Assembly (NCBI GenBank): GCA_963803145.1
Contig: CAWDLW010000018.1
Span: 1 to 64,000, forward strand
Length of the DNA stretch: 64,000 bases
DNA from: Methanotrichaceae archaeon
GTDB taxonomy: Archaea > Halobacteriota > Methanosarcinia > Methanotrichales > Methanotrichaceae
Direction of reading: 5' to 3'
Within the stretch, counting starts at the first letter, position 1. Each line of letters starts with the position of its first letter. This document shows, piece after piece, positions 1-64,000 of this stretch. Position numbers and translations under genes: made by a program. Under the pieces are notes generated by a model. That model had not been told where the DNA came from. It ran no database searches and saw only the letters and a list, made by a program, of their open reading frames with translations.

Positions 1-237
1 GACGCCCGAGTTCAATACAGCGTGCAATATTATCTATTCGCAATCGTCTTTGTGATATTCGATGTTGAGGTTCTTTTCTTATATCCCTGGGTTTATGTTT
101 ACGCTAATGCTTTCATGAAGCAGATGGCTGTTATTGGAACCATTAACATCGCAGTATTCGAGATGATTCTGTTTGTTATAGTGCTGATAATTGGATTAAT
201 ATATGCTATCAAGAAGGAGGCTTTGCGTTGGGTATAA
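1..237 (+). CDS. fpoA: F420H2:phenazine oxidoreductase subunit A (5' partial)
   Basis: NuoA motif YYLFAIVFVIFDVEVLFLYPW; the frame is open from base 1; first gene of the complex I-like operon. Confidence 0.92.
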   Translation, partial: DARVQYSVQYYLFAIVFVIFDVEVLFLYPWVYVYANAFMKQMAVIGTINIAVFEMILFVIVLIIGLIYAIKKEALRWV

Positions 238-800
238 GCGATGTAATACCCGTGCCTGCGGCAATTGATGAAGAGCTTGAGAAGTGGACGATCTTCGGCC
301 AGCCCGTGGCTGATGTCTGGTTTACAACTACTGAGAAAATCCATCAGATCATAGAGATGGGCCCAATAAAAAATCTATTCAATTGGGGCAGAAAGAACTC
401 AGTATACTTTTTGATGCAGCCTATGGGATGCTGCGGTGTGGAGATGTTCGTTTTCGGTGCTGCGCCTTATGACAGTGACCGATTTGGGTGCATACCCAGA
501 AACACACCGCGCCAGACCGATGTCATGATCATCTCAGGCTACATTACCAGGAAATACCTACCGGTCTTCAAAAGCCTCTGGGAACAGATGCCTGAGCCCA
601 AGTGGGTAGTAGCCATTGGCGAATGCGCTATATCTGGCGGGCCATTCTATGATTCCTATAATATCATTCAAAATACGGCCGATTACTTCCCGATAGATGT
701 CTTCATCCCTGGATGCCCCCCCAGGCCCGAGCAGTTCCTGGAGGGCTTACTCAATCTCCAGGAGAAGATCAAGCAGCGGAAGGACAAGCGAGGTTACTAA
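228..800 (+). CDS. fpoB: Fpo subunit B
   Basis: NuoB motifs GCCGVEM, DRFG, PRQTD, GECAISGG, IPGCPPRP. Confidence 0.95.
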   Translation: MGISDVIPVPAAIDEELEKWTIFGQPVADVWFTTTEKIHQIIEMGPIKNLFNWGRKNSVYFLMQPMGCCGVEMFVFGAAPYDSDRFGCIPRNTPRQTDVMIISGYITRKYLPVFKSLWEQMPEPKWVVAIGECAISGGPFYDSYNIIQNTADYFPIDVFIPGCPPRPEQFLEGLLNLQEKIKQRKDKRGY

Positions 801-815
801 AGGAGGAATCTTTTC

Positions 816-2528
816 TTGACTACTGCTAACGAGGTTCTAAGCTCGGTAGAGTCCGCCATCCCTGGAGCAGTCCTTGAATCCCGGGTGGAGTCGGACCGTA
901 GGCTTTGGGCCACAATCGATCCAAATAAAATTGTAGATGTATGCAAATATCTGAGTGATAAGCTGAATTTCGACCATTACTCTGGTACTGCAGGCCTAGA
1001 CTGGATTGCCAAAAATGAGCTGGAAGTTGTTGAGATTATGGCCAGCCATGGCGCTCATCAGGTTGTGGCTATGCTCAAAGTCAGAACACCCCGTGAAAAT
1101 CCATCCGTAAAATCCCTCACAGGCCTCTACTGGAATGCCAACTGGTATGAGCGTGAGGCCTGGGAGATGTTCGGCATCAACTTCGAGGGGCATCCGGAGC
1201 TTTATCCCTTGCTTCTGCCTGATGAGCTTGTAGGCTCCTGGCCCTGGAGAAAGGATTTCAAGGGTTACCCTGACCTGACAACAGGCCAGAGAGCTGTTGA
1301 AAGGCTTACTTCCGACGGCTACACAAAATACTATTTTCCACCAACACCGGCGGAAATTGAGGCAGGAACTGTTCCGAAGGAGCGGCCAAAATACCCGTCC
1401 CTCCGTGAACGAGAGGAGAAAGATATCAAATCAGATTCTGAAATGATCATGCACATGGGACCACAGCACGCGATGGTTCCAGGTCCTTTCCTGCTAGATG
1501 TGCTTGTGGAGGGCGAGCGTGTAAGGAAGGCCTACCTTGATCTGGGCTACATCCACAAAGGCATTGAAAAGATCATGGAGAATAGAACGTGGCTACAGGG
1601 CATAACCTACACCGACAGAATGTGCTATGTGGCTTCACTTTCCAATAACGAATGCTACTGCGGAGCCGTAGAAAAAATCCTTGGACTCGAAGTTCCACTG
1701 AGAGCGCAGTACATCCGTGTCATTCTGGAAGAGCTTTCCAGGATTCAGAGCCATCTGATAGGCACGGGCGAGTTCCTGACGCTGATCGCAGGCGTCGGTT
1801 ATGCGCCATGGCAGTACATGATCATAGATAGGGAACGCATCATCTCACTTATTGAGAGCGTTACCGGCGCCAGGCTTACCCATACTTTTGTGCGCTTTGG
1901 AGGCGTCAGAAACGATCTGCCTGAGGGCTTCAGCGAGAAGTGCAGAGAGACTCTGAAATATATGGAGTCAGAGGCAAATGAATTTCTGGCACTCTTCAAG
2001 CAGGACCCGATATACCACCTGAGAATGGATAACGTGGGCACAATCAGACCTGACAATGCTAAACGGATTGGCCTTTCTGGACCGCCGCTGAGGGCTACCG
2101 GTGTTGCTTACGATATGAGAAAGGAAGATCCAATACTGGTCTACCCCGAGCTTGACTTCAACGTGATAACTGGAACAAATGGAGATTGCCATGACAGGAT
2201 CGATGTCAGGCTGAGAGAGATTTTAGAGAGCATCCATATCATCGAGCAGTGCCTGGATCGTATCCCCGCAGGACCTATCAGGACTGAAACCAAGGTTCCA
2301 AAGAAGGTCCCTGCCGGCGAGGCCTACTATAGGGTCGAGGACCCCAGAGGCGAGATGGGAATGTACGTGGTCAGCGATGGCGGCGACAAGCCCTACAGAG
2401 TGAAGGTAAGAGGACCATTTTACGCTACCTTCCAGACTCTGCCTCCGCTATTGGAGGGCGTCTACATAGCAGATGTGGTTGCCATTGCAGGCAGCATGGA
2501 CGGCTGTCCGTCTGAGGCTGATAGATAG
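816..2528 (+). CDS. fpoCD: Fpo subunit C/D fusion
   Basis: N-terminal NuoC (WYEREAWEMFGINFEGHP) is continuous with NuoD (MGPQH, GYIHKGIEK, DRMCY, PRGEMG, C-terminal EADR). Confidence 0.93.
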   Translation: MTTANEVLSSVESAIPGAVLESRVESDRRLWATIDPNKIVDVCKYLSDKLNFDHYSGTAGLDWIAKNELEVVEIMASHGAHQVVAMLKVRTPRENPSVKSLTGLYWNANWYEREAWEMFGINFEGHPELYPLLLPDELVGSWPWRKDFKGYPDLTTGQRAVERLTSDGYTKYYFPPTPAEIEAGTVPKERPKYPSLREREEKDIKSDSEMIMHMGPQHAMVPGPFLLDVLVEGERVRKAYLDLGYIHKGIEKIMENRTWLQGITYTDRMCYVASLSNNECYCGAVEKILGLEVPLRAQYIRVILEELSRIQSHLIGTGEFLTLIAGVGYAPWQYMIIDRERIISLIESVTGARLTHTFVRFGGVRNDLPEGFSEKCRETLKYMESEANEFLALFKQDPIYHLRMDNVGTIRPDNAKRIGLSGPPLRATGVAYDMRKEDPILVYPELDFNVITGTNGDCHDRIDVRLREILESIHIIEQCLDRIPAGPIRTETKVPKKVPAGEAYYRVEDPRGEMGMYVVSDGGDKPYRVKVRGPFYATFQTLPPLLEGVYIADVVAIAGSMDGCPSEADR

Positions 2529-2540
2529 GAGGGAGAGGAT

Positions 2541-3593
2541 TTGGACGGAATAATAGATAGCATTACTCAATTTGCGGCCCAGCAGCCAGCAATCTTCGCT
2601 CTGATCATAGGCATAATCGGTGCTGCGATAATCTCAGCAGTAGTGAACGTCGGAGCTATGCTATTGATCTGGGGCGAAAGAAAAGTTCTTGGAGATTTCG
2701 CTGCCAGGTATGGGCCGAACAGGGTAGGCGGAAGGTGGGGCATACTTCAGCTCGGTGCCGATGCCATCAAGTTCTTCACAAAAGAGGATATTATTCCTGG
2801 GGGAGCGGATAAAGCGGTCTACGTCTGGGCGCCAATTGTGGCCTCGATAGCCACTATGCTTGTAGCGGCCGCCATTCCCTTCGGAGCTCTGCATATCAAT
2901 GGCAAGGATTATCCTCTGGTTGTTGCCAACATGGACATCAGCGCCTTATATGTAGAAGCGGCCCTAAGCCTGATGTCTATAGCAGTCTTCATGGCAGGCT
3001 ACAGCTCAAACAACAAGTATTCGATGCTGGGGGCCTTTAGGGGCATTGCCAGGATGATCGCCTACGAGGTGCCTATGGGCATCTGCGTTATTTCCGTAGC
3101 CATCATGGCTCATAGCCTGAACCTGGTCGAGATAGTACAGAAACAAACCCTCTGGTATGCCTTCGCTCAGCCTCTGGGATTTTTGATATTCCTTATCGCC
3201 CTGATAACTGACCTTGGAAGAATCCCCTTCGATCAGAGTGAGGCTGAAGAGGAAATCATATCCGGTTACAATACCGAATACAGCGGAATTCGGTTTGGCC
3301 TACTGTACTTCCAGGAGTACAATAACTTTCTCCTGGGGTCCATACTTCTGTCACTGCTGTTCTTGGGCGGCTGGCAGGGGCCGATTATACCAATACCGGT
3401 TCTTGATATTATCTCCCCGCTGATTTGGATGTTCATGAAGATGGTAATAGTTATGTGGTTCTTCATCTGGGTCAGAAGCTCTCTGTTCAGGCTCAGGATT
3501 GACCAGGTAACTGACCTTGGATGGAAATGGATGCTTCCGCTCTCTCTTGTGAATCTGGGATGGGCGGTGTTGATCGGATCTTACTTCGCATGA
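2541..3593 (+). CDS. fpoH: Fpo subunit H
   Basis: NuoH motifs ERK...RYGPNRVG, LQLGADAIKFFTKE, PFDQSEAEEE..SGYNTEYSG. Confidence 0.95.
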   Translation: MDGIIDSITQFAAQQPAIFALIIGIIGAAIISAVVNVGAMLLIWGERKVLGDFAARYGPNRVGGRWGILQLGADAIKFFTKEDIIPGGADKAVYVWAPIVASIATMLVAAAIPFGALHINGKDYPLVVANMDISALYVEAALSLMSIAVFMAGYSSNNKYSMLGAFRGIARMIAYEVPMGICVISVAIMAHSLNLVEIVQKQTLWYAFAQPLGFLIFLIALITDLGRIPFDQSEAEEEIISGYNTEYSGIRFGLLYFQEYNNFLLGSILLSLLFLGGWQGPIIPIPVLDIISPLIWMFMKMVIVMWFFIWVRSSLFRLRIDQVTDLGWKWMLPLSLVNLGWAVLIGSYFA

Positions 3594-3605
3594 GGTGGCA
3601 CTAAG

Positions 3606-4268
3606 ATGTTGAAGAGAAAGATGATTAAAAACTTCAGCTGGCCTTTGAAGACCGCCACTCGCGGGACCGAAGTCACCAGGCTATATCCAGAGGTGATGAT
3701 GGAGCTGCCTGCTGCCGAGCGCGGTATTCACGAGCTGGATGCCACCAAATGTATCGGGTGTGCATCCTGTGCCAGAATTTGTCCTAACTCCTGTATTGAA
3801 ATGGTTTCCTACAAGTTCGGGAATCCAATGAAGAACAAAAAGCTGCAGATGCCTCAGATTGATTATGGAAGGTGCATGTTCTGCGGCCTGTGTGTGGATG
3901 AGTGTCCTGTAGAATGCCTGAAGATGGGCAAGAAAGTTACCATGGCAGGCTGGGAAAGAAAGGACATCATCAAGGGCCCGGGAGATCTGGCAGTAAAGAA
4001 ATTCTCTCCCAAAGAAGTGGCAGAACTAGAGGCTGAGGCCAAGAGGGTCGCATCAGAGAAGGCCGCTGCTGCAGCAGCGAAGAAGAAGGCTGCTGCCAAA
4101 GAGGGAACCGAAGGGGCAGGAGCTGCCAAAAAGGCTGCTCCCGCGGAAGGAGCCGGAAAGGCCACGAAAGTGGCTGCCAAGAAGAAGGAGACGGCCAAAG
4201 CTGAAGAGGCTGTTGATAAAGCTGCCGAAAACAAAACAGAAGCGACAAAGGAAGGAGGTGCATCCTGA
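3606..4268 (+). CDS. fpoI: Fpo subunit I, 2x[4Fe-4S], with Ala/Lys/Glu-rich C-terminal tail
   Basis: CIGCASCARICP and CMFCGLCVDECP; operon position. Confidence 0.93.
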   Translation: MLKRKMIKNFSWPLKTATRGTEVTRLYPEVMMELPAAERGIHELDATKCIGCASCARICPNSCIEMVSYKFGNPMKNKKLQMPQIDYGRCMFCGLCVDECPVECLKMGKKVTMAGWERKDIIKGPGDLAVKKFSPKEVAELEAEAKRVASEKAAAAAAKKKAAAKEGTEGAGAAKKAAPAEGAGKATKVAAKKKETAKAEEAVDKAAENKTEATKEGGAS

Positions 4269-4699
4269 TGGCTGAAGGAAAGGAAAACCCTAACGTCATC
4301 CGGTCGATCTTTGAAGTGATTGTGCTCTTCGCAGCGATCTTCATAATATTCGGCGGTATTGCACTGATCGTGGCACTGTCGCCCTGGTCTAGAACGGTCT
4401 TGGAAAGATTTCTGGCCTATGATATAGCATTCGCAGTAGAGCTTATCGCCTACTTAATCATAGCAGCATTGGTCGTATTGCTATCAATACTTACAGTCTA
4501 CTCCAGGAACATAGTCCACAGCGCCCTTTATCTTCTGGGAACTTTTGCATGTGTGGCAGCTATTTACATATTCCTGAACGCTACCTTCCTGGGAGTTGCC
4601 CAAGTGCTGGTCTATATTGGAGCAGTCGGAGTTCTGATACTATTCGCAGTGATGCTCACGAGAAAGACGATCATGGAGGAATCCCATGGTGAAATATAA
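4268..4699 (+). CDS. fpoJ: Fpo subunit J (N-terminal half, J1)
   Basis: NuoJ motif NIVHSALYL...QVLVYIGAVGVLILFAVML. Confidence 0.88.
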   Translation: MAEGKENPNVIRSIFEVIVLFAAIFIIFGGIALIVALSPWSRTVLERFLAYDIAFAVELIAYLIIAALVVLLSILTVYSRNIVHSALYLLGTFACVAAIYIFLNATFLGVAQVLVYIGAVGVLILFAVMLTRKTIMEESHGEI

Positions 4700-4952
4700 G
4701 GTTGTTATTTTGGCCCTAGCTTTCCTGGCTGTGCTCTTTGCGTCTCTCTCACTCACGCCCTGGAAAAGCACTGGTGTGGCGCAGCCGCTCCCATTTGAGC
4801 AGAATCCAGGAGAGAGATTGCCTGAAAGCAGAATAGGCGATGTCGGTATGGAAATATTTACCACATACGTCTTTGCATTTGAGATACTCGCTTTGGTGCT
4901 GACAGCAGCCCTGGTAGGAGCAGTTTATGTCGCTAGAAAAGAGGTAGCCTGA
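4686..4952 (+). CDS. Fpo subunit J2 (C-terminal half of NuoJ)
   Basis: IFTTYVFAFEILALVLTAALVGAVYVAR matches the NuoJ C-terminus; split J is typical of Methanosarcinales. Confidence 0.85.
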   Translation: MVKYKVVILALAFLAVLFASLSLTPWKSTGVAQPLPFEQNPGERLPESRIGDVGMEIFTTYVFAFEILALVLTAALVGAVYVARKEVA

Positions 4953-4991
4953 GGAGGAGATGAGGACAATGACAAGGAGGGAAGTAAAACA

Positions 4992-5294
4992 ATGATCCCG
5001 CTGGAGCTTTTCCTATTGCTTTCATCCATAATGTTCACCATCGGCTTGTATGGGCTTGTAACACAGAGAAACGGTGTCAAGCTGATGATGTGTATTGAGC
5101 TTCTGCTCAACAGCGCCAACATAAACCTGGTCGCCTTCTCGGCTTACCAGCCAAATGTGAACGGCCAAGTCTTTGCTCTGTTCTCTATAGCACTGGCTGC
5201 AGCTGAAGCAGGCGTAGGATTTGCTATACTAATATCGCTGTACAGGCTGTATGGAACCATTGACCTGGATAACATAAATGCACTGAGGTGGTGA
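4992..5294 (+). CDS. fpoK: Fpo subunit K
   Basis: NuoK motifs [11 protein letters not shown] and [15 protein letters not shown]. Confidence 0.95.
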
Positions 5295-7333
5295 TGTTGT
5301 ACTCCGATTATGCCTATTTGATAGTAGCACTGCCAGTTCTCGCCTTCGTGCTATGCATATTCGTCGGATGGCACCTGCCCAGGGGCGGAGGATTCCTGAC
5401 GGTTCTGGCGACATTTGCAGGGCTTATACTATCTCTAGGGATAACCTCTGAAATATTCCCTAAGAACGAGATCGTTCACCAATCGATACCCTGGTTCGCC
5501 ACATTCAACGTAGGAATCCTGATAGATCCATTGGCATTGGTGATGCTTCTGATGGTAACCTTCGTGGTTACATTGATCCACACCTATGCCCTGGGTTACA
5601 TGAATGGCGATCCGGGAGCAGCCAGATACTTCGCAGAAGCTGGCCTTTTCACAGCTGCAATGCTGGGATTAGTCTACTCAGATAACATTTTGCAGCTCTT
5701 TATATTCTGGGAGCTTGTAGGCCTGTGCTCATATCTGCTCATCGGATTCTGGTACAGGAAACCATCTGCAGCGGCCGCAGCGAAGAAGGCATTCCTGACA
5801 ACGAGGGTGGGCGATGTTCTGTTCCTGGCAGGAATTGTACTACTGTACAACAACCTTGCAGCCCTGAACATACCCTTGAAGCCGGACGAGTTCCTGCTTC
5901 AGTTCCCAGTGATCTATGCCCATATCGCTCAAATCCCGCCGGCTCAGCTGACGTTCATAGCTCTGGGCATTCTGGGTGGTGCGATAGGCAAGTCAGGTCA
6001 GTTCCCGCTGCACGTCTGGCTGCCTGATGCAATGGAAGGACCTACAACCGTCTCTGCTATGATCCACGCAGCAACGATGGTTACTGCAGGTGTCTACCTG
6101 GTCGCCAGAATGTTCCCGCTGTTCTATGCCGCGCCCTACGGGCTTACGGCAGTTGCGGCAGTTGGCGCATTCACAGCGCTGTTTGCAGCCACGATGGGCC
6201 TCACAGCATTCGATATCAAGAGAGTTCTGGCATTTTCGACTGTTTCACAGCTCGGATTCATGATGGCAGGACTTGGTACCGGAGCTGCAGTCGGCGCTGC
6301 TGCTGTGGGAGTTTCAATGTTCCACCTTATCGGCCACTCGTTCTTCAAAGCGCTGCTCTTCCTCTGCGCAGGCTCAGTGATCCACGCAGTGAATACAAAC
6401 GATATGCGTGAGATGGGCGGCGTATCGAAGTACATGAAGTGGACTGCCTACACAATGCTCATCGGCGGACTATCCCTGGCGGGATTCCCGCTCTTTACGG
6501 GATTCTTCTCCAAGGATGAAATAATAGTGCAAGCCTATGAGTACGGCGTAATGATTAATTACCTGCCGTATCTGTTCCTGGTAGCAGCCGCGACACTGAC
6601 GGCAATATACACCTTCAGAATGTGGTTCTCAGTATTCACAGGAAAGGAGAGAAGCGATTATCATAAGCACGAGTCGCCTTGGGTTATGCTCGGGCCGCTG
6701 GTAATTTTAGCCGTCTTCGCATTCGGCTTCGGCATGGCAGCTCAGGGAGGGTTTTACCAGTATCTGGATACCAACTTCGATCACTATGGAGTGAACTTCA
6801 ATAGTCTTGCAGCAATAGGTGGCCACCCCACAAAGGAGGTCATACCGGCAGGCAAGCCAGAGACAGAACCATATGTCTCAGAGCCAACAGAACAAGGCGG
6901 TCATCCGGCAGAAACACAAACAGAACCTGCAGAGCCCTGGTACATCCAGATACTGCCAATCATCGTGGCAGTAGGCGGTATTCTGCTCGCAGGGCTGTTC
7001 TACTGGGATAAAATCAAGAGGTTTGATCCGAGCCGAGTGACCAGTGATAAGGATCCACTACGCAGATTGCTGCTTAAGGGATACTACCAGCATGAAATAT
7101 TCACCCAATGGTTTGCCGAGACCGTCGTCTATGGAACTGCGCTGATCTGCAACATGATCGACATCAAGCTTGTAGACGGATGGCTCAACTGGCTAAGCGG
7201 ATGGGTTCTGGGATTCGGAGGGAACGTGAGAAGAGTTCAGACAGGAGTCATACAGAACTACATTACAGCCGTGGTTCTAGGGATTGTGATACTTGTGGTC
7301 GTAATTGAGCTGGCTGTGGGGGTGCACGTATGA
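5288..7333 (+). CDS. fpoL: Fpo subunit L
   Basis: NuoL motifs [44 protein letters not shown]. Confidence 0.95.
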
Positions 7334-8844
7334 TCTCAAATGCCATATCGCTGATGATCCTTATCCCGCTCATCGGAGCAGTCATAGCATTTTTGACTAG
7401 GACCAGAGCACAGGCGAGGATAGTAGCCCTGATAGCCTCTCTAATACCGCTAGTACTAGCGTTGCAGATGTACATGCAGTTCGATAAGACTTCATCAAAG
7501 ATGCAGTTCGTCGAGAGCTATAATTGGGTGCCATCGATAGGAGTCAAGTATACAGTCGGCGTAGACGGAATTGGCCTGCCGCTGGTTATCCTATCAGCGA
7601 TAGTATCAGTATTAGTGATAATATATGCCTGGGGCGAGAACGCAAGGCCTAACCAGTTCTTTGCCCTGCTTCTCCTGAACGAGGTAGGAGTAATGGGAGT
7701 GTTCACAGCACTCGATTTCTTCCTGTTCTACATATTCTGGGAGATAGTGCTCATACCAATGTTCTTCCTGATAGGAGTATGGGGAGGGCCAAGAAAGGAT
7801 TATGCTGCAATCAAGTTCTTCATTTACACCCACGTGGCAAGCCTTGTGATGCTACTGGCTATATTCGGCCTATACTTCACATATAGGCTGCCTGACGGCT
7901 CCCACACCTTCGATATGCTGACGTTGCTTAAGGCAACATCCGATAAGACGATCTTTCCCACAGGCCTCCTGAACATAATCTTCGCAGGCCTGCTGTTTGG
8001 ATTCCTCGTCAAGATGCCAGCATTCCCGTTCCATACGTGGCTGCCTGACGCCCACGTCGAGGCACCAACTGCAGGATCAGTCGTACTGGCTGCCCTATTG
8101 CTCAAAATGGGCGGATACGGCATCTTCAGGGTAATACTGCCCATCCTTCCGAACGTGGACAAGATCTTCGTGACGATAATTGCGATAATCGCAGTACTCA
8201 GCATTGTCTATGGAGCATTCATGGCGCTGGCCCAGAAGGATATCAAGAAGCTTGTAGCCTATTCATCAGTCAGCCATATGGGCTTCGTGACCCTCGGAGC
8301 AGTCGCATTCACCTGGCTCTCGATTCAGGGCGCGATGTTCCAGCAGTTCTCTCACGGAATCATAACATGCGCCCTGTTCATGTCTGCAGGGACAATACAG
8401 CACGTCGTGGGGACAAGGGTTATAGGTGATCTCGGCGGCTTGGCAGACAGGATGCCCAAATTTGCATTCCTAATGCTCGCTGCCTTCCTGGCATCGCTTG
8501 GCCTTCCGGGAATGAGCGGTTTCATCGCAGAGTTCACAGTGCTTGCAGGCTCATATGCAACTCTTCCGACCTATACGATGATAGTGATATTCCTGAGCAT
8601 AGCGACAACTGGAGCCTACCACTTATGGGCAACTCAGAGGGTGCTCTTCGGACCAATACTGAAGAAGTATGTGGAGCTGCATGATCCACATTCCTATGAG
8701 CTCTTCTCCATGGCCATGATAGTGCTGCTTGCGGTGATCTTCGGAGTATTCCCAAGCCTAATAATGAACATCATGGGAGTGGCTGCAAATCAGCTCATTT
8801 CTCCGCAACCGGTCATGACGCTTGCCCAGATGGGGGTGGTATAA
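7330..8844 (+). CDS. fpoM: Fpo subunit M
   Basis: NuoM motifs PFHTWLPDAHVEAPTAGS, LLKMGGYG, AYSSVSHMG. Confidence 0.95.
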   Translation: MISNAISLMILIPLIGAVIAFLTRTRAQARIVALIASLIPLVLALQMYMQFDKTSSKMQFVESYNWVPSIGVKYTVGVDGIGLPLVILSAIVSVLVIIYAWGENARPNQFFALLLLNEVGVMGVFTALDFFLFYIFWEIVLIPMFFLIGVWGGPRKDYAAIKFFIYTHVASLVMLLAIFGLYFTYRLPDGSHTFDMLTLLKATSDKTIFPTGLLNIIFAGLLFGFLVKMPAFPFHTWLPDAHVEAPTAGSVVLAALLLKMGGYGIFRVILPILPNVDKIFVTIIAIIAVLSIVYGAFMALAQKDIKKLVAYSSVSHMGFVTLGAVAFTWLSIQGAMFQQFSHGIITCALFMSAGTIQHVVGTRVIGDLGGLADRMPKFAFLMLAAFLASLGLPGMSGFIAEFTVLAGSYATLPTYTMIVIFLSIATTGAYHLWATQRVLFGPILKKYVELHDPHSYELFSMAMIVLLAVIFGVFPSLIMNIMGVAANQLISPQPVMTLAQMGVV

Positions 8845-8845
8845 A

Positions 8846-10333
8846 GTGATCGATATTGCGCACTACGCGCCTCTATTTCCAGAGGCGCTTCTGACTTTCC
8901 TGGCAGTGCTAGTAGTGCTGCTCGGCGCCCTCATAAAGAATGGCGGGAAGATCACAGGATACCTGAGCCTTCTTGGCCTCATAGCCGCTCTTGGTCTGGT
9001 CTCGAGCACTATAATGATCTCAAAGCCGGCCATATTCTTCTTCGACACGATCTCTGTCGATGGGCTATCGCAGTTCTTCAAGGCCGTGTTCATAGTAGTA
9101 TCATTATTAGTGGTAATTGCATCGCTATCCAGATACATCAACGTCCCTGGCGGCGATGAGTTCTATGCTCTACTGCTGATGGCCACGGTCGGAATGATGG
9201 TGGTCTCAAGCTCGGTTGATCTGGTGACACTCTTCGTAGGGTTTGAACTTGCAAGCCTTTCAACCTATAGCTTAGCTGCATTTGATAAGTCCAAGAAGAA
9301 CCTTGAAGCCGCGATGAAGTACTTCATCTTCGGCTCAGTCTCATCTGCGTTGATGCTGTTTGGCTTCTCACTGCTGTATGGAATGGCCGGAACGACAAAG
9401 ATCGCAACCATTGCGACAGTTGCTCTGACGAACATGTCGCCCGCAATTCTGGTTGCACTCGTCTTTGTAATCGCAGGGTTCGCATTCAAGATGGCACTTG
9501 TGCCATTCCACATGTGGGCTCCCGATACCTACGAAGGAGCTCCGCCGCTGGTCTCAGCCCTACTGGCAGCAGGCTCAAAGAAGATGGGATTTGCAGCAGC
9601 ATTCAGGGTGATAATCGTCGCCTTGCTTGCAGTCCGCATGGAGTGGTATCTTGCCTTTGCAATCCTTGCAGCAGTAACTATGACTTTGGGTAACCTTGCG
9701 GCATGCTGGCAGAATAACGTGCGCCGGATACTGGCCTATTCATCCATTGCGCAGGCTGGCTATATCGCCATAGCCCTGGTAGTAGTTGGAGCTGCGCCAA
9801 GCCTGCCCAACGGACAGAGCATCGCACAGATAGGTATCGCAGGCGGACTTCTCCTGATATTGGCACATGCCCTGATGAAGACAGGAGCCTTCATAGGAAC
9901 TGCTCAGGTGGCCTCAATGGTTTCCAAGGATGGCGGCAAGAGCGATCCCGATGACATCTCGAACTATGCAGGGCTCGGCAAAAGAGCGCCTATCACTGCA
10001 TTCTGTATGATGGTCTTCATGTTCGCACTGGCAGGAATCCCGCCAACTGCAGGATACATCGGCAAGTTCGTGCTGTTCAGCTCTGCTATCTATGCAGGGC
10101 TTGTCTGGCTAGCAGCTCTCGCGATCCTCAACAGCGCTCTATCGTTGTACTACTACCTGAGGATCATCAACTACATGTATCTCAAGGAGCCGGCCGGACC
10201 AAAGATCTCTGAGCCTAAGGGCTATACGGCAGCACTCTTGATCACATTGATCGCTGTGTTCTGGGTAGGATTACTGCCACAGGGATTCGTCAACTGGGCA
10301 ATGCAGGCAGCAACAGTTCTGCTGCCTCATTAA
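8846..10333 (+). CDS. fpoN: Fpo subunit N
   Basis: NuoN motifs FKMALVPFHMWAPDTYEGAP and LAYSSIAQAGY; GTG at 8846, just after the fpoM stop, chosen as start. Confidence 0.93.
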   Translation: MIDIAHYAPLFPEALLTFLAVLVVLLGALIKNGGKITGYLSLLGLIAALGLVSSTIMISKPAIFFFDTISVDGLSQFFKAVFIVVSLLVVIASLSRYINVPGGDEFYALLLMATVGMMVVSSSVDLVTLFVGFELASLSTYSLAAFDKSKKNLEAAMKYFIFGSVSSALMLFGFSLLYGMAGTTKIATIATVALTNMSPAILVALVFVIAGFAFKMALVPFHMWAPDTYEGAPPLVSALLAAGSKKMGFAAAFRVIIVALLAVRMEWYLAFAILAAVTMTLGNLAACWQNNVRRILAYSSIAQAGYIAIALVVVGAAPSLPNGQSIAQIGIAGGLLLILAHALMKTGAFIGTAQVASMVSKDGGKSDPDDISNYAGLGKRAPITAFCMMVFMFALAGIPPTAGYIGKFVLFSSAIYAGLVWLAALAILNSALSLYYYLRIINYMYLKEPAGPKISEPKGYTAALLITLIAVFWVGLLPQGFVNWAMQAATVLLPH

Positions 10334-10495
10334 AACTTTTTATCAAGTCTTTTTTGCTTAAATAATTCATAGTTCGCCTTAAATTAGAACAGTTACTTTC
10401 GCTCCACATACATTATCTATATTTTCTCATGTAAGCAGCTATCTGTTCAGCGATAAATTGCAAAATACAACTTCAGTAATTGTGGAGGGAATGGA

Positions 10496-10942
10496 TTGAA
10501 GTGCAAAGTTTATAACATCCGGTTGTCCGACGAATTTGCTAATGATGAAGCAAATTTGAATAAGTTCCTAGATGGGATTGCTGTCAAGAGAATATTCACC
10601 TCTTTTACTGGTATGTCTTGGTTTACACTGATATTTTATGAAGAAGTACCTTATAAAGTGAATTCAAAGAGTTCAGAAGAGATTGTTTTATCGCCAGAGG
10701 AACAGGAATTATACGATATACTGAGAAATTGGAGAAATGAGCAAGCCAAAGCTGGCGACCTTCAGCCATATATTATAGCTAATAATCTCTCGCTGAAGCA
10801 TATGGTAAAGAAGCAGGTCAAAACAAAGGAGGATCTGCTCCAGATAAAAGGCTTTGGAGCAAAGAGAACTGAAAAATATGGAGATGACATACTCAAAGTC
10901 ATTGAATCATATATCCTTGAGACAAATGATTTTACGATATGA
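10496..10942 (+). CDS. HRDC domain protein
   Basis: LYDILRNWRNEQAK...PYII...LLQIKGFGAKRTEKYGDDIL is an HRDC signature. Confidence 0.8.
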   Translation: MKCKVYNIRLSDEFANDEANLNKFLDGIAVKRIFTSFTGMSWFTLIFYEEVPYKVNSKSSEEIVLSPEEQELYDILRNWRNEQAKAGDLQPYIIANNLSLKHMVKKQVKTKEDLLQIKGFGAKRTEKYGDDILKVIESYILETNDFTI

Positions 10943-11006
10943 CCCAGTATTTCTAATATCCAAGTGACAAAGTTTCTATACGCGTTAGCATAACCTCTGA
11001 GCCTAA

Positions 11007-11636
11007 ATGATCAGCATAGTCGAGTATGTTAGCAACCTGATTGTAAGCATAATAAGCACCTTCGGCTACTATGGAATTTTCATAGCTATGGCTCTGGAGA
11101 GCGCCTGCATCCCACTGCCAAGCGAGGTGACTATGCCTTTTAGCGGATTTGTAGTATCTGAAGGAACGCTGACATTATGGGGCATCACCCTTGCTGGTGC
11201 TCTGGGAAACCTCTTCGGCTCAATCATTGCATACTACGTCGGCCTTAAGGGCGGCAGACCTTTCCTAGAATCCTACGGCCGTTACGTCCTCATATCCAAA
11301 AAGGAGCTCGATACCGCTGATAAATGGTTCAATAAACACGGCGATAGAGCAGTCCTAATAGGCCGTGTGCTGCCTGGTATTCGAACCTATATTTCGCTTC
11401 CTGCCGGCATTGCAATGATGGACTTCAAGAAGTTTGTCTTCTATACCTTTGCAGGCTCTCTGCCCTGGTGCTTTGTTCTCGGATATTCAGGCGTCCTTTT
11501 AGGTCCGAAATGGGAATCGCTTAAAGGCTGGTTCCACATTTTTGATGCGATAATAGTAGCTGGAGTGATATTGGCAGTAGTCTATCTTTTATACAAATAT
11601 AGATACAAATATAGACGAAGCCAGATTCAGGACTGA
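11007..11636 (+). CDS. DedA family membrane protein
   Basis: ESACIPLPSEV, GRVLPGIRTYISLPAG. Confidence 0.9.
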   Translation: MISIVEYVSNLIVSIISTFGYYGIFIAMALESACIPLPSEVTMPFSGFVVSEGTLTLWGITLAGALGNLFGSIIAYYVGLKGGRPFLESYGRYVLISKKELDTADKWFNKHGDRAVLIGRVLPGIRTYISLPAGIAMMDFKKFVFYTFAGSLPWCFVLGYSGVLLGPKWESLKGWFHIFDAIIVAGVILAVVYLLYKYRYKYRRSQIQD

Positions 11637-11660
11637 AAGCAGATTCAATTCTAAAAGGGA

Positions 11661-12077
11661 TTATTGTTCGCCACCTACGGATCCCTTTATCTCTACCTTG
11701 AAGACCTGCTCCTGGGCAGGAGATGTGACTGATATCGTAAGGTCAACAGGGATCTTTCCCAGGCTCACAGCTATCGGCTTGTCAGAGTTTGAGACCTCAA
11801 TTTTGAGACCCTCGGTCAGCTTTTTAAGAGATCCGATAAGATCAACAATGTTCAGGCATTCTGCGGCTGCTCTTATATCTGGTACTATTGTGATGGGCGC
11901 AACTGTTATTGGGCTTGCCGAATCGCCCGAGATCTTCGCTCCTATTGGTGCGCCTTCGCCAGATATCTGAATGCCGAGGCTGCCATCTTTTCCAGTTCCT
12001 TTGACTTTAGCCACTATCGGACGCTTATCCTGATCCTCTGTGCCCTGAACCTCAGCATCCACCTTGAATGTCACCAT
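11661..12077 (-). CDS. hypothetical protein
   Basis: 138-aa ORF with upstream AGGTG RBS-like sequence; no recognised motif. Confidence 0.6.
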   Translation of the reverse strand: MVTFKVDAEVQGTEDQDKRPIVAKVKGTGKDGSLGIQISGEGAPIGAKISGDSASPITVAPITIVPDIRAAAECLNIVDLIGSLKKLTEGLKIEVSNSDKPIAVSLGKIPVDLTISVTSPAQEQVFKVEIKGSVGGEQ

Positions 12078-12210
12078 CTTATCACCGCACCTTCCTAATG
12101 TATTCTGGGATATAAAGGATAGCGAGGCTGAATTGTAAAGATAATCGATAATAAAATATATTTATATTACTGTCGAAAAGCTGATATTCTCATACAGACC
12201 CTATCACGTT

Positions 12211-13173
12211 TTGATGCTTGAAGTCGGATATCTCAATCTCGATAACCCCATTGCAATCATATCCTCATATCATAACCCTGAGTCTAATGGATCTGCAGGG
12301 CTGCTCATGCTCGACGGCTTTGACCTTGATGAAATGACTGTATCTGAGATTGATCTATCATTGAAAACGGTGGATTCATCATCTGCACTTGGAATCTCAG
12401 TCACATGCTCAGATGATGAGCCCCTTGTAGAGGCAGCCAAGATCGCGAGCAAGAATCTATGCCTCCTAGAGCTGAATCTATCAAAGATAAGGGATACAGT
12501 ACGCTTGACAGAGCTTGTTTCTCGCATAAAGAGATGCGGCACAACGCTTTCCGTAAGAACCCGGCCGGAGAACCTATCGGACGATCTCTTCAAGATTCTA
12601 AGCGACGAGGGTCTGGATCTTATTCATCTTGATCTGAGGGGACTAAACGGCGCAAGTCCAAAAGCTGTAAGGAAGGCTGCGGATGCACATGGTCCTAAAA
12701 TCATGGCTCTGGGAGATATTGTCGATTTTGATAGTGCTAAGCAGCTTATGGATATGGGAGCGGATATGGTTTCGCTTCGTGGGGCAGATCACGATTTCAC
12801 AGATTGGCTATCGGTAGCGATGAAGGAGTTCGATGGCTTAAGCGGCTGGTATAATGCCCCAAAGCATATCTGCGCCGGAGGAGATCTGCGCGGACTTGCA
12901 TTCTGCTGTCCACCGGTCAAGCATTGCGCAGTTCTTGGAGCGCTCAAGCGAGCTGGTATGACGCCAGAGGAATTCATCGAGCGAAAGCTCGCATTTGCAG
13001 AAGGAACTCCCCTTAAGCGCGGTGAAGGGACCTGCTTTGGCAGCCTCGTATGGTGCTGCAAGATCACAAAGCCCTGCGGCCTCAGGGATGCTTGCCTTGC
13101 GCGAATTGGGCTCTCAAAGAAAGATTACATGGTATGGAAGAAGAAGCTGGCTGAAGCCCTATTCAAAGCATGA
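12211..13173 (+). CDS. methanogenesis marker 9 domain protein (TIM-barrel N-terminus)
   Basis: C-terminal NAPKHICAGGDLRGLAFCCPPVKHC...TCFGSLVWCCKITKPC. Confidence 0.85.
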   Translation: MMLEVGYLNLDNPIAIISSYHNPESNGSAGLLMLDGFDLDEMTVSEIDLSLKTVDSSSALGISVTCSDDEPLVEAAKIASKNLCLLELNLSKIRDTVRLTELVSRIKRCGTTLSVRTRPENLSDDLFKILSDEGLDLIHLDLRGLNGASPKAVRKAADAHGPKIMALGDIVDFDSAKQLMDMGADMVSLRGADHDFTDWLSVAMKEFDGLSGWYNAPKHICAGGDLRGLAFCCPPVKHCAVLGALKRAGMTPEEFIERKLAFAEGTPLKRGEGTCFGSLVWCCKITKPCGLRDACLARIGLSKKDYMVWKKKLAEALFKA

Positions 13174-14012
13174 GCCCCGATAAAGTAGCTCAGCTTGCCC
13201 AAGCAGCGATGCTTATTGAGCTTTCCTCAGACCCTAAACCCGGCAACGTAGACCGCTGCCACGATTTTTCAGATATGGGTTTCCACCATTTTATCATCAG
13301 CGCTGTTTCTGCCTATCCAATCTTCAGGGCTGCAGCCGGTGGCCAGTCCAGCTTTGGCAAGCTCCTCCTTGATGCGGTAAAATCCTGGAGGGATTGGAAT
13401 ATTAACAGCAATACTCACTTTGGCTCGCTTACTCTGATGATACCCTTGGCAATGGCTGCAGGTGCACCCGGAGATCTCAGGCGCAATCTGTCGGAGGTCT
13501 TGAGAGGAACAACGGCCGATGATGCAGCTGATTTTTACAATGCATTTGACTTAGCGGACGCAAGGGTCGCGGATGTAAAGGATTTCAGCCTTAAGGATTC
13601 TAATGCAGTCGAAGCCTTGCGAAGACAGGGAAAGACGCTTCTGGATCTGATGCAACTGTCCAAAAGCCATGATCTAATCGCGGGCGAATGGTCGAGCGAT
13701 TACGAGAGATCCTTTCGGCTTGCGGATATGCTCAAAGAGACGGTGCCAAAGGTGGGTATCAACATGGGCGTTGTAAGAACCTACCTGACGGCGCTTGCCG
13801 AGAAGCCAGATAGTCTTGTTCAGGCAAAGTATGGACTGTCAAAAGCAGCGGATGTATCATCGAGCGCAAAGCAGGCTTTAGAGGATTCAACTCTTGAGAG
13901 TGCCCGGAAGCTTGATCTTGAACTGCTTGCTGAGGACGTGAACCCAGGATCTACGGCAGATCTGATTGCATCAGCTTTATTTATCTCCCTGCTGAAGGGG
14001 CTGAAGTGCTGA
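13170..14012 (+). CDS. triphosphoribosyl-dephospho-CoA synthase (CitG family)
   Basis: PKPGNVDR, NTHFG, NPGSTADL motifs. Confidence 0.85.
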   Translation: MSPDKVAQLAQAAMLIELSSDPKPGNVDRCHDFSDMGFHHFIISAVSAYPIFRAAAGGQSSFGKLLLDAVKSWRDWNINSNTHFGSLTLMIPLAMAAGAPGDLRRNLSEVLRGTTADDAADFYNAFDLADARVADVKDFSLKDSNAVEALRRQGKTLLDLMQLSKSHDLIAGEWSSDYERSFRLADMLKETVPKVGINMGVVRTYLTALAEKPDSLVQAKYGLSKAADVSSSAKQALEDSTLESARKLDLELLAEDVNPGSTADLIASALFISLLKGLKC

Positions 14013-14605
14013 TGATACTACAAGGCAAGGATGCTCTAGATGAGCTTGGGATTTTAGACGGCATAAACGAGATCATCGCAACAACCGAGAAGGATGGCAG
14101 GATCAATGCAGCTCCTCTGGGGATAATAAGAGATGGAGATAATCTCTACATCCGTCTTTTCACAGGAACGCATACCTACGAAAACATTCTGGCAACCGGC
14201 TGGTTTGTGGCAAACGTAACCCATGATGCATGGCTCTTTGCAGAGACCGCCATCGAAGATCTGACGCCGAGCCACTTCGTCTGCCGTGAGAATCTGCCGA
14301 TCCTCAAGGATACCGAAGCCTGGGCGCTTTTCAGATGCAGTGCATTTCCCCTTGATATAGTCATAGCAAATATTGAGTTCGTGAAGGGAGAGATTCTAAG
14401 AAAGGATTTCAGAGCGTTCAACCGCGGCACAAATTTGGTTATAGAGGCTGCCGTTGCTGCAACCAGATATCTGGCCCTGCGAACGGATTCGTACTATGAT
14501 GAGATCCTGAAGTTCAGGAGAATCATAGATCGCTGTGGCGGCCCAAGAGAACGCGAAGCAATGGAAAGACTCATGGATAGAATCGATAGCTACTCACATA
14601 TATAA
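14006..14605 (+). CDS. DUF447 family protein
   Basis: EIIATT...NAAPLGI...THTYEN...FNRG..LVIEAAV.ATR; usual neighbour of archaeal citG. Confidence 0.75.
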   Translation: MLMILQGKDALDELGILDGINEIIATTEKDGRINAAPLGIIRDGDNLYIRLFTGTHTYENILATGWFVANVTHDAWLFAETAIEDLTPSHFVCRENLPILKDTEAWALFRCSAFPLDIVIANIEFVKGEILRKDFRAFNRGTNLVIEAAVAATRYLALRTDSYYDEILKFRRIIDRCGGPREREAMERLMDRIDSYSHI

Positions 14606-14712
14606 TCTAAATAACGTTGCTGAGGATTCACAAACAATATTGCTAAACACTATTGATAATGCTATTAACTGTAATATTATTAATATGACCAGCGCATCTA
14701 TTACATATTCCC

Positions 14713-15387
14713 ATGACAACACTAAATCGACTTCCTTCAGGCTGTCAAAGCCTTGACCGCCTCCTTGGCGGCGGCTTTGAAGCAGGCATCATTACACAGC
14801 TCTACGGAGAGGCAGGCACTGGAAAGACAAATATCGCAATTCAGCTTGCAATCCAGGTTGTAAGCCGTGGTCTCAGAGTCATTTTCATAGATACTGAAGG
14901 GTTTTCACCTGATAGATTTGCCCAAATAGCAGGTGAAAATGCTAAAGAGATCGCTGGCAGAATCATGATCTTTGAACCAATGAGCCTTGAGCAGCAGCAT
15001 ATTTCAATAAAGGAAGCTGCCAAGGTCGCGGGAAAGGATCTGGGGCTGGTTGTGCTGGATTCAGCGACATCTCTTTACCGCATTCTTCTGGAGGCTGAGG
15101 ACAACCGCGCAGTCAGGAGGATGTTGTCTGTCCAGATGAGCGAACTTCAGGAGATGGCACGTAAGCATATGATTCCTGTAGTGATCACAAACCAGATCTA
15201 CACTGATATAGAGACAGGAACATTGCGGCCGCTGGGAGGAACCTCGATGGAACATTTATGCAAGGCAATAATATCACTGGAAAAGATCGGAGACGGCGCA
15301 AGACGTGCAAGGGTTGTTAAGCATAGATCTCAGCCCGAGGGTGAGACTGCCGAGTTCAGGATAACTGCAAAGGGCATTGAAGGCTGA
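14713..15387 (+). CDS. radB: DNA repair and recombination protein RadB
   Basis: GEAGTGKT Walker A, FIDTEG, VITNQ, basic KHR motif, 224 aa. Confidence 0.93.
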   Translation: MTTLNRLPSGCQSLDRLLGGGFEAGIITQLYGEAGTGKTNIAIQLAIQVVSRGLRVIFIDTEGFSPDRFAQIAGENAKEIAGRIMIFEPMSLEQQHISIKEAAKVAGKDLGLVVLDSATSLYRILLEAEDNRAVRRMLSVQMSELQEMARKHMIPVVITNQIYTDIETGTLRPLGGTSMEHLCKAIISLEKIGDGARRARVVKHRSQPEGETAEFRITAKGIEG

Positions 15388-15410
15388 TGGTTAAAGGTCA
15401 ATTAACAAGG

Positions 15411-15911
15411 TTAAAGAGTCTTCTTCATTACAATTGCTGTTTCCCCATCCGAGTAGTAGCCCGGATAAATACCTGCCACCCGAAAGCCCATCTGGGAGTA
15501 AAGGCTTTGGGCATTTTTGTTGCTTACGCGGACCTCCAGTGTGGCACTAACAGCGCCTATCTGACGGAAAATATTGAGAACAGTTGCAAGTAGCCTTCTT
15601 CCTACTCCTCTGCCCTGAAAGCCGGGACGAACAGCCAGCCAGAATACTCTGCCCTCAAGAGGAGTATGCTTGAATCCCAGAACGAAGCCAACGACACGGC
15701 CATTGCTCTCTGCCACGAGTGTTGTTTTGCCATAATACTCATAAAAGGCCGTGAATATCGATGGATCATAACCTCCGAATACCTCTCTATCTATCTCAAG
15801 AACTCCCTCAAAGTCGCGAGATGTCAGTCGCTTGATCTGTATAGATCCATTGCTCGGCCCAATTCGTTCGCCCGTCTGCTCAAGGTACCTCTCTTCGGGT
15901 TCCATATCCAA
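15411..15911 (-). CDS. rimI: RimI-like N-acetyltransferase
   Basis: LAVRPGFQGRGVG, LEVRVSN, YYSDGETAIVM. Confidence 0.85.
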   Translation of the reverse strand: MDMEPEERYLEQTGERIGPSNGSIQIKRLTSRDFEGVLEIDREVFGGYDPSIFTAFYEYYGKTTLVAESNGRVVGFVLGFKHTPLEGRVFWLAVRPGFQGRGVGRRLLATVLNIFRQIGAVSATLEVRVSNKNAQSLYSQMGFRVAGIYPGYYSDGETAIVMKKTL

Positions 15912-15950
15912 ATGTGTTAGACCCGTATAGCTGAAATAGTTTATCGAACG

Positions 15951-16721
15951 TCAGAAGTAATCAACCAATTTAGCTATCGAATCAAGCACAAGATATGGCG
16001 TGACACCTGAGTCTCCGACGAGATCCTCCCTGTACTTCCCTGTCCTTACAAGTATTCCCCTCATGCCCAGTGCCTGAGCGCCACCAATATCAGTCAAAAT
16101 ATCATCTCCGATCATTGCCGCCTCATCGGGCTGCACATTGATGTCCCTAAGAGCCAGCTCAAAGAAATCCTTTGATGGCTTTCCCATTAGCTCAGATTTC
16201 TTCCCAGTGGCATATTCAAGAGCTGCCACAAATGGACCTGTGGAAAGCACAAGCCCATCTGAGCCCATCCAATATCTATCTCGTTCCAGCGCCAATATCT
16301 CAGCGCCATCAAGTATGAGCCTCAACGCCTTGTTTAGACGATCATATGTGAACACATCGCCTGCATCGCCTATAACAACGAAGTCCACGTCCTCATCTGT
16401 TATTGTTATTCCATGCTCCTCGAAATCCCTATTTACATCACCAGTTGCCAAAAGAAAGCATCTCTTTTTATCGAACCTTTTCATGTACTCGACAGCCGCC
16501 AGCGGCGGAGTAAATATGAGGTCCGGAGATATATCGAATCCAAATCCATTCAGCCTTTCTGCAACCGATCTCCTGGACCTTCTAGTCGAGTTCGAAACGA
16601 ATCTGTAGTTATATCCAAGATCGTCCATCGAACACAGGCATTCTTTCGCTCCCTCGACTGGCTTTTTGCCGACGTACAGCACACCATCAAGATCTATCAG
16701 AAATGCTTTCGTATCCATCAT
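15951..16721 (-). CDS. HAD-IIA hydrolase (TIGR01458-like)
   Basis: DLDGVL, GKPS, MIGDD..TDI.GA, VRTGKY. Confidence 0.9.
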   Translation of the reverse strand: MMDTKAFLIDLDGVLYVGKKPVEGAKECLCSMDDLGYNYRFVSNSTRRSRRSVAERLNGFGFDISPDLIFTPPLAAVEYMKRFDKKRCFLLATGDVNRDFEEHGITITDEDVDFVVIGDAGDVFTYDRLNKALRLILDGAEILALERDRYWMGSDGLVLSTGPFVAALEYATGKKSELMGKPSKDFFELALRDINVQPDEAAMIGDDILTDIGGAQALGMRGILVRTGKYREDLVGDSGVTPYLVLDSIAKLVDYF

Positions 16722-16843
16722 ACGCCGTTTACGTCAGATAGAATATCAATCTCTCGGGCGTTTGCATAGGACTTGGCATCTCCCAATAACATCAGCTAAC
16801 TTCTCTATCAAAGGCGTACCTTGATAAAGGTATAGAATATCTT

Positions 16844-17500
16844 TTGGTATCGATGTTGAGATATCTCCTCAGAACAGGAGTTTTATTGCTAACGGCACTG
16901 ATGTTCATTAACATCATATCCGCAGATGAATTCAACGGCACTACATATCGCCTAACCTCAGACCAGATGGAGGTAGCACAACCTGTCGATGCTTCAGCCC
17001 TTAATCTGACGCTTCAGGAAAAGGCCATCAATATGTCGCTACTGGATTCTGGGGGCAGAAGCGTAGGACTAAAAGAAAGCGATACATTCTGGAGAGGAGA
17101 TTATAGTTATAGACTTATATTCGATAAACACGTTTCAGGCAAACTAGTCTATACTGTACCCTATCAAGGCCAGAGGCTCGCTCTGTCTCTTGAAGGGAAC
17201 AAAGATGTACGCGTTATCCTTCCCCCGGGCTATACAACCGGAAATAGATTCTTTGGCATCGCCATGCCCAATCCTGATACTACGAAGATAGATAAGGACG
17301 TGACTGAGCTCACCTGGTTAAATGTATCAGGCGATGAAATAATAGATATCAGCTACTACAAAAGCACTGCTCCCGAGATTGTAGGGACTATATTCATAGC
17401 GATCGCAGCTGCATCATTGATTCTGTTTGCTGAATACTATGCTAGCATTAGGAGGCTCAGATCCATCAGAGATAAGGCTGAGAGAGAGATGAAATATTAA
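16844..17500 (+). CDS. secreted/membrane-anchored protein (DUF5803-like)
   Basis: Signal peptide, VILPPGYTTGNRFFG, C-terminal TM helix followed by a basic tail. Confidence 0.6.
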   Translation: MVSMLRYLLRTGVLLLTALMFINIISADEFNGTTYRLTSDQMEVAQPVDASALNLTLQEKAINMSLLDSGGRSVGLKESDTFWRGDYSYRLIFDKHVSGKLVYTVPYQGQRLALSLEGNKDVRVILPPGYTTGNRFFGIAMPNPDTTKIDKDVTELTWLNVSGDEIIDISYYKSTAPEIVGTIFIAIAAASLILFAEYYASIRRLRSIRDKAEREMKY

Positions 17501-17546
17501 AACCACGATATTAATAATATTACTTTATTAAATTCGAGGCCTGAGA

Positions 17547-18233
17547 ATGAAAGGATCAAAGGTTGTGTGCGACAGAGTGTATGTTGTGGGCGGTCCGAGA
17601 CTATCAAGCCCTGAGGATTGCTGTATATATCTGGTAGATGCGGGCAGTGAGCTGGTGCTAATAGATTCAGGCGTTGGCCATGGTATGAATAGAATTGAAG
17701 AAAACATGAGATCAACAGGCTTAGAGCCAGTTCGAATCTGGCATATCATTGCCACACACTGCCATATAGACCATATAGGCGGCCTTTCTGGTTTTGTTGA
17801 TAAATATGGTTCAAAGATTATTGCGCATGAGCTTGACTGGGCAGGAATCGCTGGAGAGAATAACGAACTTACGGCTGCAAGCATGTACGGCGTAGAATAC
17901 AGACCTGTCAAAGTTGATATGATTCTCAAAGGAGAGCTAGAGAAGCTCAGGCTTGGGGATCTTGAGTTCAATTTCCTGCATACGCCCGGCCATACCCCTG
18001 GAAGCATATCAGTGTATATCGATACAGCTGATGGGCGTGTTCTCTTCGGCCAGGATATCCACGGCCCGTTTTCTTCATCCTGGGGCTCCGATATGAAGCA
18101 ATGGCGCAAATCGATGGAGAAGCTTTTAGCTTTAAAGGCTGACGTGCTCTGCGAAGGGCACGCAGGTGTTTATAAAGGGGATAAAATAAGGAAGTATATC
18201 GAGGCGTACCTGAAAAGATATCAAGTAGATTAG
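17547..18233 (+). CDS. MBL-fold metallo-hydrolase
   Basis: THCHIDHIGG, HTPGHTPGS, LCEGH. Confidence 0.9.
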   Translation: MKGSKVVCDRVYVVGGPRLSSPEDCCIYLVDAGSELVLIDSGVGHGMNRIEENMRSTGLEPVRIWHIIATHCHIDHIGGLSGFVDKYGSKIIAHELDWAGIAGENNELTAASMYGVEYRPVKVDMILKGELEKLRLGDLEFNFLHTPGHTPGSISVYIDTADGRVLFGQDIHGPFSSSWGSDMKQWRKSMEKLLALKADVLCEGHAGVYKGDKIRKYIEAYLKRYQVD

Positions 18234-18460
18234 GGCTGTTCCTGCTGAATAACGCTTACAAATTTTATTACTTACAAAGCCATTTCATTTGTTATTATTG
18301 AAATATGTTGTATCGATATGCAGTCAATGTATAAAGCAAAGAATTCTAAGAAAGTAAATTTAGTAAATAGTTACCAAAGGATTGATAACAACATATCATA
18401 AGGTCAAAACATTAGCATAAGGTTATATCTTATCAAGAGTATTCACATTTTCGGAAATAA

Positions 18461-19417
18461 ATGGAAGGGTCGTTCATGAAAACTAAACTGTTTTTAATAG
18501 CTATAGCCGCAATTTTTGTCTTAATCAGCGGCGTATACGCAATGGAAGGCTATGGAAATCAAAACGGATATCAAAACCAGATATACCCTGTATATCCGAC
18601 AAGTGCGCCAACAGGCCATACATATCCATCAAACTATGAGGCACCTAGCGGCCACGTATCTCCAACTGGCGCATGTGCTCCGACATCTTATGAGTGTCCA
18701 TCAGGTTCCAGTTGTCCAAGCTGCTCCGATTGTCCAACCGGTGCTGATTGTACGACAGGATCCTGCTGCCCGACAGGTGATAAATGTGCAACTGGCTGCA
18801 ACTGCCCAACTGGTGAGAAGTGCGCAACTGATTCCTGCTGTCCAACCGGCAAAGAGTGTGCAACCGGCTGCGGTTGTCCAACAGGCGATAAATGTGCAAC
18901 AGGCTCCTGCTGCCCATCAAAGAGCGATTGCGTATCAGGAGTAAAGTGCATAACAGGCGATAAGTGTGCAACCGGCGCCCGCTGTCCATCTGATTGCGGC
19001 TGCCCATCATGCGGCAATTGTCCGACGGGCAACAAGTGCACAACAGGCTCTAATTGCCCGACAGGCGATAAATGCACAACATGCGCCTACTGTGTGACAG
19101 GCGCCAAATGTCCAACAGACTGCGGCTGCCCAACTGGAGCTAGCTGCACTACAGGTTCCTGCTGCCCAACAGGTGGAAGCTGCGTGACAGGAAGATTCTG
19201 CCCCACCAGCGAGGGATGCCTAACAGGCCATACCTGTCCAACAAGCTGCAATGCACCCTCAGGACATTTCTGCCCAACATCAAGTGAAGCACCCTCAGGA
19301 CATGCTTGCCCAACAAGCTGCAATGCACCCACAGGCAACATATATCCTACAAATAGCGGCTACTCTGCATCCAGCAGCTATCAGACCAGCAGCTACGCTG
19401 CAAGTGGCTATTATTGA
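18461..19417 (+). CDS. secreted Cys-rich CPTG-hexapeptide repeat protein 1
   Basis: Signal peptide (MKTKLFLIAIAAIFVLISGVYA); ~47 Cys spaced mainly every 6 residues; TATA-like GGTTATATC upstream. Confidence 0.8.
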   Translation: MEGSFMKTKLFLIAIAAIFVLISGVYAMEGYGNQNGYQNQIYPVYPTSAPTGHTYPSNYEAPSGHVSPTGACAPTSYECPSGSSCPSCSDCPTGADCTTGSCCPTGDKCATGCNCPTGEKCATDSCCPTGKECATGCGCPTGDKCATGSCCPSKSDCVSGVKCITGDKCATGARCPSDCGCPSCGNCPTGNKCTTGSNCPTGDKCTTCAYCVTGAKCPTDCGCPTGASCTTGSCCPTGGSCVTGRFCPTSEGCLTGHTCPTSCNAPSGHFCPTSSEAPSGHACPTSCNAPTGNIYPTNSGYSASSSYQTSSYAASGYY

Positions 19418-19586
19418 AGGATAAAGGGTCTCAGCACGAGCTGAGGCCTCCTCTATTTTCTCATAATTCTAATACGTAACTTGGTGTCACACGTTTAATT
19501 ATAATATTCGATAAGAGTGTTACATTCGCGCACAGTTATATCGTAATAAGAATGCAACATTATTAAAAATAAACGGAGGTAAGCAA

Positions 19587-20537
19587 GTGAAATTTATAAT
19601 TGCTCTGTTTGGTATCATCGCAACTTTCGCATTATTCAACAGCGCTTATGCTATGGGTGATCAACCCAATTATGCGGGAGGATATACACACCCTACAGAT
19701 TGTAACGCTCCTACGGGGCATGCCTGCCCAACAAGCTATACTGGGCCTACAGGCTACGTTTGTCCCACAAGCTCAAGCTATCCAACGAGTTACTGCACCC
19801 CAACCTGCTATAACTGCCCAACCAGCAGCGACTGCCCAACAGACTCAAACTGCCCTACGGGCAGTGATTGTACAACCGGCAGCGAATGTACATCTGGCAG
19901 CAGCTGTCCTACCTGTATGAGCTGTCCAACAGGATGCGACTGTTCAACCGATTCATGCTGCCCGACAGGCAGTGACTGCTTAACAGGTCCAGGCTGTCCG
20001 ACAGGTGGGGAATGTTCAACAGGTTCCTGCTGTCCATCAGGTGGCGATTGTGCCACGGGCTTCGGTTGTCCCACGGACGGCAAATGTCCGACAAGCACGA
20101 CATGTCCAACGGATGACGGCTGTCCAACCGGTAGCAATTGCCCAACTGGAAGTGGATGTATAACTGGCCACAACTGTATAAGCAGTGCCGTCTATCCAAC
20201 TGTCTCGAGATGCCCAACCACAAGCATCTATCCAACAAATACATGTACAACCGGCAGTTACTCGCCAACAAGCTATTCTGCAACCGGCCATGTTTATCCA
20301 ACGACTAGCTATCCTACAAGTGCTGCCTATTCGTCAGCAAGCTATATGAGCATAGGAGGCATGACTGGCAGTCATTATGTAACGACTGACGGCCACTACA
20401 TGCCGGCTGATATCAATTCCTTGATGCATAAAAACCAAGCTGAGAGTCAGAATGAAAGCGTAAGCTGTCGGCGTTTTAGCCAACTAAATACCTCTCGCAT
20501 TCCGGGGGACCCGCGAGTCGCTTCGCTCCCGCGCTAG
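19587..20537 (+). CDS. secreted Cys-rich CPTG-hexapeptide repeat protein 2
   Basis: Paralog of 18461: signal peptide, GGAGG RBS, same C-P/x-T-G/S repeats; atypical C-terminal extension. Confidence 0.78.
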   Translation: MKFIIALFGIIATFALFNSAYAMGDQPNYAGGYTHPTDCNAPTGHACPTSYTGPTGYVCPTSSSYPTSYCTPTCYNCPTSSDCPTDSNCPTGSDCTTGSECTSGSSCPTCMSCPTGCDCSTDSCCPTGSDCLTGPGCPTGGECSTGSCCPSGGDCATGFGCPTDGKCPTSTTCPTDDGCPTGSNCPTGSGCITGHNCISSAVYPTVSRCPTTSIYPTNTCTTGSYSPTSYSATGHVYPTTSYPTSAAYSSASYMSIGGMTGSHYVTTDGHYMPADINSLMHKNQAESQNESVSCRRFSQLNTSRIPGDPRVASLPR

Positions 20538-20759
20538 CTGTTTACGGGGCTGTCGCTCAATCGCCGCGACGGGCTAACGCCCTCCGGGACTGTTCACGAG
20601 GAGAGATGGGCTGGTTGATCGGACCTAGCTACTTCGCATGGCCTGGACGTTTTATACCGACCAGCTGCAGCCCACAAATGAGAAAAAGGCACGGTTATTC
20701 CGTGACCTGGATGAGGTCGAGGAAAATTTTGAAAGGCTTAAGTAAAATATCATAGAACC

Positions 20760-21137
20760 TCAAAATCCGCTTCTTATTGTATCAAGTTTGTCCTTTGCAG
20801 GACGGTGAACATCAAAGGAGTAAAAGCCTTTCAGTATATTGCACGATTCGTATTCATTGCAGCCGGCACATGTGACAAGGTTCTTTTCCTGACAGCATGG
20901 TCGAATAGCGCATTTATCGCATCCGAAGAAATGACCAAGATCGGATCTGCAGCCGTGGCAGTTCATATCTTCGGGTTTCAGGCTTTCTATTCCAACCGCT
21001 TCAAGAATCTCGGCGTAGAGATCTGTCCACCCTCTAGCAGTTTTCTGCCTCAGAGCATCATCATTCCTGATTGTGGCGATGAATATTGGGCATTTATTGC
21101 AGTTCAATCCGCAATACGCAAGGTCCGATTCCCTCAT
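20760..21137 (-). CDS. DUF3795 domain protein
   Basis: AYCGLNCNKCP...CHGCR...CAIRPCC.EK....CAGC.EY..C. Confidence 0.8.
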   Translation of the reverse strand: MRESDLAYCGLNCNKCPIFIATIRNDDALRQKTARGWTDLYAEILEAVGIESLKPEDMNCHGCRSDLGHFFGCDKCAIRPCCQEKNLVTCAGCNEYESCNILKGFYSFDVHRPAKDKLDTIRSGF

Positions 21138-21381
21138 CCTCTGTACCTCCCCGGTTCTGCAAAGTCTCTGACATTTCTTGATAGAAATATTTCGCTGTCA
21201 AAAACCAGTAGTCAATGGATGTGTGGTATAAAAACCACGGGAGCGAATAAATGGACTTACATTAATTCGTAACGCGGACCTAAGCAAGGGGCTAATTGAA
21301 TTAACTTCCATATTAATTAGTGTAGGTTTTGACAGATTGTTTGGGTAAGGTTTGACATACGTAAGATTTGCCAGAACACTT

Positions 21382-22374
21382 CTATCCAGCCTTTATTTCG
21401 CAGACATTCCCTTCCAAAACACTGATCTGCCTTTTTAAGAAGTGCCTTGCTGTCCAGATATTCGTCTTGGTATGCATTGATATTTCCCTCGTTGTATAAC
21501 TGCCCCCCACCAGCGCCAGATAAGGAATGAGCTGATCTGCCAGATGAACATCGACTGCATCATCAGACTTTAGCTCAGAGAGGATCTCATCCGCAGCTTT
21601 AGTGCCTACAACCTCCGCCCTGACTCCTCGTTCACCAAGAGCACTGCCGCCTTTAAACCCAGACCACAGAGTTATGCCGCTGCCGGTTGAGGGCACTTGC
21701 AGAACTTGCAGAGATATCTCGGCCTCGAATCCTGCATTCTTCAGCGCCTGAGATGCGGCATCCGCCTGACGTTTGGCAACGTGCTCAGGAAGGTTAGAGC
21801 AATGTGATATGCCCTTCACAGTATCGGACGCCTGTGGATCCAGGTTTATTGGCTTCATATCTCCCGGCTCGACATTGAGAAGAACAGCACCCATGCCCAT
21901 AGGATAATATCCTCTCTGCTTGAGCTCCATGCTTGCCTTTACGCCAAAGCTACTTAATGCAGGCAAGAAAACATATCTGAAGTAATCTATTGTCGGCGAC
22001 CATCGCACATCGGTGCCGCCATGGACCTCCAGACTTACAGGATTTCCCGCAGAAAGCATCGCAGGCAAAAGGCACTGCGAAAGCAGGGTTATGCTTCCTG
22101 CTGTTCCAATATCCGCAGAATAGCTGCCGCCATGAACCTCACCAGGCTCAAAGACTATCTCTTGAGATCGAAGCTCGACACCTGAAAAGCTGGCATTGCA
22201 AAGCCCTGCCAACGCAAGGATCGCTTTAACATGCTGCTGTGCGAGGCCCGGCTTCGGCCTGCTTTTTCTAATATTTCTTATTCTGACTGCGTCGCCCGTT
22301 ACAGCAGATAAAGCAACTGCTGTCCTAACTATCTGGCCGCCGCCCTCGCCACGTGATCCATCTACTTCAATCAT
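21382..22374 (-). CDS. rtcA: RNA 3'-terminal phosphate cyclase
   Basis: [39 protein letters not shown]. Confidence 0.95.
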
Positions 22375-22649
22375 TTGGCAGCATCAGCAAACTGGCTGCT
22401 GAATTCACTGCATTGATTTGCGATCCTTCCTGCCGCCTCGCGCATAACAGTAATGGGATCAGCGCCTTCTGTCTTTAATCGAAAGACTGGGTTGTCCATG
22501 ATCACGAACTTTGTATCGTAGGTGGCCAGTCTTACGCGGCTGTCTGCAAGAAGCTCTGTTCTCAGCAGGTTTAGGAGAGTATGGCTCTCTCCCACGAACT
22601 CAATTGTGACCTCACCCTCGGTCTTACTAATGATCTTTAGATTTACCAC
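22371..22649 (-). CDS. rpoL: DNA-directed RNA polymerase subunit L (Rpo11)
   Basis: [11 protein letters not shown]; synteny with csl4. Confidence 0.9.
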
Positions 22650-23221
22650 TAAACGACACCTAACCCATAGCCCGAACTCAGCTTGCGTGTTTCAGTATTG
22701 GAACAACTGGGACATACAAGCCTGCCGTCTTTGCGGATAAGACCTGTCAAACATCTGTTGCAGTAGGCTTTAATGACTCCCAAATCCTCGTCACCAGTGG
22801 ACAGCCTCATCTGTCGATCATCGACTATTTTGGCTTTAATGATATCCCGCAGGGAGAACATATGCCTCAGATCCTTGACATAACTGTTTCTCACATTCGA
22901 GATATGGATTGTCGCCTCTTCATCAGATATAGGCCTACTCTCATAGCCTTTCTTGAATGCGAGTGAAACAACCACAAGGCTGTCCTTTAGATCAATAACC
23001 TCACCGATGACTATATCGCCACTACAAAGCTTTGGCGGCGCGTTGGTCTTGGGGATCACACTCACTGATCTAGCCTCTGAATCGATGTTCACTAGGCCTG
23101 CAGTAGAGGCGTATATTACTCCCCCTCTGACATAAGTGCAATCGCCTGGAACGTACTCCTCGGCAGATCCAACTACATCTCCGGGAAGCACAAAGCTGAC
23201 TTCCATCTTTTTATTCCTCAA
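22649..23221 (-). CDS. csl4: exosome complex component Csl4
   Basis: FVLPGD..G..EEY, S1 domain (IHISNV), Zn ribbon CNRC..CPSC..ETRK. Confidence 0.92.
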   Translation of the reverse strand: MRNKKMEVSFVLPGDVVGSAEEYVPGDCTYVRGGVIYASTAGLVNIDSEARSVSVIPKTNAPPKLCSGDIVIGEVIDLKDSLVVVSLAFKKGYESRPISDEEATIHISNVRNSYVKDLRHMFSLRDIIKAKIVDDRQMRLSTGDEDLGVIKAYCNRCLTGLIRKDGRLVCPSCSNTETRKLSSGYGLGVV

Positions 23222-23224
23222 ATG

Positions 23225-23815
23225 TTACTGACATAATATCCTGTATAGCTCAACATCGATTATCTTAATATCTTTACTGTGAAACTCAAAGCACCTTTTC
23301 ATGGGAAAGCGGATGCTATATTTTTCTTTAATGGCGCAAGGTTCTATAAACCTTTTGATGAAACCCTCGCTTCCAAGATTGTGCAGGGTGTAGATAACAT
23401 GGGCTATCCCAGTTGCCTTCCTCAGAAATGCGCGGTCGCCGCTGCTCGCCTTCTGGGCCCCAAATGGCGGATTCATGACAACCGTTTCTATTTTCCGGAG
23501 GGAAATTGTGCTTATATCTCCGCGTATGAACTCCACATAAACGCCTAACCTTGATGCATTGGCCTTTGCTATCTCTAAAGCTTCTGCGTCTATATCCACG
23601 CCTACAGCCTTTGCGCCCAGAAGAGCGGCACCTATTGCCAGAATCCCAGTCCCACAGCCGAGATCACAAACGTTGTTCAACTCACCTCTAAGATAGGCGA
23701 GATATAGCAGCTCTGAGGCAACTGACGCAGGTGTTATATACTGCTCTCTCTCAGGCGATGGATTTTGAAAGCCTTCGATGCGCTCGAGTATTATCTCGAG
23801 CTGTTTCTTCTTCAT
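23225..23815 (-). CDS. METTL5-family methyltransferase
   Basis: [25 protein letters not shown]. Confidence 0.9.
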
Positions 23816-23843
23816 CCTCGCACTTTGATAATCAATAGTGCAG

Positions 23844-26123
23844 CTATATTAAATATAGTATCGCATCTATTACCAGGAGCACTAATACCACTACTGACAT
23901 CGCCTTGGTGAGCTTTATGGCGTTCGTGTGAGTAAAGATGTTCTTAAGATCTGCAATTTTAGCGAAGTATCCCTTAGCAGCGACATTATTATCCGATTTC
24001 AACGCATCTTCGATAATATTCTCGCTATTTTTTACATTTGTATCTGTATCCTCAGTATCTACAATCTCTGCCTCTTTGTTTGTAGTCTTCTCTTCCGGCA
24101 ACATGACCACTTGAGCAGGCGAACGCGCGATACCTGTCTCAACAGATACAAGGGAGACTCCAGACGAGGGAGAACCCTTCAAGAAATCAGGCTCAGATAT
24201 ATCTGCAATGATTTTAACACCGTCATCTGAACCAGAATCATCTAGATCCACGGCATCAGAAACTGCCCATGGCAGAGACTCATGGTTGACACCCGCCGGG
24301 CTCTCATCTTCATTTAGCTCTTTAGCTACGTGTTCATTATCTATGCATCGTTTCGCGGTGTTGAGGGACTCATCCCAGATATATATGCGATCTACCCTGT
24401 TTATCCTCGATACGGCATCATCGACAAGAATCCAGCCGATTGTCAACAATATATCTCTATAAGCCCTATAGTTCATCAGATCTGATACACGGCTGTAAGA
24501 CGGTGCTGTGCTGCCCTTAGCTTCAATATCTATCAGACCATTAGCGAGCTTTATGGCCCTATTGATCTTAGTTGCGGTCTTACACCCTTGAATAGTTCCT
24601 GCCGATTCGAACTCCATCTTTGCTTTCCCAAGATTTGTTACAATGGCCTTCAATTGCCCTGATGGGTCTGCCCTCTGCCTCTCGGCCTCAATCGCACCGC
24701 TTAGGCCTCTTAGGACATCGCAAAGGCATTTACCTACATCATTTGTACTGCATGCACCGCTAAGAAGGTAATCAATTGAACTCGCGATAAATTTAGTCAG
24801 CCTCCAGGGCTCACTATCTGCGATTCCAGATGATATTGCCTCCTTAATGCCGAACAGAATCCTTTGGAATGCCTCAATGTTTTCCTTCTGAGTCCCTTCG
24901 GAGTTGATAACTGCGCTATCAAGAGCAGAGGCCGCCCGCTCCGCGAGTGCCACTGCCTCCGCCTCTGAGGACTCCGCCTTGAGCCTCGCTAGGTATGAGG
25001 AGGACCTCATGATGCCTGCAGAAACCTTTAGTTCAGGCAGGTCAAAGCCCTTTGTGGAGGCGATCTCAAGATACCTGTCTGATGATCGTGCATAGAATTG
25101 GGATGCCAGCTTTAGTTTATCATCCGAATTCTCTCCGAGTCCGCTTGATACTGGTAATTCAGCACCCTGCATATGCATAGTGGCCATAGCGCCATAGGCT
25201 GCCGCTATACATTCTGCAGTGTTTTGATATGCAGGCTGCGTATCCCGTTTCATCAGCTTTATGGCCTTCTCAAGCTGATCTATGGCTGTGGCAGCATCAC
25301 CTTTCTCCAAGTACATCCTTCCGAGATTAGACATTACAGTGCCCATGCTTGGGTCCTGCCCAAGCTCTTCGAATGCCGTGATGCTCTTATTGTAGTATTT
25401 GAGAGCCTCGTCCCAGTTCTTTGCTTCTGAGTTTATCTGCCCAAGGCGATCCAGAATCCATGCCACACTCTTCTTATCCCCAAGCTTGCGGAAATCGTTA
25501 AGGCTCTTATCGAAATATTTTGTTGCAAGATCTTGCTCACCCATATCTGCATAGATCCTGCCTAAGGATCCCGTCGCCCGAGCAACGCCCAAATCATCGC
25601 CAAGGCCTTCAAATATCTTCAGGCCACGATAGCAATGATCTACAGCCTTATCCCAATCCTTGCTTTGCCTGTAAGCCGCAGCAATGTTTCCAAGGACGTG
25701 AGCCATGCCGCTGCTATCGCCCATAGATTCGAAGCAGCCAAACGCCTTTTTAAAGTAAATGTTCGCCCTGCCAAGATCACCATAACGAACATAGACCTGC
25801 CCGAGGTTGTTGAGAAGAACAGGCCGGATGCTTTGATCCTTGTTCTTTGATAATGCCTTATTATACGACTTTATGGCTACAGCATGATGCCCTGCCTTTC
25901 TGCAGATATCCCCAAGCCGTTTCATCTCATATACATCTTCAAAACAGTCCAACAGATTTCTGCAGATATCTTGATCTATTCTGCCTTGCTTTGCGCCATC
26001 CAGCAGCTTGCCGAGTTGCTCTGAGCAGCCTCCCTCGATGGCGCTCGGATCAATCGCATTTATTCTTTCGAATCCCTTGGAGAACGAATCATATATCTCA
26101 TGAAGAACAATAAGCTGGTCCAT
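23844..26123 (-). CDS. TPR-repeat protein with C-terminal membrane anchor
   Basis: Repeated NLG..Y...GD...A..Y..KA helices; C-terminal hydrophobic helix. Confidence 0.8.
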
Positions 26124-26304
26124 AGATTATAAGATAAGTTATATCTTTATATAGTTTTTGAATGACGAGATTTTGGTGCAGTTATCTCAACCCCATTATC
26201 TAATCTTTAACCATAAAACAAATTTTTTCTTTCTAAAAATAACTAGCCGCTTAGATATAATAATCATGAAAATGCGGTTTGCTGGATTCTCGATAGCATC
26301 GGCG

Positions 26305-26442
26305 AAAGTATTTACTGGAGAAGAAACCGATAGCACAAGCGAGCTATACATGGGGCTTGGGTCGCCTGTGTGGAATAACAAGGGCTATGTGGCAACCCTA
26401 AAAGATGCAGGCGGCCATATGGTATCGCAAAGGAGCGGTTGA
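26305..26442 (+). pseudogene. 3' remnant of a lamin-tail-domain gene
   Basis: VFTGEETDSTSELYMGLGSPVWNNKGYVATLKDAGG resembles the LTD C-terminus (WNNxGD.A.L.D..G); 5' part missing. Confidence 0.6.
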
Positions 26443-26443
26443 G

Positions 26444-26692
26444 ATGAAGGCTACTCTAGATAGAATTGAGGGGGAGATGGCCGTCCTCCTGATAAGGAAC
26501 GGCGAGAGCATAAGGCTGAATGTGCCTGTGGTTTTGCTGCCTGAAGGCTGCAAAGAGGGCGATGTCCTGGATATATCGATTACCAGGGATGAGAAGGAGA
26601 CAGAGGAGTCCAAGGCCAGAGTTTCAAGCATGATAGAGCGGTTGAAGGAGAAACGACAGTGCGGGCCGGAGTGTGTCCAGCCGGAGGACTAG
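26444..26692 (+). CDS. DUF3006 domain protein
   Basis: ATLDRIEGEMAVL...LPEGCKEGDVL...D..ETE...RV. Confidence 0.8.
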   Translation: MKATLDRIEGEMAVLLIRNGESIRLNVPVVLLPEGCKEGDVLDISITRDEKETEESKARVSSMIERLKEKRQCGPECVQPED

Positions 26693-27527
26693 GCGGAATT
26701 TCTTGTTTATTTGCAAGGCGCTACTATATCTGCGACTTTATAGGGATTTATTGATAATAGGCTGAGGTGCTGACTGGTAGCCATATAGAGCGTAGGATAC
26801 TAATCCTAAGATTACTATCAATAATTCTATATCATGGATATTACTATGATGACTATTCATAGCGATTAATTAGGCCGCAGCACAATTAATTAAATTTAAA
26901 TAGTTAAAAATCCTGTTAGCAAATAGAGAGCCTCGACGTTTTAGCCCCCCCCTTAACCTCGAAGGCTCTACCCCCTTTCATTCAATGCTATAGATAGATT
27001 TAAATGATAATTTTTATTGCATGGTGTACTATGGTGTTATAGAACTATGCCAAAGAGCGCAGCCCTAACGCCTCAGCCTTCATCCTTCTGGCCTTCTGCC
27101 TGGCAGCAATCCGCATCCATCTACTTGCAGCTGCTCAGGTGGACACTCCGCGCCTTGGAGCCCTACCTCGTCGGCGTAGGATCGGGAATAATAGTCAAAG
27201 GGCTGAAGAAGATAACCGGAATGCAAATACAAAATATTTTAGTTGTTGTAGTGCTATACGGCTAAGTATATTTCGTCATGGCCATGCAATTCTTTGCTGA
27301 CTTGATTAATCCATATAGTATAGGAATCTGGATTGTTCAGCGCGTAACATCATGATTGCACAGCCCGAAAGCATATTCATAAGAAGGTCTGAATTTTAAT
27401 CCGGGGTACTGATAACGATTCTGAAGCTTTTTTGGGCTTATATAGCTGATAAGCTACAGTCTAAAGGACAAAAGCTGGAATATGCGAGAAAAGAACGCAG
27501 AACAAACTTTATGACTTCATAAATATA

Positions 27528-27959
27528 TTAAAAGCTAAAAATCTTCTTTAAGCCTTCCACTATCAACCCCGAGCTGATGGATTGCATGTAGGGATCATGA
27601 TATAGATCCTTAATCTTTCCGGTGAGCGACGCTTTTTCCTCTGGCGGTATATCTTCAGAATCAGTTACAGCGTTCTCTATGGCCTTCAGAACATCGCGTG
27701 CGTCTCCATAGCCTTTGTTAAACATATAATCTGGATGTGTCAGCAACAGCCGACCTTGGGGTGTAAGGAATATGATAGTTACATTATTGAGGTACGCCTT
27801 TAGGCGTACATACCCCTGATTCTTCAGCATCTCTAAGAAATCAAGTGTGTCTTGATTCGAAAGCCCTACCGCACTTGCAATTTCATCAGCATTTGCGTAC
27901 CTATTAGTTGATTCGATCTTGTGAATCTCTTTCATGATCTTCAGTTCGATCCCTTCCAT
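27528..27959 (-). CDS. winged-HTH domain protein
   Basis: ADEIASAVGLS...LEMLKNQGYV...LTPQGR wHTH pattern. Confidence 0.65.
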   Translation of the reverse strand: MEGIELKIMKEIHKIESTNRYANADEIASAVGLSNQDTLDFLEMLKNQGYVRLKAYLNNVTIIFLTPQGRLLLTHPDYMFNKGYGDARDVLKAIENAVTDSEDIPPEEKASLTGKIKDLYHDPYMQSISSGLIVEGLKKIFSF

Positions 27960-28082
27960 GACATCAGCCTGATCGAAGTGGTTACCATATGAACTATAAA
28001 AGTGTGTACAATGCATATGTCACAGAATGGTAGGCATACGAACGGCGTGTCTTTTAAATCAGCTTGCATAAAGTTATTAGAT

Positions 28083-28178
28083 TTACTGGTAACCATAAGG
28101 CCACATCATTCAAGCTCATCCTCTTGATGCGGGTTCTGTATTTGCCTTTACATGGGGGAGATGAGATTCTAGCACTTG
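28083..28178 (+). repeat. upstream element U, copy 1
   Basis: TTACTGGTAACC...GGTTCTGTATTTGCCT...GATGAGATTCTAGCAC aligns with 59856-59956 (minus) and 43788-43888. Confidence 0.7.
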
Positions 28179-30176
28179 AGCTAACTACCCAAAAGTTCTT
28201 CATTAGATCTTACAATGCTGAAGCAAGATAGAGGGAGATAATGTCAAAAAATTGGGTTCTTCTCACAGGCATTGTGGCTCTAATTTTTTTAACAGGGAAT
28301 TTGGCATTCGCTGTTGAAGTAGGGACACGTGAGAATCCAATTCCAATAGGTCAATCGGTTGATTTAGGAGATGGTTGGCAAATAACCGTGTTGAATGTCA
28401 TTCCTGATGCCAACGATATTGTACTTAAAGAAAATACATTCAATAAACCACCAAAGGCTGGAGATCAATTCTTCATTGCAACGGTATCAGTAAAATATAC
28501 AGGTCCAGATTTCGCTACATTTAATGGAGGCTATAGGCTTCGTGCTGTTGGACCATCTAGTGTAGGGTATAGCACCTTCCAGAATAATCCTGGTGTAATT
28601 CCAGACCCGCTTCCAAGCTCTGACGTGTTTACAGGTGGAGTCATTGAAGGAAACATCGGCTGGGAGATCAAGTCCTCTGATGCAAATGCTCTCGAGATGT
28701 ATGACAGCCCGCCATCTATAATTCACAATAATAACCGTACATTTATGGCATTGTTCAATCAGGGTTCTTCTTCCTCAACAAGTCCTCAAGGTACAAATGC
28801 ATGGGCTGGCAGTATGGCATTATTTAGTCAGGATTCATCCTCCATAACTAATCCTAAAGACGCAAATACTTGGATTTCCAAAGGTAATGATCTATATAAT
28901 CATGGCAAGTACAATGAATCCATACAGGCTTATAATAATGCCATTAATCTAAGTCCACAAGATGCAGAAGCCTGGTTTAACAAAGGCGATGCTCTCAAAC
29001 ACCTTGACAAATACGATGACGCAATCAAATGTTACGATGAGGTCATCAAAATCAATCCAAAAGATGTAGATGCATGGAATGGAAAAGCGTATGCTCTCGG
29101 TAATCTAGGTAAATACAATGAGACCATCCAAGCTTACGATAAAGTTATTGAGATCAATCCTCAAAATGCAGACACCTGGATCTACAAAGGTCTTATTTTG
29201 TGTGTGCAACATAAGTACGACGAGGCTATTCAGGCTTTTGATAAAGCCATCGAGATTAATCCTAAAGACGCTGAAGCTTGGAGTGATAAAGGCCATGCTT
29301 TCAATGATGTTGGCAAATATGATGATGCCATTCAATGCTTGGATGATGCTATTGGGATTAATCCTCAATTAGCTTATGCATGGACCGGCAAAGGCGATGC
29401 TCTCAAGGGTCAGGGTAAGTATGATGAAGCCCTTCAGGCTTATGACAAGGCTATCGAACTGGATCCTCAAGATGTATATACATTGTATAACAAGGGCGAT
29501 GCTCTTTATAAGCAAGGCAAATACAGTGAGTCTATTCAGGCTTATGATATGGCTGTCAAGATTAATCCTCAATATGCATATGCCTGGAAAGGCAAAGGCA
29601 ATGCTCTTGGCCTACAGGGCAAGTACAATGAATCCATTCAGGCTTATGATATGGCTATCAAGATTAATCCTCAAGATGCAGAAGCCTGGAACGACAAAGG
29701 TATTACTCTCTATTTCCAGGGAAAGTACAATGAGTCTATCCAAACATATGACAAGGCCATTGAGATCAATCCTCAGGATGCAAATGCATGGATTGAAAAA
29801 GGCGATGTCTTCTATTATCTTGGCAAGTATGATGATGCGGTGAAGGCGTACGACAATGCCGATCAGATAAAGCCATTAGATGCAGATTCCTTAGATAGAT
29901 ATGCAGATTCTCTCTTTAGATTGGGAAAGTACGATGAAGCCATCAAAAGCTACGATAAAGCCATTAAGATAAACCAATCAGATGCAGATGCCTGGTGTAA
30001 CAAAGGTGTTATTCTCGCTCTACAGGACAAATATGATGATGCCATTCAAGCTTTCGATAAGGCCATCGAGATCAATCCTCAAGATGCTAAAGCCTGGAAC
30101 GACAAAGGTTTTACTCTATATAGTCAGGGAAAGTACAATGAGTCTATCCAAGCATGCGATAGAGCTATTCAAATTA

Positions 30177-31259
30177 TAGTTAATCCACGTAATTTTTACC
30201 TCATAGATACCCTTAAATAATTAATATACGATATAGCCGTTCATGGGCAGGAAACCTGTAATTGTAAGACATATCTCGAAGGTAGAATTAGATCAATTGT
30301 ATAAAGATGAGAGAAACATAAGAATTAAAGAACGGCTACTAGCGATAATACATTTATACGAAGGAAAGAATGTATATATAGTAGCTGATATTCTTAAACG
30401 AAGTGAAAAGACAATAAAGAATTGGCTAAGCGATTGGAACAAACAAGGATATGATGGATTGATACCACAGAATAGAAACGGCAAAGAACCAATGATATCT
30501 TTTGATGAATGGGATAAAATTATCGAAGAGATTGAGGACAAAGGAATGACTATAAAAGAGGTAATAAAATATGCAAAAGACACAAGAGGCGTAGAATATT
30601 CGTATAAAGGTGGTTGGAAGATTTTAAGATCAATAAAGAAAGTCAAATATGGTAAACCATATATTAGAAATAATAAGAGGCCTGTTAATGCAGAAAGTTT
30701 TCTAAAAAAAGGATAGATTCAGTAATAACAACAGTCAAAGAACCTATTATTGGATTCCTTGATGAAAGCTCTTTGCAACAGCGACCTAATACACGCAGGG
30801 TTTTAAACACCCATATGCTAAATTATCAACCTGGAAAAGTTAGGTCTAGAACTGTTTTTGGGTTCATTGCATTGAATGGAAATGATGAAGTTATGGTCTC
30901 TCACTCATCCAAGAAAGAAGATTTAATGATCTTCGCCCAAAAATTGAGAAGTAACAATATTATGAGACCAATATGTATTGTCCTAGATAATGCTAGAATA
31001 CATCTAGCTAAGAAGTTTAGGGCATTAGCCCACGAACTTGATATCCATTTAATATATAACGTGCCATATTCCCCTGATTTAAATCCTATAGAGTTCGGTT
31101 GGAAGGATTTTAAAAGAGAGATATCAAAATATACTGATTTTGATGAAGCTATTGAGGATGCCCAAGATTGCGCTTTACAAATATTTTATTCCAATAAAGA
31201 TGGATACTCTAAGTCTTGGATAAAGCAGTTTATAAGGTAAAAAGTTGGGAGAATGACTA
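30177..31259 (+). mobile_element. IS630-family insertion sequence
   Basis: Imperfect IRs TAGTTAATCCACGTAATTTTTACCT / AGGTAAAAAGTTGGGAGAATGACTA; TA duplication at 30175-76 and 31260-61; AT-rich. Confidence 0.92.
30243..31240 (+). CDS. IS630 transposase (two ORFs joined by a probable -1 frameshift)
   Basis: HTH ORF 30243-30716; A7-GG run near 30704; -1 frame gives GFLDES...VLDNARIH...YSPDLNPIE (DDE). Confidence 0.88.
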
Positions 31260-31799
31260 TAATTCCTCAGATAATCTCGTTTGGGATAGCAAAGGCTCAG
31301 CTCTGTATGCATTAAGCAGATATGATGAGGCCATTCAAGTTTATGATAAGGCAATCAGGCTAAATCCTCAAGATATAGATGCTTGGATTGGAAAAGGTAA
31401 AGCTCTTAATAAAGCAGGCAAGTACAACGATTCTATTCAGGCATTAAACACCGCGATCCAGATCAATTCTTCAAATAATGATGCATGGGCCTGGAAAGGT
31501 TTTTCTCTTAGTGATTTGGGTAAATACGACGACGCCATTCAGGCATTCGACAGGGCGATTGCACTAAATCAGTCGGATGTAAGTTCTTGGTTGGGTAAAA
31601 TTGGAAGTCTTGAACAACAGGTCAAGATAAATGAAACTCTCGAAGCCAGTGATAAGTTCGTTGAGACAAACCCAAAATTAGGACTTGCCTGGCAAACCAA
31701 AGGCACTATCCTCAAGATACTTGGTCGTACTACTGAAGCAGATGCTGCCTTTGCCAAGGCCAAGGAGCTGGGATATACAGGTTGATTCAAACTCAACAA

Positions 31800-31908
31800 G
31801 TATGTATAACCTGTAGGCCATTACCCTTATTTTTTGAATCTTCAAAGCCAATACATATTTTTATAAATATCTTTCCGACCCAAAAAGGCGTGTGCCTTTG
31901 CGCTCCAG
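31800..31908 (+). repeat. downstream element D, copy 1
   Basis: GTATGTATAACCTG...TTTTTATAAATATCT...GCGCTCCAG; homologous to 44978-45085 and 58981-59087. Confidence 0.8.
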
Positions 31909-32546
31909 GTTCTATGCCTTACACAATCGATAGCAGTAGATTCAATCAATCGATATCAGCGACCCTTCAAGTTTACTTGATTGTCATTCCTGTAATGGCT
32001 GGAATAGTGGTTAACTCAAAAAGGCATTTAGGTCGATTTGTGGGTTTCCAGTTAGTTATCTAAAACAGTGCATATAATAGTACATACATTCCAGGTCGTA
32101 GATCCTCAAGCAGCTCTAGGGTGGGCATCGAAAAGGCTTAGGCGATTTCGAAGAGCGTACTTAAAACCTAAGCTTCAACAGGCTTATTCTTCCCTATATA
32201 CTTCGATCTGCTCTTCCCACCCTTCTTGGAATACAGATACCAATAAGGTCCATGCAGCTCCCCGCCAGGCTTTGCACAGTGGCACGATGGCTTGCCGCAT
32301 TTCACCGTCTGTTGAACATATGAGCCGCCACTCCTGGCAGGCTTAACCTCTATGATCTCAGTGCCCTTCTCCTTGGCTCGCTCCTGTATTTCCAAGGCTT
32401 CGAGCTGGGATTCAAGGATGGAAATGGCATTGTCTATCCAGGCCCTCTGCTCCCGGAGCACTTCAATCCTTTTTTTGAGGTCTCCAGCGCTCATAATGTC
32501 TTATGTGTAATCACTAGAATATCAATTTAGCTATGGCATATAAGAC
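31893..32546. repeat. 654-bp duplication, copy 1 (non-coding part + DUF6788 gene + promoter)
   Basis: Colinear with 47970-48623 and nearly identical in the non-coding part. Confidence 0.92.
32168..32494 (-). CDS. DUF6788-like small protein (coiled coil + CGKxxCxC...HGPYWY)
   Basis: VKCGKPSCHCAKPGGELHGPYWYLYSKKGGKSRSKYIG. Confidence 0.75.
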   Translation of the reverse strand: MSAGDLKKRIEVLREQRAWIDNAISILESQLEALEIQERAKEKGTEIIEVKPARSGGSYVQQTVKCGKPSCHCAKPGGELHGPYWYLYSKKGGKSRSKYIGKNKPVEA

Positions 32547-32674
32547 GCTGCATCCAGCTCTCTTTGAAAGCATACAGCCAATCCAGAATTAGCGCTTAAT
32601 ATGCCTATCTTCCAAAACTATTTGTAGTATAATCGGATATACATTCAGGATACAGAATTTAGGGGGCTGTAGCA

Positions 32675-33052
32675 ATGACGGAAAACAGCATAAGGGTACT
32701 TGAAGATAGGGATAGATTGTTTATAGATACCCTGCAGAGCCTGGGCGTTCGAAGACAAGAGGCAACCCTGATTGTCTGGATGAATGGGGCGGGAGAGGTT
32801 TCCTCTAAGGATATTGAACGAGGTGCAGGTCTTGGACAATCAGATGTAAGCAAGATCTTGAAAGCAATGCGGGAGAATGGCTGGATAGATACTTCAGAGA
32901 CTAATAATTCAGCAAAAGGCAGGCCTAGGAAGATCCACTCACTCAGTGCCTCATTGGATGATATCGTAAGGCACTATGAGCTGCAAAAGCTCAGGGAATC
33001 CATTTCGATCAGGAAATCAATACAGAGGTTGAAGGTGCTCGCAACAGCCTAA
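32675..33052 (+). CDS. winged-helix transcriptional regulator
   Basis: SSKDIERGAGLGQSDVSKILKAMRENGWI...KGRPRK..SL. Confidence 0.8.
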   Translation: MTENSIRVLEDRDRLFIDTLQSLGVRRQEATLIVWMNGAGEVSSKDIERGAGLGQSDVSKILKAMRENGWIDTSETNNSAKGRPRKIHSLSASLDDIVRHYELQKLRESISIRKSIQRLKVLATA

Positions 33053-33159
33053 GTTTGAGGGGTTCATAGAATTTGGTATACCCAATGCTAAACTCCTAAT
33101 CATTTTCTTTTCTCATAATGGATCAAATTTATATAGCTATTTGACCATATATTAGAATA

Positions 33160-34038
33160 ATGCGATTAAGCGAGAACGAGGTCGAGGCCCTGGTCCAAGT
33201 AACCGGTTCAGAGAGCACAATCCATCCTCGAGATCTCTCTCAGGACTTCGGGATAAGACCGGAGACGGTATCAAGGATCACCACTCGCCTTGAAGAAAAG
33301 GGTCTTTTGGAAAGGGAAGATCATAGAATAGTCCTAGCGGAGGCTTCACCAGCCGAGAGCTTCAAAAGGCTATATTATACTCATAGAGCATCTCCTTTCC
33401 AACTCATACTCGCCGATAGGAGGGTTGATCTTCTATACAGGCTGGACCAGAATCCAGAGAGCGTAGAAACGCTGTCAACAGAGACCGGCCTCCCCAGCAA
33501 GACAATATACTATTACCTGAAGGATTTCATTATATTGGGCATAGTGAGAAGAACCAAGAGTGTGCGGGGTTATCTATACTCTTTCAATTACATTCTATGG
33601 GGAGAGCTAAAGGATTTCGTAACCTCTCTATGGGAGTATAGGTTTAGACGCCTTATACCTAGGGATGCTCTGCTGATAAAGAGCTACAGTGATAGTGTCC
33701 TATTCAAGAGCATTAGACATCATGATGCCACACCAACATCATTTAGCGCCTACAGAGATTACGGGATCGACCTAGGCCTCAGAGATAACTATTATACGTT
33801 GCCCAAGAGAGAGCTATCCATAAAAGAAGTATTCATCCACTCCCTTGATTCTGCAGAGACCCTGCAGCAGAGGCTCTTTTGCATATTGTTCTACTTAAAA
33901 AACAGGGATAAACTGGAAGGCATCGAGCATCCTATGATAAGAGATATTAAGGCAGTTCTTCAGGGCGAGAGAATAAGGGGCTATCCATCCATTGAGGACA
34001 TAAGAGACAGGGCTGAGCTATATGACATCGAACTTTGA
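33160..34038 (+). CDS. double wHTH protein (putative antitoxin/regulator), copy 1
   Basis: Two HTH motifs; overlaps the downstream NTase gene; paralog at 53896. Confidence 0.75.
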   Translation: MRLSENEVEALVQVTGSESTIHPRDLSQDFGIRPETVSRITTRLEEKGLLEREDHRIVLAEASPAESFKRLYYTHRASPFQLILADRRVDLLYRLDQNPESVETLSTETGLPSKTIYYYLKDFIILGIVRRTKSVRGYLYSFNYILWGELKDFVTSLWEYRFRRLIPRDALLIKSYSDSVLFKSIRHHDATPTSFSAYRDYGIDLGLRDNYYTLPKRELSIKEVFIHSLDSAETLQQRLFCILFYLKNRDKLEGIEHPMIRDIKAVLQGERIRGYPSIEDIRDRAELYDIEL

Positions 34039-34711
34039 AAGGATATCTCGCCAGGAGGAGGTAGAGGAGTTCTTCGAGCAGCTAGGTGCTGCTTTATCTC
34101 GGCCAACTCAGGTATTGCTTATCGGCGGAGCTGCCATGCTTAAGTTCAAGCTGAAGGAGTCCACCAAGGATATAGATGTAGTCTGCAGAACTGATGAGGA
34201 TAAGGATGAGATCCTGCGCTGTACTCAGCGGCTAGGCTATCAGCCCACAGGCCCAAAAGAGAGACATGCCAGGCTGGGGCTTAATAGAGTTGCCATAAAG
34301 GGTGGGAGGACACTAGACATCTTTGCAGGAAAGATATCCTACGACTTTGGGCTGAGTGATGCCATGTGGAACCGTGCTCGAGTCCGCAAAGCATTCGATA
34401 AGGTAGAGGTGAGATATGCCTCCCTTGAGGACATCTTCATAATGAAGCTGATCGCTAACAGGGAAGGAGATGCATCTGACTGTGCCGTGTTGATTCCTGC
34501 TGGCCTCGATTTTGATGCGGTCTACAATGAGATCGAGGCTCAATACCTCAAGGCTTCAACAGATGAAGACCAGAAGATCTGGATAACCTATATCGAGGAG
34601 GGCATAGGGCGGCTTGAAGAAGATTATGGGGCAACGATACCTATTGCCGATAAGATCTCTGAGCTGGCGAATGGCTATAGGGAGAGGCTATATCTTAAGA
34701 GCCTATCCTAA
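34022..34711 (+). CDS. DUF6036/AbiEii-like nucleotidyltransferase, copy 1 (last codons replaced by IS5)
   Basis: LIGGAAM...TKDIDVV, IFIMKL..NR.GD..D; native end YLKLSSSQTS* lies beyond the IS (to 35583). Confidence 0.78.
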   Translation: MTSNFERISRQEEVEEFFEQLGAALSRPTQVLLIGGAAMLKFKLKESTKDIDVVCRTDEDKDEILRCTQRLGYQPTGPKERHARLGLNRVAIKGGRTLDIFAGKISYDFGLSDAMWNRARVRKAFDKVEVRYASLEDIFIMKLIANREGDASDCAVLIPAGLDFDAVYNEIEAQYLKASTDEDQKIWITYIEEGIGRLEEDYGATIPIADKISELANGYRERLYLKSLS

Positions 34712-35555
34712 AACCCTCCATAACATCAAGATGGGAGATAAGGTAACGATGCCTAGGTAAGATTCCTCTAATCTTTCATACCTTGGTAAGACCTTTTTAG
34801 TGGCTTCAATCCAGCTGAAGAACCTTTCTACCGCGCTTCTGCCTTTATAGATAATTTTATCAAGCTTTTTGGGCCTACCTATCTTTTTGTTTTTGCGGTT
34901 TCTGATGTTTACAGGTATATTGGTCTTTATTCCTCGACGTTTGTTATAATCCCGAATAGCATTAGTATCATAAGCGGTATCTGCATTAATCAATTTAGGT
35001 CGAGTTATCGGAGCACCTACTAATAATTTTATATTCATTTTATCAATAGTAGGTAGATAAAGTTTTGAATCATGAGTATTAGCAGGAGAAATTAATATCG
35101 ATAACGGCAAGCCATTTTTATCTGTCAAAGCGCTAATCTTAGATCCTTTAACCCTTTTATTGCCGTCGTAGCCTATATTGCCCTTTTTTTGCGATAACGT
35201 CCTTGGTATCGATATTACAGCATGATAGATCAATTTTATCTTTATGATAGCCCATAGAGAGCAGAATATTGTTTATCTTCTGATAAGCCCCTGTTCTACA
35301 TAGCTCTAAATGAAGTTTATGAACAGTTGATTTAGTGCCGTACATTCTAGGTACATCTGTCCAATTCATGCCTGTTTTTTGAACATAAAGTATGCCATTG
35401 AATGTTTTCCTTAAATCGCATCTTGGCCTACCTGTCCAGGGCTTCTGCGCTGGCATAAACGGCCTAATAAGATCCCATAGATTATCATCGATTTCTTTGA
35501 ATACCACGAGTTATATAAATCATTGTACTATGATTTATAGTTTTAGGATAGGCTC
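34699..35555 (-). mobile_element. IS5-family insertion sequence
   Basis: Perfect 16-bp IRs GAGCCTATCCTAAAAC; TAA target duplication at 34696-98 and 35556-58. Confidence 0.93.
34703..35507 (-). CDS. IS5 transposase (two overlapping ORFs, probable -1 frameshift)
   Basis: GRPR.DLR....GILYV.KTG..W; A7-GGG slip site; ADTAYD, RSAVERFFSW. Confidence 0.85.
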
Positions 35556-35621
35556 TAAATTAAGCTCCTCTCAAACAAGTTAATTGTAGTGAAATTGTCG
35601 GAGCTGCAAGCTGGTGGACTC

Positions 35622-35807
35622 ATGACTGAGCAAAACAGCAATTACATAAAGAAGGAAGTCGGCAAGTTTCTTTCCGATATCTGGAGAATCAAAGGGCTGT
35701 CGGAGCAAGAGTTTGGTCCAAACCATCCTATCACAAAGAAGCTAAGCAGTATGCATATTGATGCTCAGGCATTATTGCAAGAGAATTATGAAATCCAAGA
35801 CCGATAA
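35622..35807 (+). CDS. small hypothetical protein
   Basis: 61-aa ORF with GGTGG RBS-like sequence. Confidence 0.5.
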   Translation: MTEQNSNYIKKEVGKFLSDIWRIKGLSEQEFGPNHPITKKLSSMHIDAQALLQENYEIQDR

Positions 35808-35834
35808 ATGCGCCATCTAGTTTGCGCCGAAGAC

Positions 35835-36024
35835 CCTTGCCCAAGTTAGCTATCCCATGAATATAGGGCAGCTTTTCGACCCCCTATCCACATCCGATCC
35901 CTAGATCTTCGATCCTAGGGCATTATAGAAATTAATTTTTCTAGATTTATGAAAAATTTGGTGATCAATTCTGAATGTCTTGGGTTTCTCAACGGCAAAT
36001 TTAGCGATGGCCTCTTCCCGGCAG
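35835..36024. repeat. dispersed repeat B, copy a
   Basis: CCC.AGATCTTCGATCCT.GGGCATTA..GAAATTAATTTT...TTTATGAAA shared with 37205-37460. Confidence 0.8.
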
Positions 36025-36051
36025 TAATCTATCTTATTGAGACCTAAAAGG

Positions 36052-37158
36052 TTAAGCTGGGCCTGTATATCCCAGCTCCTTTGCCTTAGCGAAGGCAGCA
36101 TCAGCTTCCGTATTACGACCAAACATCTGGAGAGTAATACCTTTGTTGTACCAGGCCATCGCATATTGTGGATTCAGTTCAATAGCTTTATCGAAAGCCG
36201 TAAGGGCTTCTTCATATTTGCCCTGAATACCTAAAGCAATGCCTTTGTCAAACCAAGCCATTGCATTTTGCGGATCAATTTCTATGGCCTTATCGAAGGC
36301 TTTGATAGCTTCATCGTATTCACCCAGACTACCAAGAGCAGAACCTTTGTCATTCCAGGCTGCTGAAAGTTGTGGATTAATTTCTATAGCCTTTTCACAA
36401 GCTGTGATAGCTTCATCGTATTTGCCTAGGCCTTCAAGAGCAGCACATTTGTTGCACCAAGCCATTGCATATTGTGGATTAATCCCAATTGCCCTATCAC
36501 AGGCTTTGTTAGCTTCATCGTATTTACCTTGATTCTCAAGAGTTTCTGCTTTGTTATTCCAGGCACTTGCATACTGTGGATTAATCTCAATGGCCTTATC
36601 ATAAGCCTGTATGGCTTCATCGTGTTTTCCCAGCTCATCGAGAGCACTACCTTTATTGTACCAAGCTTCTACATTCTGCGGATCCAGCTCGATAGCCTTA
36701 TCGAAGGCCTGAATGGCCTCGTCATACTTGCCTTGATTATCGAGAACAAGGCCTTTGTTGAGCCAGGCTCCAACAAGCTGCGGGTTCATCTCTATAGCCT
36801 TATCGAAAGCTTTGATAGCCTCATCATATTTGGACTGTAAAAGGAAAACATTGCCTTTGTTACTCCAAGCTTCAGCAAATTGTGGATTTAGCTCGATGGC
36901 ATTATCGAATGCCTGAATAGCGCTATCATACTTACCCTGCCCAGAGAGAACAAGGCCTTTGTTGTTCCAGGCCATTGCATATTGCGGATTCAATTCAATA
37001 GCTTTGTCATAGGCTTGAATGGCCTCATCATACTTACCCTGATCATCGAAAGCATTGCCTTTATTTATCCAATCGGATGCAGTAGTCTGACATAAAGCTG
37101 GCGTAACCAATATTGCGGCCAGCAAAATAAAACCTAGAATCATCCTTGCCTTCGACAT
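36052..37158 (-). CDS. secreted TPR-repeat protein
   Basis: Signal peptide, ~10 TPRs (W.NKG......GKYDEAI.A.DKAIE.NPQ), ends AKAKELGYTGPA. Confidence 0.92.
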   Translation of the reverse strand: MSKARMILGFILLAAILVTPALCQTTASDWINKGNAFDDQGKYDEAIQAYDKAIELNPQYAMAWNNKGLVLSGQGKYDSAIQAFDNAIELNPQFAEAWSNKGNVFLLQSKYDEAIKAFDKAIEMNPQLVGAWLNKGLVLDNQGKYDEAIQAFDKAIELDPQNVEAWYNKGSALDELGKHDEAIQAYDKAIEINPQYASAWNNKAETLENQGKYDEANKACDRAIGINPQYAMAWCNKCAALEGLGKYDEAITACEKAIEINPQLSAAWNDKGSALGSLGEYDEAIKAFDKAIEIDPQNAMAWFDKGIALGIQGKYEEALTAFDKAIELNPQYAMAWYNKGITLQMFGRNTEADAAFAKAKELGYTGPA

Positions 37159-37204
37159 TGTTTGAAGTTATTGAGGCAACTAGTGAAAAAGCTTTTGGAA
37201 GGCG

Positions 37205-37460
37205 CCCTTGGTAAATAGTCCATTGCCGTAGCTGATTATCTGCAGGTTTAGGGCAATCTTTCAATCCTATCTCATGTCCAAGCCCGAGATCTTCGATCCT
37301 GGGGCATTAGAAATTAATTTTCCAAAGTTTATGAAATATCAATAATCAGGACTGGGTGCCTTGGTTCTCCCTGCAGCAAATCTGGCAACGATTTCTTTCC
37401 GGCGTCTCCATCTCTGTGCATCCCTTTCCAGGTCCTCCAGCTCTATCAACTGTCGTCCTG
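37205..37460. repeat. dispersed repeat B, copy b
   Basis: Matches 35835-36024 on its left part and 41517-41651 on its right part (TTTCCGGCGTCTCCATCTCTGTGCATCCCT.TCCAGGTCCTCCAGCTCTATCAACTGTCG). Confidence 0.85.
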
Positions 37461-37737
37461 CTCATTCTCGAGGCCGCCTCTGTACTTCCGGGAATGATCC
37501 ATTGCTAGGAGTTTATCAATAGGAAATGATAGCATAGCCACAAGAGTTCTGCCCGGCGGATGCTTGCAAAGTATAGATCGAGAATAATAGCGTATCACAA
37601 GAGAAGTGCAGGCGTGTTGAAGAGAGCAGCGGATAATGGTATGAAAAGTAGCGACGGGCTGCTAGCTCAATCGATATGCCTCTGAAAGTTACTAGTAAAA
37701 AAGGTTTCAAGCTCTACTTATAGTGAAGCTGTTAGGC

Positions 37738-38940
37738 TCAAACAGATGATTTTGCATCTGGCTCGGCGCTTTCAGCCGCACCTATGTCTCTGCGAAGTAG
37801 CTCAATCCTCCTATCCAGTGAATCAATGGAGTACATCCGCGTGATGCCAAGAACTGCCTCCTCAATCAGCGGCAAATGTGCGCAAAGCTTCTGTGAGTCT
37901 TCAGGCGATTTATCGAAGGCTTGCTCATAGGTAAGCTCGCATATTCGCCGCTGCTTGGCGGGATCAGACCATTTCGCTTTGCAGGAAGTGAGCGTTTCTT
38001 CAGCGTCTGGCATTGGATTCTTGCTCATCTCGACCTGCCACATGGATGCGATGAGGTCCTGTTGCATGACGCGCATGCCAACCGCTACGGGTTCATCCTC
38101 AGGTGTTTTCGGATCGTCCTGCAGTTTCTTGACCGCGTTGTAGATGAAGCTAGGATGGTTGGCGGCCAGCACCGGCACAGTTGGCCCAGACGGGAGCTTG
38201 AGCGTCGCTAGCTCCAAGACACTCAGGTCGAGCTTGTACTGTTCTTTCAGCCATGCACGCACGGGGCCACCGAACGCAACCAAAGGTCGCACGCCGCCCC
38301 CGGAACTTGGAATCCACAAGTTAAGGAGTCCGTTGATATAGCCAGAGTAGAAGGAGTAGACGCCTTCCAGGCTCTTGCCATCGTTCGACGGCGCCGCAAT
38401 GGGTGCGATGTCAATGATGTTCTGGAGCCGAACGGTTTCATCAGGGGATGCCCCGTTCTCTACCAAGAGCGCGGCCCAGCGCAACGTTGTATGGGCCAAT
38501 AGATAATCTTGGTCACGTTCAAGAACATAGTCCGGCGGAAAATGCAAGAGTTGCACTGAGCGATGTCGTGTCATTGATACGCCGTGAGGAAGAAAGAACG
38601 TCCAATTGTAATGCCACTTTTTCTCATTCCAAAGGCTTTTACTTGCGTCCAGGCCGAGCTGACCCACCGCCAGGTACTCGGGCAGCAACTTGGCGTATGC
38701 CTCTGCTGCGCTTCCGCTCACGCTTGCAAAGACGGTGCCATCTTGGTTAACTACTTGGACTGAAGAGTCGGTAAAGCCATCGCGTTGAATAGACGCTGTC
38801 AAGTAGTGGGCAACCGTCTCTTCAAGCGTCTGTTTAAGAAAGCAGACCGTGTGGCAATTATTCGGGAAAGAGAACAGATCTCGAACTTGCGCAATAGGTC
38901 CGAGCGGGATTCGCTCAACATTTGCCATAGGTTCCTCCAT
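37738..38940 (-). CDS. GC-rich hypothetical protein with UDG-superfamily-like C-terminal motifs
   Basis: 400-aa ORF; LVAFGGPVRAW...PVLAANHPS resembles the UDG-fold vAlG...HPS motifs. Confidence 0.6.
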   Translation of the reverse strand: MEEPMANVERIPLGPIAQVRDLFSFPNNCHTVCFLKQTLEETVAHYLTASIQRDGFTDSSVQVVNQDGTVFASVSGSAAEAYAKLLPEYLAVGQLGLDASKSLWNEKKWHYNWTFFLPHGVSMTRHRSVQLLHFPPDYVLERDQDYLLAHTTLRWAALLVENGASPDETVRLQNIIDIAPIAAPSNDGKSLEGVYSFYSGYINGLLNLWIPSSGGGVRPLVAFGGPVRAWLKEQYKLDLSVLELATLKLPSGPTVPVLAANHPSFIYNAVKKLQDDPKTPEDEPVAVGMRVMQQDLIASMWQVEMSKNPMPDAEETLTSCKAKWSDPAKQRRICELTYEQAFDKSPEDSQKLCAHLPLIEEAVLGITRMYSIDSLDRRIELLRRDIGAAESAEPDAKSSV

Positions 38941-39357
38941 AGGTGAATGAATTGTCTGCTAGCTGTGCGTTGCAATGACCAACGTTCCACATCAGCTGCC
39001 GAGCGATGATAGCAAGACTCGAGGGCAAACCTGAACGAATGCTGTGTTGGATGCTGGCCATAAGATCGTCCCTGGGGCGATGATCTATGGAGACCACATA
39101 ATATTTATCGCAATGAGGATAATAAATCCTTTTTTTGAAATTCTTTATAGATGTCCTATTCATTGCTATCGTCTAATACTAAATAAGGAACTAAGATAAA
39201 TAATTTCTGATCTATGAATACTAATCTAAACAACTACAATTTTGGAGATGGATGATACTGAAAGAATGCGCTTTTTTTAGGCTCATATTTGCTTGCCTCT
39301 TAGCACCCTGCGTTGCCGCAAAGGCCATCCCCCGCGCCTAGGCAGAGAAGGTTCCAG

Positions 39358-39505
39358 CCCTAACTGTGGATTGCAGATGGATAGGGATATTAATGCCGGC
39401 GTGAACATTCGCACCCTCGGACTGAGGGGAAGAGCCTATCGAGATTCTGCAATAGCAGATCGTTGAAGTAGGAAGCCTCGCTCTTCAGGGCGGGGAGGAA
39501 GTCAC
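39358..39505 (+). mobile_element. IS200/IS605-IS607-type tnpB 3' remnant with right end
   Basis: Translates PNCGLQMDRDINAGVNI (TnpB Zn ribbon/RuvC-III); ends GAAGCCTCGCTCTTCAGGGCGGGGAGGAAGTCAC. Confidence 0.8.
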
Positions 39506-39536
39506 ACGTTCGCCTTATCTAGCAGAGTCACAATCA

Positions 39537-40708
39537 GGTAGTCTACCTATTTCATGTTGCTCCCGTCTGGAACCACGACATTCATAAGGATTTCTTTTAT
39601 AGTCCAAATATGATCAGTCAAACCTGCAGCCATAGCTGGAGATCTTTGCGTCCAGCGTCGCTTTGATTCTGCTGAATCGATTCGTAACGACTTGTTAGGC
39701 CTGGCCAAATTATAAACCCAATCTTCCCAGGCACAAGAAACCCTATGCATCTCGATCTCTTTAGAGAAAGAAATGGTCTTTCTAACAAATCGCCCATTCA
39801 TCTGTCTGGATGTTAGATGAGTCCTCTCGATATAGGCAGTATGGGTGCCCATTAGATCACAGACCCCTTTCGTATCACCAAAGACAACTTTGTAGTGGAT
39901 ACTAACAAGATGCCCTCCAGATCGTGTTTTGATTATCTGAATGCATTTCCAATCAGGCTCAGACTTCTTTCGAGTAGGCGGTCTTCCTCTACCAGAGTAT
40001 TCAGGTACTTTCCCCCAAGTCTCGAGCATGGCCTCCGGATAACTATCATAGCCATCAGTAGCGATAGCAGGAGGTTTATCCGGATTACCACGAGCCTTCA
40101 ACTGGGCCATCAATTCCATAGAGACTTCGCTTTCACTCTTCCTGATTGACCGCCCAACTCTAAGGCGAGTATCCATATCTATCGTTGTACCGCGCCAGAA
40201 GCTACCACGATCGTTCTCTTCTGGATAGCCCCCTTTTCGCCTTTATTTCCTACGTATGACCACATAGCATCCAGTTGAACACGAGTCAGTTTATAGTTTG
40301 CAAGCATTAGAGCCTCTAGCTCTTCAACGTGGCTAGCTGCTTCGTGAAGCCAATCCATAACTGTTTCTTCTTTAATCCCCATAACCCGATGGATGGATGC
40401 CAGACTATTGCGTTCGGCCAGCAAGGCTAAGCATTTTAGAATTGTATCCTGGCTATGATGGCGACCATAGAATACTGTACCTATGTTTTCAACGAATGTC
40501 TTCCCACAGGTCTTACATCGATAGCGTTGTGTTCCTTTGGCGGTTCGGCCAAATTTTATGATGTTTTCATTTTTTACTTTGCAATAGTCGATACACTCTT
40601 GGTTCCAGCAAAACGTGCTTGGAGGAACCAATTGTTCATTCATCATTGTATTCCTCCAATTATATGATTGCAGTTGATAATATAACAACTTATCTAAGGT
40701 AGACTACC
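39537..40708 (-). mobile_element. IS1-family insertion sequence
   Basis: 12-bp IRs GGTAGTCTACCT; 8-bp TSD CACAATCA at 39529-36 and 40709-16. Confidence 0.9.
39547..40646 (-). CDS. IS1-family transposase (InsA/InsB, probable -1 frameshift)
   Basis: CWNQEC...QRYRCKTCGKTF Zn finger + HTH, QLDAMWSYV; AAAAGGGGG near 40230; TDGY..Y, TAYIER, SPAMAAGLTDHIW. Confidence 0.85.
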
Positions 40709-41221
40709 CACAATCAAGGATTTCTTCAATCTATCCATTTTCGACGTTATTTCAGACACTGCGGGATATTGTGGTTTCCACATGTTCTCTGTAAAGATCA
40801 CAGTAGCATTCTTTTGGGTGTATCCCTGAATTTCATACGTGAGTGATTGTGTAGGGTTTTTGTAATTCTGCACTGCCTTTGAATATGGGCCTATTTCGTT
40901 CTCAATTGATTGGGTTATTAGACCGCCATCAGGAGTTCCATCTACTGTCTTACTCTGCATCAAAACTAATAGATCCAAGAGCTGTGATTGTTGGGATAAT
41001 GGATAGCATCCTTCTTTGTGCATGGTAATGCCTAAAACAAAAACTCTATCATATCCTACAGTTACACCCGATGGATTTTCTGTTATATCCCATTCTACTG
41101 GGTAATCAAAACTCATGTTATGGCCACTGTATTTGATCCATTTATCTTCGCTATTTGGCTCCGCCCCGATAGGAAAAGCGAGAACCATTAGAACTACTGC
41201 TAATATCATATGGATTCTCAT
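40694..41221 (-). CDS. secreted PsbP-like protein (3' end hit by IS1)
   Basis: Signal peptide; KYSGHNMSFDYPVEW; the pre-insertion end reads LIVTLLDKANV*. Confidence 0.6.
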   Translation of the reverse strand: MRIHMILAVVLMVLAFPIGAEPNSEDKWIKYSGHNMSFDYPVEWDITENPSGVTVGYDRVFVLGITMHKEGCYPLSQQSQLLDLLVLMQSKTVDGTPDGGLITQSIENEIGPYSKAVQNYKNPTQSLTYEIQGYTQKNATVIFTENMWKPQYPAVSEITSKMDRLKKSLIVGSLP

Positions 41222-41527
41222 GATCTATCCCTTCCTCGATATTCACCTTCACATTATAGCAGCATCATTTATCAGAGCTGCAACTGTCCCCTTTTTGATA
41301 GCTAAGCCTGAATTAATGATATGATCCCTTTTGGGTCTAACCTGATCTAGCCTTCTCTTTTCCAAGGCCTCTAGTTCAATCATCTGTCGGCTGCCTTGGA
41401 AACTATGCCACCTTTGCTCTTTTCTGAGAAGACCTACAAAATACCCCCTAGCGATATTATGGTATGAAGATAATATTTTAAATAACTTTTGGATGTTTAG
41501 ACGAATTTTATGATATTTATGAAAATA

Positions 41528-41692
41528 TCAACATTCAGGGTAGGAGCGCTTGGAATTCTCTGCTGCAAACCTGGCGATGAGCTTTTTCCGGCGTCTCCAT
41601 CTCTGTGCATCCCTCTCCAGGTCCTCCAGCTCTATCAACTGTCGCCCTGCCCTTCCCACTAGACCGTCTTTGTTCTTCCTTGGACGACCCAT
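41528..41692 (-). CDS. 54-aa basic small ORF of repeat B (MGRPRKNKDGLVGRAGRQLIELEDLERDAQRWRRRKKLIARFAA...)
   Basis: Translated by hand; AAAAGTTATTTAAA promoter-like sequence upstream; degenerate copies at ~36000, ~37340-37500 and ~41340-41440. Confidence 0.5.
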   Translation of the reverse strand: MGRPRKNKDGLVGRAGRQLIELEDLERDAQRWRRRKKLIARFAAENSKRSYPEC

Positions 41693-41893
41693 AAATTACT
41701 CCCCTTCTAAGCAACATAATGCTAGAACTATAAGAGTTTAAATAACTTTTGTATGTGCGAAGATATTTTACAATACCGATATGGATTGCAAATATACTGG
41801 ATAACTAAAGCCTTCTTAGATATACCTTGAACGACCAAAAAGTTTTAGTTATGTAACGATTGATCAAGAGGTAATGAAATAGGGGATTTTTCC

Positions 41894-42262
41894 TTGATCG
41901 GTCGATACATTAAGCCGATGATGGCTTTGGCAGCGAGTCTGATACTCGTTACTTTCGTTTGCGGGTGCATTGATGCTCCAAGCCATTTAACCAAGGTTTC
42001 AAGTAGCCCATGTGGTATAAGGTGGCAGGATAACTCGAATAATGAAGATGGGTTCAACATCTACATTGGCGGATCCTGTGCGAATTGCAATAACACTACT
42101 GCATGGACCAAAATAGCTACTGTTGGCGCCAATGCTGAGTCCTATAACTGGTCGAGATCATGCTGTGACATAGGAGAGTGCCGATGCATTTCAGTTACAG
42201 CTTATAATGCCAAGGAAGAATCAGCACGAAGCAACATCATAGTGCTAGCCTCAGTGTGCTAA
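41894..42262 (+). CDS. small lipoprotein with fibronectin type III-like domain
   Basis: Lipobox-like VCGC; WQDNSNNEDGFNIY...IATVGAN..SY...VTAYN...ES..SN. Confidence 0.65.
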   Translation: MIGRYIKPMMALAASLILVTFVCGCIDAPSHLTKVSSSPCGIRWQDNSNNEDGFNIYIGGSCANCNNTTAWTKIATVGANAESYNWSRSCCDIGECRCISVTAYNAKEESARSNIIVLASVC

Positions 42263-42286
42263 GGGCAACTCTCATTTTATCATTTC

Positions 42287-42868
42287 TTAAGTTCTTGATA
42301 ATGGATTGAATCCACGTATATCATATGCCTCCTTCACCAGCACAGGGGCTATGGAAGCATAAACCTCTGTTGTAGAGAGCCTCTTGTGACCCACCTGCTT
42401 CTGGATCATAGGCAAAGGCACGCCGCCCATCAAAGCTGAGACTATATGGCTATGCCTGAGTATATGTGGAGTAACCTTTTTCCTGTTGAGCTTCATCCTG
42501 GGCGAAACCTCCTGGACCCCGGCCTCCTTTGCCAGGCGGTCTATGGTTCTCAGCACTGTTTTGGTGCTAAGGTGCCCAGAGCTTCTGCCAGGAAACAGCC
42601 ATTCTTGCCCAGGCTTGATGCTATCTTGGATGGCCTCTAAGGTGGTCTGGCTCATCCTAACAGCCCTGAAATGCTTTGTCTTCGTTCTGCTGCTCTCGAT
42701 CCTTATGAATCCGTTTTGAAAATCGATATCTGAGACTCTATTAGTAACTAGTTCACCGACTCTGCAGCCCATGTCGTAAAGGCAGAGTAGGATAAATCTG
42801 TCTCTACCCTTGGCCACAGAAAATAGGGCCTCTATTCCTATAGTGTCTAGGTACTTGATGGAGTCCAT
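42287..42868 (-). CDS. tyrosine recombinase/integrase, catalytic domain only
   Basis: R (GCRVGEL), K (TKTK), HILRH, GH and Y (TTEVY) all present in 193 aa. Confidence 0.92.
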   Translation of the reverse strand: MDSIKYLDTIGIEALFSVAKGRDRFILLCLYDMGCRVGELVTNRVSDIDFQNGFIRIESSRTKTKHFRAVRMSQTTLEAIQDSIKPGQEWLFPGRSSGHLSTKTVLRTIDRLAKEAGVQEVSPRMKLNRKKVTPHILRHSHIVSALMGGVPLPMIQKQVGHKRLSTTEVYASIAPVLVKEAYDIRGFNPLSRT

Positions 42869-42902
42869 CCGAGGGCTATATTTACGTTGCCTCTATATAA
42901 CG

Positions 42903-42931
42903 ATGTCTCTTTTCTAGTACAAAAGAGACAT
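42903..42931. promoter_or_regulatory. perfect 11-7-11 palindrome upstream of the recombinase (putative core site/operator)
   Basis: ATGTCTCTTTT-CTAGTAC-AAAAGAGACAT, next to a minus-strand TATA (TTATATAG). Confidence 0.65.
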
Positions 42932-42939
42932 TTTCATCT

Positions 42940-43263
42940 AGGTACTAAGCGACGTTTGACCTAGAGCCTCATTTTTCATCTTTTGAGCCTTCTGCACGGC
43001 TGCTTTGGCATCCATCTTCCTGTAGCGGTCCCAGATTGACATTCAGCACCTCGGAACCTTCTCGCCACGAGACCATCCTGTAGGCAAAGGTCTTGAGCCC
43101 TTCTTTAAGGTCTTCTCCTTCTGCCATATCTGCAGGGCCCCAAGCCTGGCAGTATTTTTCTAGGCCTCAGCCGTGAGTCTATCCATCTCATCCTGCCTCA
43201 TCCTTCTTGCAGGCTTCATCTGCCTAGTCTTGTTATGGCCTTAGATTCTCTCTTCTGCTTCAT
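42940..43263 (-). pseudogene. frameshifted small basic protein (EKTLKKG..TFAYRMVSWREG..V.NVNLG..RKMD...A.QKA.KMK.EALG)
   Basis: Hand translation across frameshifts; ends are approximate. Confidence 0.45.
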
Positions 43264-43400
43264 GGCCGCTTTCTTTTTGTGGTTTAGATTGTTGTGATGT
43301 ATCAATGTAATTTCTGAGTTCCATTATAATCAGAAATTTACCTTGGGCTTAAAGCCAATTTAATCCTACCAACAAGTGTATATTCTAAAATGATTAGATA

Positions 43401-43888
43401 GTTATTGCCGCGAAATAGGGCTGTAGCCGATTAAGCTTCGGGGGCAGTATGTCACCTCCAATGGAGCGCCTCGCTTAACAGCGAAGTCTTCGGTGAAAGC
43501 GAATTAAGGCATACATCGTTCAGTTCGTATATAAGCGCGGCAAGTAACGTCGTGTGCAGGCAAGGTGAGAGCAGGCTCTTCATCTTCGATGAAAGGGTCC
43601 CCGTAAGAAAGGCGCTGTGCCAGATACCAGTGCTGTCTCGCATTGCCTGTGTGAAGGCACGGGGCGGGCTTAAAATCGCCACTACGGTGGTTGATTCCTC
43701 TGAGGAGGGCGCTGTGAGTCAGCGTTTGGCTCGCCTAAAACTTCACAGTACTATTCTCTTGGGTATATTCTGGGTTTTGATGTTCGCTTACTGGTAATTG
43801 CCAGGCAATGCAATCGGTATGCTGCCTACAGATATGTTTTTGATAAAAGTGTTTACGTGCGGGGGATGAGATTCTCGCACCTTTTTTT
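43401..43888 (+). ncRNA. putative large structured non-coding RNA (unknown family)
   Basis: Three nested multibranch domains, many G-U pairs, a cUACGg tetraloop, a possible pseudoknot, TATA-like sequence ~20-25 bp upstream, terminal hairpin + T7. Confidence 0.6.
43788..43888 (+). repeat. upstream element U, copy 2 (hairpin + T7, terminator-like)
   Basis: TTACTGGTAA...GCCTACAG...GTGCGGGGGATGAGATTCTCGCAC-CTTTTTTT. Confidence 0.7.
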
Positions 43889-44015
43889 GGCTTAACAATT
43901 TATGCCAGAAGAGCACATATAACAGTCTGACGTTTAGGTGCTGGGAGCAACATTATATGCAATAGACCCCTTTCTGACCATAATTGATATAACGTTTGAA
44001 TATCTATCCAAATAT

Positions 44016-44921
44016 ATGAAAAATATTGAAATGTTCTATCTATTATCTTTGATAGCATTACTGCTTGTAGTCTCTTCTTTTGGAGCACTAGCAGAACCAA
44101 ATACATCTGTAAACATGAATACCACGGCTCTAAAAGAACTGGTGATAAATTCAGAGAACAACTTAAAATCCTATAGTTTAAACCTGTCTGAAAATGAAAA
44201 CATAATGCTCATCAACTCCACGAGCCACAATACGACGTCTCGGGTCAACATACAGACTCTAGGGGCCATCGCTATCAATCGCACCAGCAAATCAGCGAAG
44301 GCAGTCACTGCCTCCCTCGTCCTGCCGATAGGAGATGTGGTGGATGCTGCTACCATATCGACAGAAGTATACTATATCAATGATACTTTATATAGCGAGG
44401 TTGACGGAAATTGGACTGCGATGAAGCTGGCTTTGCCCGGAGCCTTTGGAACCAATCAGGACATGATTAGACAAACTGCGATGCTATTGAATGCATCCAC
44501 TATCAGACTTATCGGTATTGAGGCCATAAACGGTGAAAAGTATTACGTTGTGGAGATATCTCCTCAAAGTAGTGCTATCTCTTCCCTTTTCAAACAGGAG
44601 ACTGGTTCTATCAGCTCTATGATCCCCCAGAGCATCGAGAACCTCAGTCATCTCTTCAACAATATTCAGCTCAGATATATCACCTGGATAAATACAGCCA
44701 GCTATCTCCCAGTGCAGGAGTTTGCCATTGTAAACATCACGACCACGCCAGGAATGCTCGGCTATCCGGGAGGGAATAGCACGGAAGTCTACATCAACTC
44801 TTCCATTACAACGAGGTTCAGCGATTTGAATAAGACAATAAATATAATGTTGCCTGAGGCTGCAAAGAGGGCAGAGATGTTGCCTTTAAACAGCTCCGGC
44901 ACGCCACTGGCAATACCTTAA
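44016..44921 (+). CDS. secreted LppX/LprA-like (DUF6612-like) protein
   Basis: Signal peptide; EVYYINDTLY..VDGNW, GIEAING...Y.VEI, WIN..SYLP, FSDLN..I.I.LP; many NxS/T sequons. Confidence 0.65.
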   Translation: MKNIEMFYLLSLIALLLVVSSFGALAEPNTSVNMNTTALKELVINSENNLKSYSLNLSENENIMLINSTSHNTTSRVNIQTLGAIAINRTSKSAKAVTASLVLPIGDVVDAATISTEVYYINDTLYSEVDGNWTAMKLALPGAFGTNQDMIRQTAMLLNASTIRLIGIEAINGEKYYVVEISPQSSAISSLFKQETGSISSMIPQSIENLSHLFNNIQLRYITWINTASYLPVQEFAIVNITTTPGMLGYPGGNSTEVYINSSITTRFSDLNKTINIMLPEAAKRAEMLPLNSSGTPLAIP

Positions 44922-44977
44922 GTCCAGAGGATCAGCAGAAAATAAAAATGATCGAGAGTAGGGCCATATTTGCCCAA

Positions 44978-45085
44978 GTATGTATAACCTGATTCCAGCC
45001 CACCTTATTTTCCAACGACTATAGGGCTGGAAACAATTTTATAAACATCTTTCTGAGCTACAAATGCGTTGGGTCTGCGCTCCAG
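44978..45085 (+). repeat. downstream element D, copy 2
   Basis: GTATGTATAACCTG...TTTTATAAACATCTTTC...TGCGCTCCAG. Confidence 0.75.
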
Positions 45086-45164
45086 ATATTATGCTTGAAT
45101 GCGGGCCTTCCGATGCTCCATGTTAGCGTTCCTAAATCCAGGTCTATCATCCTAGATTATACCT

Positions 45165-45497
45165 TTAATGCCGCCCACTCTGATACCTTCGCCGATAAAG
45201 CGCCTCTTGTGCCGTCCTCACTTCAGGCAGCAGCTGCAATGCCCTTTTCTCCAAATCCACAAGCAAATTCCAACTCTCGCCCATCATATCAGCAATCTGC
45301 GCTTCTGCGAACCCAACCGATTGCAAGTTGAGGTACTCCTCTATTGCCGCTTCTGCTGCGGACTGTCCCGGCACATCCAGTTCATCCAGCGCCCTGCCAA
45401 GTGCCAAAGCCTGCACGCTATCCTCATCCAGCACGCCGGCCTTCAGCATCCCTGCCTTCAGAAGTACTGCACGTCGCTCAAGCGCCCTTAGGTTCAT
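45165..45497 (-). CDS. hypothetical protein (provirus-like)
   Basis: 110-aa ORF with GGAGGG RBS; no recognised motif. Confidence 0.5.
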   Translation of the reverse strand: MNLRALERRAVLLKAGMLKAGVLDEDSVQALALGRALDELDVPGQSAAEAAIEEYLNLQSVGFAEAQIADMMGESWNLLVDLEKRALQLLPEVRTAQEALYRRRYQSGRH

Positions 45498-45936
45498 CCA
45501 TTCCCTCCACGATAGACAATCGCTCTTCCAGATCTTCTAGCTTACCCAGTTCATAGCTTCTATACAGATATGCAGTAAATTCATAGCCCATCTCTTCGCC
45601 TATAAGTACGATAGAGGTGCATTTAGTTCTATGATAAGTTGTCTATTGCCTAAAATCAAGTGAGGCATAGGCCAACAATCTGGATTTTAACCCAGATCCC
45701 CTTTTACAGGGATTCCTATCGCCCGAAAGCGATAGATTACTTCACCTATGCCTCAAGCAATATATTGCACCCTAATTTATTTATAATTGTTGGTAGATAA
45801 TATCATCAGAGACTATCGTATTAGCTCTGATAGCGAGGAAGATGCCTTATGTAACTTAGTACGGGATTCTCTTCAATCAAAAGGCTATCAGGTAGCATGT
45901 TATCAGCCATCGTAAATAATTCTTATAGTATTACAA

Positions 45937-46067
45937 CCTTCTATGTTGCCCCTCTTAGAGGGAAAGGGAGGCATAAAATCGCGTATAAGAGCGATAATAA
46001 AGGATGTTTTGGCTCAGGTCGTGGTTCATCTGGTGTTCCATATTCTTTTTGCGCCTGTAGTGAGATA
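45937..46067. repeat. dispersed repeat C, copy a
   Basis: CCTTCTATGTTG.CCCTCTT...AGAGGGAA.GGGAGGC.TAAAA...TTTGCGCC.GT.GTGAGATA shared with 57407-57541. Confidence 0.8.
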
Positions 46068-46089
46068 GGTGCTTCCGGAGATCTTAGCC

Positions 46090-46424
46090 CAAACCCGGAC
46101 TTGGTTGGCGTCCTGCAGGTACTTCTCCAGACCGGCCGGTTCAAGATACCCAGCCAGCTCAAGTTAGGTCCGGTCTTGCAGAGCGAGATGTTGAACTTCC
46201 GAGTGACGATCGACCCCAGAACGGCCCATGATAGCTATTCGGCATGGAGGGAGGCGGGCCATGATGATCTCGTTCTGAGCGTGGCATTGGCATGTTGGTA
46301 TGCAGAAACCGCTGCGTCAAAACCTATGCCTCGCCTCGTCTTCCCATCGGCCCCAAAGACGCCTTCGTCATGGCGGGCGGCATTGTATCCGTATAGCTCA
46401 GGGTATCCGACTTGGGGGCATTAA
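46090..46424 (+). pseudogene. C-terminal fragment of a terminase large subunit-like protein
   Basis: DLVGVLQVLLQTGR.KI...EMLNF...HDDLVLSVALACW; 5' part replaced by repeat C. Confidence 0.65.
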
Positions 46425-46681
46425 ATCAGGTTGGTTGAAAGCAAAATAATTATCTCCGTTGAGCATATGCCAGAAGATGGAGCCATAAATCCCTCTAATT
46501 GGGCATGCGGAAATGATATTCTCGAAGACCAATACAAATAAACTTGGCTGGAAATTATTTAGTTCAAAAAACTTATTATATTAAAGTTACTTGAATTCAA
46601 GACAGTCTGCTCTAGGGTGGCAGCATATACAAGTGTGCCTAGGCAGTGTCAATAAAAAATATTTTCATAGATGACTACATG

Positions 46682-47425
46682 TCAACGAGATTTCATGGGA
46701 GCGAGGCAGTACATAGCCCAACCCATAGATTGGCGTAGGAACTGTAAATAATCATCCTGTTCAGTACGGAAATGCTTGAATACCTGTTCATAGTCAGTGT
46801 GGGTGGGATTTTCTTCGAGCCAACGTATCAGTCCATACCAACTATCCGAAATGTACCTGTCCCAGTCGTCGTAGCTGGCACGAATGATGTATTCGAGTTC
46901 AAAGCCTTCATCCCGGATAAATTGAGTTAGTTCCGTTTCTGTATGGGTAGTTGTCTGTTTTTGGGCATATACCGGATGTACCTGATTGCTAAGCCAGTGG
47001 GTTTCACCGATACCAAGGCGTCCATTCTGATGAACGGCTCGCTTCAGTACTTGGAGTGTCTGCTGGCAGCCGCCAAAAATAAACGTTGACCCAATACATG
47101 TTGCGGCATCGAAAACCCCTTCTTCGAATATGTAATCAGCCCCATTGGAGCAAACGATTTCGATTTGGTCCGATAAACCTTTCGAAGCCAGTTTTTGCCT
47201 AGCCCTGTCGCAGAAATCCTCGGATATATCTATTCCAATACCAGTAATACCGAATTCCTCAGCCCAGAGAGTAAGGGGTCCGGCACAACCACAACCGAAG
47301 TCAATGACCCGGTTTCCTTTTTTCAATTTGAGTAATTTGCCGAGTTTGATGATCTTTTCAGGCGTGGAAGGGTTTAGTATCTCCATATAGCGGTGTGAGA
47401 TGCTCATAATGTCAAGGAATTCCAT
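46682..47425 (-). CDS. class I SAM-dependent methyltransferase (YjhP-like)
   Basis: VIDFGCG, GIDIS, FDAATCIG, GETHW. Confidence 0.85.
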   Translation of the reverse strand: MEFLDIMSISHRYMEILNPSTPEKIIKLGKLLKLKKGNRVIDFGCGCAGPLTLWAEEFGITGIGIDISEDFCDRARQKLASKGLSDQIEIVCSNGADYIFEEGVFDAATCIGSTFIFGGCQQTLQVLKRAVHQNGRLGIGETHWLSNQVHPVYAQKQTTTHTETELTQFIRDEGFELEYIIRASYDDWDRYISDSWYGLIRWLEENPTHTDYEQVFKHFRTEQDDYLQFLRQSMGWAMYCLAPMKSR

Positions 47426-47969
47426 AATTCAAGCCTCCTTCTGGAAATTGTAACTTGATTAATAAAGGTGTTGAGAGACCTAATGCGAATCTCGTTGATA
47501 ATGTGGTGATGACAGCCTCAAATTTTTACCCAATTATAAGCATCTTAGACTTCTGCTTGAAAAGAAGCAAGTAGTTCTTGGCCATAATACTAACGTTGCA
47601 TATACATTGGCACGACGGCCAAGTATGCTTAAAAGATGTCTTAAATTTAGAGGTTTAAATGAAATTCTTAAGGGCATAAGGTTGTATATTTACAGGTAAA
47701 TATATGCCCAAACCCTGGCTAGTAGTACCACATAGCTCAAACGTGCTAAGGAGATATAGTACTACCGATGGAGGTTGCACGTATTTATTGCGCAGTTTAT
47801 ATACACCATTTTATACAACCTGCAGAGCTCCGCAAAATCGAGCAAAGTACTCTTCCAATTAACTCATCATTCCATAAACTATGGAATGCCAGGTTTACAA
47901 TCGACTGATAACGAAAAACCGATAGCAGCAAAATCAATTTTACAAACCGCTATCCAGAGCGCAAAGGTA

Positions 47970-48623
47970 TGCCTTTGCGCTCCAGGTTCTATGCCTTCCA
48001 CAATCGATAGCAGTAGATTCAATCAATCGATATCAGCGACCCTTCAAGTTTACTTGATTGTCATTCCTGTAATGGCTGGAATAGTTGTTAACTCAAAAAG
48101 GCATTTAGGTCGATTTGTGGGTTTCCAGTTAGTTATCTAAAACAGTGCATATAACAGTACATACATTCCAGATCGTAGATCCTCAAGCAGCACTAGGGTG
48201 GGCATCGAAAAGGCTTAGGAGATTTTGAAGATCGTACTTAAAACCTAAGTTTCAACAGGCTTATTCTTCCCCACATACTTCGATCTGCTCTTCCCACCCT
48301 TCTTCGAATACAGATACCAATATGGCCCATGCAGCTCCCCACCAGGCTTTGCACAGTGGCATGAGGGCTTGCCGCATTTCACCTTCTGAAGAACATATGA
48401 GCCGCCACCCATGGCAGGCTTAACCTCAATAATCTCCGTGCCCTTCCACTTGGCTCTCTCTTCGATTTCCAAGGCTTCGAGCTGGGATTCAAGGATGGCA
48501 ATGGCATTGCCTATCCAGGCCCTCTGCTCCCGGAGCACTTCTATCCTTTTTCTGAGATCCTCAGTACTTATAATGTCTTATATGTAATTTTTAGATATCA
48601 ATCTGACCATTGGCTCATAAGAC
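47970..48623. repeat. 654-bp duplication, copy 2
   Basis: Colinear with 31893-32546. Confidence 0.92.
48245..48571 (-). CDS. DUF6788-like protein, copy 2 (ATG changed to ATA; GTG at 48538 possible)
   Basis: Paralog of 32168-32494. Confidence 0.6.
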   Translation of the reverse strand: MSTEDLRKRIEVLREQRAWIGNAIAILESQLEALEIEERAKWKGTEIIEVKPAMGGGSYVLQKVKCGKPSCHCAKPGGELHGPYWYLYSKKGGKSRSKYVGKNKPVET

Positions 48624-48857
48624 TTGGATAATCCATTGATGTGAAACTTTGAATTTCACCTAATCTGAAGAACTCATTCTGTCCTTCTAACTCTTTAAAC
48701 CAGTAGACCAATCGCTAATAACATTCAGGCCTCCTCGTCTTCGATGATCTCAAGACCGTGCATCAAACCAGCTCTGATATTGTTGACCAAGGTTGTTATC
48801 TCATCTAAAGTCTCAATTGCATGTACTACTTCCTCTTTTGTAAAGGCAGCCATGATT

Positions 48858-49151
48858 TTAGGCCTCCCTAGTGGCTTTATTGGACCTAATCAAAACGAAA
48901 GGTTTGCAATCTGCCTGCTTTTTAGCCCTTAGATAAGCCATCTCAAAGGCCTTGGTATCTGTGTGTGAGCCTTCAATCAGGGTTCTGGGAGTGTGCAGGC
49001 GATTAGCATCATTGATGCAAGCATCCAGGATCCAAAGGTTAGCCTCACATTCCATAAACGCAGGATTGCTCAGAAAACCTATTGGATATCTGCTAACAAA
49101 ATCGATTGCCTTAGACTCAATATTCTCATTGGAAGCTGTCATTCTAGACAT
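48858..49151 (-). CDS. hypothetical protein
   Basis: 97-aa ORF with GGTGG RBS, divergent from the RHH gene. Confidence 0.5.
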   Translation of the reverse strand: MSRMTASNENIESKAIDFVSRYPIGFLSNPAFMECEANLWILDACINDANRLHTPRTLIEGSHTDTKAFEMAYLRAKKQADCKPFVLIRSNKATREA

Positions 49152-49193
49152 TTAGTTCCACCCATAAGGACATCGAGGTTTAAGTATTTAACA

Positions 49194-49257
49194 TTATAGC
49201 AGATTATGCTTATAGCAGATTATGCTTATAGCAGATTATGCTTATAGCAGATTATGT
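49194..49257. repeat. 4 x 16-bp tandem repeat TTATAGCAGATTATGC
   Basis: Read directly; the last unit ends in T. Confidence 0.95.
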
Positions 49258-49296
49258 TTAAAAACTTTAAATACAATTATGCGCTTAAGGGCGTAT

Positions 49297-49446
49297 ATGC
49301 CTAGAGTCAGCGCAGATATCAGTAAAGAATTAAATCAGAAGCTTAAAGAGTACATTGTAAAGACAAAAGGAACCCTCAGAGGCTCTCAGGGAGAGGTTAT
49401 CGCAGAGGCAATAAAGGAATTCCTCGAGCGTCACGCGAATGATTAA
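49297..49446 (+). CDS. ribbon-helix-helix (CopG-like) DNA-binding protein
   Basis: MPRVSADISKELNQKLKEY...QGEVIAEAIKEFLER. Confidence 0.7.
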   Translation: MPRVSADISKELNQKLKEYIVKTKGTLRGSQGEVIAEAIKEFLERHAND

Positions 49447-49499
49447 AGTTGGTTCTTCGCTGTTTTGGCTATGGCATATAAGACTCTATCTCTAGCGAG

Positions 49500-50567
49500 C
49501 TATAACGCCGGATAGTCGATATAGCCTCTTTCTTCACCTGCATAGAAGGTCTTAATATCAGGGATATTAAGGGCAGCGTTCTTCTTAAAACGTTCAGGCA
49601 AATCCGGATTGGCCAAGAAAGATGCACCAAATGCGATGAGATCCGCAAGGCCATTTCTAATAGCCTCATTTCCTTTCTCAGCGTCATAGCCTCCATTCAA
49701 AATGAAAGTTCCCTTGAAGATATCCCGAATAGATGGGGCGAGCCGATCTTCAGGTGCTACAAGCATCGGCTCTCCAACTCGCTCTATCATATGGAGATAT
49801 CCGATTCTTAAGTCGTTCAGCTCCTTAGCTAGATAGAAGAAAGTTTCTTTTGGATTTGAATCGTGCATTGAATACCTTGAAAATTGAGGAGAAATCCTGT
49901 ATCCAACTCTATAAGCACCAAACACATCTATAGCTGCTTTAGTGACTTCTAACGGCAGACGTACACGATTCCTTAACGCGCCACCGTATTCATCTGTTCG
50001 ACGATTTGAACCGTCTCTTAAGAATTGATCAAGCAGATAGCCATTGGCTCCATGGATTTCGACTCCATCAAAACCAGCGGCTTTTGCGTTAGAAGCTCCT
50101 ATCCTAAACTGATTAACTATATCCTTTATCTCATCCAGTTCGAGAGCACGAGGCACCTCGAATTTCTTTTTGCCAAATGGAGTGTGAATATCACCTTCAA
50201 ACGGGAGAGCAGAAGGCGCAACAGGTAATTCTCCGCCAAGATAATCCGGATGCGATACCCTTCCCACATGCCATAATTGAAGGAAAATCTTGCTGCCTGC
50301 TTGGTGAACTGCATCAGTCACTTTTCTCCAGCCTTCAACCTGCTCGGATGAATAGATTCCTGGAGTACGGACGAAACCAACTCCTTGTGGGCTTATCTGC
50401 GATCCTTCTGTAATAATTAAGCCCGCCTGTGATCTCTGCACGTAATACGTAATAGCTAATGGATTTGGTACACTCCCAACAATTGCACGGCAACGGGTCA
50501 TCGGTGCCATAGCTATGCGGTTTGAGAGTTTTAAGTCGCCTAATTCGTATGGTGAGAACAGGTCCAT
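49500..50567 (-). CDS. old yellow enzyme family alkene reductase (NemA-like)
   Basis: MAPMTR, QLWHVGR, EIHGANGYLLDQF, NPDLPER, GYIDYP. Confidence 0.93.
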   Translation of the reverse strand: MDLFSPYELGDLKLSNRIAMAPMTRCRAIVGSVPNPLAITYYVQRSQAGLIITEGSQISPQGVGFVRTPGIYSSEQVEGWRKVTDAVHQAGSKIFLQLWHVGRVSHPDYLGGELPVAPSALPFEGDIHTPFGKKKFEVPRALELDEIKDIVNQFRIGASNAKAAGFDGVEIHGANGYLLDQFLRDGSNRRTDEYGGALRNRVRLPLEVTKAAIDVFGAYRVGYRISPQFSRYSMHDSNPKETFFYLAKELNDLRIGYLHMIERVGEPMLVAPEDRLAPSIRDIFKGTFILNGGYDAEKGNEAIRNGLADLIAFGASFLANPDLPERFKKNAALNIPDIKTFYAGEERGYIDYPAL

Positions 50568-50603
50568 ATTTCCTCATTTCCTTTAATGTACTTTTGATCG
50601 TTT

Positions 50604-53124
50604 TCAGTGCTCCCACAGGATATGAGACTCTTCAAGAGGTATGAATGCATCCGGATGGTAAGGAACTATTCTGGGCGTATAATGTTCTGAGGGACGTGAG
50701 GCTGGCACCTTTGCCTCGTAGAAGTACCCATATCCATTGGCCATTTCAGAGATTAGCTCTCGTTTGGCCATTGCAACTCTTACAGGTGGCTCCTCATTTT
50801 GGCCATCAGCATAGATTTCCACATTGATCATACCTGGATCAATTTCACCTAAAAAGATCTTAACCTCAAATTTCCAATATTCGCCATCTCTAGACACTTT
50901 AGTTCCCAAAAATCGCAAGCTATTCCAGTTTTCAGCCAGTTTCTGAGCCCATAGGTCCAGCTCTTTGGCCAGCTTGCCACCATCAGCTTCTCGCCGTCGG
51001 TTGGCCTCGGCCACAGGCAGATACATCTTCTCTACACATTCACGTATCATACGATCGCTGCTGAACTTAGGAGTCAGATTTGACATGCTCTCTCTAATCC
51101 GGCTGATCCAGGCTCTGGGAATTCCATTCTCGTCTCGGAAATAAAACTCAGGCACGATCTGTTCTTCCAATAACCTATAGAGCTGCTCAGCATCGCTATC
51201 ATCCTGCTGAGGACCTCTGTAATCGATACCATCGCCTATGCTCCAGCCTACTTTGGGGCTGTAGGCCTCTGCCCACCAGCCATCTAGAATTGAGAGGTTT
51301 CAAGCCGCCATTTGCCAGGATCTTCATGCCGCTGGTTCCTGAGGCCTCATAAGGACGCTGTGGAACATTGATCCACAGATCGACTCCAGACAACAGCTTC
51401 TGGGCCAGTGCTATGTAATAATCCTCCAGGAAACCAACTCTATCCTGCAAATCGGGCCTGGAGGCAAACTGGGCCATCTCTCTGACCATATTCTTCCCCT
51501 CATCGTCGTTTGGATGAGCCTTTCCAGCCACAATAAGCTGAACAGGATGTTCAGAGTTTTTAAGCAGGCGAGCTAGACGATCGGCATCATGCAATAGAAG
51601 AGTGGGCCTCTTATAAGCCGTGAACCTTCGGGCGAATCCTATAGTCAGAGCATTTGGATCTAAGACCTGTTGAGCAGCTTGAATCTTTTCTGCGCTATCT
51701 CCATGTTCCTGAAGTTGGCGCATCAGTCTGCGCCGAACATAGCCTATAAGGCTTATGCGCTCCGCTATGCGAAAACGCCATAGCTCAGCATCGCTGATTC
51801 TTGAGATCTCATGAGCAACTTCGACATCGGCCATATTCTTTTGCTCATAGCCGCACGCTTTGTTCCAAATTCTCATTGATGCAGGTGACTGCCAGGATGA
51901 AACGTGGACTCCATTTGCGATGGAATCTACAGGAACTTCCGCATGAGGCCAGCGATTAAAAAGAGGCTGCAATATTTTTCGACTGGTATCTTTATGAATG
52001 CAGCTCACCCCGTTTATGTGAGCACATCCTCGTGCGGCCAAAAAGGCCATAACAAAAGAGCAGTTCTCGTCTTCTTGGTTCATTTGGCCCAACTTTACTA
52101 AGTCCAATTCAGTAACGCCCACTGAATGCGCAGCCTAGCGAGCATACTTTTCGATCAGGGATTTATCGAAGCTATCGAGACCTGCAGCAACTGATGTATG
52201 TGTAGTAAAGACATTACCGGCTCTAGTAGCCCAAAGAGCTTCTGAAAATGAAACTTTGTTTTTTCTCATGAATGATATGGCGCGGGCCAGTATTAGGAAA
52301 GAAGCATGCCCTTCGTTTATATGGCACACATCTACCTTTATATCCATGGCCTCCAATGCTCGCCATCCTCCAGCTCCCAGAACAAGCTCTTGGAGCAGCC
52401 GCTTTTCCTTTCCAGGATCGTAGAGGTCAGAAGTGGTAGCTCTATCCCAGGGACTGTTCAAAGGGTCATTGGAATCCAGGAGGTAAAGATCGACCTTGCC
52501 TACTTGAGCTTTCCAAACCCTGAGGTATAGGTCTCTTCCTGGCAGAGGAAGCTTGATCCTAAGACGGCTGCCATCCTTATTACGCACAGGAACGATGGGC
52601 AGAATTAGAGGATCGTTATAAGGAAATGTCTCAGTCTGAGAACCATCATTCGCAAGTACCTGATGGAAATAACCCTGTTGATACAGCAGGCCAATACCTA
52701 TCAAGGGGACTCCTAAGTCGCTGGCCGTCTTAAGATGGTCTCCCGCCAGTATACCCAGACCGCCAGAATAGATCGGCAGCGCTTCGGTTAGGCCGAACTC
52801 CATGCTGAAATAGGCAATTTTTCCCATTTGGTAACAATAGCCACGCTGGTCAAACCAGCACGTCTCAGCTTGATCTTTTTTCTTGCTTTCAATCCAAAAC
52901 TGAAGCTCCTTCTTGAGCTCTTCGTCCTTGGAGACCTCTTCAAGCCTCTCCTCTGAAATATTCTCTAGAATTATGTAGGGATTATTAGTCCGCTCCCATG
53001 TTTCGGGATCCAATCTCTCCCAGATCAAATCTGCTGTACAACGTTCGTTCCATCGAAGATCTAACGCGAGTTCATATAGCACATCAAGGCCATCAGGAAG
53101 TGAACGTTGAAGCTGAGGGAGCAT
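50604..53124 (-). pseudogene. glgP: alpha-glucan phosphorylase with in-frame TAG (52135-37) and frameshift (~51300)
   Basis: YFSMEFG...YSGGLGILAGD, NEGH, FARRFTAYKR, EASGTSGMK; three ORF pieces. Confidence 0.9.
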
Positions 53125-53227
53125 AACATGTGATTTCTTGGGACAATTTAAAAGTTCCCAATTCGTTCCAGTTGATGGACCCCAACATGGGTCAACAATT
53201 AATACATAGAATTCTCAATACCGCTCC

Positions 53228-53715
53228 ATGAGCCTTAAAGATATGTTTTCTACCGATGAGTGGAACGACCTTTTAAATGCGCCTATAGCATCTGGCCTTT
53301 ACGTTTCTTACGGAGAACCTCATCCATTCCATATGCTGGAAGATTTGAAGGCGATGTCGAAAGAGGTCCGTAATGCTGCAAATGATTTTATTCAAACCCA
53401 TTAATCAAGGAAATCCTTGAAGAAAAGCTAGGAACCGAACGTTACGATATAATTCCCGACGAAGGGCAGGCAATACAAGATACGCCTCTAACGCCGAGTG
53501 ATCTTCTAGAAACTATACAGCGGGCTAGAGCCGCTGTGGATAGAATGCCTGGGAAAGACGCCGATGAGTACAGACTCTGGATTATAACGATAGCTCAAAA
53601 GGTGGCTGAGGCCACAAAAGAAGGAGGCTTCCTGGGTATCGGAGGCAAAAGGGTAACTGTGGCTGAGATGGCGGCATTGAAAGAGATAGCAGAAGCGATC
53701 GGGTATAAGGGCTAA
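53228..53715 (+). pseudogene. frameshifted conserved hypothetical protein (…AEATKEGGFLGIGGKRV..AE.AAL.EIA..IG)
   Basis: Hand translation; frame change near 53390; absent from the ORF track. Confidence 0.6.
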
Positions 53716-53895
53716 TATACGTTTGGCTGCATGACACGACTAAGAACTGATAGCTGGAAATTTCCTGGCACCGAGTCCTGAATTGAGAAGAATCTATGGA
53801 CGATATCGTTATATCGCTGAAAAGTGAATAGATCGTCCTAATTTTCTTAACCTAAGATCAAGTTTATATATGCATTTGATCCTATATTAAGAATA

Positions 53896-54780
53896 ATGCA
53901 TCTCAGCAAGAACGAGGTCTACGCTCTAATTTCAATAACAAAATCAGAGACTCCAATGCATCCCCATGATCTCCTGGAGCTTGGACTTCAAAGAGAGACA
54001 ATATCCCGGATCATAACACACCTGCAGGAGAAGGGGCTGGCTGAACGGAAGAGCGGAGAGATAGTCCTGGCCAGGACACCTCCAGCTGAGGCGTTCAAGA
54101 GGCTCTATTACACTCACAGGGCGGCTCCTCTGCAGGATCTCCTCTCGGATAGAAAAGTGGAGCTTCTGTCAAGACTTGATCACAGTCCAAAAAGTTTGGA
54201 GACCCTGGCCAGGGAGACGGGCATCCCAAGCGATACCATCTACTATTACCTGAAAGGCTTTCTCCATTTGGGTGTTATCGAGCGGTCTAAAAAGGGCAAG
54301 GCATACCAATACTGCATCAACTACATCCTCTGGTCTGAACTGAAGGACTTCGTGACCTCATTCATTGAATATCAGGCACTGCGTCTCGTTCCGCGTGAGG
54401 CATTGATCATTAAAAGCTATGGAGATAGCGTACTATTCAAGAGCTTGAGGCAGCAGGACGCCACGCTCACATCATTTAGCGCCTACAGAGATTATGGGAT
54501 CGAGCTGGTCCTCAGGGATAACTACTACACTCTGCCCAAAAGAGAGCTATCTATCCAGGAGATCTTTATCCACTCCCTGGACTCGGCAGAAAGCATTTCC
54601 CAAAGACTTTACTGCATCCTTTTCTACTTGGAGAACATAGAACGGCTCGAGGATGTCCAGCACCCGATGATGGAGGAGATAAGAGCAGTCCTGAAAGGAG
54701 AGCATATCAAGGGCTATCCAATCCTGGAAGAAGTAAAAGAGCAGGCTGAGCTGTATGGTATCACAATTATCGAGCCGTGA
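53896..54780 (+). CDS. double wHTH protein, copy 2
   Basis: Colinear paralog of 33160-34038. Confidence 0.75.
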   Translation: MHLSKNEVYALISITKSETPMHPHDLLELGLQRETISRIITHLQEKGLAERKSGEIVLARTPPAEAFKRLYYTHRAAPLQDLLSDRKVELLSRLDHSPKSLETLARETGIPSDTIYYYLKGFLHLGVIERSKKGKAYQYCINYILWSELKDFVTSFIEYQALRLVPREALIIKSYGDSVLFKSLRQQDATLTSFSAYRDYGIELVLRDNYYTLPKRELSIQEIFIHSLDSAESISQRLYCILFYLENIERLEDVQHPMMEEIRAVLKGEHIKGYPILEEVKEQAELYGITIIEP

Positions 54781-55456
54781 TGATGTCAATAAGATACTGA
54801 GATGGTTGGGAGAGCGTGTTGACCAGCCCATACAGGTCTTAGTAATAGGTGGCGCTGCAATGCTTGAATATGACCTTAAGGATGCCACCAAGGATATCGA
54901 TCTGGTATGCAGGGACAATGTAGGCAAGGCCAGCCTTCTCAGGGCTGCTCAGGAGCTGGGCTTCAAGGTTGTTGGGCCTGAGAAGAGGCATGCTCGTTTA
55001 GGCCTGGATAGAGTGGCAGTCAAATGAAGTCACACCCTGGACATATTCGCAGGCAGAGTCTCCTATGACTTCGGCCTGAGTGAGGCTATCCTTTGCCGAG
55101 GGCGTAATACCAAAACTTTCGGGAAGGCTGAGATGATTTATGCTTCCCCTGAGGATATCTTCATCCTGAAGCTGATAGCCAACAGGCCGCGTGATTTTGA
55201 GGATTGCTCGGTCATTGCCTCTGCTGGCCTGGATTACGAGGCAATCTATTCCGAGATAGAGGCTCAATACCACAAAGCCGCAGACTCTGAGGTGAAGCAG
55301 AAGGTTTGGATAACCTATATTGAAGAGGGCATTGGGCGGCTGGAGGAGGATTACCGGCTAAGGATACCAATCGCAGATAAGGTTTCTGAGCTGGCGGATG
55401 GTTATAGGGAGAGGCTATATCGAAAGCTGACCTCGTCTGCGGGCACAAGAACTTAG
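54755..55456 (+). pseudogene. DUF6036-like nucleotidyltransferase, copy 2, single in-frame TGA at 55025-27
   Basis: ORFs 54755 and 55133 are in the same frame; the TGA aligns with Gly in copy 1. Confidence 0.8.
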
Positions 55457-55561
55457 AATTAGATATGAAAATTGAATTCCGCGAACAGGACAAACGAATG
55501 TTCAAATTTCATTCCTCCTTACAAAGCGCTTTAAATAGATTGTCTTCTGTTATATCAACAT

Positions 55562-55969
55562 ATGGCACTGAAAGATAATATCCTTGAGGTCATGAGAGGC
55601 GAGCACGTGGCCGCTGTAGCAACTGTCGCCAATGGCAGGCCAGCAGTGAGATTCATGGCTGTTATAGGGCTGGATGATTTGAGTATTATTGGGGCTACTA
55701 TGAAAAGCTCCAGAAAGGTAGGGGAGATAAGGAAGAATCCAGAGGTAGCACTTTCCATCTGGTCTGGCAAGAACTATGCCGATCCTTATGTGATGATTCA
55801 GAGCAAGGCTGAGATCCATGAGGACCTGGAAACAAAGAAGAAGTTCTGGGACCCTAAGCTGGAGTCCTACTTCCAGAATCCTGAGAATCCCAATTATGTG
55901 GTCTTGAAGTTTATGCCACAGAGGATTGAATATTATCATGAAATGAGTATGGATCTATGGGAGAGATGA
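55562..55969 (+). CDS. pyridoxamine 5'-phosphate oxidase-like (general stress protein)
   Basis: ATVANGRPAVR.M, SRKV.EI.KNP.V, W...L..YF..P.NPNY. Confidence 0.85.
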   Translation: MALKDNILEVMRGEHVAAVATVANGRPAVRFMAVIGLDDLSIIGATMKSSRKVGEIRKNPEVALSIWSGKNYADPYVMIQSKAEIHEDLETKKKFWDPKLESYFQNPENPNYVVLKFMPQRIEYYHEMSMDLWER

Positions 55970-56533
55970 AGCTGCCTTAGGTTATGCATGTGGCTATATC
56001 TATTGACCTACCATTTTCAAGCATATCATCGGGTTTCTCATTCATTTCTCTCTTTTGCCATTTGGGCTTTAGGCCCTTACCCTAGCCAGCTATCCCATGA
56101 GTTTGAACGGTTTATATAATCTCTTTTTCTATTAAAAAAGTAAGTAAGCGATGCACCAATCACTGCGCCTATTATTATAGCAATCAAACCTTGCAAAGTG
56201 GCCAAGCTCTGCAAAGCAGCTATAACATCCATATTTATCATTGCCTCCAAAATTGCCACCATCCCCATTTCTTGATCTCCTCTCTAGGCTCCAAGGATAG
56301 CTGGCTTATGCTCTACGTGAGCTGGCTTATGTGGCCTTCCAGTTAATCCATTTTATCTAAAACATGTATCTTTTTATGTAATTCCTCTATTCCTTTATTG
56401 TAAAAATGCTCCACTGGTATTGATTTCAACCAAAACTACTTATCTTCATAGGGCCAATAAGCATACTATGGCAGGAGTTCTTGAGCAGTTACAAAGGAGA
56501 CCTCGGAGGCAACTGATAGGCGGTAATGTATCC

Positions 56534-56770
56534 ATGCCCGGGACTAATCCCAAGGTCCTGGAGCTCCAGGCAGCCAAAGAGATCCTGGCTGAGGTTTTTG
56601 ATATTAATGCCTCAGAGGTTGATGAAATGCTCAAGCGGCGTTATGAAGAGAGCTTGGAGAGGCCAAAGACATCATATTCGCGCAGAAAGAGAACGAAGGG
56701 CGAGCCACTACTCAAACATCGGTATAATGAAGTTGAGGTGTGGCCGATGGAATTCTGCCTGGCCCATTAG
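56534..56770 (+). CDS. hypothetical protein
   Basis: MPGTNPKVLELQAAKEILAEVF...; start uncertain. Confidence 0.5.
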   Translation: MPGTNPKVLELQAAKEILAEVFDINASEVDEMLKRRYEESLERPKTSYSRRKRTKGEPLLKHRYNEVEVWPMEFCLAH

Positions 56771-56909
56771 ATTAGGTTTCTGCCTTGCAAAAATGCAGAA
56801 CAGCCTGGCAGCTCTGGCACAATAGCGATAAACCCTTCATCCTCCTCACTGTAGAAGATCTCGATTGCATACAGGGCTTATATCTCCTATAGACACTAAG
56901 AGCTCCCCC

Positions 56910-57155
56910 TCAAACATCTGGCTTATACCCCTGTGGCTCATTCACAGGTTCTATAGTGGCTATGGCATGCTTGAAGACAAGGATTTGCCCTTTAGCGGTT
57001 TGGATCAGGAGCTCATAGGGGTTGAAAGCCTCTAGGATTCCGGTAATTGGCTGTCCTCCTGATAGTAGGCGTATCATGACCTTCTTGCCCTTAAGTTTGG
57101 GGATGAATTCAAATTGCTTCAGTACAGGCTTTGCTTTCGCTGAATCTTCTTCCAT
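56910..57155 (-). CDS. Hfq-like Sm-fold protein
   Basis: Sm1 (V.IRL.SG..I.G.LEAF..YELLI) with short loop and Hfq-type Sm2 LVFKHAIATI; GGAG RBS. Confidence 0.8.
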   Translation of the reverse strand: MEEDSAKAKPVLKQFEFIPKLKGKKVMIRLLSGGQPITGILEAFNPYELLIQTAKGQILVFKHAIATIEPVNEPQGYKPDV

Positions 57156-57406
57156 AGATTATCTCCAGAATTGCCACGAGTTCTTAGCTTTGGCCCATCA
57201 TTTTCCGTATTTCTTCATAGAGCTGTGGATCTGCTTCTTTAAGTGATTGCTCAATTACCTCCCCCAGCTCCAAGCCTATTGAGTATCGAGGTGTTTTGGC
57301 GGGTCCTCAAGTCTGGCCTGGTCCTTCAGGGCCTTTCTTTTCTCGCGTACTCCGCTTGTGAGTTTCATGCTATCTGCTTTCACAAAAAATTCATCTTGTA
57401 TTGTGG

Positions 57407-57541
57407 CCTTCTATGTTGTCCCTCTTGGGGTAGAGGGAATGGGAGGCTTAAAAATGAGTATAAGGGCGATATTAAGGGATGTTTTAGATCATGTTATGTT
57501 CACTTTGTATTTCATATTATATTTGCGCCGGTGGTGAGATA
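57407..57541. repeat. dispersed repeat C, copy b
   Basis: Homologous to 45937-46067. Confidence 0.8.
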
Positions 57542-57636
57542 AAGTTATATAATAATTAAAAACATAGATATTATAATTACACCTTCATAAAAAAAATCTT
57601 TATAAACCTGCAAAATCAGTTGTTAAGGGGATATTA

Positions 57637-57816
57637 TTGAAGATAGAATCAATATTGATAATACTAGTATCGCTAATGTTTCCTACTGCTATGGCGGCAA
57701 TAGGTTCTACAAGTGATACCACGCCGCCGAGCGTTATTAGTTTCAATTTTGGACCGAGATTGGTAGATGTATCTAGCGGATCTAAGAATATCACATTCAC
57801 AGTAAGGTACCAGTAA
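57637..57816 (+). pseudogene. truncated secreted protein (signal peptide + DTTPP linker)
   Basis: MKIESILIILVSLMFPTAMA..SDTTPPSVISFNFGPRLVDVSSGSKNITFTVRYQ*. Confidence 0.5.
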
Positions 57817-57908
57817 GCCCACAACACAGCCGATTGAGAATGAAATTTCCCTGTTGCGAAGGGACCCCTATAAAACTGATAAATATACCCTGTACAGAAT
57901 TATGAAGG

Positions 57909-58451
57909 ATGCTTTTATTTGCGCACCTCGGCTTTACCCTGGCAGCGGGCCGGTTCATAAGATGGGTGAACCTGGCCTACCTGGCTCTGGGTTCAATCCT
58001 TCCCGATATAATTGATAAGCCGATGGGTTTGATGGTCTTCGGAACGCCCGAAATGAGCAGGACATATGCCCATACTCTTCTGTTCCTGCTGATTCTGGTG
58101 GTCTCGGCTGTTTATTTGAAAGACGTCAGACTGGCATCGGTCTCTGTCGGTGTTTTTGCTCATCTGATATTGGATTCCATGTGGCAATCGCCAGTCTTTC
58201 TATTCTGGCCTCTGCTGGGAAACTTTCCTCAGGCTCCCGATGTCGGGACATCTGGGACATCCAGTTACATACAGGGACTACTCGACGAACTGAGAAACCC
58301 CATGGTAGGCATACAGGAGGTGCTAGGGTTGTCATATCTTCTATTCCTCGCATTCGAGCTTAGATCTACATTAATGGCTAGATATCAAAATGTAGTATCC
58401 AAGGGCAAAGACATGGCGGCTACGATCCAAACGCGCCTCAAAAGCGATTAG
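57909..58451 (+). CDS. membrane-bound metal-dependent hydrolase (YdjM-like)
   Basis: FAHLG, GSILPDIIDKP, R.YAHTLLF, HLILD.MW, FWPL. Confidence 0.85.
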   Translation: MLLFAHLGFTLAAGRFIRWVNLAYLALGSILPDIIDKPMGLMVFGTPEMSRTYAHTLLFLLILVVSAVYLKDVRLASVSVGVFAHLILDSMWQSPVFLFWPLLGNFPQAPDVGTSGTSSYIQGLLDELRNPMVGIQEVLGLSYLLFLAFELRSTLMARYQNVVSKGKDMAATIQTRLKSD

Positions 58452-58620
58452 GATGAGATTAGCTTCAATTTCCGCTTATAATGGAAATTAAAAATTACAT
58501 ATCAGTTATGTAAAAGATATCTCTATGAAGTGATAGTACGGAGGTCTCATTCCCCGTACCTCCTCTCTTCCGGCGTTATTTTTTTCCTAAAGCGCAAGTT
58601 ATAGCATTCATTAAGATACC

Positions 58621-58875
58621 ATGAACCCAGAGGCCGTCCTGGCGGTTCTTCCCGACAGCAAAGAAGATGTACTATCCATAAAAGAGATAGCTCACGCAAT
58701 GGGCTTGGACATCTCCTCACATACAGAACAAATTAGAATGGAAAAAAAACTCACTAGAGTTCTAAGAACACCGATCAAATGGGGCTGGGTAGCTTACGAT
58801 ATCAGGCAGAGCGAGAACGGCAATAGAGCCTGGCATAATGCCTACTGGAAAACCGAGCTGGCAAAGTCTGCATAG
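58621..58875 (+). CDS. small wHTH-like hypothetical protein
   Basis: SIKEIAHAMG...L.RVLR...KWGWV. Confidence 0.55.
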   Translation: MNPEAVLAVLPDSKEDVLSIKEIAHAMGLDISSHTEQIRMEKKLTRVLRTPIKWGWVAYDIRQSENGNRAWHNAYWKTELAKSA

Positions 58876-58980
58876 ATCCATCTACGGACATATATTTAAC
58901 TTATATAATGATAACCTCTTTGTTTATCCACCTATTATATAGACATTATCGAATATTACATCTGCACGCAAATGTATGAT

Positions 58981-59087
58981 CTGGAGCGCAAAGGCATGCC
59001 TTCACAGGTCGGATAGATGTTTATAAAAATGTGATACGGCTTCGAAGATCCAAAAAATGGAGGAACGAGCTTACAGGTTATACATAC
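58981..59087 (-). repeat. downstream element D, copy 3
   Basis: Minus strand GTATGTATAACCTGTA...TTTTTATAAACATCT...GCCTTTGCGCTCCAG. Confidence 0.8.
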
Positions 59088-59102
59088 CAAAGAGAGGTAG
59101 GA

Positions 59103-59789
59103 TCAACCTGTATACCCCAGCTCCTTAGCCTTGGCGTATGCTTCATCAGCTTCTCTGGTGCGACCTAATGCATTGAGGATCATGGCTTTGCCACTCCAGG
59201 CGTATGTATATTGGGGGTCGATCTCTATTGCCTGATCAAAAGCTTGAAGTGCCTCCTCATATTTATCCTTCATACCTAAAGCAACACCCTTAAGGTACCA
59301 TGCATCTGCATCATATTCGTTTAGATTGATGGCTTTATTATAAGCTTGGACAGCCTCATCATATTTACTTTGATTTTCTAGGTCCAAACCTACTTGTAGC
59401 CAATAGCTTGCATTCTGTTCTTCTGTATTCGCCTTGTTATCGTTTATCTGGCCAGTTAAATGCGATTTAAACTTCAATGTGTTAATGAAATGCATAGTCT
59501 GATCATCGAATGTGCCATTAGCGAAAGTGGTATAATCATTCATTATTTTAATAACTGGATAGTTATCACTTGTACTGATATTAATATAATGCTCTTTGTT
59601 CTCATCAAAGAACAGAAAAGCAGTAGTTCCTCCTGATGTCTGCCAGCCCGTTGGATATTCGACTGTAAAGAATGGTCCATCATAGGTTGAATATTCGATC
59701 GCTTTTGCTATGGAAACAGGCATTAAACATAAAGCCAAAATCGAGCATATACATAGCACCAAAGCTATAATCCTCTTTCCGCTTTCCAT
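59103..59789 (-). CDS. secreted PsbP-like + TPR protein
   Basis: Signal peptide, FTVEYPTGW, 3 TPRs, ends AKAKELGYTG. Confidence 0.85.
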   Translation of the reverse strand: MESGKRIIALVLCICSILALCLMPVSIAKAIEYSTYDGPFFTVEYPTGWQTSGGTTAFLFFDENKEHYINISTSDNYPVIKIMNDYTTFANGTFDDQTMHFINTLKFKSHLTGQINDNKANTEEQNASYWLQVGLDLENQSKYDEAVQAYNKAINLNEYDADAWYLKGVALGMKDKYEEALQAFDQAIEIDPQYTYAWSGKAMILNALGRTREADEAYAKAKELGYTG

Positions 59790-59855
59790 AAATTATCCCC
59801 TCTGGATTTTAAGTATCACCCTAACCAATCACTTTCAAAGATAAATACTTTCAAG

Positions 59856-59956
59856 TTACAGGTGCGAGAATCTCATTCCTCCGCACCTGTAGGCGGATAT
59901 AGAACCAGTATCAATGGGATAGGTATCGAATATTACAGCTTGAAGGTTACCAGTAA
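59856..59956 (-). repeat. upstream element U, copy 3
   Basis: Minus strand TTACTGGTAACC...TACAGGTGCG-GAGGAATGAGATTCT-CGCACCTGTA (10-bp perfect stem). Confidence 0.75.
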
Positions 59957-59988
59957 ACTATGAGATGATGTTCTCAAAGGAGCTGGGA

Positions 59989-60048
59989 TCAGCCTGTATA
60001 CCCCAGCACCTCGGCCTTGGCGAAGACTGCATCGGCTTCTGTATCACG
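59989..60048 (-). pseudogene. isolated TPR-gene 3' end (RDTEADAVFAKAEVLGYTG*)
   Basis: Hand translation matches the conserved C-terminus of the three TPR genes. Confidence 0.7.
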
Positions 60049-60081
60049 GTAAAGTACCTCTCCCTCATTTTCATGGGATGA

Positions 60082-60351
60082 TTATGTAGCATCCTTACTG
60101 AATACTTCGATATAATGATCGATATCTTGTCTCAAGTTCTCGTAAGGGCTTGATTCACATGGGAGATCTGATTCTTTTGCAAATTTTAATAATCTCACGA
60201 TAAACCGTTTATCTAAAGTATAATTCCCAACTTGGGGATTATTCAATATAACATTATACAGATATTCATATATCTCAATGCAATTACGTCTTTTGAGCAC
60301 GTTCTCCCATTGTGCCCAAATTGTTCCTTCATCATTATCCAATGTTATCAT
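60082..60351 (-). CDS. hypothetical protein
   Basis: 89-aa AT-rich ORF with AGGAG RBS. Confidence 0.45.
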   Translation of the reverse strand: MITLDNDEGTIWAQWENVLKRRNCIEIYEYLYNVILNNPQVGNYTLDKRFIVRLLKFAKESDLPCESSPYENLRQDIDHYIEVFSKDAT

Positions 60352-60519
60352 CTCCTGAAACTATTAGGTAGGCTAAAGCAAAAAACATTTGGATACCTTT
60401 TTAGCCTTCGTCGTATTTTTACCGCCAGAACCGCCACCAGCTCTTCGCCTTGGCCCTCATCTTCATCGGACGGTTAATGATACTATCTCGCCGGATGTCC
60501 GGATCCGCGTATATTGTGG

Positions 60520-60597
60520 CATTATATCCTTATAATAATATCTTGCAGTTCAAGCATATCTAAAAAACGAGGGGATAGATTACAGGTTGTACACACT
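60520..60597 (-). repeat. degenerate element D, copy 4
   Basis: TTATAATAAT...ATCTAAAAAACGAGGGG..GATTACAGGTTGTACACAC aligns with copy 3; lies just downstream of the SnoaL gene. Confidence 0.55.
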
Positions 60598-60629
60598 GTA
60601 AAGGCATTTTGCGTTTGAGTTTTGTTTTC

Positions 60630-61076
60630 TTACATCACGCCAATTTGCTTAAGCATCCCCAGCAAGTCGTAGTTTAGCCTCTCCTCGACAATCGCGCCGT
60701 TCTTCCATGTGGCTACTGTGCAGAACTCGATATGGAATTTCTTGTTTGTTGGAGGAATCATTTTTCCGTCAGCCCCCTTCATTGGTCCCTTCATAGTGCC
60801 TGTAAAATCAGCCACAGTGCAAGTGTAATCGCCTTGTCCGAAAAAGATCTTATACGGATTATTTACTAGATGGTTGTCAGGAAATATTTTGAAGAATTCC
60901 ACAGCTTCACTATCATGGTTATGAATTCCTCTTGTCGGGTCGGGTTGACCAGGCCAGTACACGGCGACATTGTCAACATGGCGTTTCCTGAACGTCTCCC
61001 ACTCGGGACTTCCTGGCCCTGCATTCCAAGCATCATCCAACGTTTTCATTAGTCTTAGGTTTTCTTCCACGCTCAT
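60630..61076 (-). CDS. SnoaL-like ester cyclase family protein
   Basis: DDAWN, FPD, GTMKGP......IPPTNK.F....CTV..W.NG.I.EE. Confidence 0.85.
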   Translation of the reverse strand: MSVEENLRLMKTLDDAWNAGPGSPEWETFRKRHVDNVAVYWPGQPDPTRGIHNHDSEAVEFFKIFPDNHLVNNPYKIFFGQGDYTCTVADFTGTMKGPMKGADGKMIPPTNKKFHIEFCTVATWKNGAIVEERLNYDLLGMLKQIGVM

Positions 61077-61471
61077 TCAAACTCCTCCGATGATATGATT
61101 ACGCTTACCTAATTACTAGCTAACCTTATAAGAACGAGTCTTTCGGCGGAATCCGCTTTCTGCCCATACTTTAAGACCGATATAACCAGACATCTCTTTG
61201 AAAAAATGGCATATCCACAAGACTTTATAATCTCATAAATAGTTGTTCAGATATGGATGTTACCGGTCACTTGTGTAGCAGGATTGAATCCGTTCTTCGG
61301 GGTGTGCCATAATCGATGTACACCCCATCCCTGTTTGGTGGTAGCACCCGCATTCATATTATCCTTAGAAGAACGATGATCAAGATGATCAGAACCACAA
61401 GGCCAATTAATCCGCCACCATATACGCTTTCCATAAAATCACCCCAATATATTCAAAAATAGATTGTGCAA

Positions 61472-61684
61472 TTACTTCTTTTCTGGCACATCCACCGATA
61501 CTGTTTTGATGTTATCCTTGATTTTCTTTTCCGTATTCGCTGAAATTTCTTTCAAACTATGGGCTTCAGCAGCATGAGTTTTTGCATGTTTCATAATCTC
61601 CTCTGCTGTCTTTGCGCGCACCTGGAATCCACACTGCATGCCTATGTCACTACAGGACAGTTGCTTATACTCTTCTTTTGCCAT
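61472..61684 (-). CDS. DUF1059 domain protein
   Basis: LSCSDIGMQCGFQVRAKT.EE....A..HA.EAH. Confidence 0.85.
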   Translation of the reverse strand: MAKEEYKQLSCSDIGMQCGFQVRAKTAEEIMKHAKTHAAEAHSLKEISANTEKKIKDNIKTVSVDVPEKK

Positions 61685-61908
61685 AGATATCTAATGGGAT
61701 GTCTTTAAATATAGATCTTTTGGTATCAAAATTTAAAAGTACTAAAATCCATATAAACTTAAAAATTAGTCAAACAAGCACACTCCTCAGTTCAGGTCGG
61801 AACTTTCCAAAATTTGGGAGGTACACTCCGACGTTAATAATCGAAAAAATGAGAAATATTATATGTTGAAAAAAATAGTTTTCCGAATTACGCCTGGATA
61901 TTTTGGAT

Positions 61909-62100
61909 CTATAGGCAAGTATCTAGGAGAGATTTTTTCTTTGCTACCCTTGAATCCCCGAGTTTGATCGGTACTACCTTGATATTTGCCTTGATTTTCT
62001 TTTCCAGCTCAGGCGATCTCTCCTTCACGCCGTGAGCTAAGCTCTGGTGCATATGTGCATGCTCGATGACCTCATAATCTGGATTTGCTCTTACGTCTAC
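61909..62100 (-). pseudogene. 5'-truncated DUF1059 paralog
   Basis: VRANPDYEVIEHAHMHQSLAHG.KE.S.ELEKKIKANIK; N-terminal Cys motif absent. Confidence 0.55.
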
Positions 62101-62311
62101 CCTAATAGCCTCCAACTTCTGACTATATAAATAACGAATAATGTTGCAATACTGGTAGTCTACCTTTGAGTCAACCAATATTCTGGATATAATAGGATAG
62201 CATTGAATAAAATACTTTGCTATCAAAAATCAAAAGTGCTATGAGCTATAAACATATAGATTTCAATAAACGATTCTCTCAATTTCAGAAGAGAAACTGA
62301 AAAGTGACCAG

Positions 62312-63337
62312 CTAAATGGGAGGCATCAGCGGCGGCCTAAATATTCCTCTTTCAGTTATCAGGGCTGAAACAAGATCCAGCGGCGTCGCATCAAATGCTG
62401 GATTATATATCTCTATTCCCTCGGGCGCAAGCTGGGCTCCGCCGAACGTGCACATTTCCGACGGATCCCTCTCCTCGACAATTATGTCTTCCTCACTATG
62501 CGCAATATCGAAGGTTGATAGAGGCGCCGCCACATAAAACGGAATACTATGTGCTCTTGCGAGAACTGCATGGTTATAGGTTCCTATCTTATTGAAAACC
62601 GCATCCTTAGTGACTCGATCTGCTCCCACAATTGCTTTATTAATCAACCCTTTTCGCATGAGGCTGCCAGATGCGCTCTCGCAGATCAAAGTGACAGGAA
62701 TCCCATCCTGTGAAAGTTCCCATGCCGTGAGCCTTGAACCCTGATTCAAAGGTCTTGTCTCGCAGGCATAGACATGGATATTTTTGCCTGCCTCAACTGC
62801 GGATCGGATAACTCCAAGAGCAGTTCCCCAGCCAACGCATGCGAGTCTTCCAGCATTGCAATGTGTGAGAACGTTGTCTCCATCATCCAGGAGCTTTGCC
62901 CCGTTGCGGCCTAAGGATTTGTTAATTTTGATATCATCTTCAGCGATCTGTTCTGCTTCTCTCAAGCTTGCATCAATGATATCTTCAACCGTATCGCAAC
63001 CGGATGCAGCCTTCAAAACTCTATCCACACCCCAAGAAAGGTTAACAGCAGTAGGCCTCGCTGACTTGATCATATCTGCAGCGATGTCAAGCTCTTGCAG
63101 GAGGTCATAAGGATTCGAAACCCTGGAAAGATGAGCGGCGAGCGCGATGCCATAGCCTCCTGCCGCACCCAAAGCAGGCGCGCCCCGAACCCGGAGGGAT
63201 TTTATCGCCTCTACTAAATTCTTTATGCTACCAATTTTGATGGCTTTCAGCTCACCAGGAAGCTTTGTCTGGTCTATCATCCACAGGCCATCATCCCACC
63301 AGATCGTCCTGGATTCGCACATAGGCACTAAAATCAC
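62312..63337 (-). CDS. mtnA: S-methyl-5-thioribose-1-phosphate isomerase
   Basis: [43 protein letters not shown]. Confidence 0.93.
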
Positions 63338-64000
63338 CTTTTTCGGATTAGTTCAGCAGAGCCGGATCTTGAGAGATGGAGCTCATCGATGTTATCAAAG
63401 ATTCCGTGCTCGACGATGCCAGGAATAACGCTCAGCTTGGCAGAGAGCGCCGACGGATCATCGATAACCCCAAAGTCCGCATCCATTACGAAGTTACCGT
63501 TATCGGTAATTACAGGCCCATCCTTCATCTTCGCCTGCCTGAGCACCGGGATACCGCCAATACTCTTTAACTTGCGCTCCACGAGCCGGAAAGCGAACGG
63601 CAGTACCTCCACGGGAACTGGATGGCTCATCTTGTCCACATACTTCGAGCCGTCTAATACTACTATGAACCTCTTAGCAGAATGCGAGACTACCTTCTCG
63701 CGAGTATGAGCCGCACCTCCCCCTTTTATCGCAAAAAGATTCATATCTACCTGGTCCGCTCCATCGATTGCAAGATCGAGGACTGGATGCTGACTCAATG
63801 TCGTAAGCGTTATGCCTGATTCTATCGCCAGGGATTCGGCCTGATAGGATGTAGGCACCCCAAGTATCTCCAGACCTTCCTCTCGGACCTGTAGACCAAG
63901 CTTCCTGATAGTCCATGCAACGGTTGATCCTGTTCCTAGACCAACAACCATACCGTCTTTGACCAGCAAGGCAGCCGATTCGCCTGCTACCTTTTTATCC
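63334..64000 (-). CDS. rpiA: ribose 5-phosphate isomerase A (5' partial)
   Basis: [30 protein letters not shown]. Confidence 0.95.

Follow-up and report, generated by a model that had tools for sequence, protein, structure and literature searches.

Introduction

Integrons combine attC sites and an IntI integrase with cassettes arranged in tandem and in the same orientation. A different arrangement is found in Neisseria, a naturally transformable bacterium, where the NIME/dRS3 arrays consist of 20-bp inverted repeats around spacers of 50-150 bp (PMC1797815). A role in promoting recombination, homologous or through a dedicated recombinase, has been proposed for these repeats (PMC1797815; PMC3787668). 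A third relevant case is that of the putative mobile promoters described by Nijveen, Matus-Garcia and van Passel in 2012, which are similar upstream sequences standing before unrelated coding sequences of one genome; their survey covered the upstream side only and returned mostly pairs, which were on average 92% identical (PMC3575422).

Here we examine a window of 64,000 nucleotides (the whole stretch of DNA that was analysed, contig CAWDLW010000018.1 of assembly GCA_963803145.1, from a Methanotrichaceae archaeon), in which two repeats, termed U and D, bracket unrelated genes. Several features are shared with the neisserial repeats and minimal mobile elements: lineage-specific non-coding repeats flank cell-surface genes, syntenic slots hold different genes in different strains, and the joints fall in or beside the repeats (PMC1797815; PMC3787668). 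Alternative genes between the same conserved flanks in related genomes, by which a minimal mobile element is recognized, are found here in the pairs C1/C23 and G002/G000. Unlike in Neisseria, the host is archaeal, there are two distinct oriented modules (5' and 3') with promoter-like and terminator-like signals, and both would descend from the flanks of a single gene family. As with the putative mobile promoters, very similar upstream sequence precedes unrelated genes, and the level used to define them (at least 80% over at least 50 nt before non-homologous genes) is reached by U copy 2 and its counterpart on contig C2 (95%), as well as by the pair C8:82176/C15:404046 (PMC3575422). The difference is that there are about 20 upstream copies here, that they come with a matching downstream module, and that they are mostly about 70% alike and conserved across genera. 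With integrons, the system shares tandem co-oriented variable units, a recurring separator and a hairpin-forming sequence at the joint; unlike them, it has no adjacent integrase and no attC-type conserved structure with variable sequence, its cassettes seem to carry promoter-like boxes of their own, and it is bounded by two different elements, one of which has a ragged edge.

Our favored reading, to which we give a probability of roughly one half, is that U and D are conserved control and terminator modules derived from the flanks of TPR genes and reused as slots, the cargo of which would be replaced by recombination at the module edges.

The U and D modules in the window

Window copies were located by iterated nhmmer and by covariance models (R1 for U, R2 for D) with the filters off. 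The features are as follows.

28083..28175, + strand: U copy 1 (nhmmer E 1e-19; model R1, 84 bits)
28241..31785, + strand: cargo 1, a single secreted TPR gene (ORFs 28241-30220 and 31216-31785; Pfam TPR_1, E 7e-122 and 8e-28)
30243-31240: IS630-type insertion splitting cargo 1 (Pfam: ORF 30243-30716, HTH, HTH_23; ORF 30773-31240, DDE_3)
31799..31914, + strand: D copy 1 (nhmmer E 1e-23; R2, 90.5 bits)
42287..42868, - strand: short tyrosine-recombinase ORF (PF00589, E 3e-30, residues 12-173 of 193)
43309..43338, no strand: P, a 30-bp palindromic repeat, left end of the conserved stretch preceding U2
43340..43787, + strand: conserved non-coding stretch from P to U2, common to contigs C2 (95%) and C11 (82%)
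43788..43880, + strand: U copy 2, subfamily B (nhmmer E 4e-18)
43938..44921, + strand: cargo 2, an exported DUF6612 protein (PF20316, E 3e-6; paralogue in C1/C46)
44977..45090, + strand: D copy 2 (nhmmer E 5e-22; R2, 77 bits)
47932..47995, + strand: partial D, 3' half only (R2 positions 57-120, E 8.5e-11)
58536..58561, - strand: U-hairpin remnant (R1 positions 70-95, 14 bits, E 0.16; alignment)
58621..58875, + strand: X, a small winged-helix gene, convergent on D3
58975..59088, - strand: D copy 3 (nhmmer E 6.5e-27)
59103..59789, - strand: cargo 3, an exported protein with C-terminal TPR repeats (Pfam TPR_1, E 1.5e-19), ending in ..AKAKELGYTG-stop
59862..59956, - strand: U copy 3 (nhmmer E 5e-20), 35 nt past the end of the TPR-tail ORF
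60082..60351, - strand: short ORF with a TPR-type tail (..AEVLGYTG-stop), directly upstream of U3
60530..60597, - strand: partial D, 5' part, 3' of the SnoaL gene (R2 positions 3-70, E 2e-6)
60630-61076: SnoaL gene (SnoaL, E 1e-23)

The three co-oriented U-gene-D units that a previous, sequence-only reading had placed in this window were thus found again by both methods, and the motifs it quoted for U and D are present in the sequence. In the first unit, the U/D frame stands but the cargo had to be corrected to one TPR gene cut by an IS630-type insertion. Its N-terminus is signal-peptide-like, and D copy 1 begins 14 nt 3' of its stop codon, with the tail ..AKAKELGYTG-stop immediately before. 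For cargo 2, an internal start (MKNIEMF.., then a hydrophobic stretch) is likelier than the listed GTG at 43938. Upstream of this unit, the stretch 43340..43787 has an RNA fold z of -2.4, and homology with C2 stops at the final bases of U copy 2. Among the remnants, the degenerate D proposed after the SnoaL gene is genuine though partial, and the U-like hairpin proposed at about 58537-58560 does align to U as a remnant but scores weakly. The degenerate D proposed at about 47630-47708 gives way to the partial copy at 47932-47995, since the former is merely a 5.5-bit match on the minus strand (E 0.52); the latter is followed by the same sequence as D copy 1 (97% over 300 nt).

Copy number, pairing and distribution

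The repeats are genuine: U measures about 95 bp and D about 115 bp. The profile scan that had been proposed returned multiple copies of both in the genome and in its relatives. Iterated nhmmer finds 22 copies of U and 33 of D in the genome. Column identity averages 73% across the U copies and 71% across those of D; conserved blocks stand out in copies that are for the most part about 70% alike. A D on the same strand lies within 5 kb downstream of 18 of the 22 U, and an opposite-strand D lies downstream of none (0/22). On the upstream side, a same-strand D is found for 6/22 U, which are in tandem arrays, and an opposite-strand D again for 0/22. The pairing is far above chance expectation. In the tandem arrays, the gap from D to U is only 7 nt, and there are only two independent D-U junctions. 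Independent occurrence of the modules, the outcome that would have spoken against the cassette reading, is half borne out: D does stand on its own, and 15 of its 33 copies do not serve as the closest downstream partner to any U. Lone D are frequent 3' of secreted TPR genes, and D is commoner than U in this genome as in those of the relatives.

Discrete modules of about 100 bp with many intergenic copies in an IS-rich genome could recall two MITE-like families of non-autonomous transposons, inserted independently before and after genes. We hold this to be extremely improbable, as MITEs are expected in many near-identical copies and these are not, as no terminal inverted repeats or target duplications are visible by eye at the module ends, and as strict pairing and co-orientation are unexpected from independent insertions. 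The start of U and the reverse of the D end show, by eye, only a weak likeness.

Among 40 relatives, U was found in 6 and D in 13, 12 of them from the same family; the remaining one, from a different family of the class, has just one weak match (E 1.5e-4). The exact D pattern, searched against 185,579 species genomes, returned 3 records, all from Methanothrix or Methanotrichaceae. U and D are specific to the Methanothrix family (Methanotrichaceae), and old.

The sequence-only reading had also considered a family of repeatedly integrated elements, with the cassettes as its variable slot. Taken as a virus or plasmid family, this finds little support and is very unlikely: one viral contig matches the D pattern, but none matches the U pattern, and no common element backbone accompanies the units. 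The D-bearing contig (IMG/VR, 4.1 kb) has a terminase-like gene and, just ahead of its D, a gene for a secreted protein, and the window island itself contains IS elements, AbiEii-type pairs and a recombinase fragment, all of which would suit an integrated element. Most U-D units, on the other hand, lie beside what we take to be housekeeping genes, such as those for adenylosuccinate lyase and SAM synthetase (named from their N-terminal sequence and not by family search), and no tRNA gene was found in the window or in 8 scanned loci.

Sequence signals in U and D and a candidate regulator

Both modules are non-coding, and no single frame is open across the D copies. U has a palindrome at either edge, TTACTGGTAA on the 5' side and GTGCG-N14-CGCAC on the 3' side, the latter forming the hairpin that is the longest conserved block. 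The conservation is that of the sequence. RNAalifold gives 4 consensus pairs for U and 0 for D, and no covariation was found in the U hairpin; in the U structure tested, with both helices, both members differ in 1 pair, and the pairing observed is attained in 441 of 500 shuffles. Neither module thus shows attC-like sites. There was no Rfam match in the window at the gathering threshold, nor in 43200-45200 at E of 1 or less. A cis-regulatory RNA (riboswitch or leader) was rejected on the lack of both covariation and Rfam matches.

With a promoter matrix derived from tRNA genes, 4 of 17 U copies were found to have promoter-like boxes with scores of 8.3-10.2 at a distance of 4-64 nt downstream, and none was found upstream of U at the null 90th percentile (0/17). 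D carries a conserved T5 run at positions 34-37 and, at a fixed place, a BRE/TATA-like site that scores at least 8 on the reverse strand in 7/22 copies and on the forward strand in 3/22, for a genome background of 6e-4 per position; the direction of this box is ambiguous. The motifs would fit putative promoter, terminator and control roles. U may be an upstream control module with its two palindromes just ahead of gene-specific core promoters, and D a 3' module that would offer an oligo-T termination signal and then a near-palindromic BRE/TATA-like box.

The X gene has 6 matches in the genome. Its predicted structure (AlphaFold, pLDDT 87.5) has a winged-helix layout, and its best Foldseek matches are winged-helix domains, at E 5e-3 or weaker. 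It lies either divergent from U at about 65 nt or convergent on D at about 100 nt, and it is present in 9 of the 12 family genomes that have D and in 0 of the 12 that do not, a co-occurrence that is weaker than these counts because the genomes share ancestry and are not independent. This small protein may be the regulator of the modules.

The cargo and its link to TPR genes

U-D pairs do enclose variable genes, as had been proposed: the cargo belongs to unrelated families, and it differs between near-identical genome copies and in a sister species. The 30 ORFs of at least 100 aa within the frames fall into 17 BLASTP clusters, 19 of 33 scanned proteins have no Pfam match, and the matches of the cargo are to TPR and DUF6612. 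By a crude in-house rule, 15 of 18 pairs hold a co-oriented ORF with a signal-peptide-like start. The cargo is on the opposite strand in 2 of the 18 pairs, and likewise in two U-D pairs of another genus (L033 and L042), while in L037, L038 and L048 U borders on the 3' end of a gene from the other strand. A simple scheme of 5' module, gene and 3' module is therefore insufficient.

The modules keep a trace of TPR genes. At least 10 D copies are preceded by ..ELGYTG-stop or a decayed form of this tail, and remnants of TPR-gene 3' ends stand just before D and many U copies. They are also found before D behind non-TPR genes, for example a 383/494-aa family and KatG in G002. The 5' edge of D is ragged, and these remnants differ in length. 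The minimal unit, made of U, a small TPR gene and D, is present in G001. The frame would then descend from the flanks of an expanded family of secreted-TPR genes, and U and D may jointly serve as the constant frame around expression slots for accessory proteins, most of them exported.

Proposed cargo replacement at the module edges

Contigs C1 and C23, compared at a locus with the adenylosuccinate lyase gene alongside, are 99.3% identical as far as the final base of U; past it, leader, gene and D all differ, and 97-98% identity resumes where D ends. Between the window and C2, identity is 95% across 480 nt plus U (584 nt for the U2 region), and the sequences are unrelated from the U hairpin onward. 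Both of these recent joints are in the last ~12 nt of U, which would be unlikely under evenly spread homologous crossovers (about 1-2%, by a rough estimate) and so counts against our favored reading, although the hairpin is the longest conserved block. In the pair C8:82176/C15:404046, the X gene and the spacer upstream of U are 88% alike and the U copies align, but the cargo differs, and a related species (G002) has other cargo than G000 at the same flanks in C5, C8:366k, C30 and C42. Across 54 pairwise comparisons, homology stops no more than 3 nt from the 5' edge of U in 32 and no more than 3 nt from its 3' edge in 26. Contigs C1, C46 and C23 may be true duplicates, or else variants from different strains that were binned together in one assembly (contamination 6.8%).

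These joints bear on whether U and D are regulatory DNA alone, that is, a regulon signal and a terminator kept by selection, with no role in exchange and with variable cargo owed to hypervariable islands. Conserved blocks amid diverged copies, the old family distribution and a co-occurring winged-helix gene adjoining U all suit that account. So do synteny breaks in loci where U and D are absent: upstream of adenylosuccinate lyase in metagenomes, only 2 of 80 loci have U or D, and the genes there differed among the 7 loci that were read. We nevertheless find it unlikely, as the recent joints coincide with module edges and as shared flanks on unrelated genes require recombination at or near those flanks.

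The precision of the joints could also point to a site-specific cassette system, integron-like in its logic, in which a recombinase or a hairpin-nicking enzyme would cut where the U hairpin ends on its 3' side and where D ends, and would move leader-gene-D units from slot to slot. Base-precise joints at the hairpin end (two comparisons) and at the D end (one), discrete edges in many older pairs, strict module orientation, the tandem arrays with their short D-U gap and cargo in either orientation are consistent with it. So is P, which is enriched near U (12 of its 28 genome sites are within 3 kb of U or D) and adjoins two short recombinase ORFs. The sequence-only reading had pointed to the recombinase at 42287, thought intact, as a candidate for acting on U and D. 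However, this ORF encodes 193 aa with the catalytic domain only, and stop codons interrupt the frame upstream; of the 13 PF00589 matches in the genome, only 4 have a U or D at 5 kb or less, and among the 15 non-redundant U-D pairs just 2 have such a match at this distance. The modules lack a consistent recombinase partner, and no integron-type integrase sits beside the array. The ragged 5' edge of D, a hairpin conserved without compensating changes and the small number of independent D-U junctions also argue against such a system, as does the behavior of U, which stays with the backbone in C1 versus C23 and travels with the cargo in the window versus C1. In four metagenome runs, with short contigs and patchy cover, no circular, skipped or empty U/D junctions were seen. 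Site-specific exchange is unlikely, and we doubt to the same degree its fuller form, an archaeal cassette platform for surface proteins in which a dedicated putative enzyme would act on the 3' hairpin of U, and perhaps on P, to swap promoter-gene-D units.

Under the reuse of TPR-gene flanks as slots, which we favor, the same modules at 15 or more loci would provide portable homology, and cargo would be replaced by homologous or microhomology-mediated recombination, with joints at the module edges and most of all where the U hairpin ends on its 3' side.

Significance

Methanothrix is among the main producers of methane from acetate, and little is understood of its surface proteins and accessory genome. 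Confirmation of the frame would make U, D, X and P a handle on the variable repertoire of exported proteins in Methanothrix genomes and metagenomes, and would define a candidate regulon with a candidate regulator. It would also provide an archaeal case of repeat-framed gene replacement, hitherto known mainly from bacterial pathogens. Should the joints prove to be made by an enzyme, the cassette system would be of a new kind, an analogue of the integron with different sites and a different catalyst.

The U and D modules and their pairing

The sequence-only reading had described three cassettes in the window, in each of which cargo is set between an upstream non-coding repeat module (U) and a downstream one (D), and these three units proved to be real and to lie where it had placed them. 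U is about 95 bp long; it starts at its 5' side with TTACTGGTAAC and ends at its 3' side in an imperfect palindrome, GTGCGGGGGATGAGATTCTCGCAC. In D, which measures about 115 bp, GTATGTATAACCTGTAA is followed by a run of five or six T, TTTTATAAAYATCTTTCCG and then GCGCTCCAGATTnTAT. The start of D has, in reverse orientation, a word related to those of U, TTAC[AT]GGT[AT]A. Filter-free covariance-model scans of positions 26000-64000 returned three full U, three full D and two partial D, and the additional D that had been claimed at about 47630-47708 was reduced to a match of just 5.5 bits (E 0.52).

Modules, repeats and associated genes in the window
28083-31914, + strand: cassette 1 (U1 to D1), whose cargo is one secreted TPR gene, interrupted by an IS630-type element
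43309-43338: P, a 30-bp palindromic repeat
43788-45090, + strand: cassette 2 (U2 to D2)
47932-47995: partial D (covariance-model scan)
58467-58496: P
58536-58561: weak remnant of the U hairpin (covariance-model scan)
58621-58875: X, a small winged-helix gene
59956-58975, - strand: cassette 3 (U3 to D3)
60530-60597: partial D (covariance-model scan)

The window also holds a long array of 18/36-nt repeats that encodes a cysteine-rich protein of the C-x-T-G type (18695-20180), two diverged copies (about 70-80%) of a gene pair made of a winged-helix gene and a DUF6036/AbiEii-type nucleotidyltransferase gene (33160-34711 and 53896-55456), and four perfect intergenic tandem copies of a 16-nt unit (49194-49257).

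At the scale of the genome (an assembly of 4.13 Mb in 51 contigs, with the window as positions 1-64000 of contig C18), iterated nhmmer searches at E 0.01 or better found 22 U and 33 D. A same-strand D lies at most 5 kb downstream of 18 of the 22 U, and none of the 22 has an opposite-strand D on either side. For six of them a same-strand D is also found upstream, which corresponds to tandem arrays with a D-U spacing of 7 nt. Contigs C1, C46 and C23 are small and repeat one locus, and without them 15 non-redundant U-D pairs are left. The first co-oriented ORF begins 52-135 nt 3' of U in 15 of the 18 pairs, and a slightly different set of 15 pairs contains a co-oriented ORF with a signal-peptide-like hydrophobic start, according to a crude ad hoc rule. 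The 30 cargo ORFs of at least 100 aa fall into 17 BLASTP clusters, in which a family of 383-498 aa without a Pfam match, TPR proteins and DUF6612 proteins are recurrent; most of the remaining cargo proteins have no Pfam match. Two pairs carry opposite-strand cargo (C23:207873 and C18:86884).

Evidence that cargo was replaced

One locus adjoining the adenylosuccinate lyase gene is present in two versions, on contigs C1 and C23. Their identity is 99.3% across the first cassette, the D-U junction and the entire second U, and divergence starts one base past ..CTCGCACG. From there, C1 carries a DUF6612 gene of 301 aa, preceded by a leader and followed by its own D. In C23 the leader is followed by a gene of 383 aa, a remnant of a TPR tail and a D that differs from that of C1. 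Identity is again 97-98% from the end of D onward. Between the window and contig C2, 480 nt and the adjoining U2 are 95% identical, with two mismatches within the final 12 nt of U, and the sequences are unrelated from the hairpin on. The DUF6612 units of the window and of C1 are for their part 87% identical across U, gene and D, and the DNA 5' of U is not common to them. Since U is shared without the cargo in the first two comparisons and together with gene and D in the third, these alignments indicate that U can either remain with the backbone or move with the cargo.

The near-complete genome of the sister species, G002, contains different cargo inside flanks of 86-90% identity at four loci.

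Cargo at the four loci compared with the sister species
KatG and a Rieske protein vs a 107-aa protein and a TPR protein
645 and 247 aa vs 494 aa
TPR vs DUF5677
a 539-aa protein with a reversed U vs presumed hybrid-cluster-type genes (a label taken from N-terminal sequence, without family search)

Thus, cargo that is invariant between strains, the outcome that would have spoken against a cassette-like logic, is not what we find: cargo differs between C1 and C23 and at these four loci, and this part of the sequence-only reading is supported. A KatG and Rieske segment was also seen at different loci of the two species (C30:86157-88796 in the genome under study and L024 in G002), with 96.5% identity where the flanks of the two species are 86-88% identical, which suggests a recent transfer.

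Metagenome loci around the adenylosuccinate lyase gene have little bearing on U and D, and this locus is variable in general: any U or D match occurs in only 2 of 80 such loci, and the upstream genes differ in all seven whose ORFs were read. An apparent replacement at 57806/59050 in metagenome contigs is better accounted for by the C11 paralogue, given a similarity of 86% and an internal deletion common to both. Positions 57517-58506, with a YdjM-like gene among them, are a 990-bp presence/absence allele: in the metagenome run X1, one contig has 57516 joined to 58507 (about 99% identity). The distance from the right edge of this allele is 6 nt to P and 30 nt to the U-hairpin remnant.

A dedicated enzyme or not

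Several points do not fit the simple reading of U as a 5' and D as a 3' module, and leave a dedicated site-specific mechanism a low but real probability. Both recent joints are placed at the extreme end of U, the cargo is reversed in the U-D pairs of loci L033 and L042, and U adjoins the 3' end of opposite-strand genes in loci L037, L038 and L048, these five loci being from another genus or G001. The distribution of P points the same way. This palindrome, with 9-bp arms and a 12-nt loop, has 28 sites in the genome, 12 of which lie within 3 kb of U or D, a zone that makes up 5% of the genome; it is usually found upstream of U, typically by 350-2100 nt, and two short tyrosine-recombinase ORFs have a P site near their 5' ends, at 43 nt and 440 nt. 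However, no recombinase is regularly linked to U or D, the one in the window is a catalytic-domain ORF with stops upstream, and one edge of D is ragged. Nor were circular or empty forms seen in four metagenome runs, whose cover is patchy, with cassette 2 almost uncovered and the U/D joints without adequate flanks. The integron and recombinase mechanism is on balance unsupported, with a low remaining probability.

Two other stretches are found next to P. In several loci a P site marks the end of a GC-rich repeat of about 225 nt, which has no Rfam match at E<=1 (L021 2723-2946 in G002; C17:239438-239662, C25:24475, C16:49297, C8:368439, C2:10769 and C38:5349 in the genome under study). The other one, non-coding, separates P from U2 over about 450 nt (43340-43787) and also occurs in C2 (95%) and C11 (82%); its predicted RNA fold has a z of -2.4, and it has no Rfam match.

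Origin of the frame

Secreted TPR genes ending in ..AKAKELGYTG and a stop precede lone copies of D, and when the 150 nt 5' of every D are read, this TPR tail or a decayed version of it is found before at least 10 D copies. D with a preceding TPR tail is also present behind non-TPR genes, such as those of the 383/494-aa family, and in G002 a 64-nt TPR-tail remnant lies between KatG and D. In keeping with this, the 5' edge of D is ragged: in 48 of 99 copy pairs, homology extends 11-400 nt past it. U has discrete edges (at most 3 nt at the 5' edge in 32 of 54 pairs and at the 3' edge in 26 of 54). Five or six U copies are placed 31-37 nt 3' of a TPR tail, and G001 has a minimal unit, in which a small TPR gene with a frameshift stands between U and D. 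We infer that the U-D frame probably descends from the flanks of the TPR gene family, and that other genes were recruited into it.

Putative control signals in U and D

Promoter-like boxes were scored with a BRE/TATA matrix built by seeded refinement from 38 tRNA upstream regions of the same genome. No score above background is found upstream of U, so the matrix gives no support to U being a leader transcribed from a promoter just upstream. Downstream of U, 4 of 17 copies have a box at 4-64 nt from the edge, with scores of 8.3-10.2; every one of the three 383-498-aa family members of the set belongs to these four. D has a match at a fixed position; of 22 copies, 7 reach a score of 8 or more on the reverse strand and 3 on the forward strand, compared with a genome-wide rate of 6e-4 per position. 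This box is nearly palindromic and its direction thus ambiguous. A T5 run is conserved 20 nt after the start of D; oligo-T is a termination signal in archaea, and we read the run as a putative one. With no box before U, boxes after it in some copies, and a box plus a T run in D, we read U as a putative upstream control module rather than a leader, and D as a putative terminator with a second promoter-like box.

X is divergent from U at a distance of about 65 nt in some places and convergent on D, at about 100 nt, in others. Its structure model (pLDDT 87.5) matches PadR/ArsR-type and TFIIE winged helices in Foldseek at E 5e-3 or weaker, and by sequence no solved structure matches below E 0.07. 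Its named matches are solely Methanotrichaceae MAGs, and the genome search returned the same family only. X is present in 9 of the 12 D-positive and in none of the 12 D-negative genomes of the family, a co-occurrence to be taken as a lead since these genomes share ancestry and are not independent.

Other identities were considered for the modules. D is ruled out as a small gene, since none of its frames stays open in all copies, which have frame-shifting indels. Structured RNA is rejected on present evidence for both: RNAalifold pairs number four for U and none for D, and in the structure tested for U (a 5' stem plus the hairpin) 84% of cells pair, with both sides changed in just one pair, a level of pairing equalled by 441 of 500 shuffles. 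Group II introns, C/D-box RNAs and IS200/IS605 ends, compared by motif only, were dropped because their other defining parts are absent and neither U nor D has an Rfam match. At only about 70% similarity, and with strong conservation in a few blocks, the copies of U and D look like old ones under selection rather than products of recent transposition.

Distribution and related systems

Among 40 relatives, U is found in 6, which span four genera of one family, the window's own genus included. D is found in 13, namely 12 of the 24 family members plus one weak match outside the family (E 1.5e-4). D outnumbers U in every genome (e.g., 16 vs 6, 24 vs 8 and 20 vs 3). The independent occurrence of U and D that would have refuted the cassette reading holds for D, but not for U. 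Of 185,579 species genomes, 3 have the exact D pattern, and these three are Methanothrix or Methanotrichaceae MAGs. In IMG/VR, no contig contains the U pattern and one contains the D pattern, a 4.1-kb fragment with a terminase-like gene.

We found no description of these elements in the Methanothrix/Methanosaeta repeat and insertion-sequence literature that was searched. U fits what has been defined operationally as a putative mobile promoter (PMC3575422), and the tested defining features of an integron were not found in the U-D system. The closest described logic is that of the neisserial intergenic mosaic elements and minimal mobile elements: in Neisseria, repeats flank surface genes, syntenic slots carry alternative genes, and the exchange joints lie in the repeats (PMC1797815). 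The U-D system is best read as a repeat-framed gene replacement in an archaeon.

What the first reader, a model, noticed from the sequence alone, without database searches (positions are those of the whole stretch)
43401..43888. Unannotated large, densely folded RNA transcribed divergently from a tyrosine recombinase
Seen: a GC-richer stretch with no credible ORF folds almost entirely into nested helices. Domain 1 is closed by GTTATTGCCGCG (43401-12) with CGCGGCAAGTAAC (43536-48). Inside it is a cloverleaf-like 4-way junction: GTATGTC/GGCATAC, CTCC/GGAG, TCGCT-TAAC-AGCGA, and TTCG-GTGAAAG-CGAA with a 7-nt T-loop-like loop. Domain 2 is closed by GCAGGCAA..TGAGA/TCTCG..TTGCCTGT and holds hairpins GCTCTTCATC/GATGAAAGGGT and GGCGCTG/CAGTGCT; CCCCGT or CTGTGCC can pair with GGCACGGGG downstream (possible pseudoknot). 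Domain 3 is closed by GGCGGGC/GCTCGCC and holds AATCGCCAC-TACG-GTGGTTGATT (cUNCGg), TCCT/AGGA and GGCGCTG/CAGCGTT. TGTGAAG/CTTCACA also pair. The many G-U pairs favour a plus-strand RNA. A TATA-like sequence lies ~20-25 bp upstream, and a hairpin + T7 lies at 43857-43888. Inference: a mobile-element-encoded ncRNA of a family I do not recognise, possibly working with the neighbouring recombinase or the island's Hfq-like protein.
Basis: partly seen in the sequence, partly recalled or inferred. Interest (0 to 1): 0.82.

Follow-up and report, generated by a model that had tools for sequence, protein, structure and literature searches.

The report
New structured RNA family in Methanothrix relatives
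The stretch is a real gene for a roughly 350-base, heavily folded non-coding RNA from a large, undescribed RNA family found only in some acetate-using methanogens, and it is not tied to the neighbouring recombinase.

Summary
Window ~43400-43750 (+) folds better than all 100 shuffles (z -3.88) and has no Rfam match.

BLAST finds it in 53 of 105 genomes of the same family. On 29 homologs, 95.7% of cells pair against 33-45% when partners are slid, and 24 of 106 pairs change on both sides.

A conserved archaeal promoter precedes it. The hairpin+T7 at 43857-43888 lies outside the conserved RNA.

Contigs of four metatranscriptome studies cover only 43416-43736, at high depth.

It has three domains: a stem-closed 5' domain and two four-way-junction modules. 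A model of the two modules hits 77 of 105 family genomes, 1-13 times each, and 0 of 76 and 0 of 150 genomes outside the family. Paralogs include one fixed upstream of hsp20 and a ~100-nt single-module RNA at window 45633-45760 (-).

In 21 loci no neighbouring protein recurs. The recombinase is a fragment. Hfq-like genes are family-wide.

Function is unknown. My best guess is an abundant trans-acting scaffold RNA.

The parts
43306..43339 (.). Inverted repeat (AATTTCTGA..TCAGAAATT) upstream of the promoter. It is shared with the two other type A copies of this genome and stands alone at four other places in it. It is not conserved in other genomes.
43368..43399 (+). Conserved archaeal promoter block: a BRE-like CCAACAA (CCGAAAAC in most homologs), a TATA-like GTGTATAT, and an imperfect palindrome TCTAA-N5-TTAGA at 43384-43398. 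The hsp20-linked paralog has nearly the same block.
   Evidence: alignments; homology with other genomes starts at 43365-43374. The transcription start is inferred, not mapped.
43401..43750 (+). The type A RNA itself, about 350 nt
   Evidence: homology limits; fold z -3.88; covariation; RNA-library contigs at 43416-43736 only
43401..43548 (+). Domain 1, closed by P1 (43405-43412 with 43536-43543, extended by GTTA/TAAC). It holds the invariant GCCGATTAAG and GTCTTCGG motifs and a variable insert at about 43440-43462.
   Evidence: (helices 1-6)
43556..43650 (+). Domain 2: a four-way junction. Closing stem GCAGGCAA/TTGCCTGT and an inner stem; hairpin A TCATC/GATGA; hairpin B CCC-loop-GGG with a GTAAGAA loop; hairpin C GCGCTG/CAGTGC.
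   Evidence: helices 7-11; helices 1-8
43651..43746 (+). Domain 3: a four-way junction at 43662-43736 (closing stem GGGCGGG/CTCGCCT, a UACG-loop hairpin, a UGAG-loop hairpin, and hairpin GCGCTG/CAGCGT), clamped by the long-range helix GTGAAG/CTTCAC.
   Evidence: helices 12-16; helices 9-13
43756..43888 (+). Non-conserved tail with hairpin+T7 (43857-43888). 43780 onward belongs to a separate repeat that precedes paralogs of the DUF6612 gene. It is not part of the conserved RNA.
42287..42868 (-). Tyrosine recombinase fragment (catalytic domain only). The adjacency is not conserved.
45633..45760 (-). Single-module relative: a ~100-nt four-way junction of the D2 type, with a TATA-like TTATAAATAA about 25 nt upstream and a T-run after it.

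Best explanation
Window ~43400-43750 (+) is a stand-alone gene for an abundant ~350-nt structured non-coding RNA, which I call type A. It belongs to an undescribed, multi-copy RNA superfamily found only in part of the Methanotrichaceae.

Shown:
- Its own conserved BRE/TATA-type promoter block.
- Three domains: a stem-closed 5' domain, then two four-way-junction modules, the second clamped by a long-range helix.
- Selection on base pairing.
- Presence in RNA libraries limited to the conserved core.
- No recurring neighbour gene.

Inferred:
- It acts in trans as a stable scaffold RNA. Its invariant loops and junctions (GAUUAAG, GUCUUCGG, the A-rich loops of D2, the UGAG and UGRAU loops of D3) would hold one or more proteins.
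- Its synthesis is regulated through the palindrome between the TATA box and the start of the RNA.
- A stress or proteostasis role is a weak lead only. One paralog is fixed beside hsp20, and one sits before an M48 (HtpX-type) protease gene.

The recombinase next door is a chance neighbour.
For: Structure:
- 106 pairs in 16 helices on 29 homologs: 95.7% of cells paired against 33-45% when partners are slid. 24 pairs change on both sides, against 7-12 slid and 12.3+-2.1 shuffled; 0 of 500 shuffles reach this.
- On 64 sequences of four paralog types fitted to model R1: 93.2% paired against 39-48% slid. 42 of 62 pairs change on both sides, against 13-23 slid; 0 of 500.
- Core fold z -3.88.

Not coding.

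Conservation and range:
- BLAST: 53 of 105 family genomes.
- R1: 77 of 105 family genomes, 11 of 16 genera.
- R1 outside the family: 0 of 76 genomes of four other families of the class and 0 of 150 in a phylum sample.
- A D1 pattern hit 21 stretches among 185,579 species genomes: 20 titled Methanotrichaceae, Methanothrix or Methanosaeta and one 'uncultured Methanosarcinales'.

Own promoter: the block is conserved from about 30 nt before the RNA and is nearly the same in the hsp20-linked paralog.

Expression:
- Contigs of four RNA-library studies cover 43416-43736, with summed depth up to about 3000 in a 142-million-letter run. Cover is zero at 43100-43405 and 43746-44100, and some contigs have no mismatch.

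Stand-alone gene:
- In 21 loci of +-6 kb no neighbouring protein family recurs. Downstream genes lie on either strand.
- Homology between loci is confined to the RNA plus 20-240 nt upstream.

Stress lead:
- All 18 full hsp20-type copies sit 115-130 nt upstream of an Hsp20 gene, which has its own promoter.
- A larger paralog precedes a Peptidase_M48 gene.
Against: - No partner protein, target or ligand was identified. The scaffold role is an inference from abundance, structure and invariant loops.
- The RNA evidence comes from assembled contigs of metagenomic RNA libraries. These cannot show strand, ends or level. The empty flanks could mean only that strains with other flanks were present.
- Many contigs start at 43416-43418, inside the span closed by P1. 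Depth falls after about 43655. One contig joins 43653 back to 43419. The mature species may therefore differ from the 350-nt model.
- Linkage to hsp20 may be mere inherited synteny. The other paralogs lie by unrelated genes: MC1, amidase, MFS, Prim-Pol.
- The alignment was fitted to the model and so leans towards it.
Confidence: 0.5

Rival explanations
1. The four-way-junction module is a sensor (riboswitch-like aptamer or protein-binding leader). Type A would then act in cis on the gene downstream, here the DUF6612 gene 43938-44921.
For: - Single-module relatives have their own TATA box and sit closely upstream of ORFs on the same strand in this genome. Clear cases: MFS, 75 nt; a 100-aa ORF followed by an amidase; and window ORF 45165-45497.
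- Tandem homologous modules recall tandem riboswitches (recalled).
- In the window the next gene is on the same strand, 190 nt away.
Against: - In the 21 type A loci the next gene lies on either strand and belongs to no common family.
- The hsp20 gene behind the hsp20-type RNA has its own BRE/TATA and a short leader, and a T-run follows the RNA.
- RNA contigs stop at the end of the RNA.
- No ligand theme appears among the neighbours.
Confidence: 0.12
2. It is the RNA of a mobile element, for example a guide or bridge RNA for a recombinase or transposase, or a non-autonomous element that is merely transcribed.
For: - It is multi-copy. R1 gives 14 hits in the own genome at E up to 0.01 (13 at the stricter setting) and 1-13 per genome in the family.
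- Type A loci share only the gene and its promoter even at about 90% RNA identity.
- In the window it sits among an integrase fragment and IS1-like pieces.
- In this genome a 582-bp unit is copied into another context.
Against: - No recombinase, TnpB/IscB or reverse transcriptase recurs beside it in 21 loci.
- I saw no terminal repeats or target duplications in the alignments.
- There were 0 pattern hits in viral contigs.
- The hsp20-type paralog keeps one syntenic position across genera.
- Strong compensatory change shows selection on the RNA fold itself.
Confidence: 0.08
3. It is a ribozyme or a processed or circular RNA whose active form is D1-D2 only.
For: - Contig starts at 43416-43418 in three runs, one of them with an adapter tail.
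- A fall of depth after about 43655.
- One back-joint from 43653 to 43419.
- Size and invariant unpaired bases are in the range of large ribozymes (recalled).
Against: - The back-joint is a single contig. Paralogs share D2-D3, which tangles assemblies.
- P1 covaries, so its 5' strand must be in the folding transcript.
- No ribozyme family matches.
Confidence: 0.08
4. It is a known stable RNA (RNase P, SRP, tRNA-like or intron fragment) too diverged for the models.
For: Its size and junction-rich fold resemble these RNAs.
Against: - Bona fide RNase P RNA (3 hits at 208-215 bits) and SRP RNA (181 bits) genes lie elsewhere in the genome.
- ARAGORN finds no tRNA or tmRNA at the locus.
- Rfam e-value scans of the locus and of paralog loci gave only chance-level or no matches.
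Confidence: 0.03

Closest known systems
Large bacterial ncRNAs of unknown function (OLE, GOLLD, ROOL, raiA motif); resemblance recalled, membership tested through Rfam only
   Same: They are several hundred nucleotides long, multi-domain, strongly covarying, lineage-restricted and abundant, form their own transcription unit, and were found by comparative analysis with no obvious function.
   Different: This RNA is archaeal and has a BRE/TATA promoter. It matches none of their Rfam models. It has many paralogs per genome built from a reusable four-way-junction module. It shows no phage link.
Archaeal RNase P RNA and SRP (7S) RNA
   Same: They are stable, abundant archaeal RNAs of about 300 nt with multi-helix junctions.
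   Different: Separate genuine genes for both exist in this genome. No model matches. Copy number and position vary between genomes.
tRNA-like modules in other RNAs (tmRNA, bacterial Y RNA YrlA); recalled
   Same: D2 and D3 are cloverleaf-like: a closing stem plus three hairpins.
   Different: ARAGORN finds no tRNA or tmRNA. Hairpin lengths and loops are unlike D, anticodon and T arms. There is no CCA-type end. Ro60 linkage was not examined.
Guide RNAs of mobile elements (IS110 bridge RNA, IscB/TnpB omega RNA); recalled
   Different: Those RNAs are defined by a fixed partner gene. Here no partner recurs in 21 loci, and the recombinase is a fragment.
Tandem riboswitches such as the glycine riboswitch; recalled
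   Same: There are two homologous junction modules in tandem, and single modules stand upstream of ORFs.
   Different: No ligand or gene theme is apparent. Type A has downstream genes on either strand. It has its own promoter, and the RNA end lies before the next gene's promoter.

Membership tests
Any Rfam 15 family (4227 models) | A covariance-model score at or above the family's gathering score | tested here: not met
   - 0 matches in the whole window.
- At E up to 10 in 42800-44400 there were 4 matches of 15-19 bits with E 1.7-6.6, all far below gathering.
- 0 matches on 6 paralog loci.
- 0 matches at E up to 0.1 on 4 more loci.
Archaeal RNase P RNA (RF00373) | A match to the model, and being the genome's RNase P RNA | tested here: not met
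   The model hits C9, C38 and C17 at 208-215 bits, not this locus.
Archaeal SRP RNA (RF01857) | A match to the model | tested here: not met
   The single hit is at C34:22164-22479, 181 bits.
tRNA / tmRNA | A cloverleaf with canonical arms, or a tag peptide, as detected by ARAGORN | tested here: not met
   0 genes in L009, which spans the RNA.
Mobile-element guide RNA (bridge RNA, omega RNA) | Constant adjacency to its recombinase or nuclease gene | tested here: not met
   In 21 loci of +-6 kb, all-against-all BLASTP of the ORFs gave no recurring neighbour. The largest real cluster covers 7 loci at scattered positions and is a repeat protein that looked TPR-like by eye.
Mobile-element guide RNA (bridge RNA, omega RNA) | A variable guide segment next to a constant scaffold | not tested
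   The sequence after ...TCAC varies between loci, but no target matching was attempted.
Cis-regulatory leader / riboswitch | A fixed position upstream of, and on the same strand as, a coherent set of genes | tested here: not met
   For type A, downstream genes lie on either strand and are unrelated. This is inconclusive for the single-module relatives.
Protein-coding gene | A conserved open frame with third-position variation | tested here: not met
   The + ORF has stops in 27 of 28 homologs. The minus-strand frames give variable columns of 24/21/15 and 37/47/43 by codon position.

The most novel reading that the evidence does not exclude
The D2-type four-way junction is a reusable sensing or binding module. 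Methanothrix-type methanogens would use it singly (~100-nt RNAs next to genes) and in tandem inside abundant 350-520-nt RNAs. The superfamily would then be an archaeal RNA-based sensing and regulation system, or an RNA-protein or RNA-only assembly, with no counterpart in bacteria. It may respond to stress, given the paralogs beside hsp20 and an HtpX-type protease gene.
Probability: 0.15. Interest if true: 0.9.

Novelty: categorically new. Interest (0 to 1): 0.74.

Why it matters
Large structured RNAs with unknown jobs are rare, and almost all described ones are bacterial. This one is an archaeal superfamily with up to 13 copies per genome. It has strong evidence of selection on its fold. Contigs matching it reach very high summed depth in soil, sediment and wetland RNA libraries.

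Its hosts belong to the Methanotrichaceae. By background knowledge, not tested here, members of this family are acetate-using methanogens that contribute much of the world's biogenic methane.

The family offers a tractable object for structure work (cryo-EM, SHAPE) and for finding protein partners. It is also a possible handle on regulation in organisms that are hard to study genetically. Practically, the gene should be annotated so that its spurious ORFs are not called as proteins.

Tried and rejected
Known-family checks
- Rfam at gathering and at loose E-values, on the locus and on paralog loci: nothing usable.
- RNase P and SRP identity: rejected, because separate genes exist.
- tRNA or tmRNA: none.

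- Recombinase link: rejected.
- Hfq link: an Hfq-like gene is in the window, but Hfq-like genes are family-wide. LSM genes lie on other contigs.
- Coding reading: rejected.

Methods that fell short
- The tool's plain RNAalifold run gave a poorer topology, with 73 pairs. RNAalifold with ribosum scoring was used instead.
- MAFFT misaligned the D2 closing stems between paralog types. The model-fitted alignment A4 was therefore used for cross-type counts, with that caveat.
- A BLAST search for the single-module RNA reached only 4 of 105 genomes. I did not build a separate single-module model, so the module could exist outside the family unseen.
- The viral-contig pattern scan found 0.

Literature
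- Five searches. Methanothrix + 'non-coding RNA' and Methanosaeta + ncRNA: listings only, nothing relevant. A six-term search with min_terms 2 was badly designed and uninformative. Methanosaeta + 'small RNA' and archaea/structured noncoding RNA/metatranscriptome/methanogen: listings only.
- From PMC13153191 I read the passages found by term search. It concerns a bacterial group I intron and does not mention this RNA.
- The statement that the family is not in print rests on these searches and on Rfam only. Subscription journals and supplements were not seen.

Other limits
- Parts of the laid stretch without cover (flanks; D3 in three runs) are noted, but they are not proof of absence.
- Raw reads were not available, so ends, strand and the back-joint could not be checked.

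Full report
**What is in the sequence**

The stretch 43400-43799 is richer in G+C (0.51-0.53) than its flanks (0.355 at 43200-43399; 0.305-0.41 at 43800-44199).

The minus strand gives -131.8 with z -1.44. Cut to the part that proves to be conserved (43401-43750), the plus strand gives -136 kcal/mol, z -3.88, with 0 of 100 shuffles as good.

Rfam 15 has no match. The whole window gave 0 matches at gathering scores. At E up to 10 there were only four chance-level matches of 15-19 bits in 42800-44400.

**Copies and limits**

In the window's own genome the stretch recurs twice:
- at 95% identity on contig C2, matching window 43305-43886;
- at 82-87% on C11, matching 43308-43755.

Window 43780-45000 is a different repeat. 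It is the upstream region plus a DUF6612 gene, and it recurs on C1 and C46.

Across the family, BLAST finds the RNA in 53 of 105 genomes and 7 of 16 genera, at 66-82% identity over the full length. Homology always begins at window 43365-43390, which is the promoter block, and ends at 43746-43764.

So the RNA is about 43400-43750. The hairpin+T7 at 43857-43888 is not part of the conserved unit.

**Structure**

I aligned 29 full-length homologs (A2). RNAalifold with ribosum scoring gives 106 pairs in 16 helices. Counted on A2:
- 95.7% of cells are standard pairs, against 33-45% when the 3' partners are slid by 1-3 columns;
- 24 pairs change on both sides, against 7-12 slid and 12.3+-2.1 in shuffles (0 of 500 reach it).

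The architecture:
- P1 (43405-43412 with 43536-43543) closes domain 1.
- Domain 2 (43556-43650) is a four-way junction with three hairpins.
- Domain 3 (43662-43736) is a second four-way junction, clamped by GTGAAG/CTTCAC (43651-43656 with 43741-43746).

The exceptions:
- GTATGTC/GGCATAC and CTCC/GGAG sit in an insert that 15 of 29 homologs lack.
- TTCG/CGAA competes with two consensus helices.
- Neither proposed pseudoknot is supported.

Many commonest pairs are G-U. With the energy gap between strands, this fits a plus-strand RNA.

**Not coding**

The + ORF 43552-43797 has in-frame stops in 27 of 28 homologs. The minus strand keeps open frames of 74-116 codons in many homologs. But variable columns are spread 24/21/15 (close group) and 37/47/43 (all sequences) over codon positions 1-3. 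That shows no coding signature.

**Promoter**

A block reading CCGAAAAC-TGTATTATC-TATAACGATTAGATAG in most homologs precedes P1 by a few bases. In the window it reads CCAACAAGTGTATATTCTAAAATGATTAGATAG. It contains an imperfect palindrome, TCTAA-N5-TTAGA (43384-43398). The hsp20-linked paralog has almost the same block at the same distance from its P1. The transcription start is inferred from this layout, not mapped.

**Expression**

Of 24 public runs listed, 20 hold part of the stretch, and 9 of those are RNA libraries. I laid four RNA runs from four studies.
- Contigs cover 43416-43736 only. Cover is zero at 43100-43405 and at 43746-44100.
- Summed word depth reaches about 3000 in a run of 142 million letters and about 1100 in another.
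- Several contigs match without any mismatch.
- A 349-nt contig in a third run matches the hsp20-type paralog and ends at ...TCAC, the same 3' boundary.

These are contigs, so strand, ends and level are not shown.

Three points stay unexplained:
- many contigs begin at 43416-43418, one of them with an adapter tail;
- depth falls after about 43655;
- one contig joins 43653 back to 43419.

**A superfamily**

Short, very similar matches to domain 3 at other loci led to paralogs.

- *The hsp20-linked type (type B).* It has the same P1, the GCCGATTAAG and GGTCTTCGG motifs, D2 and D3, but a larger domain 1. In all 18 full copies among the 26 loci fetched, it lies 115-130 nt upstream of, and on the same strand as, an Hsp20 gene. 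This includes the own genome on C35. That gene has its own BRE/TATA and a short leader, and a T-run follows the RNA.
- *A third type (type C).* Eight other fetched loci form a third syntenic type.
- *Model R1.* A covariance model of D2-D3 (R1; 198 positions, 62 pairs) finds 14 places in the own genome:
  - three type A copies;
  - one type B copy;
  - six larger RNAs with a 5' domain of about 260 nt (type D);
  - four single-module RNAs of about 100 nt, one of them in the window at 45633-45760 (-).

R1 hits 77 of 105 family genomes (43 of 64 high-quality ones; 11 of 16 genera), 1-13 times per genome. Outside the family it hits 0 of 76 genomes of four other families of the class and 0 of 150 other genomes in a phylum sample.

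On 64 sequences of types A-D fitted to R1, 93.2% of cells pair, against 39-48% slid. 42 of 62 pairs change on both sides, against 13-23 slid. This alignment leans towards the model.

A D1 pattern found 21 stretches among 185,579 species genomes. Twenty are titled Methanotrichaceae, Methanothrix or Methanosaeta, and one 'uncultured Methanosarcinales'. Viral contigs gave none.

**Neighbours**

In 21 type A loci with +-6 kb, no protein family recurs beside the RNA. The largest real cluster covers 7 loci at scattered positions. It is a repeat protein that looked TPR-like by eye; I did not test it. The two clusters nearest the RNA are spurious ORFs that overlap it.

Homology between loci is limited to the RNA plus 20-240 nt upstream and at most 134 nt downstream, even at about 90% RNA identity.

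In the window:
- the ORF 42287-42868 (-) is only the catalytic half of a tyrosine recombinase, and the frame upstream is broken;
- IS1-like pieces lie at 39547-40688;
- an Hfq-like gene lies at 56940-57086 (-). Hfq-like genes are in 92 of 105 family genomes, including genera that mostly lack the RNA.

Genes downstream of other paralogs in this genome are Hsp20, Peptidase_M48, MC1, an amidase, an MFS transporter and a LigD Prim-Pol.

**What it is not**

Genuine RNase P RNA (three hits) and SRP RNA genes lie elsewhere in the genome. ARAGORN finds no tRNA or tmRNA at the locus. Rfam finds nothing on paralog loci.

**Reading**

Shown:
- a conserved, structure-selected, non-coding gene with its own promoter;
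- presence at high depth in RNA libraries;
- membership of a modular, multi-copy RNA superfamily restricted, among the genomes searched, to part of one methanogen family.

Inferred:
- It acts in trans as a stable scaffold for protein(s) through its invariant loops and junctions.
- It is regulated at its promoter.
- A stress link is only a lead.

The rivals are cis-acting sensor, mobile-element RNA, and ribozyme or circular RNA. None is excluded, but each has evidence against it, given in the Rival explanations section.

**Novelty**

No Rfam family matches. Five literature searches gave nothing on it: I saw the listings, and passages of one paper. I therefore treat it as a new RNA class. This rests on those searches only.

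Noticed in passing
window 45633-45760 (-): A ~100-nt single-module relative of domain 2. It has a closing stem TGAGGCATAGG/CCTATGCCTCA, three hairpins, a TATA-like TTATAAATAA about 25 nt upstream and a T-run after it. ORF 45165-45497 (110 aa, no Pfam hit) follows on the same strand. Similar RNAs lie at C14:1460, C42:46591, C20:66225 and C12:20808. BLAST finds it in only 4 of 105 family genomes.
   Followed up: partly
G000 contig C35:5448-5880 (-), L044/L111: The hsp20-linked paralog (type B) has a larger domain 1. It sits 115-130 nt upstream of an Hsp20 gene in all 18 full copies examined, across several genera. Its promoter block is nearly the same as that of type A.
   Followed up: yes
G000 contig C18:129339-131001 (outside the window), L112/L115: Two larger paralogs (type D, about 500 nt, 5' domain of about 260 nt) flank a gene for the chromatin protein MC1. 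Another type D copy precedes a Peptidase_M48 (HtpX-type) gene at C11:82302-83183.
   Followed up: partly
G000 contigs C9:3971-4272, C38:46773-47074, C17:254301-254602: The assembly has three full RNase P RNA genes (208-215 bits; two with identical scores). It is 4.13 Mb with 6.77% contamination. It may mix strains or carry duplicated contigs, so copy numbers in this genome should be read with care.
   Followed up: no
window 43306-43339: The inverted repeat AATTTCTGA..TCAGAAATT lies upstream of the RNA promoter. It also stands alone at C12:35087, C16:49530, C17:239671 and C3:3937. Its role is unknown (terminator, operator or small repeat element).
   Followed up: no
window 43780-45000: The upstream region plus the DUF6612 secreted-protein gene (43938-44921) recurs at 87% identity on C1:2425-3674 and C46:6973-8221. 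The upstream part alone recurs on C23 and C25.
   Followed up: no
window 39547-40688 and 42287-42868: Mobile-element debris: two adjacent ORFs with weak IS1-transposase and HTH matches, and a tyrosine recombinase reduced to its catalytic domain.
   Followed up: partly
window 43416-43655 (RNA-library contigs): Contig starts pile up at 43416-43418, depth falls after about 43655, and one contig joins 43653 back to 43419. This may be a processed or circular D1-D2 species, or an assembly artefact among paralogs.
   Followed up: no
window 56940-57086 (-): An Hfq-like ORF (Pfam Hfq, 36.7 bits). Such genes are present in 92 of 105 genomes of the family. In several genomes one lies 2-10 kb from an R1 hit on the same contig. 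I did not analyse this proximity.
   Followed up: partly
L026:2703-2905 and L027:2600-2801: In two genomes a second, diverged D2-D3 RNA lies about 1 kb downstream of the type A gene on the same strand.
   Followed up: no
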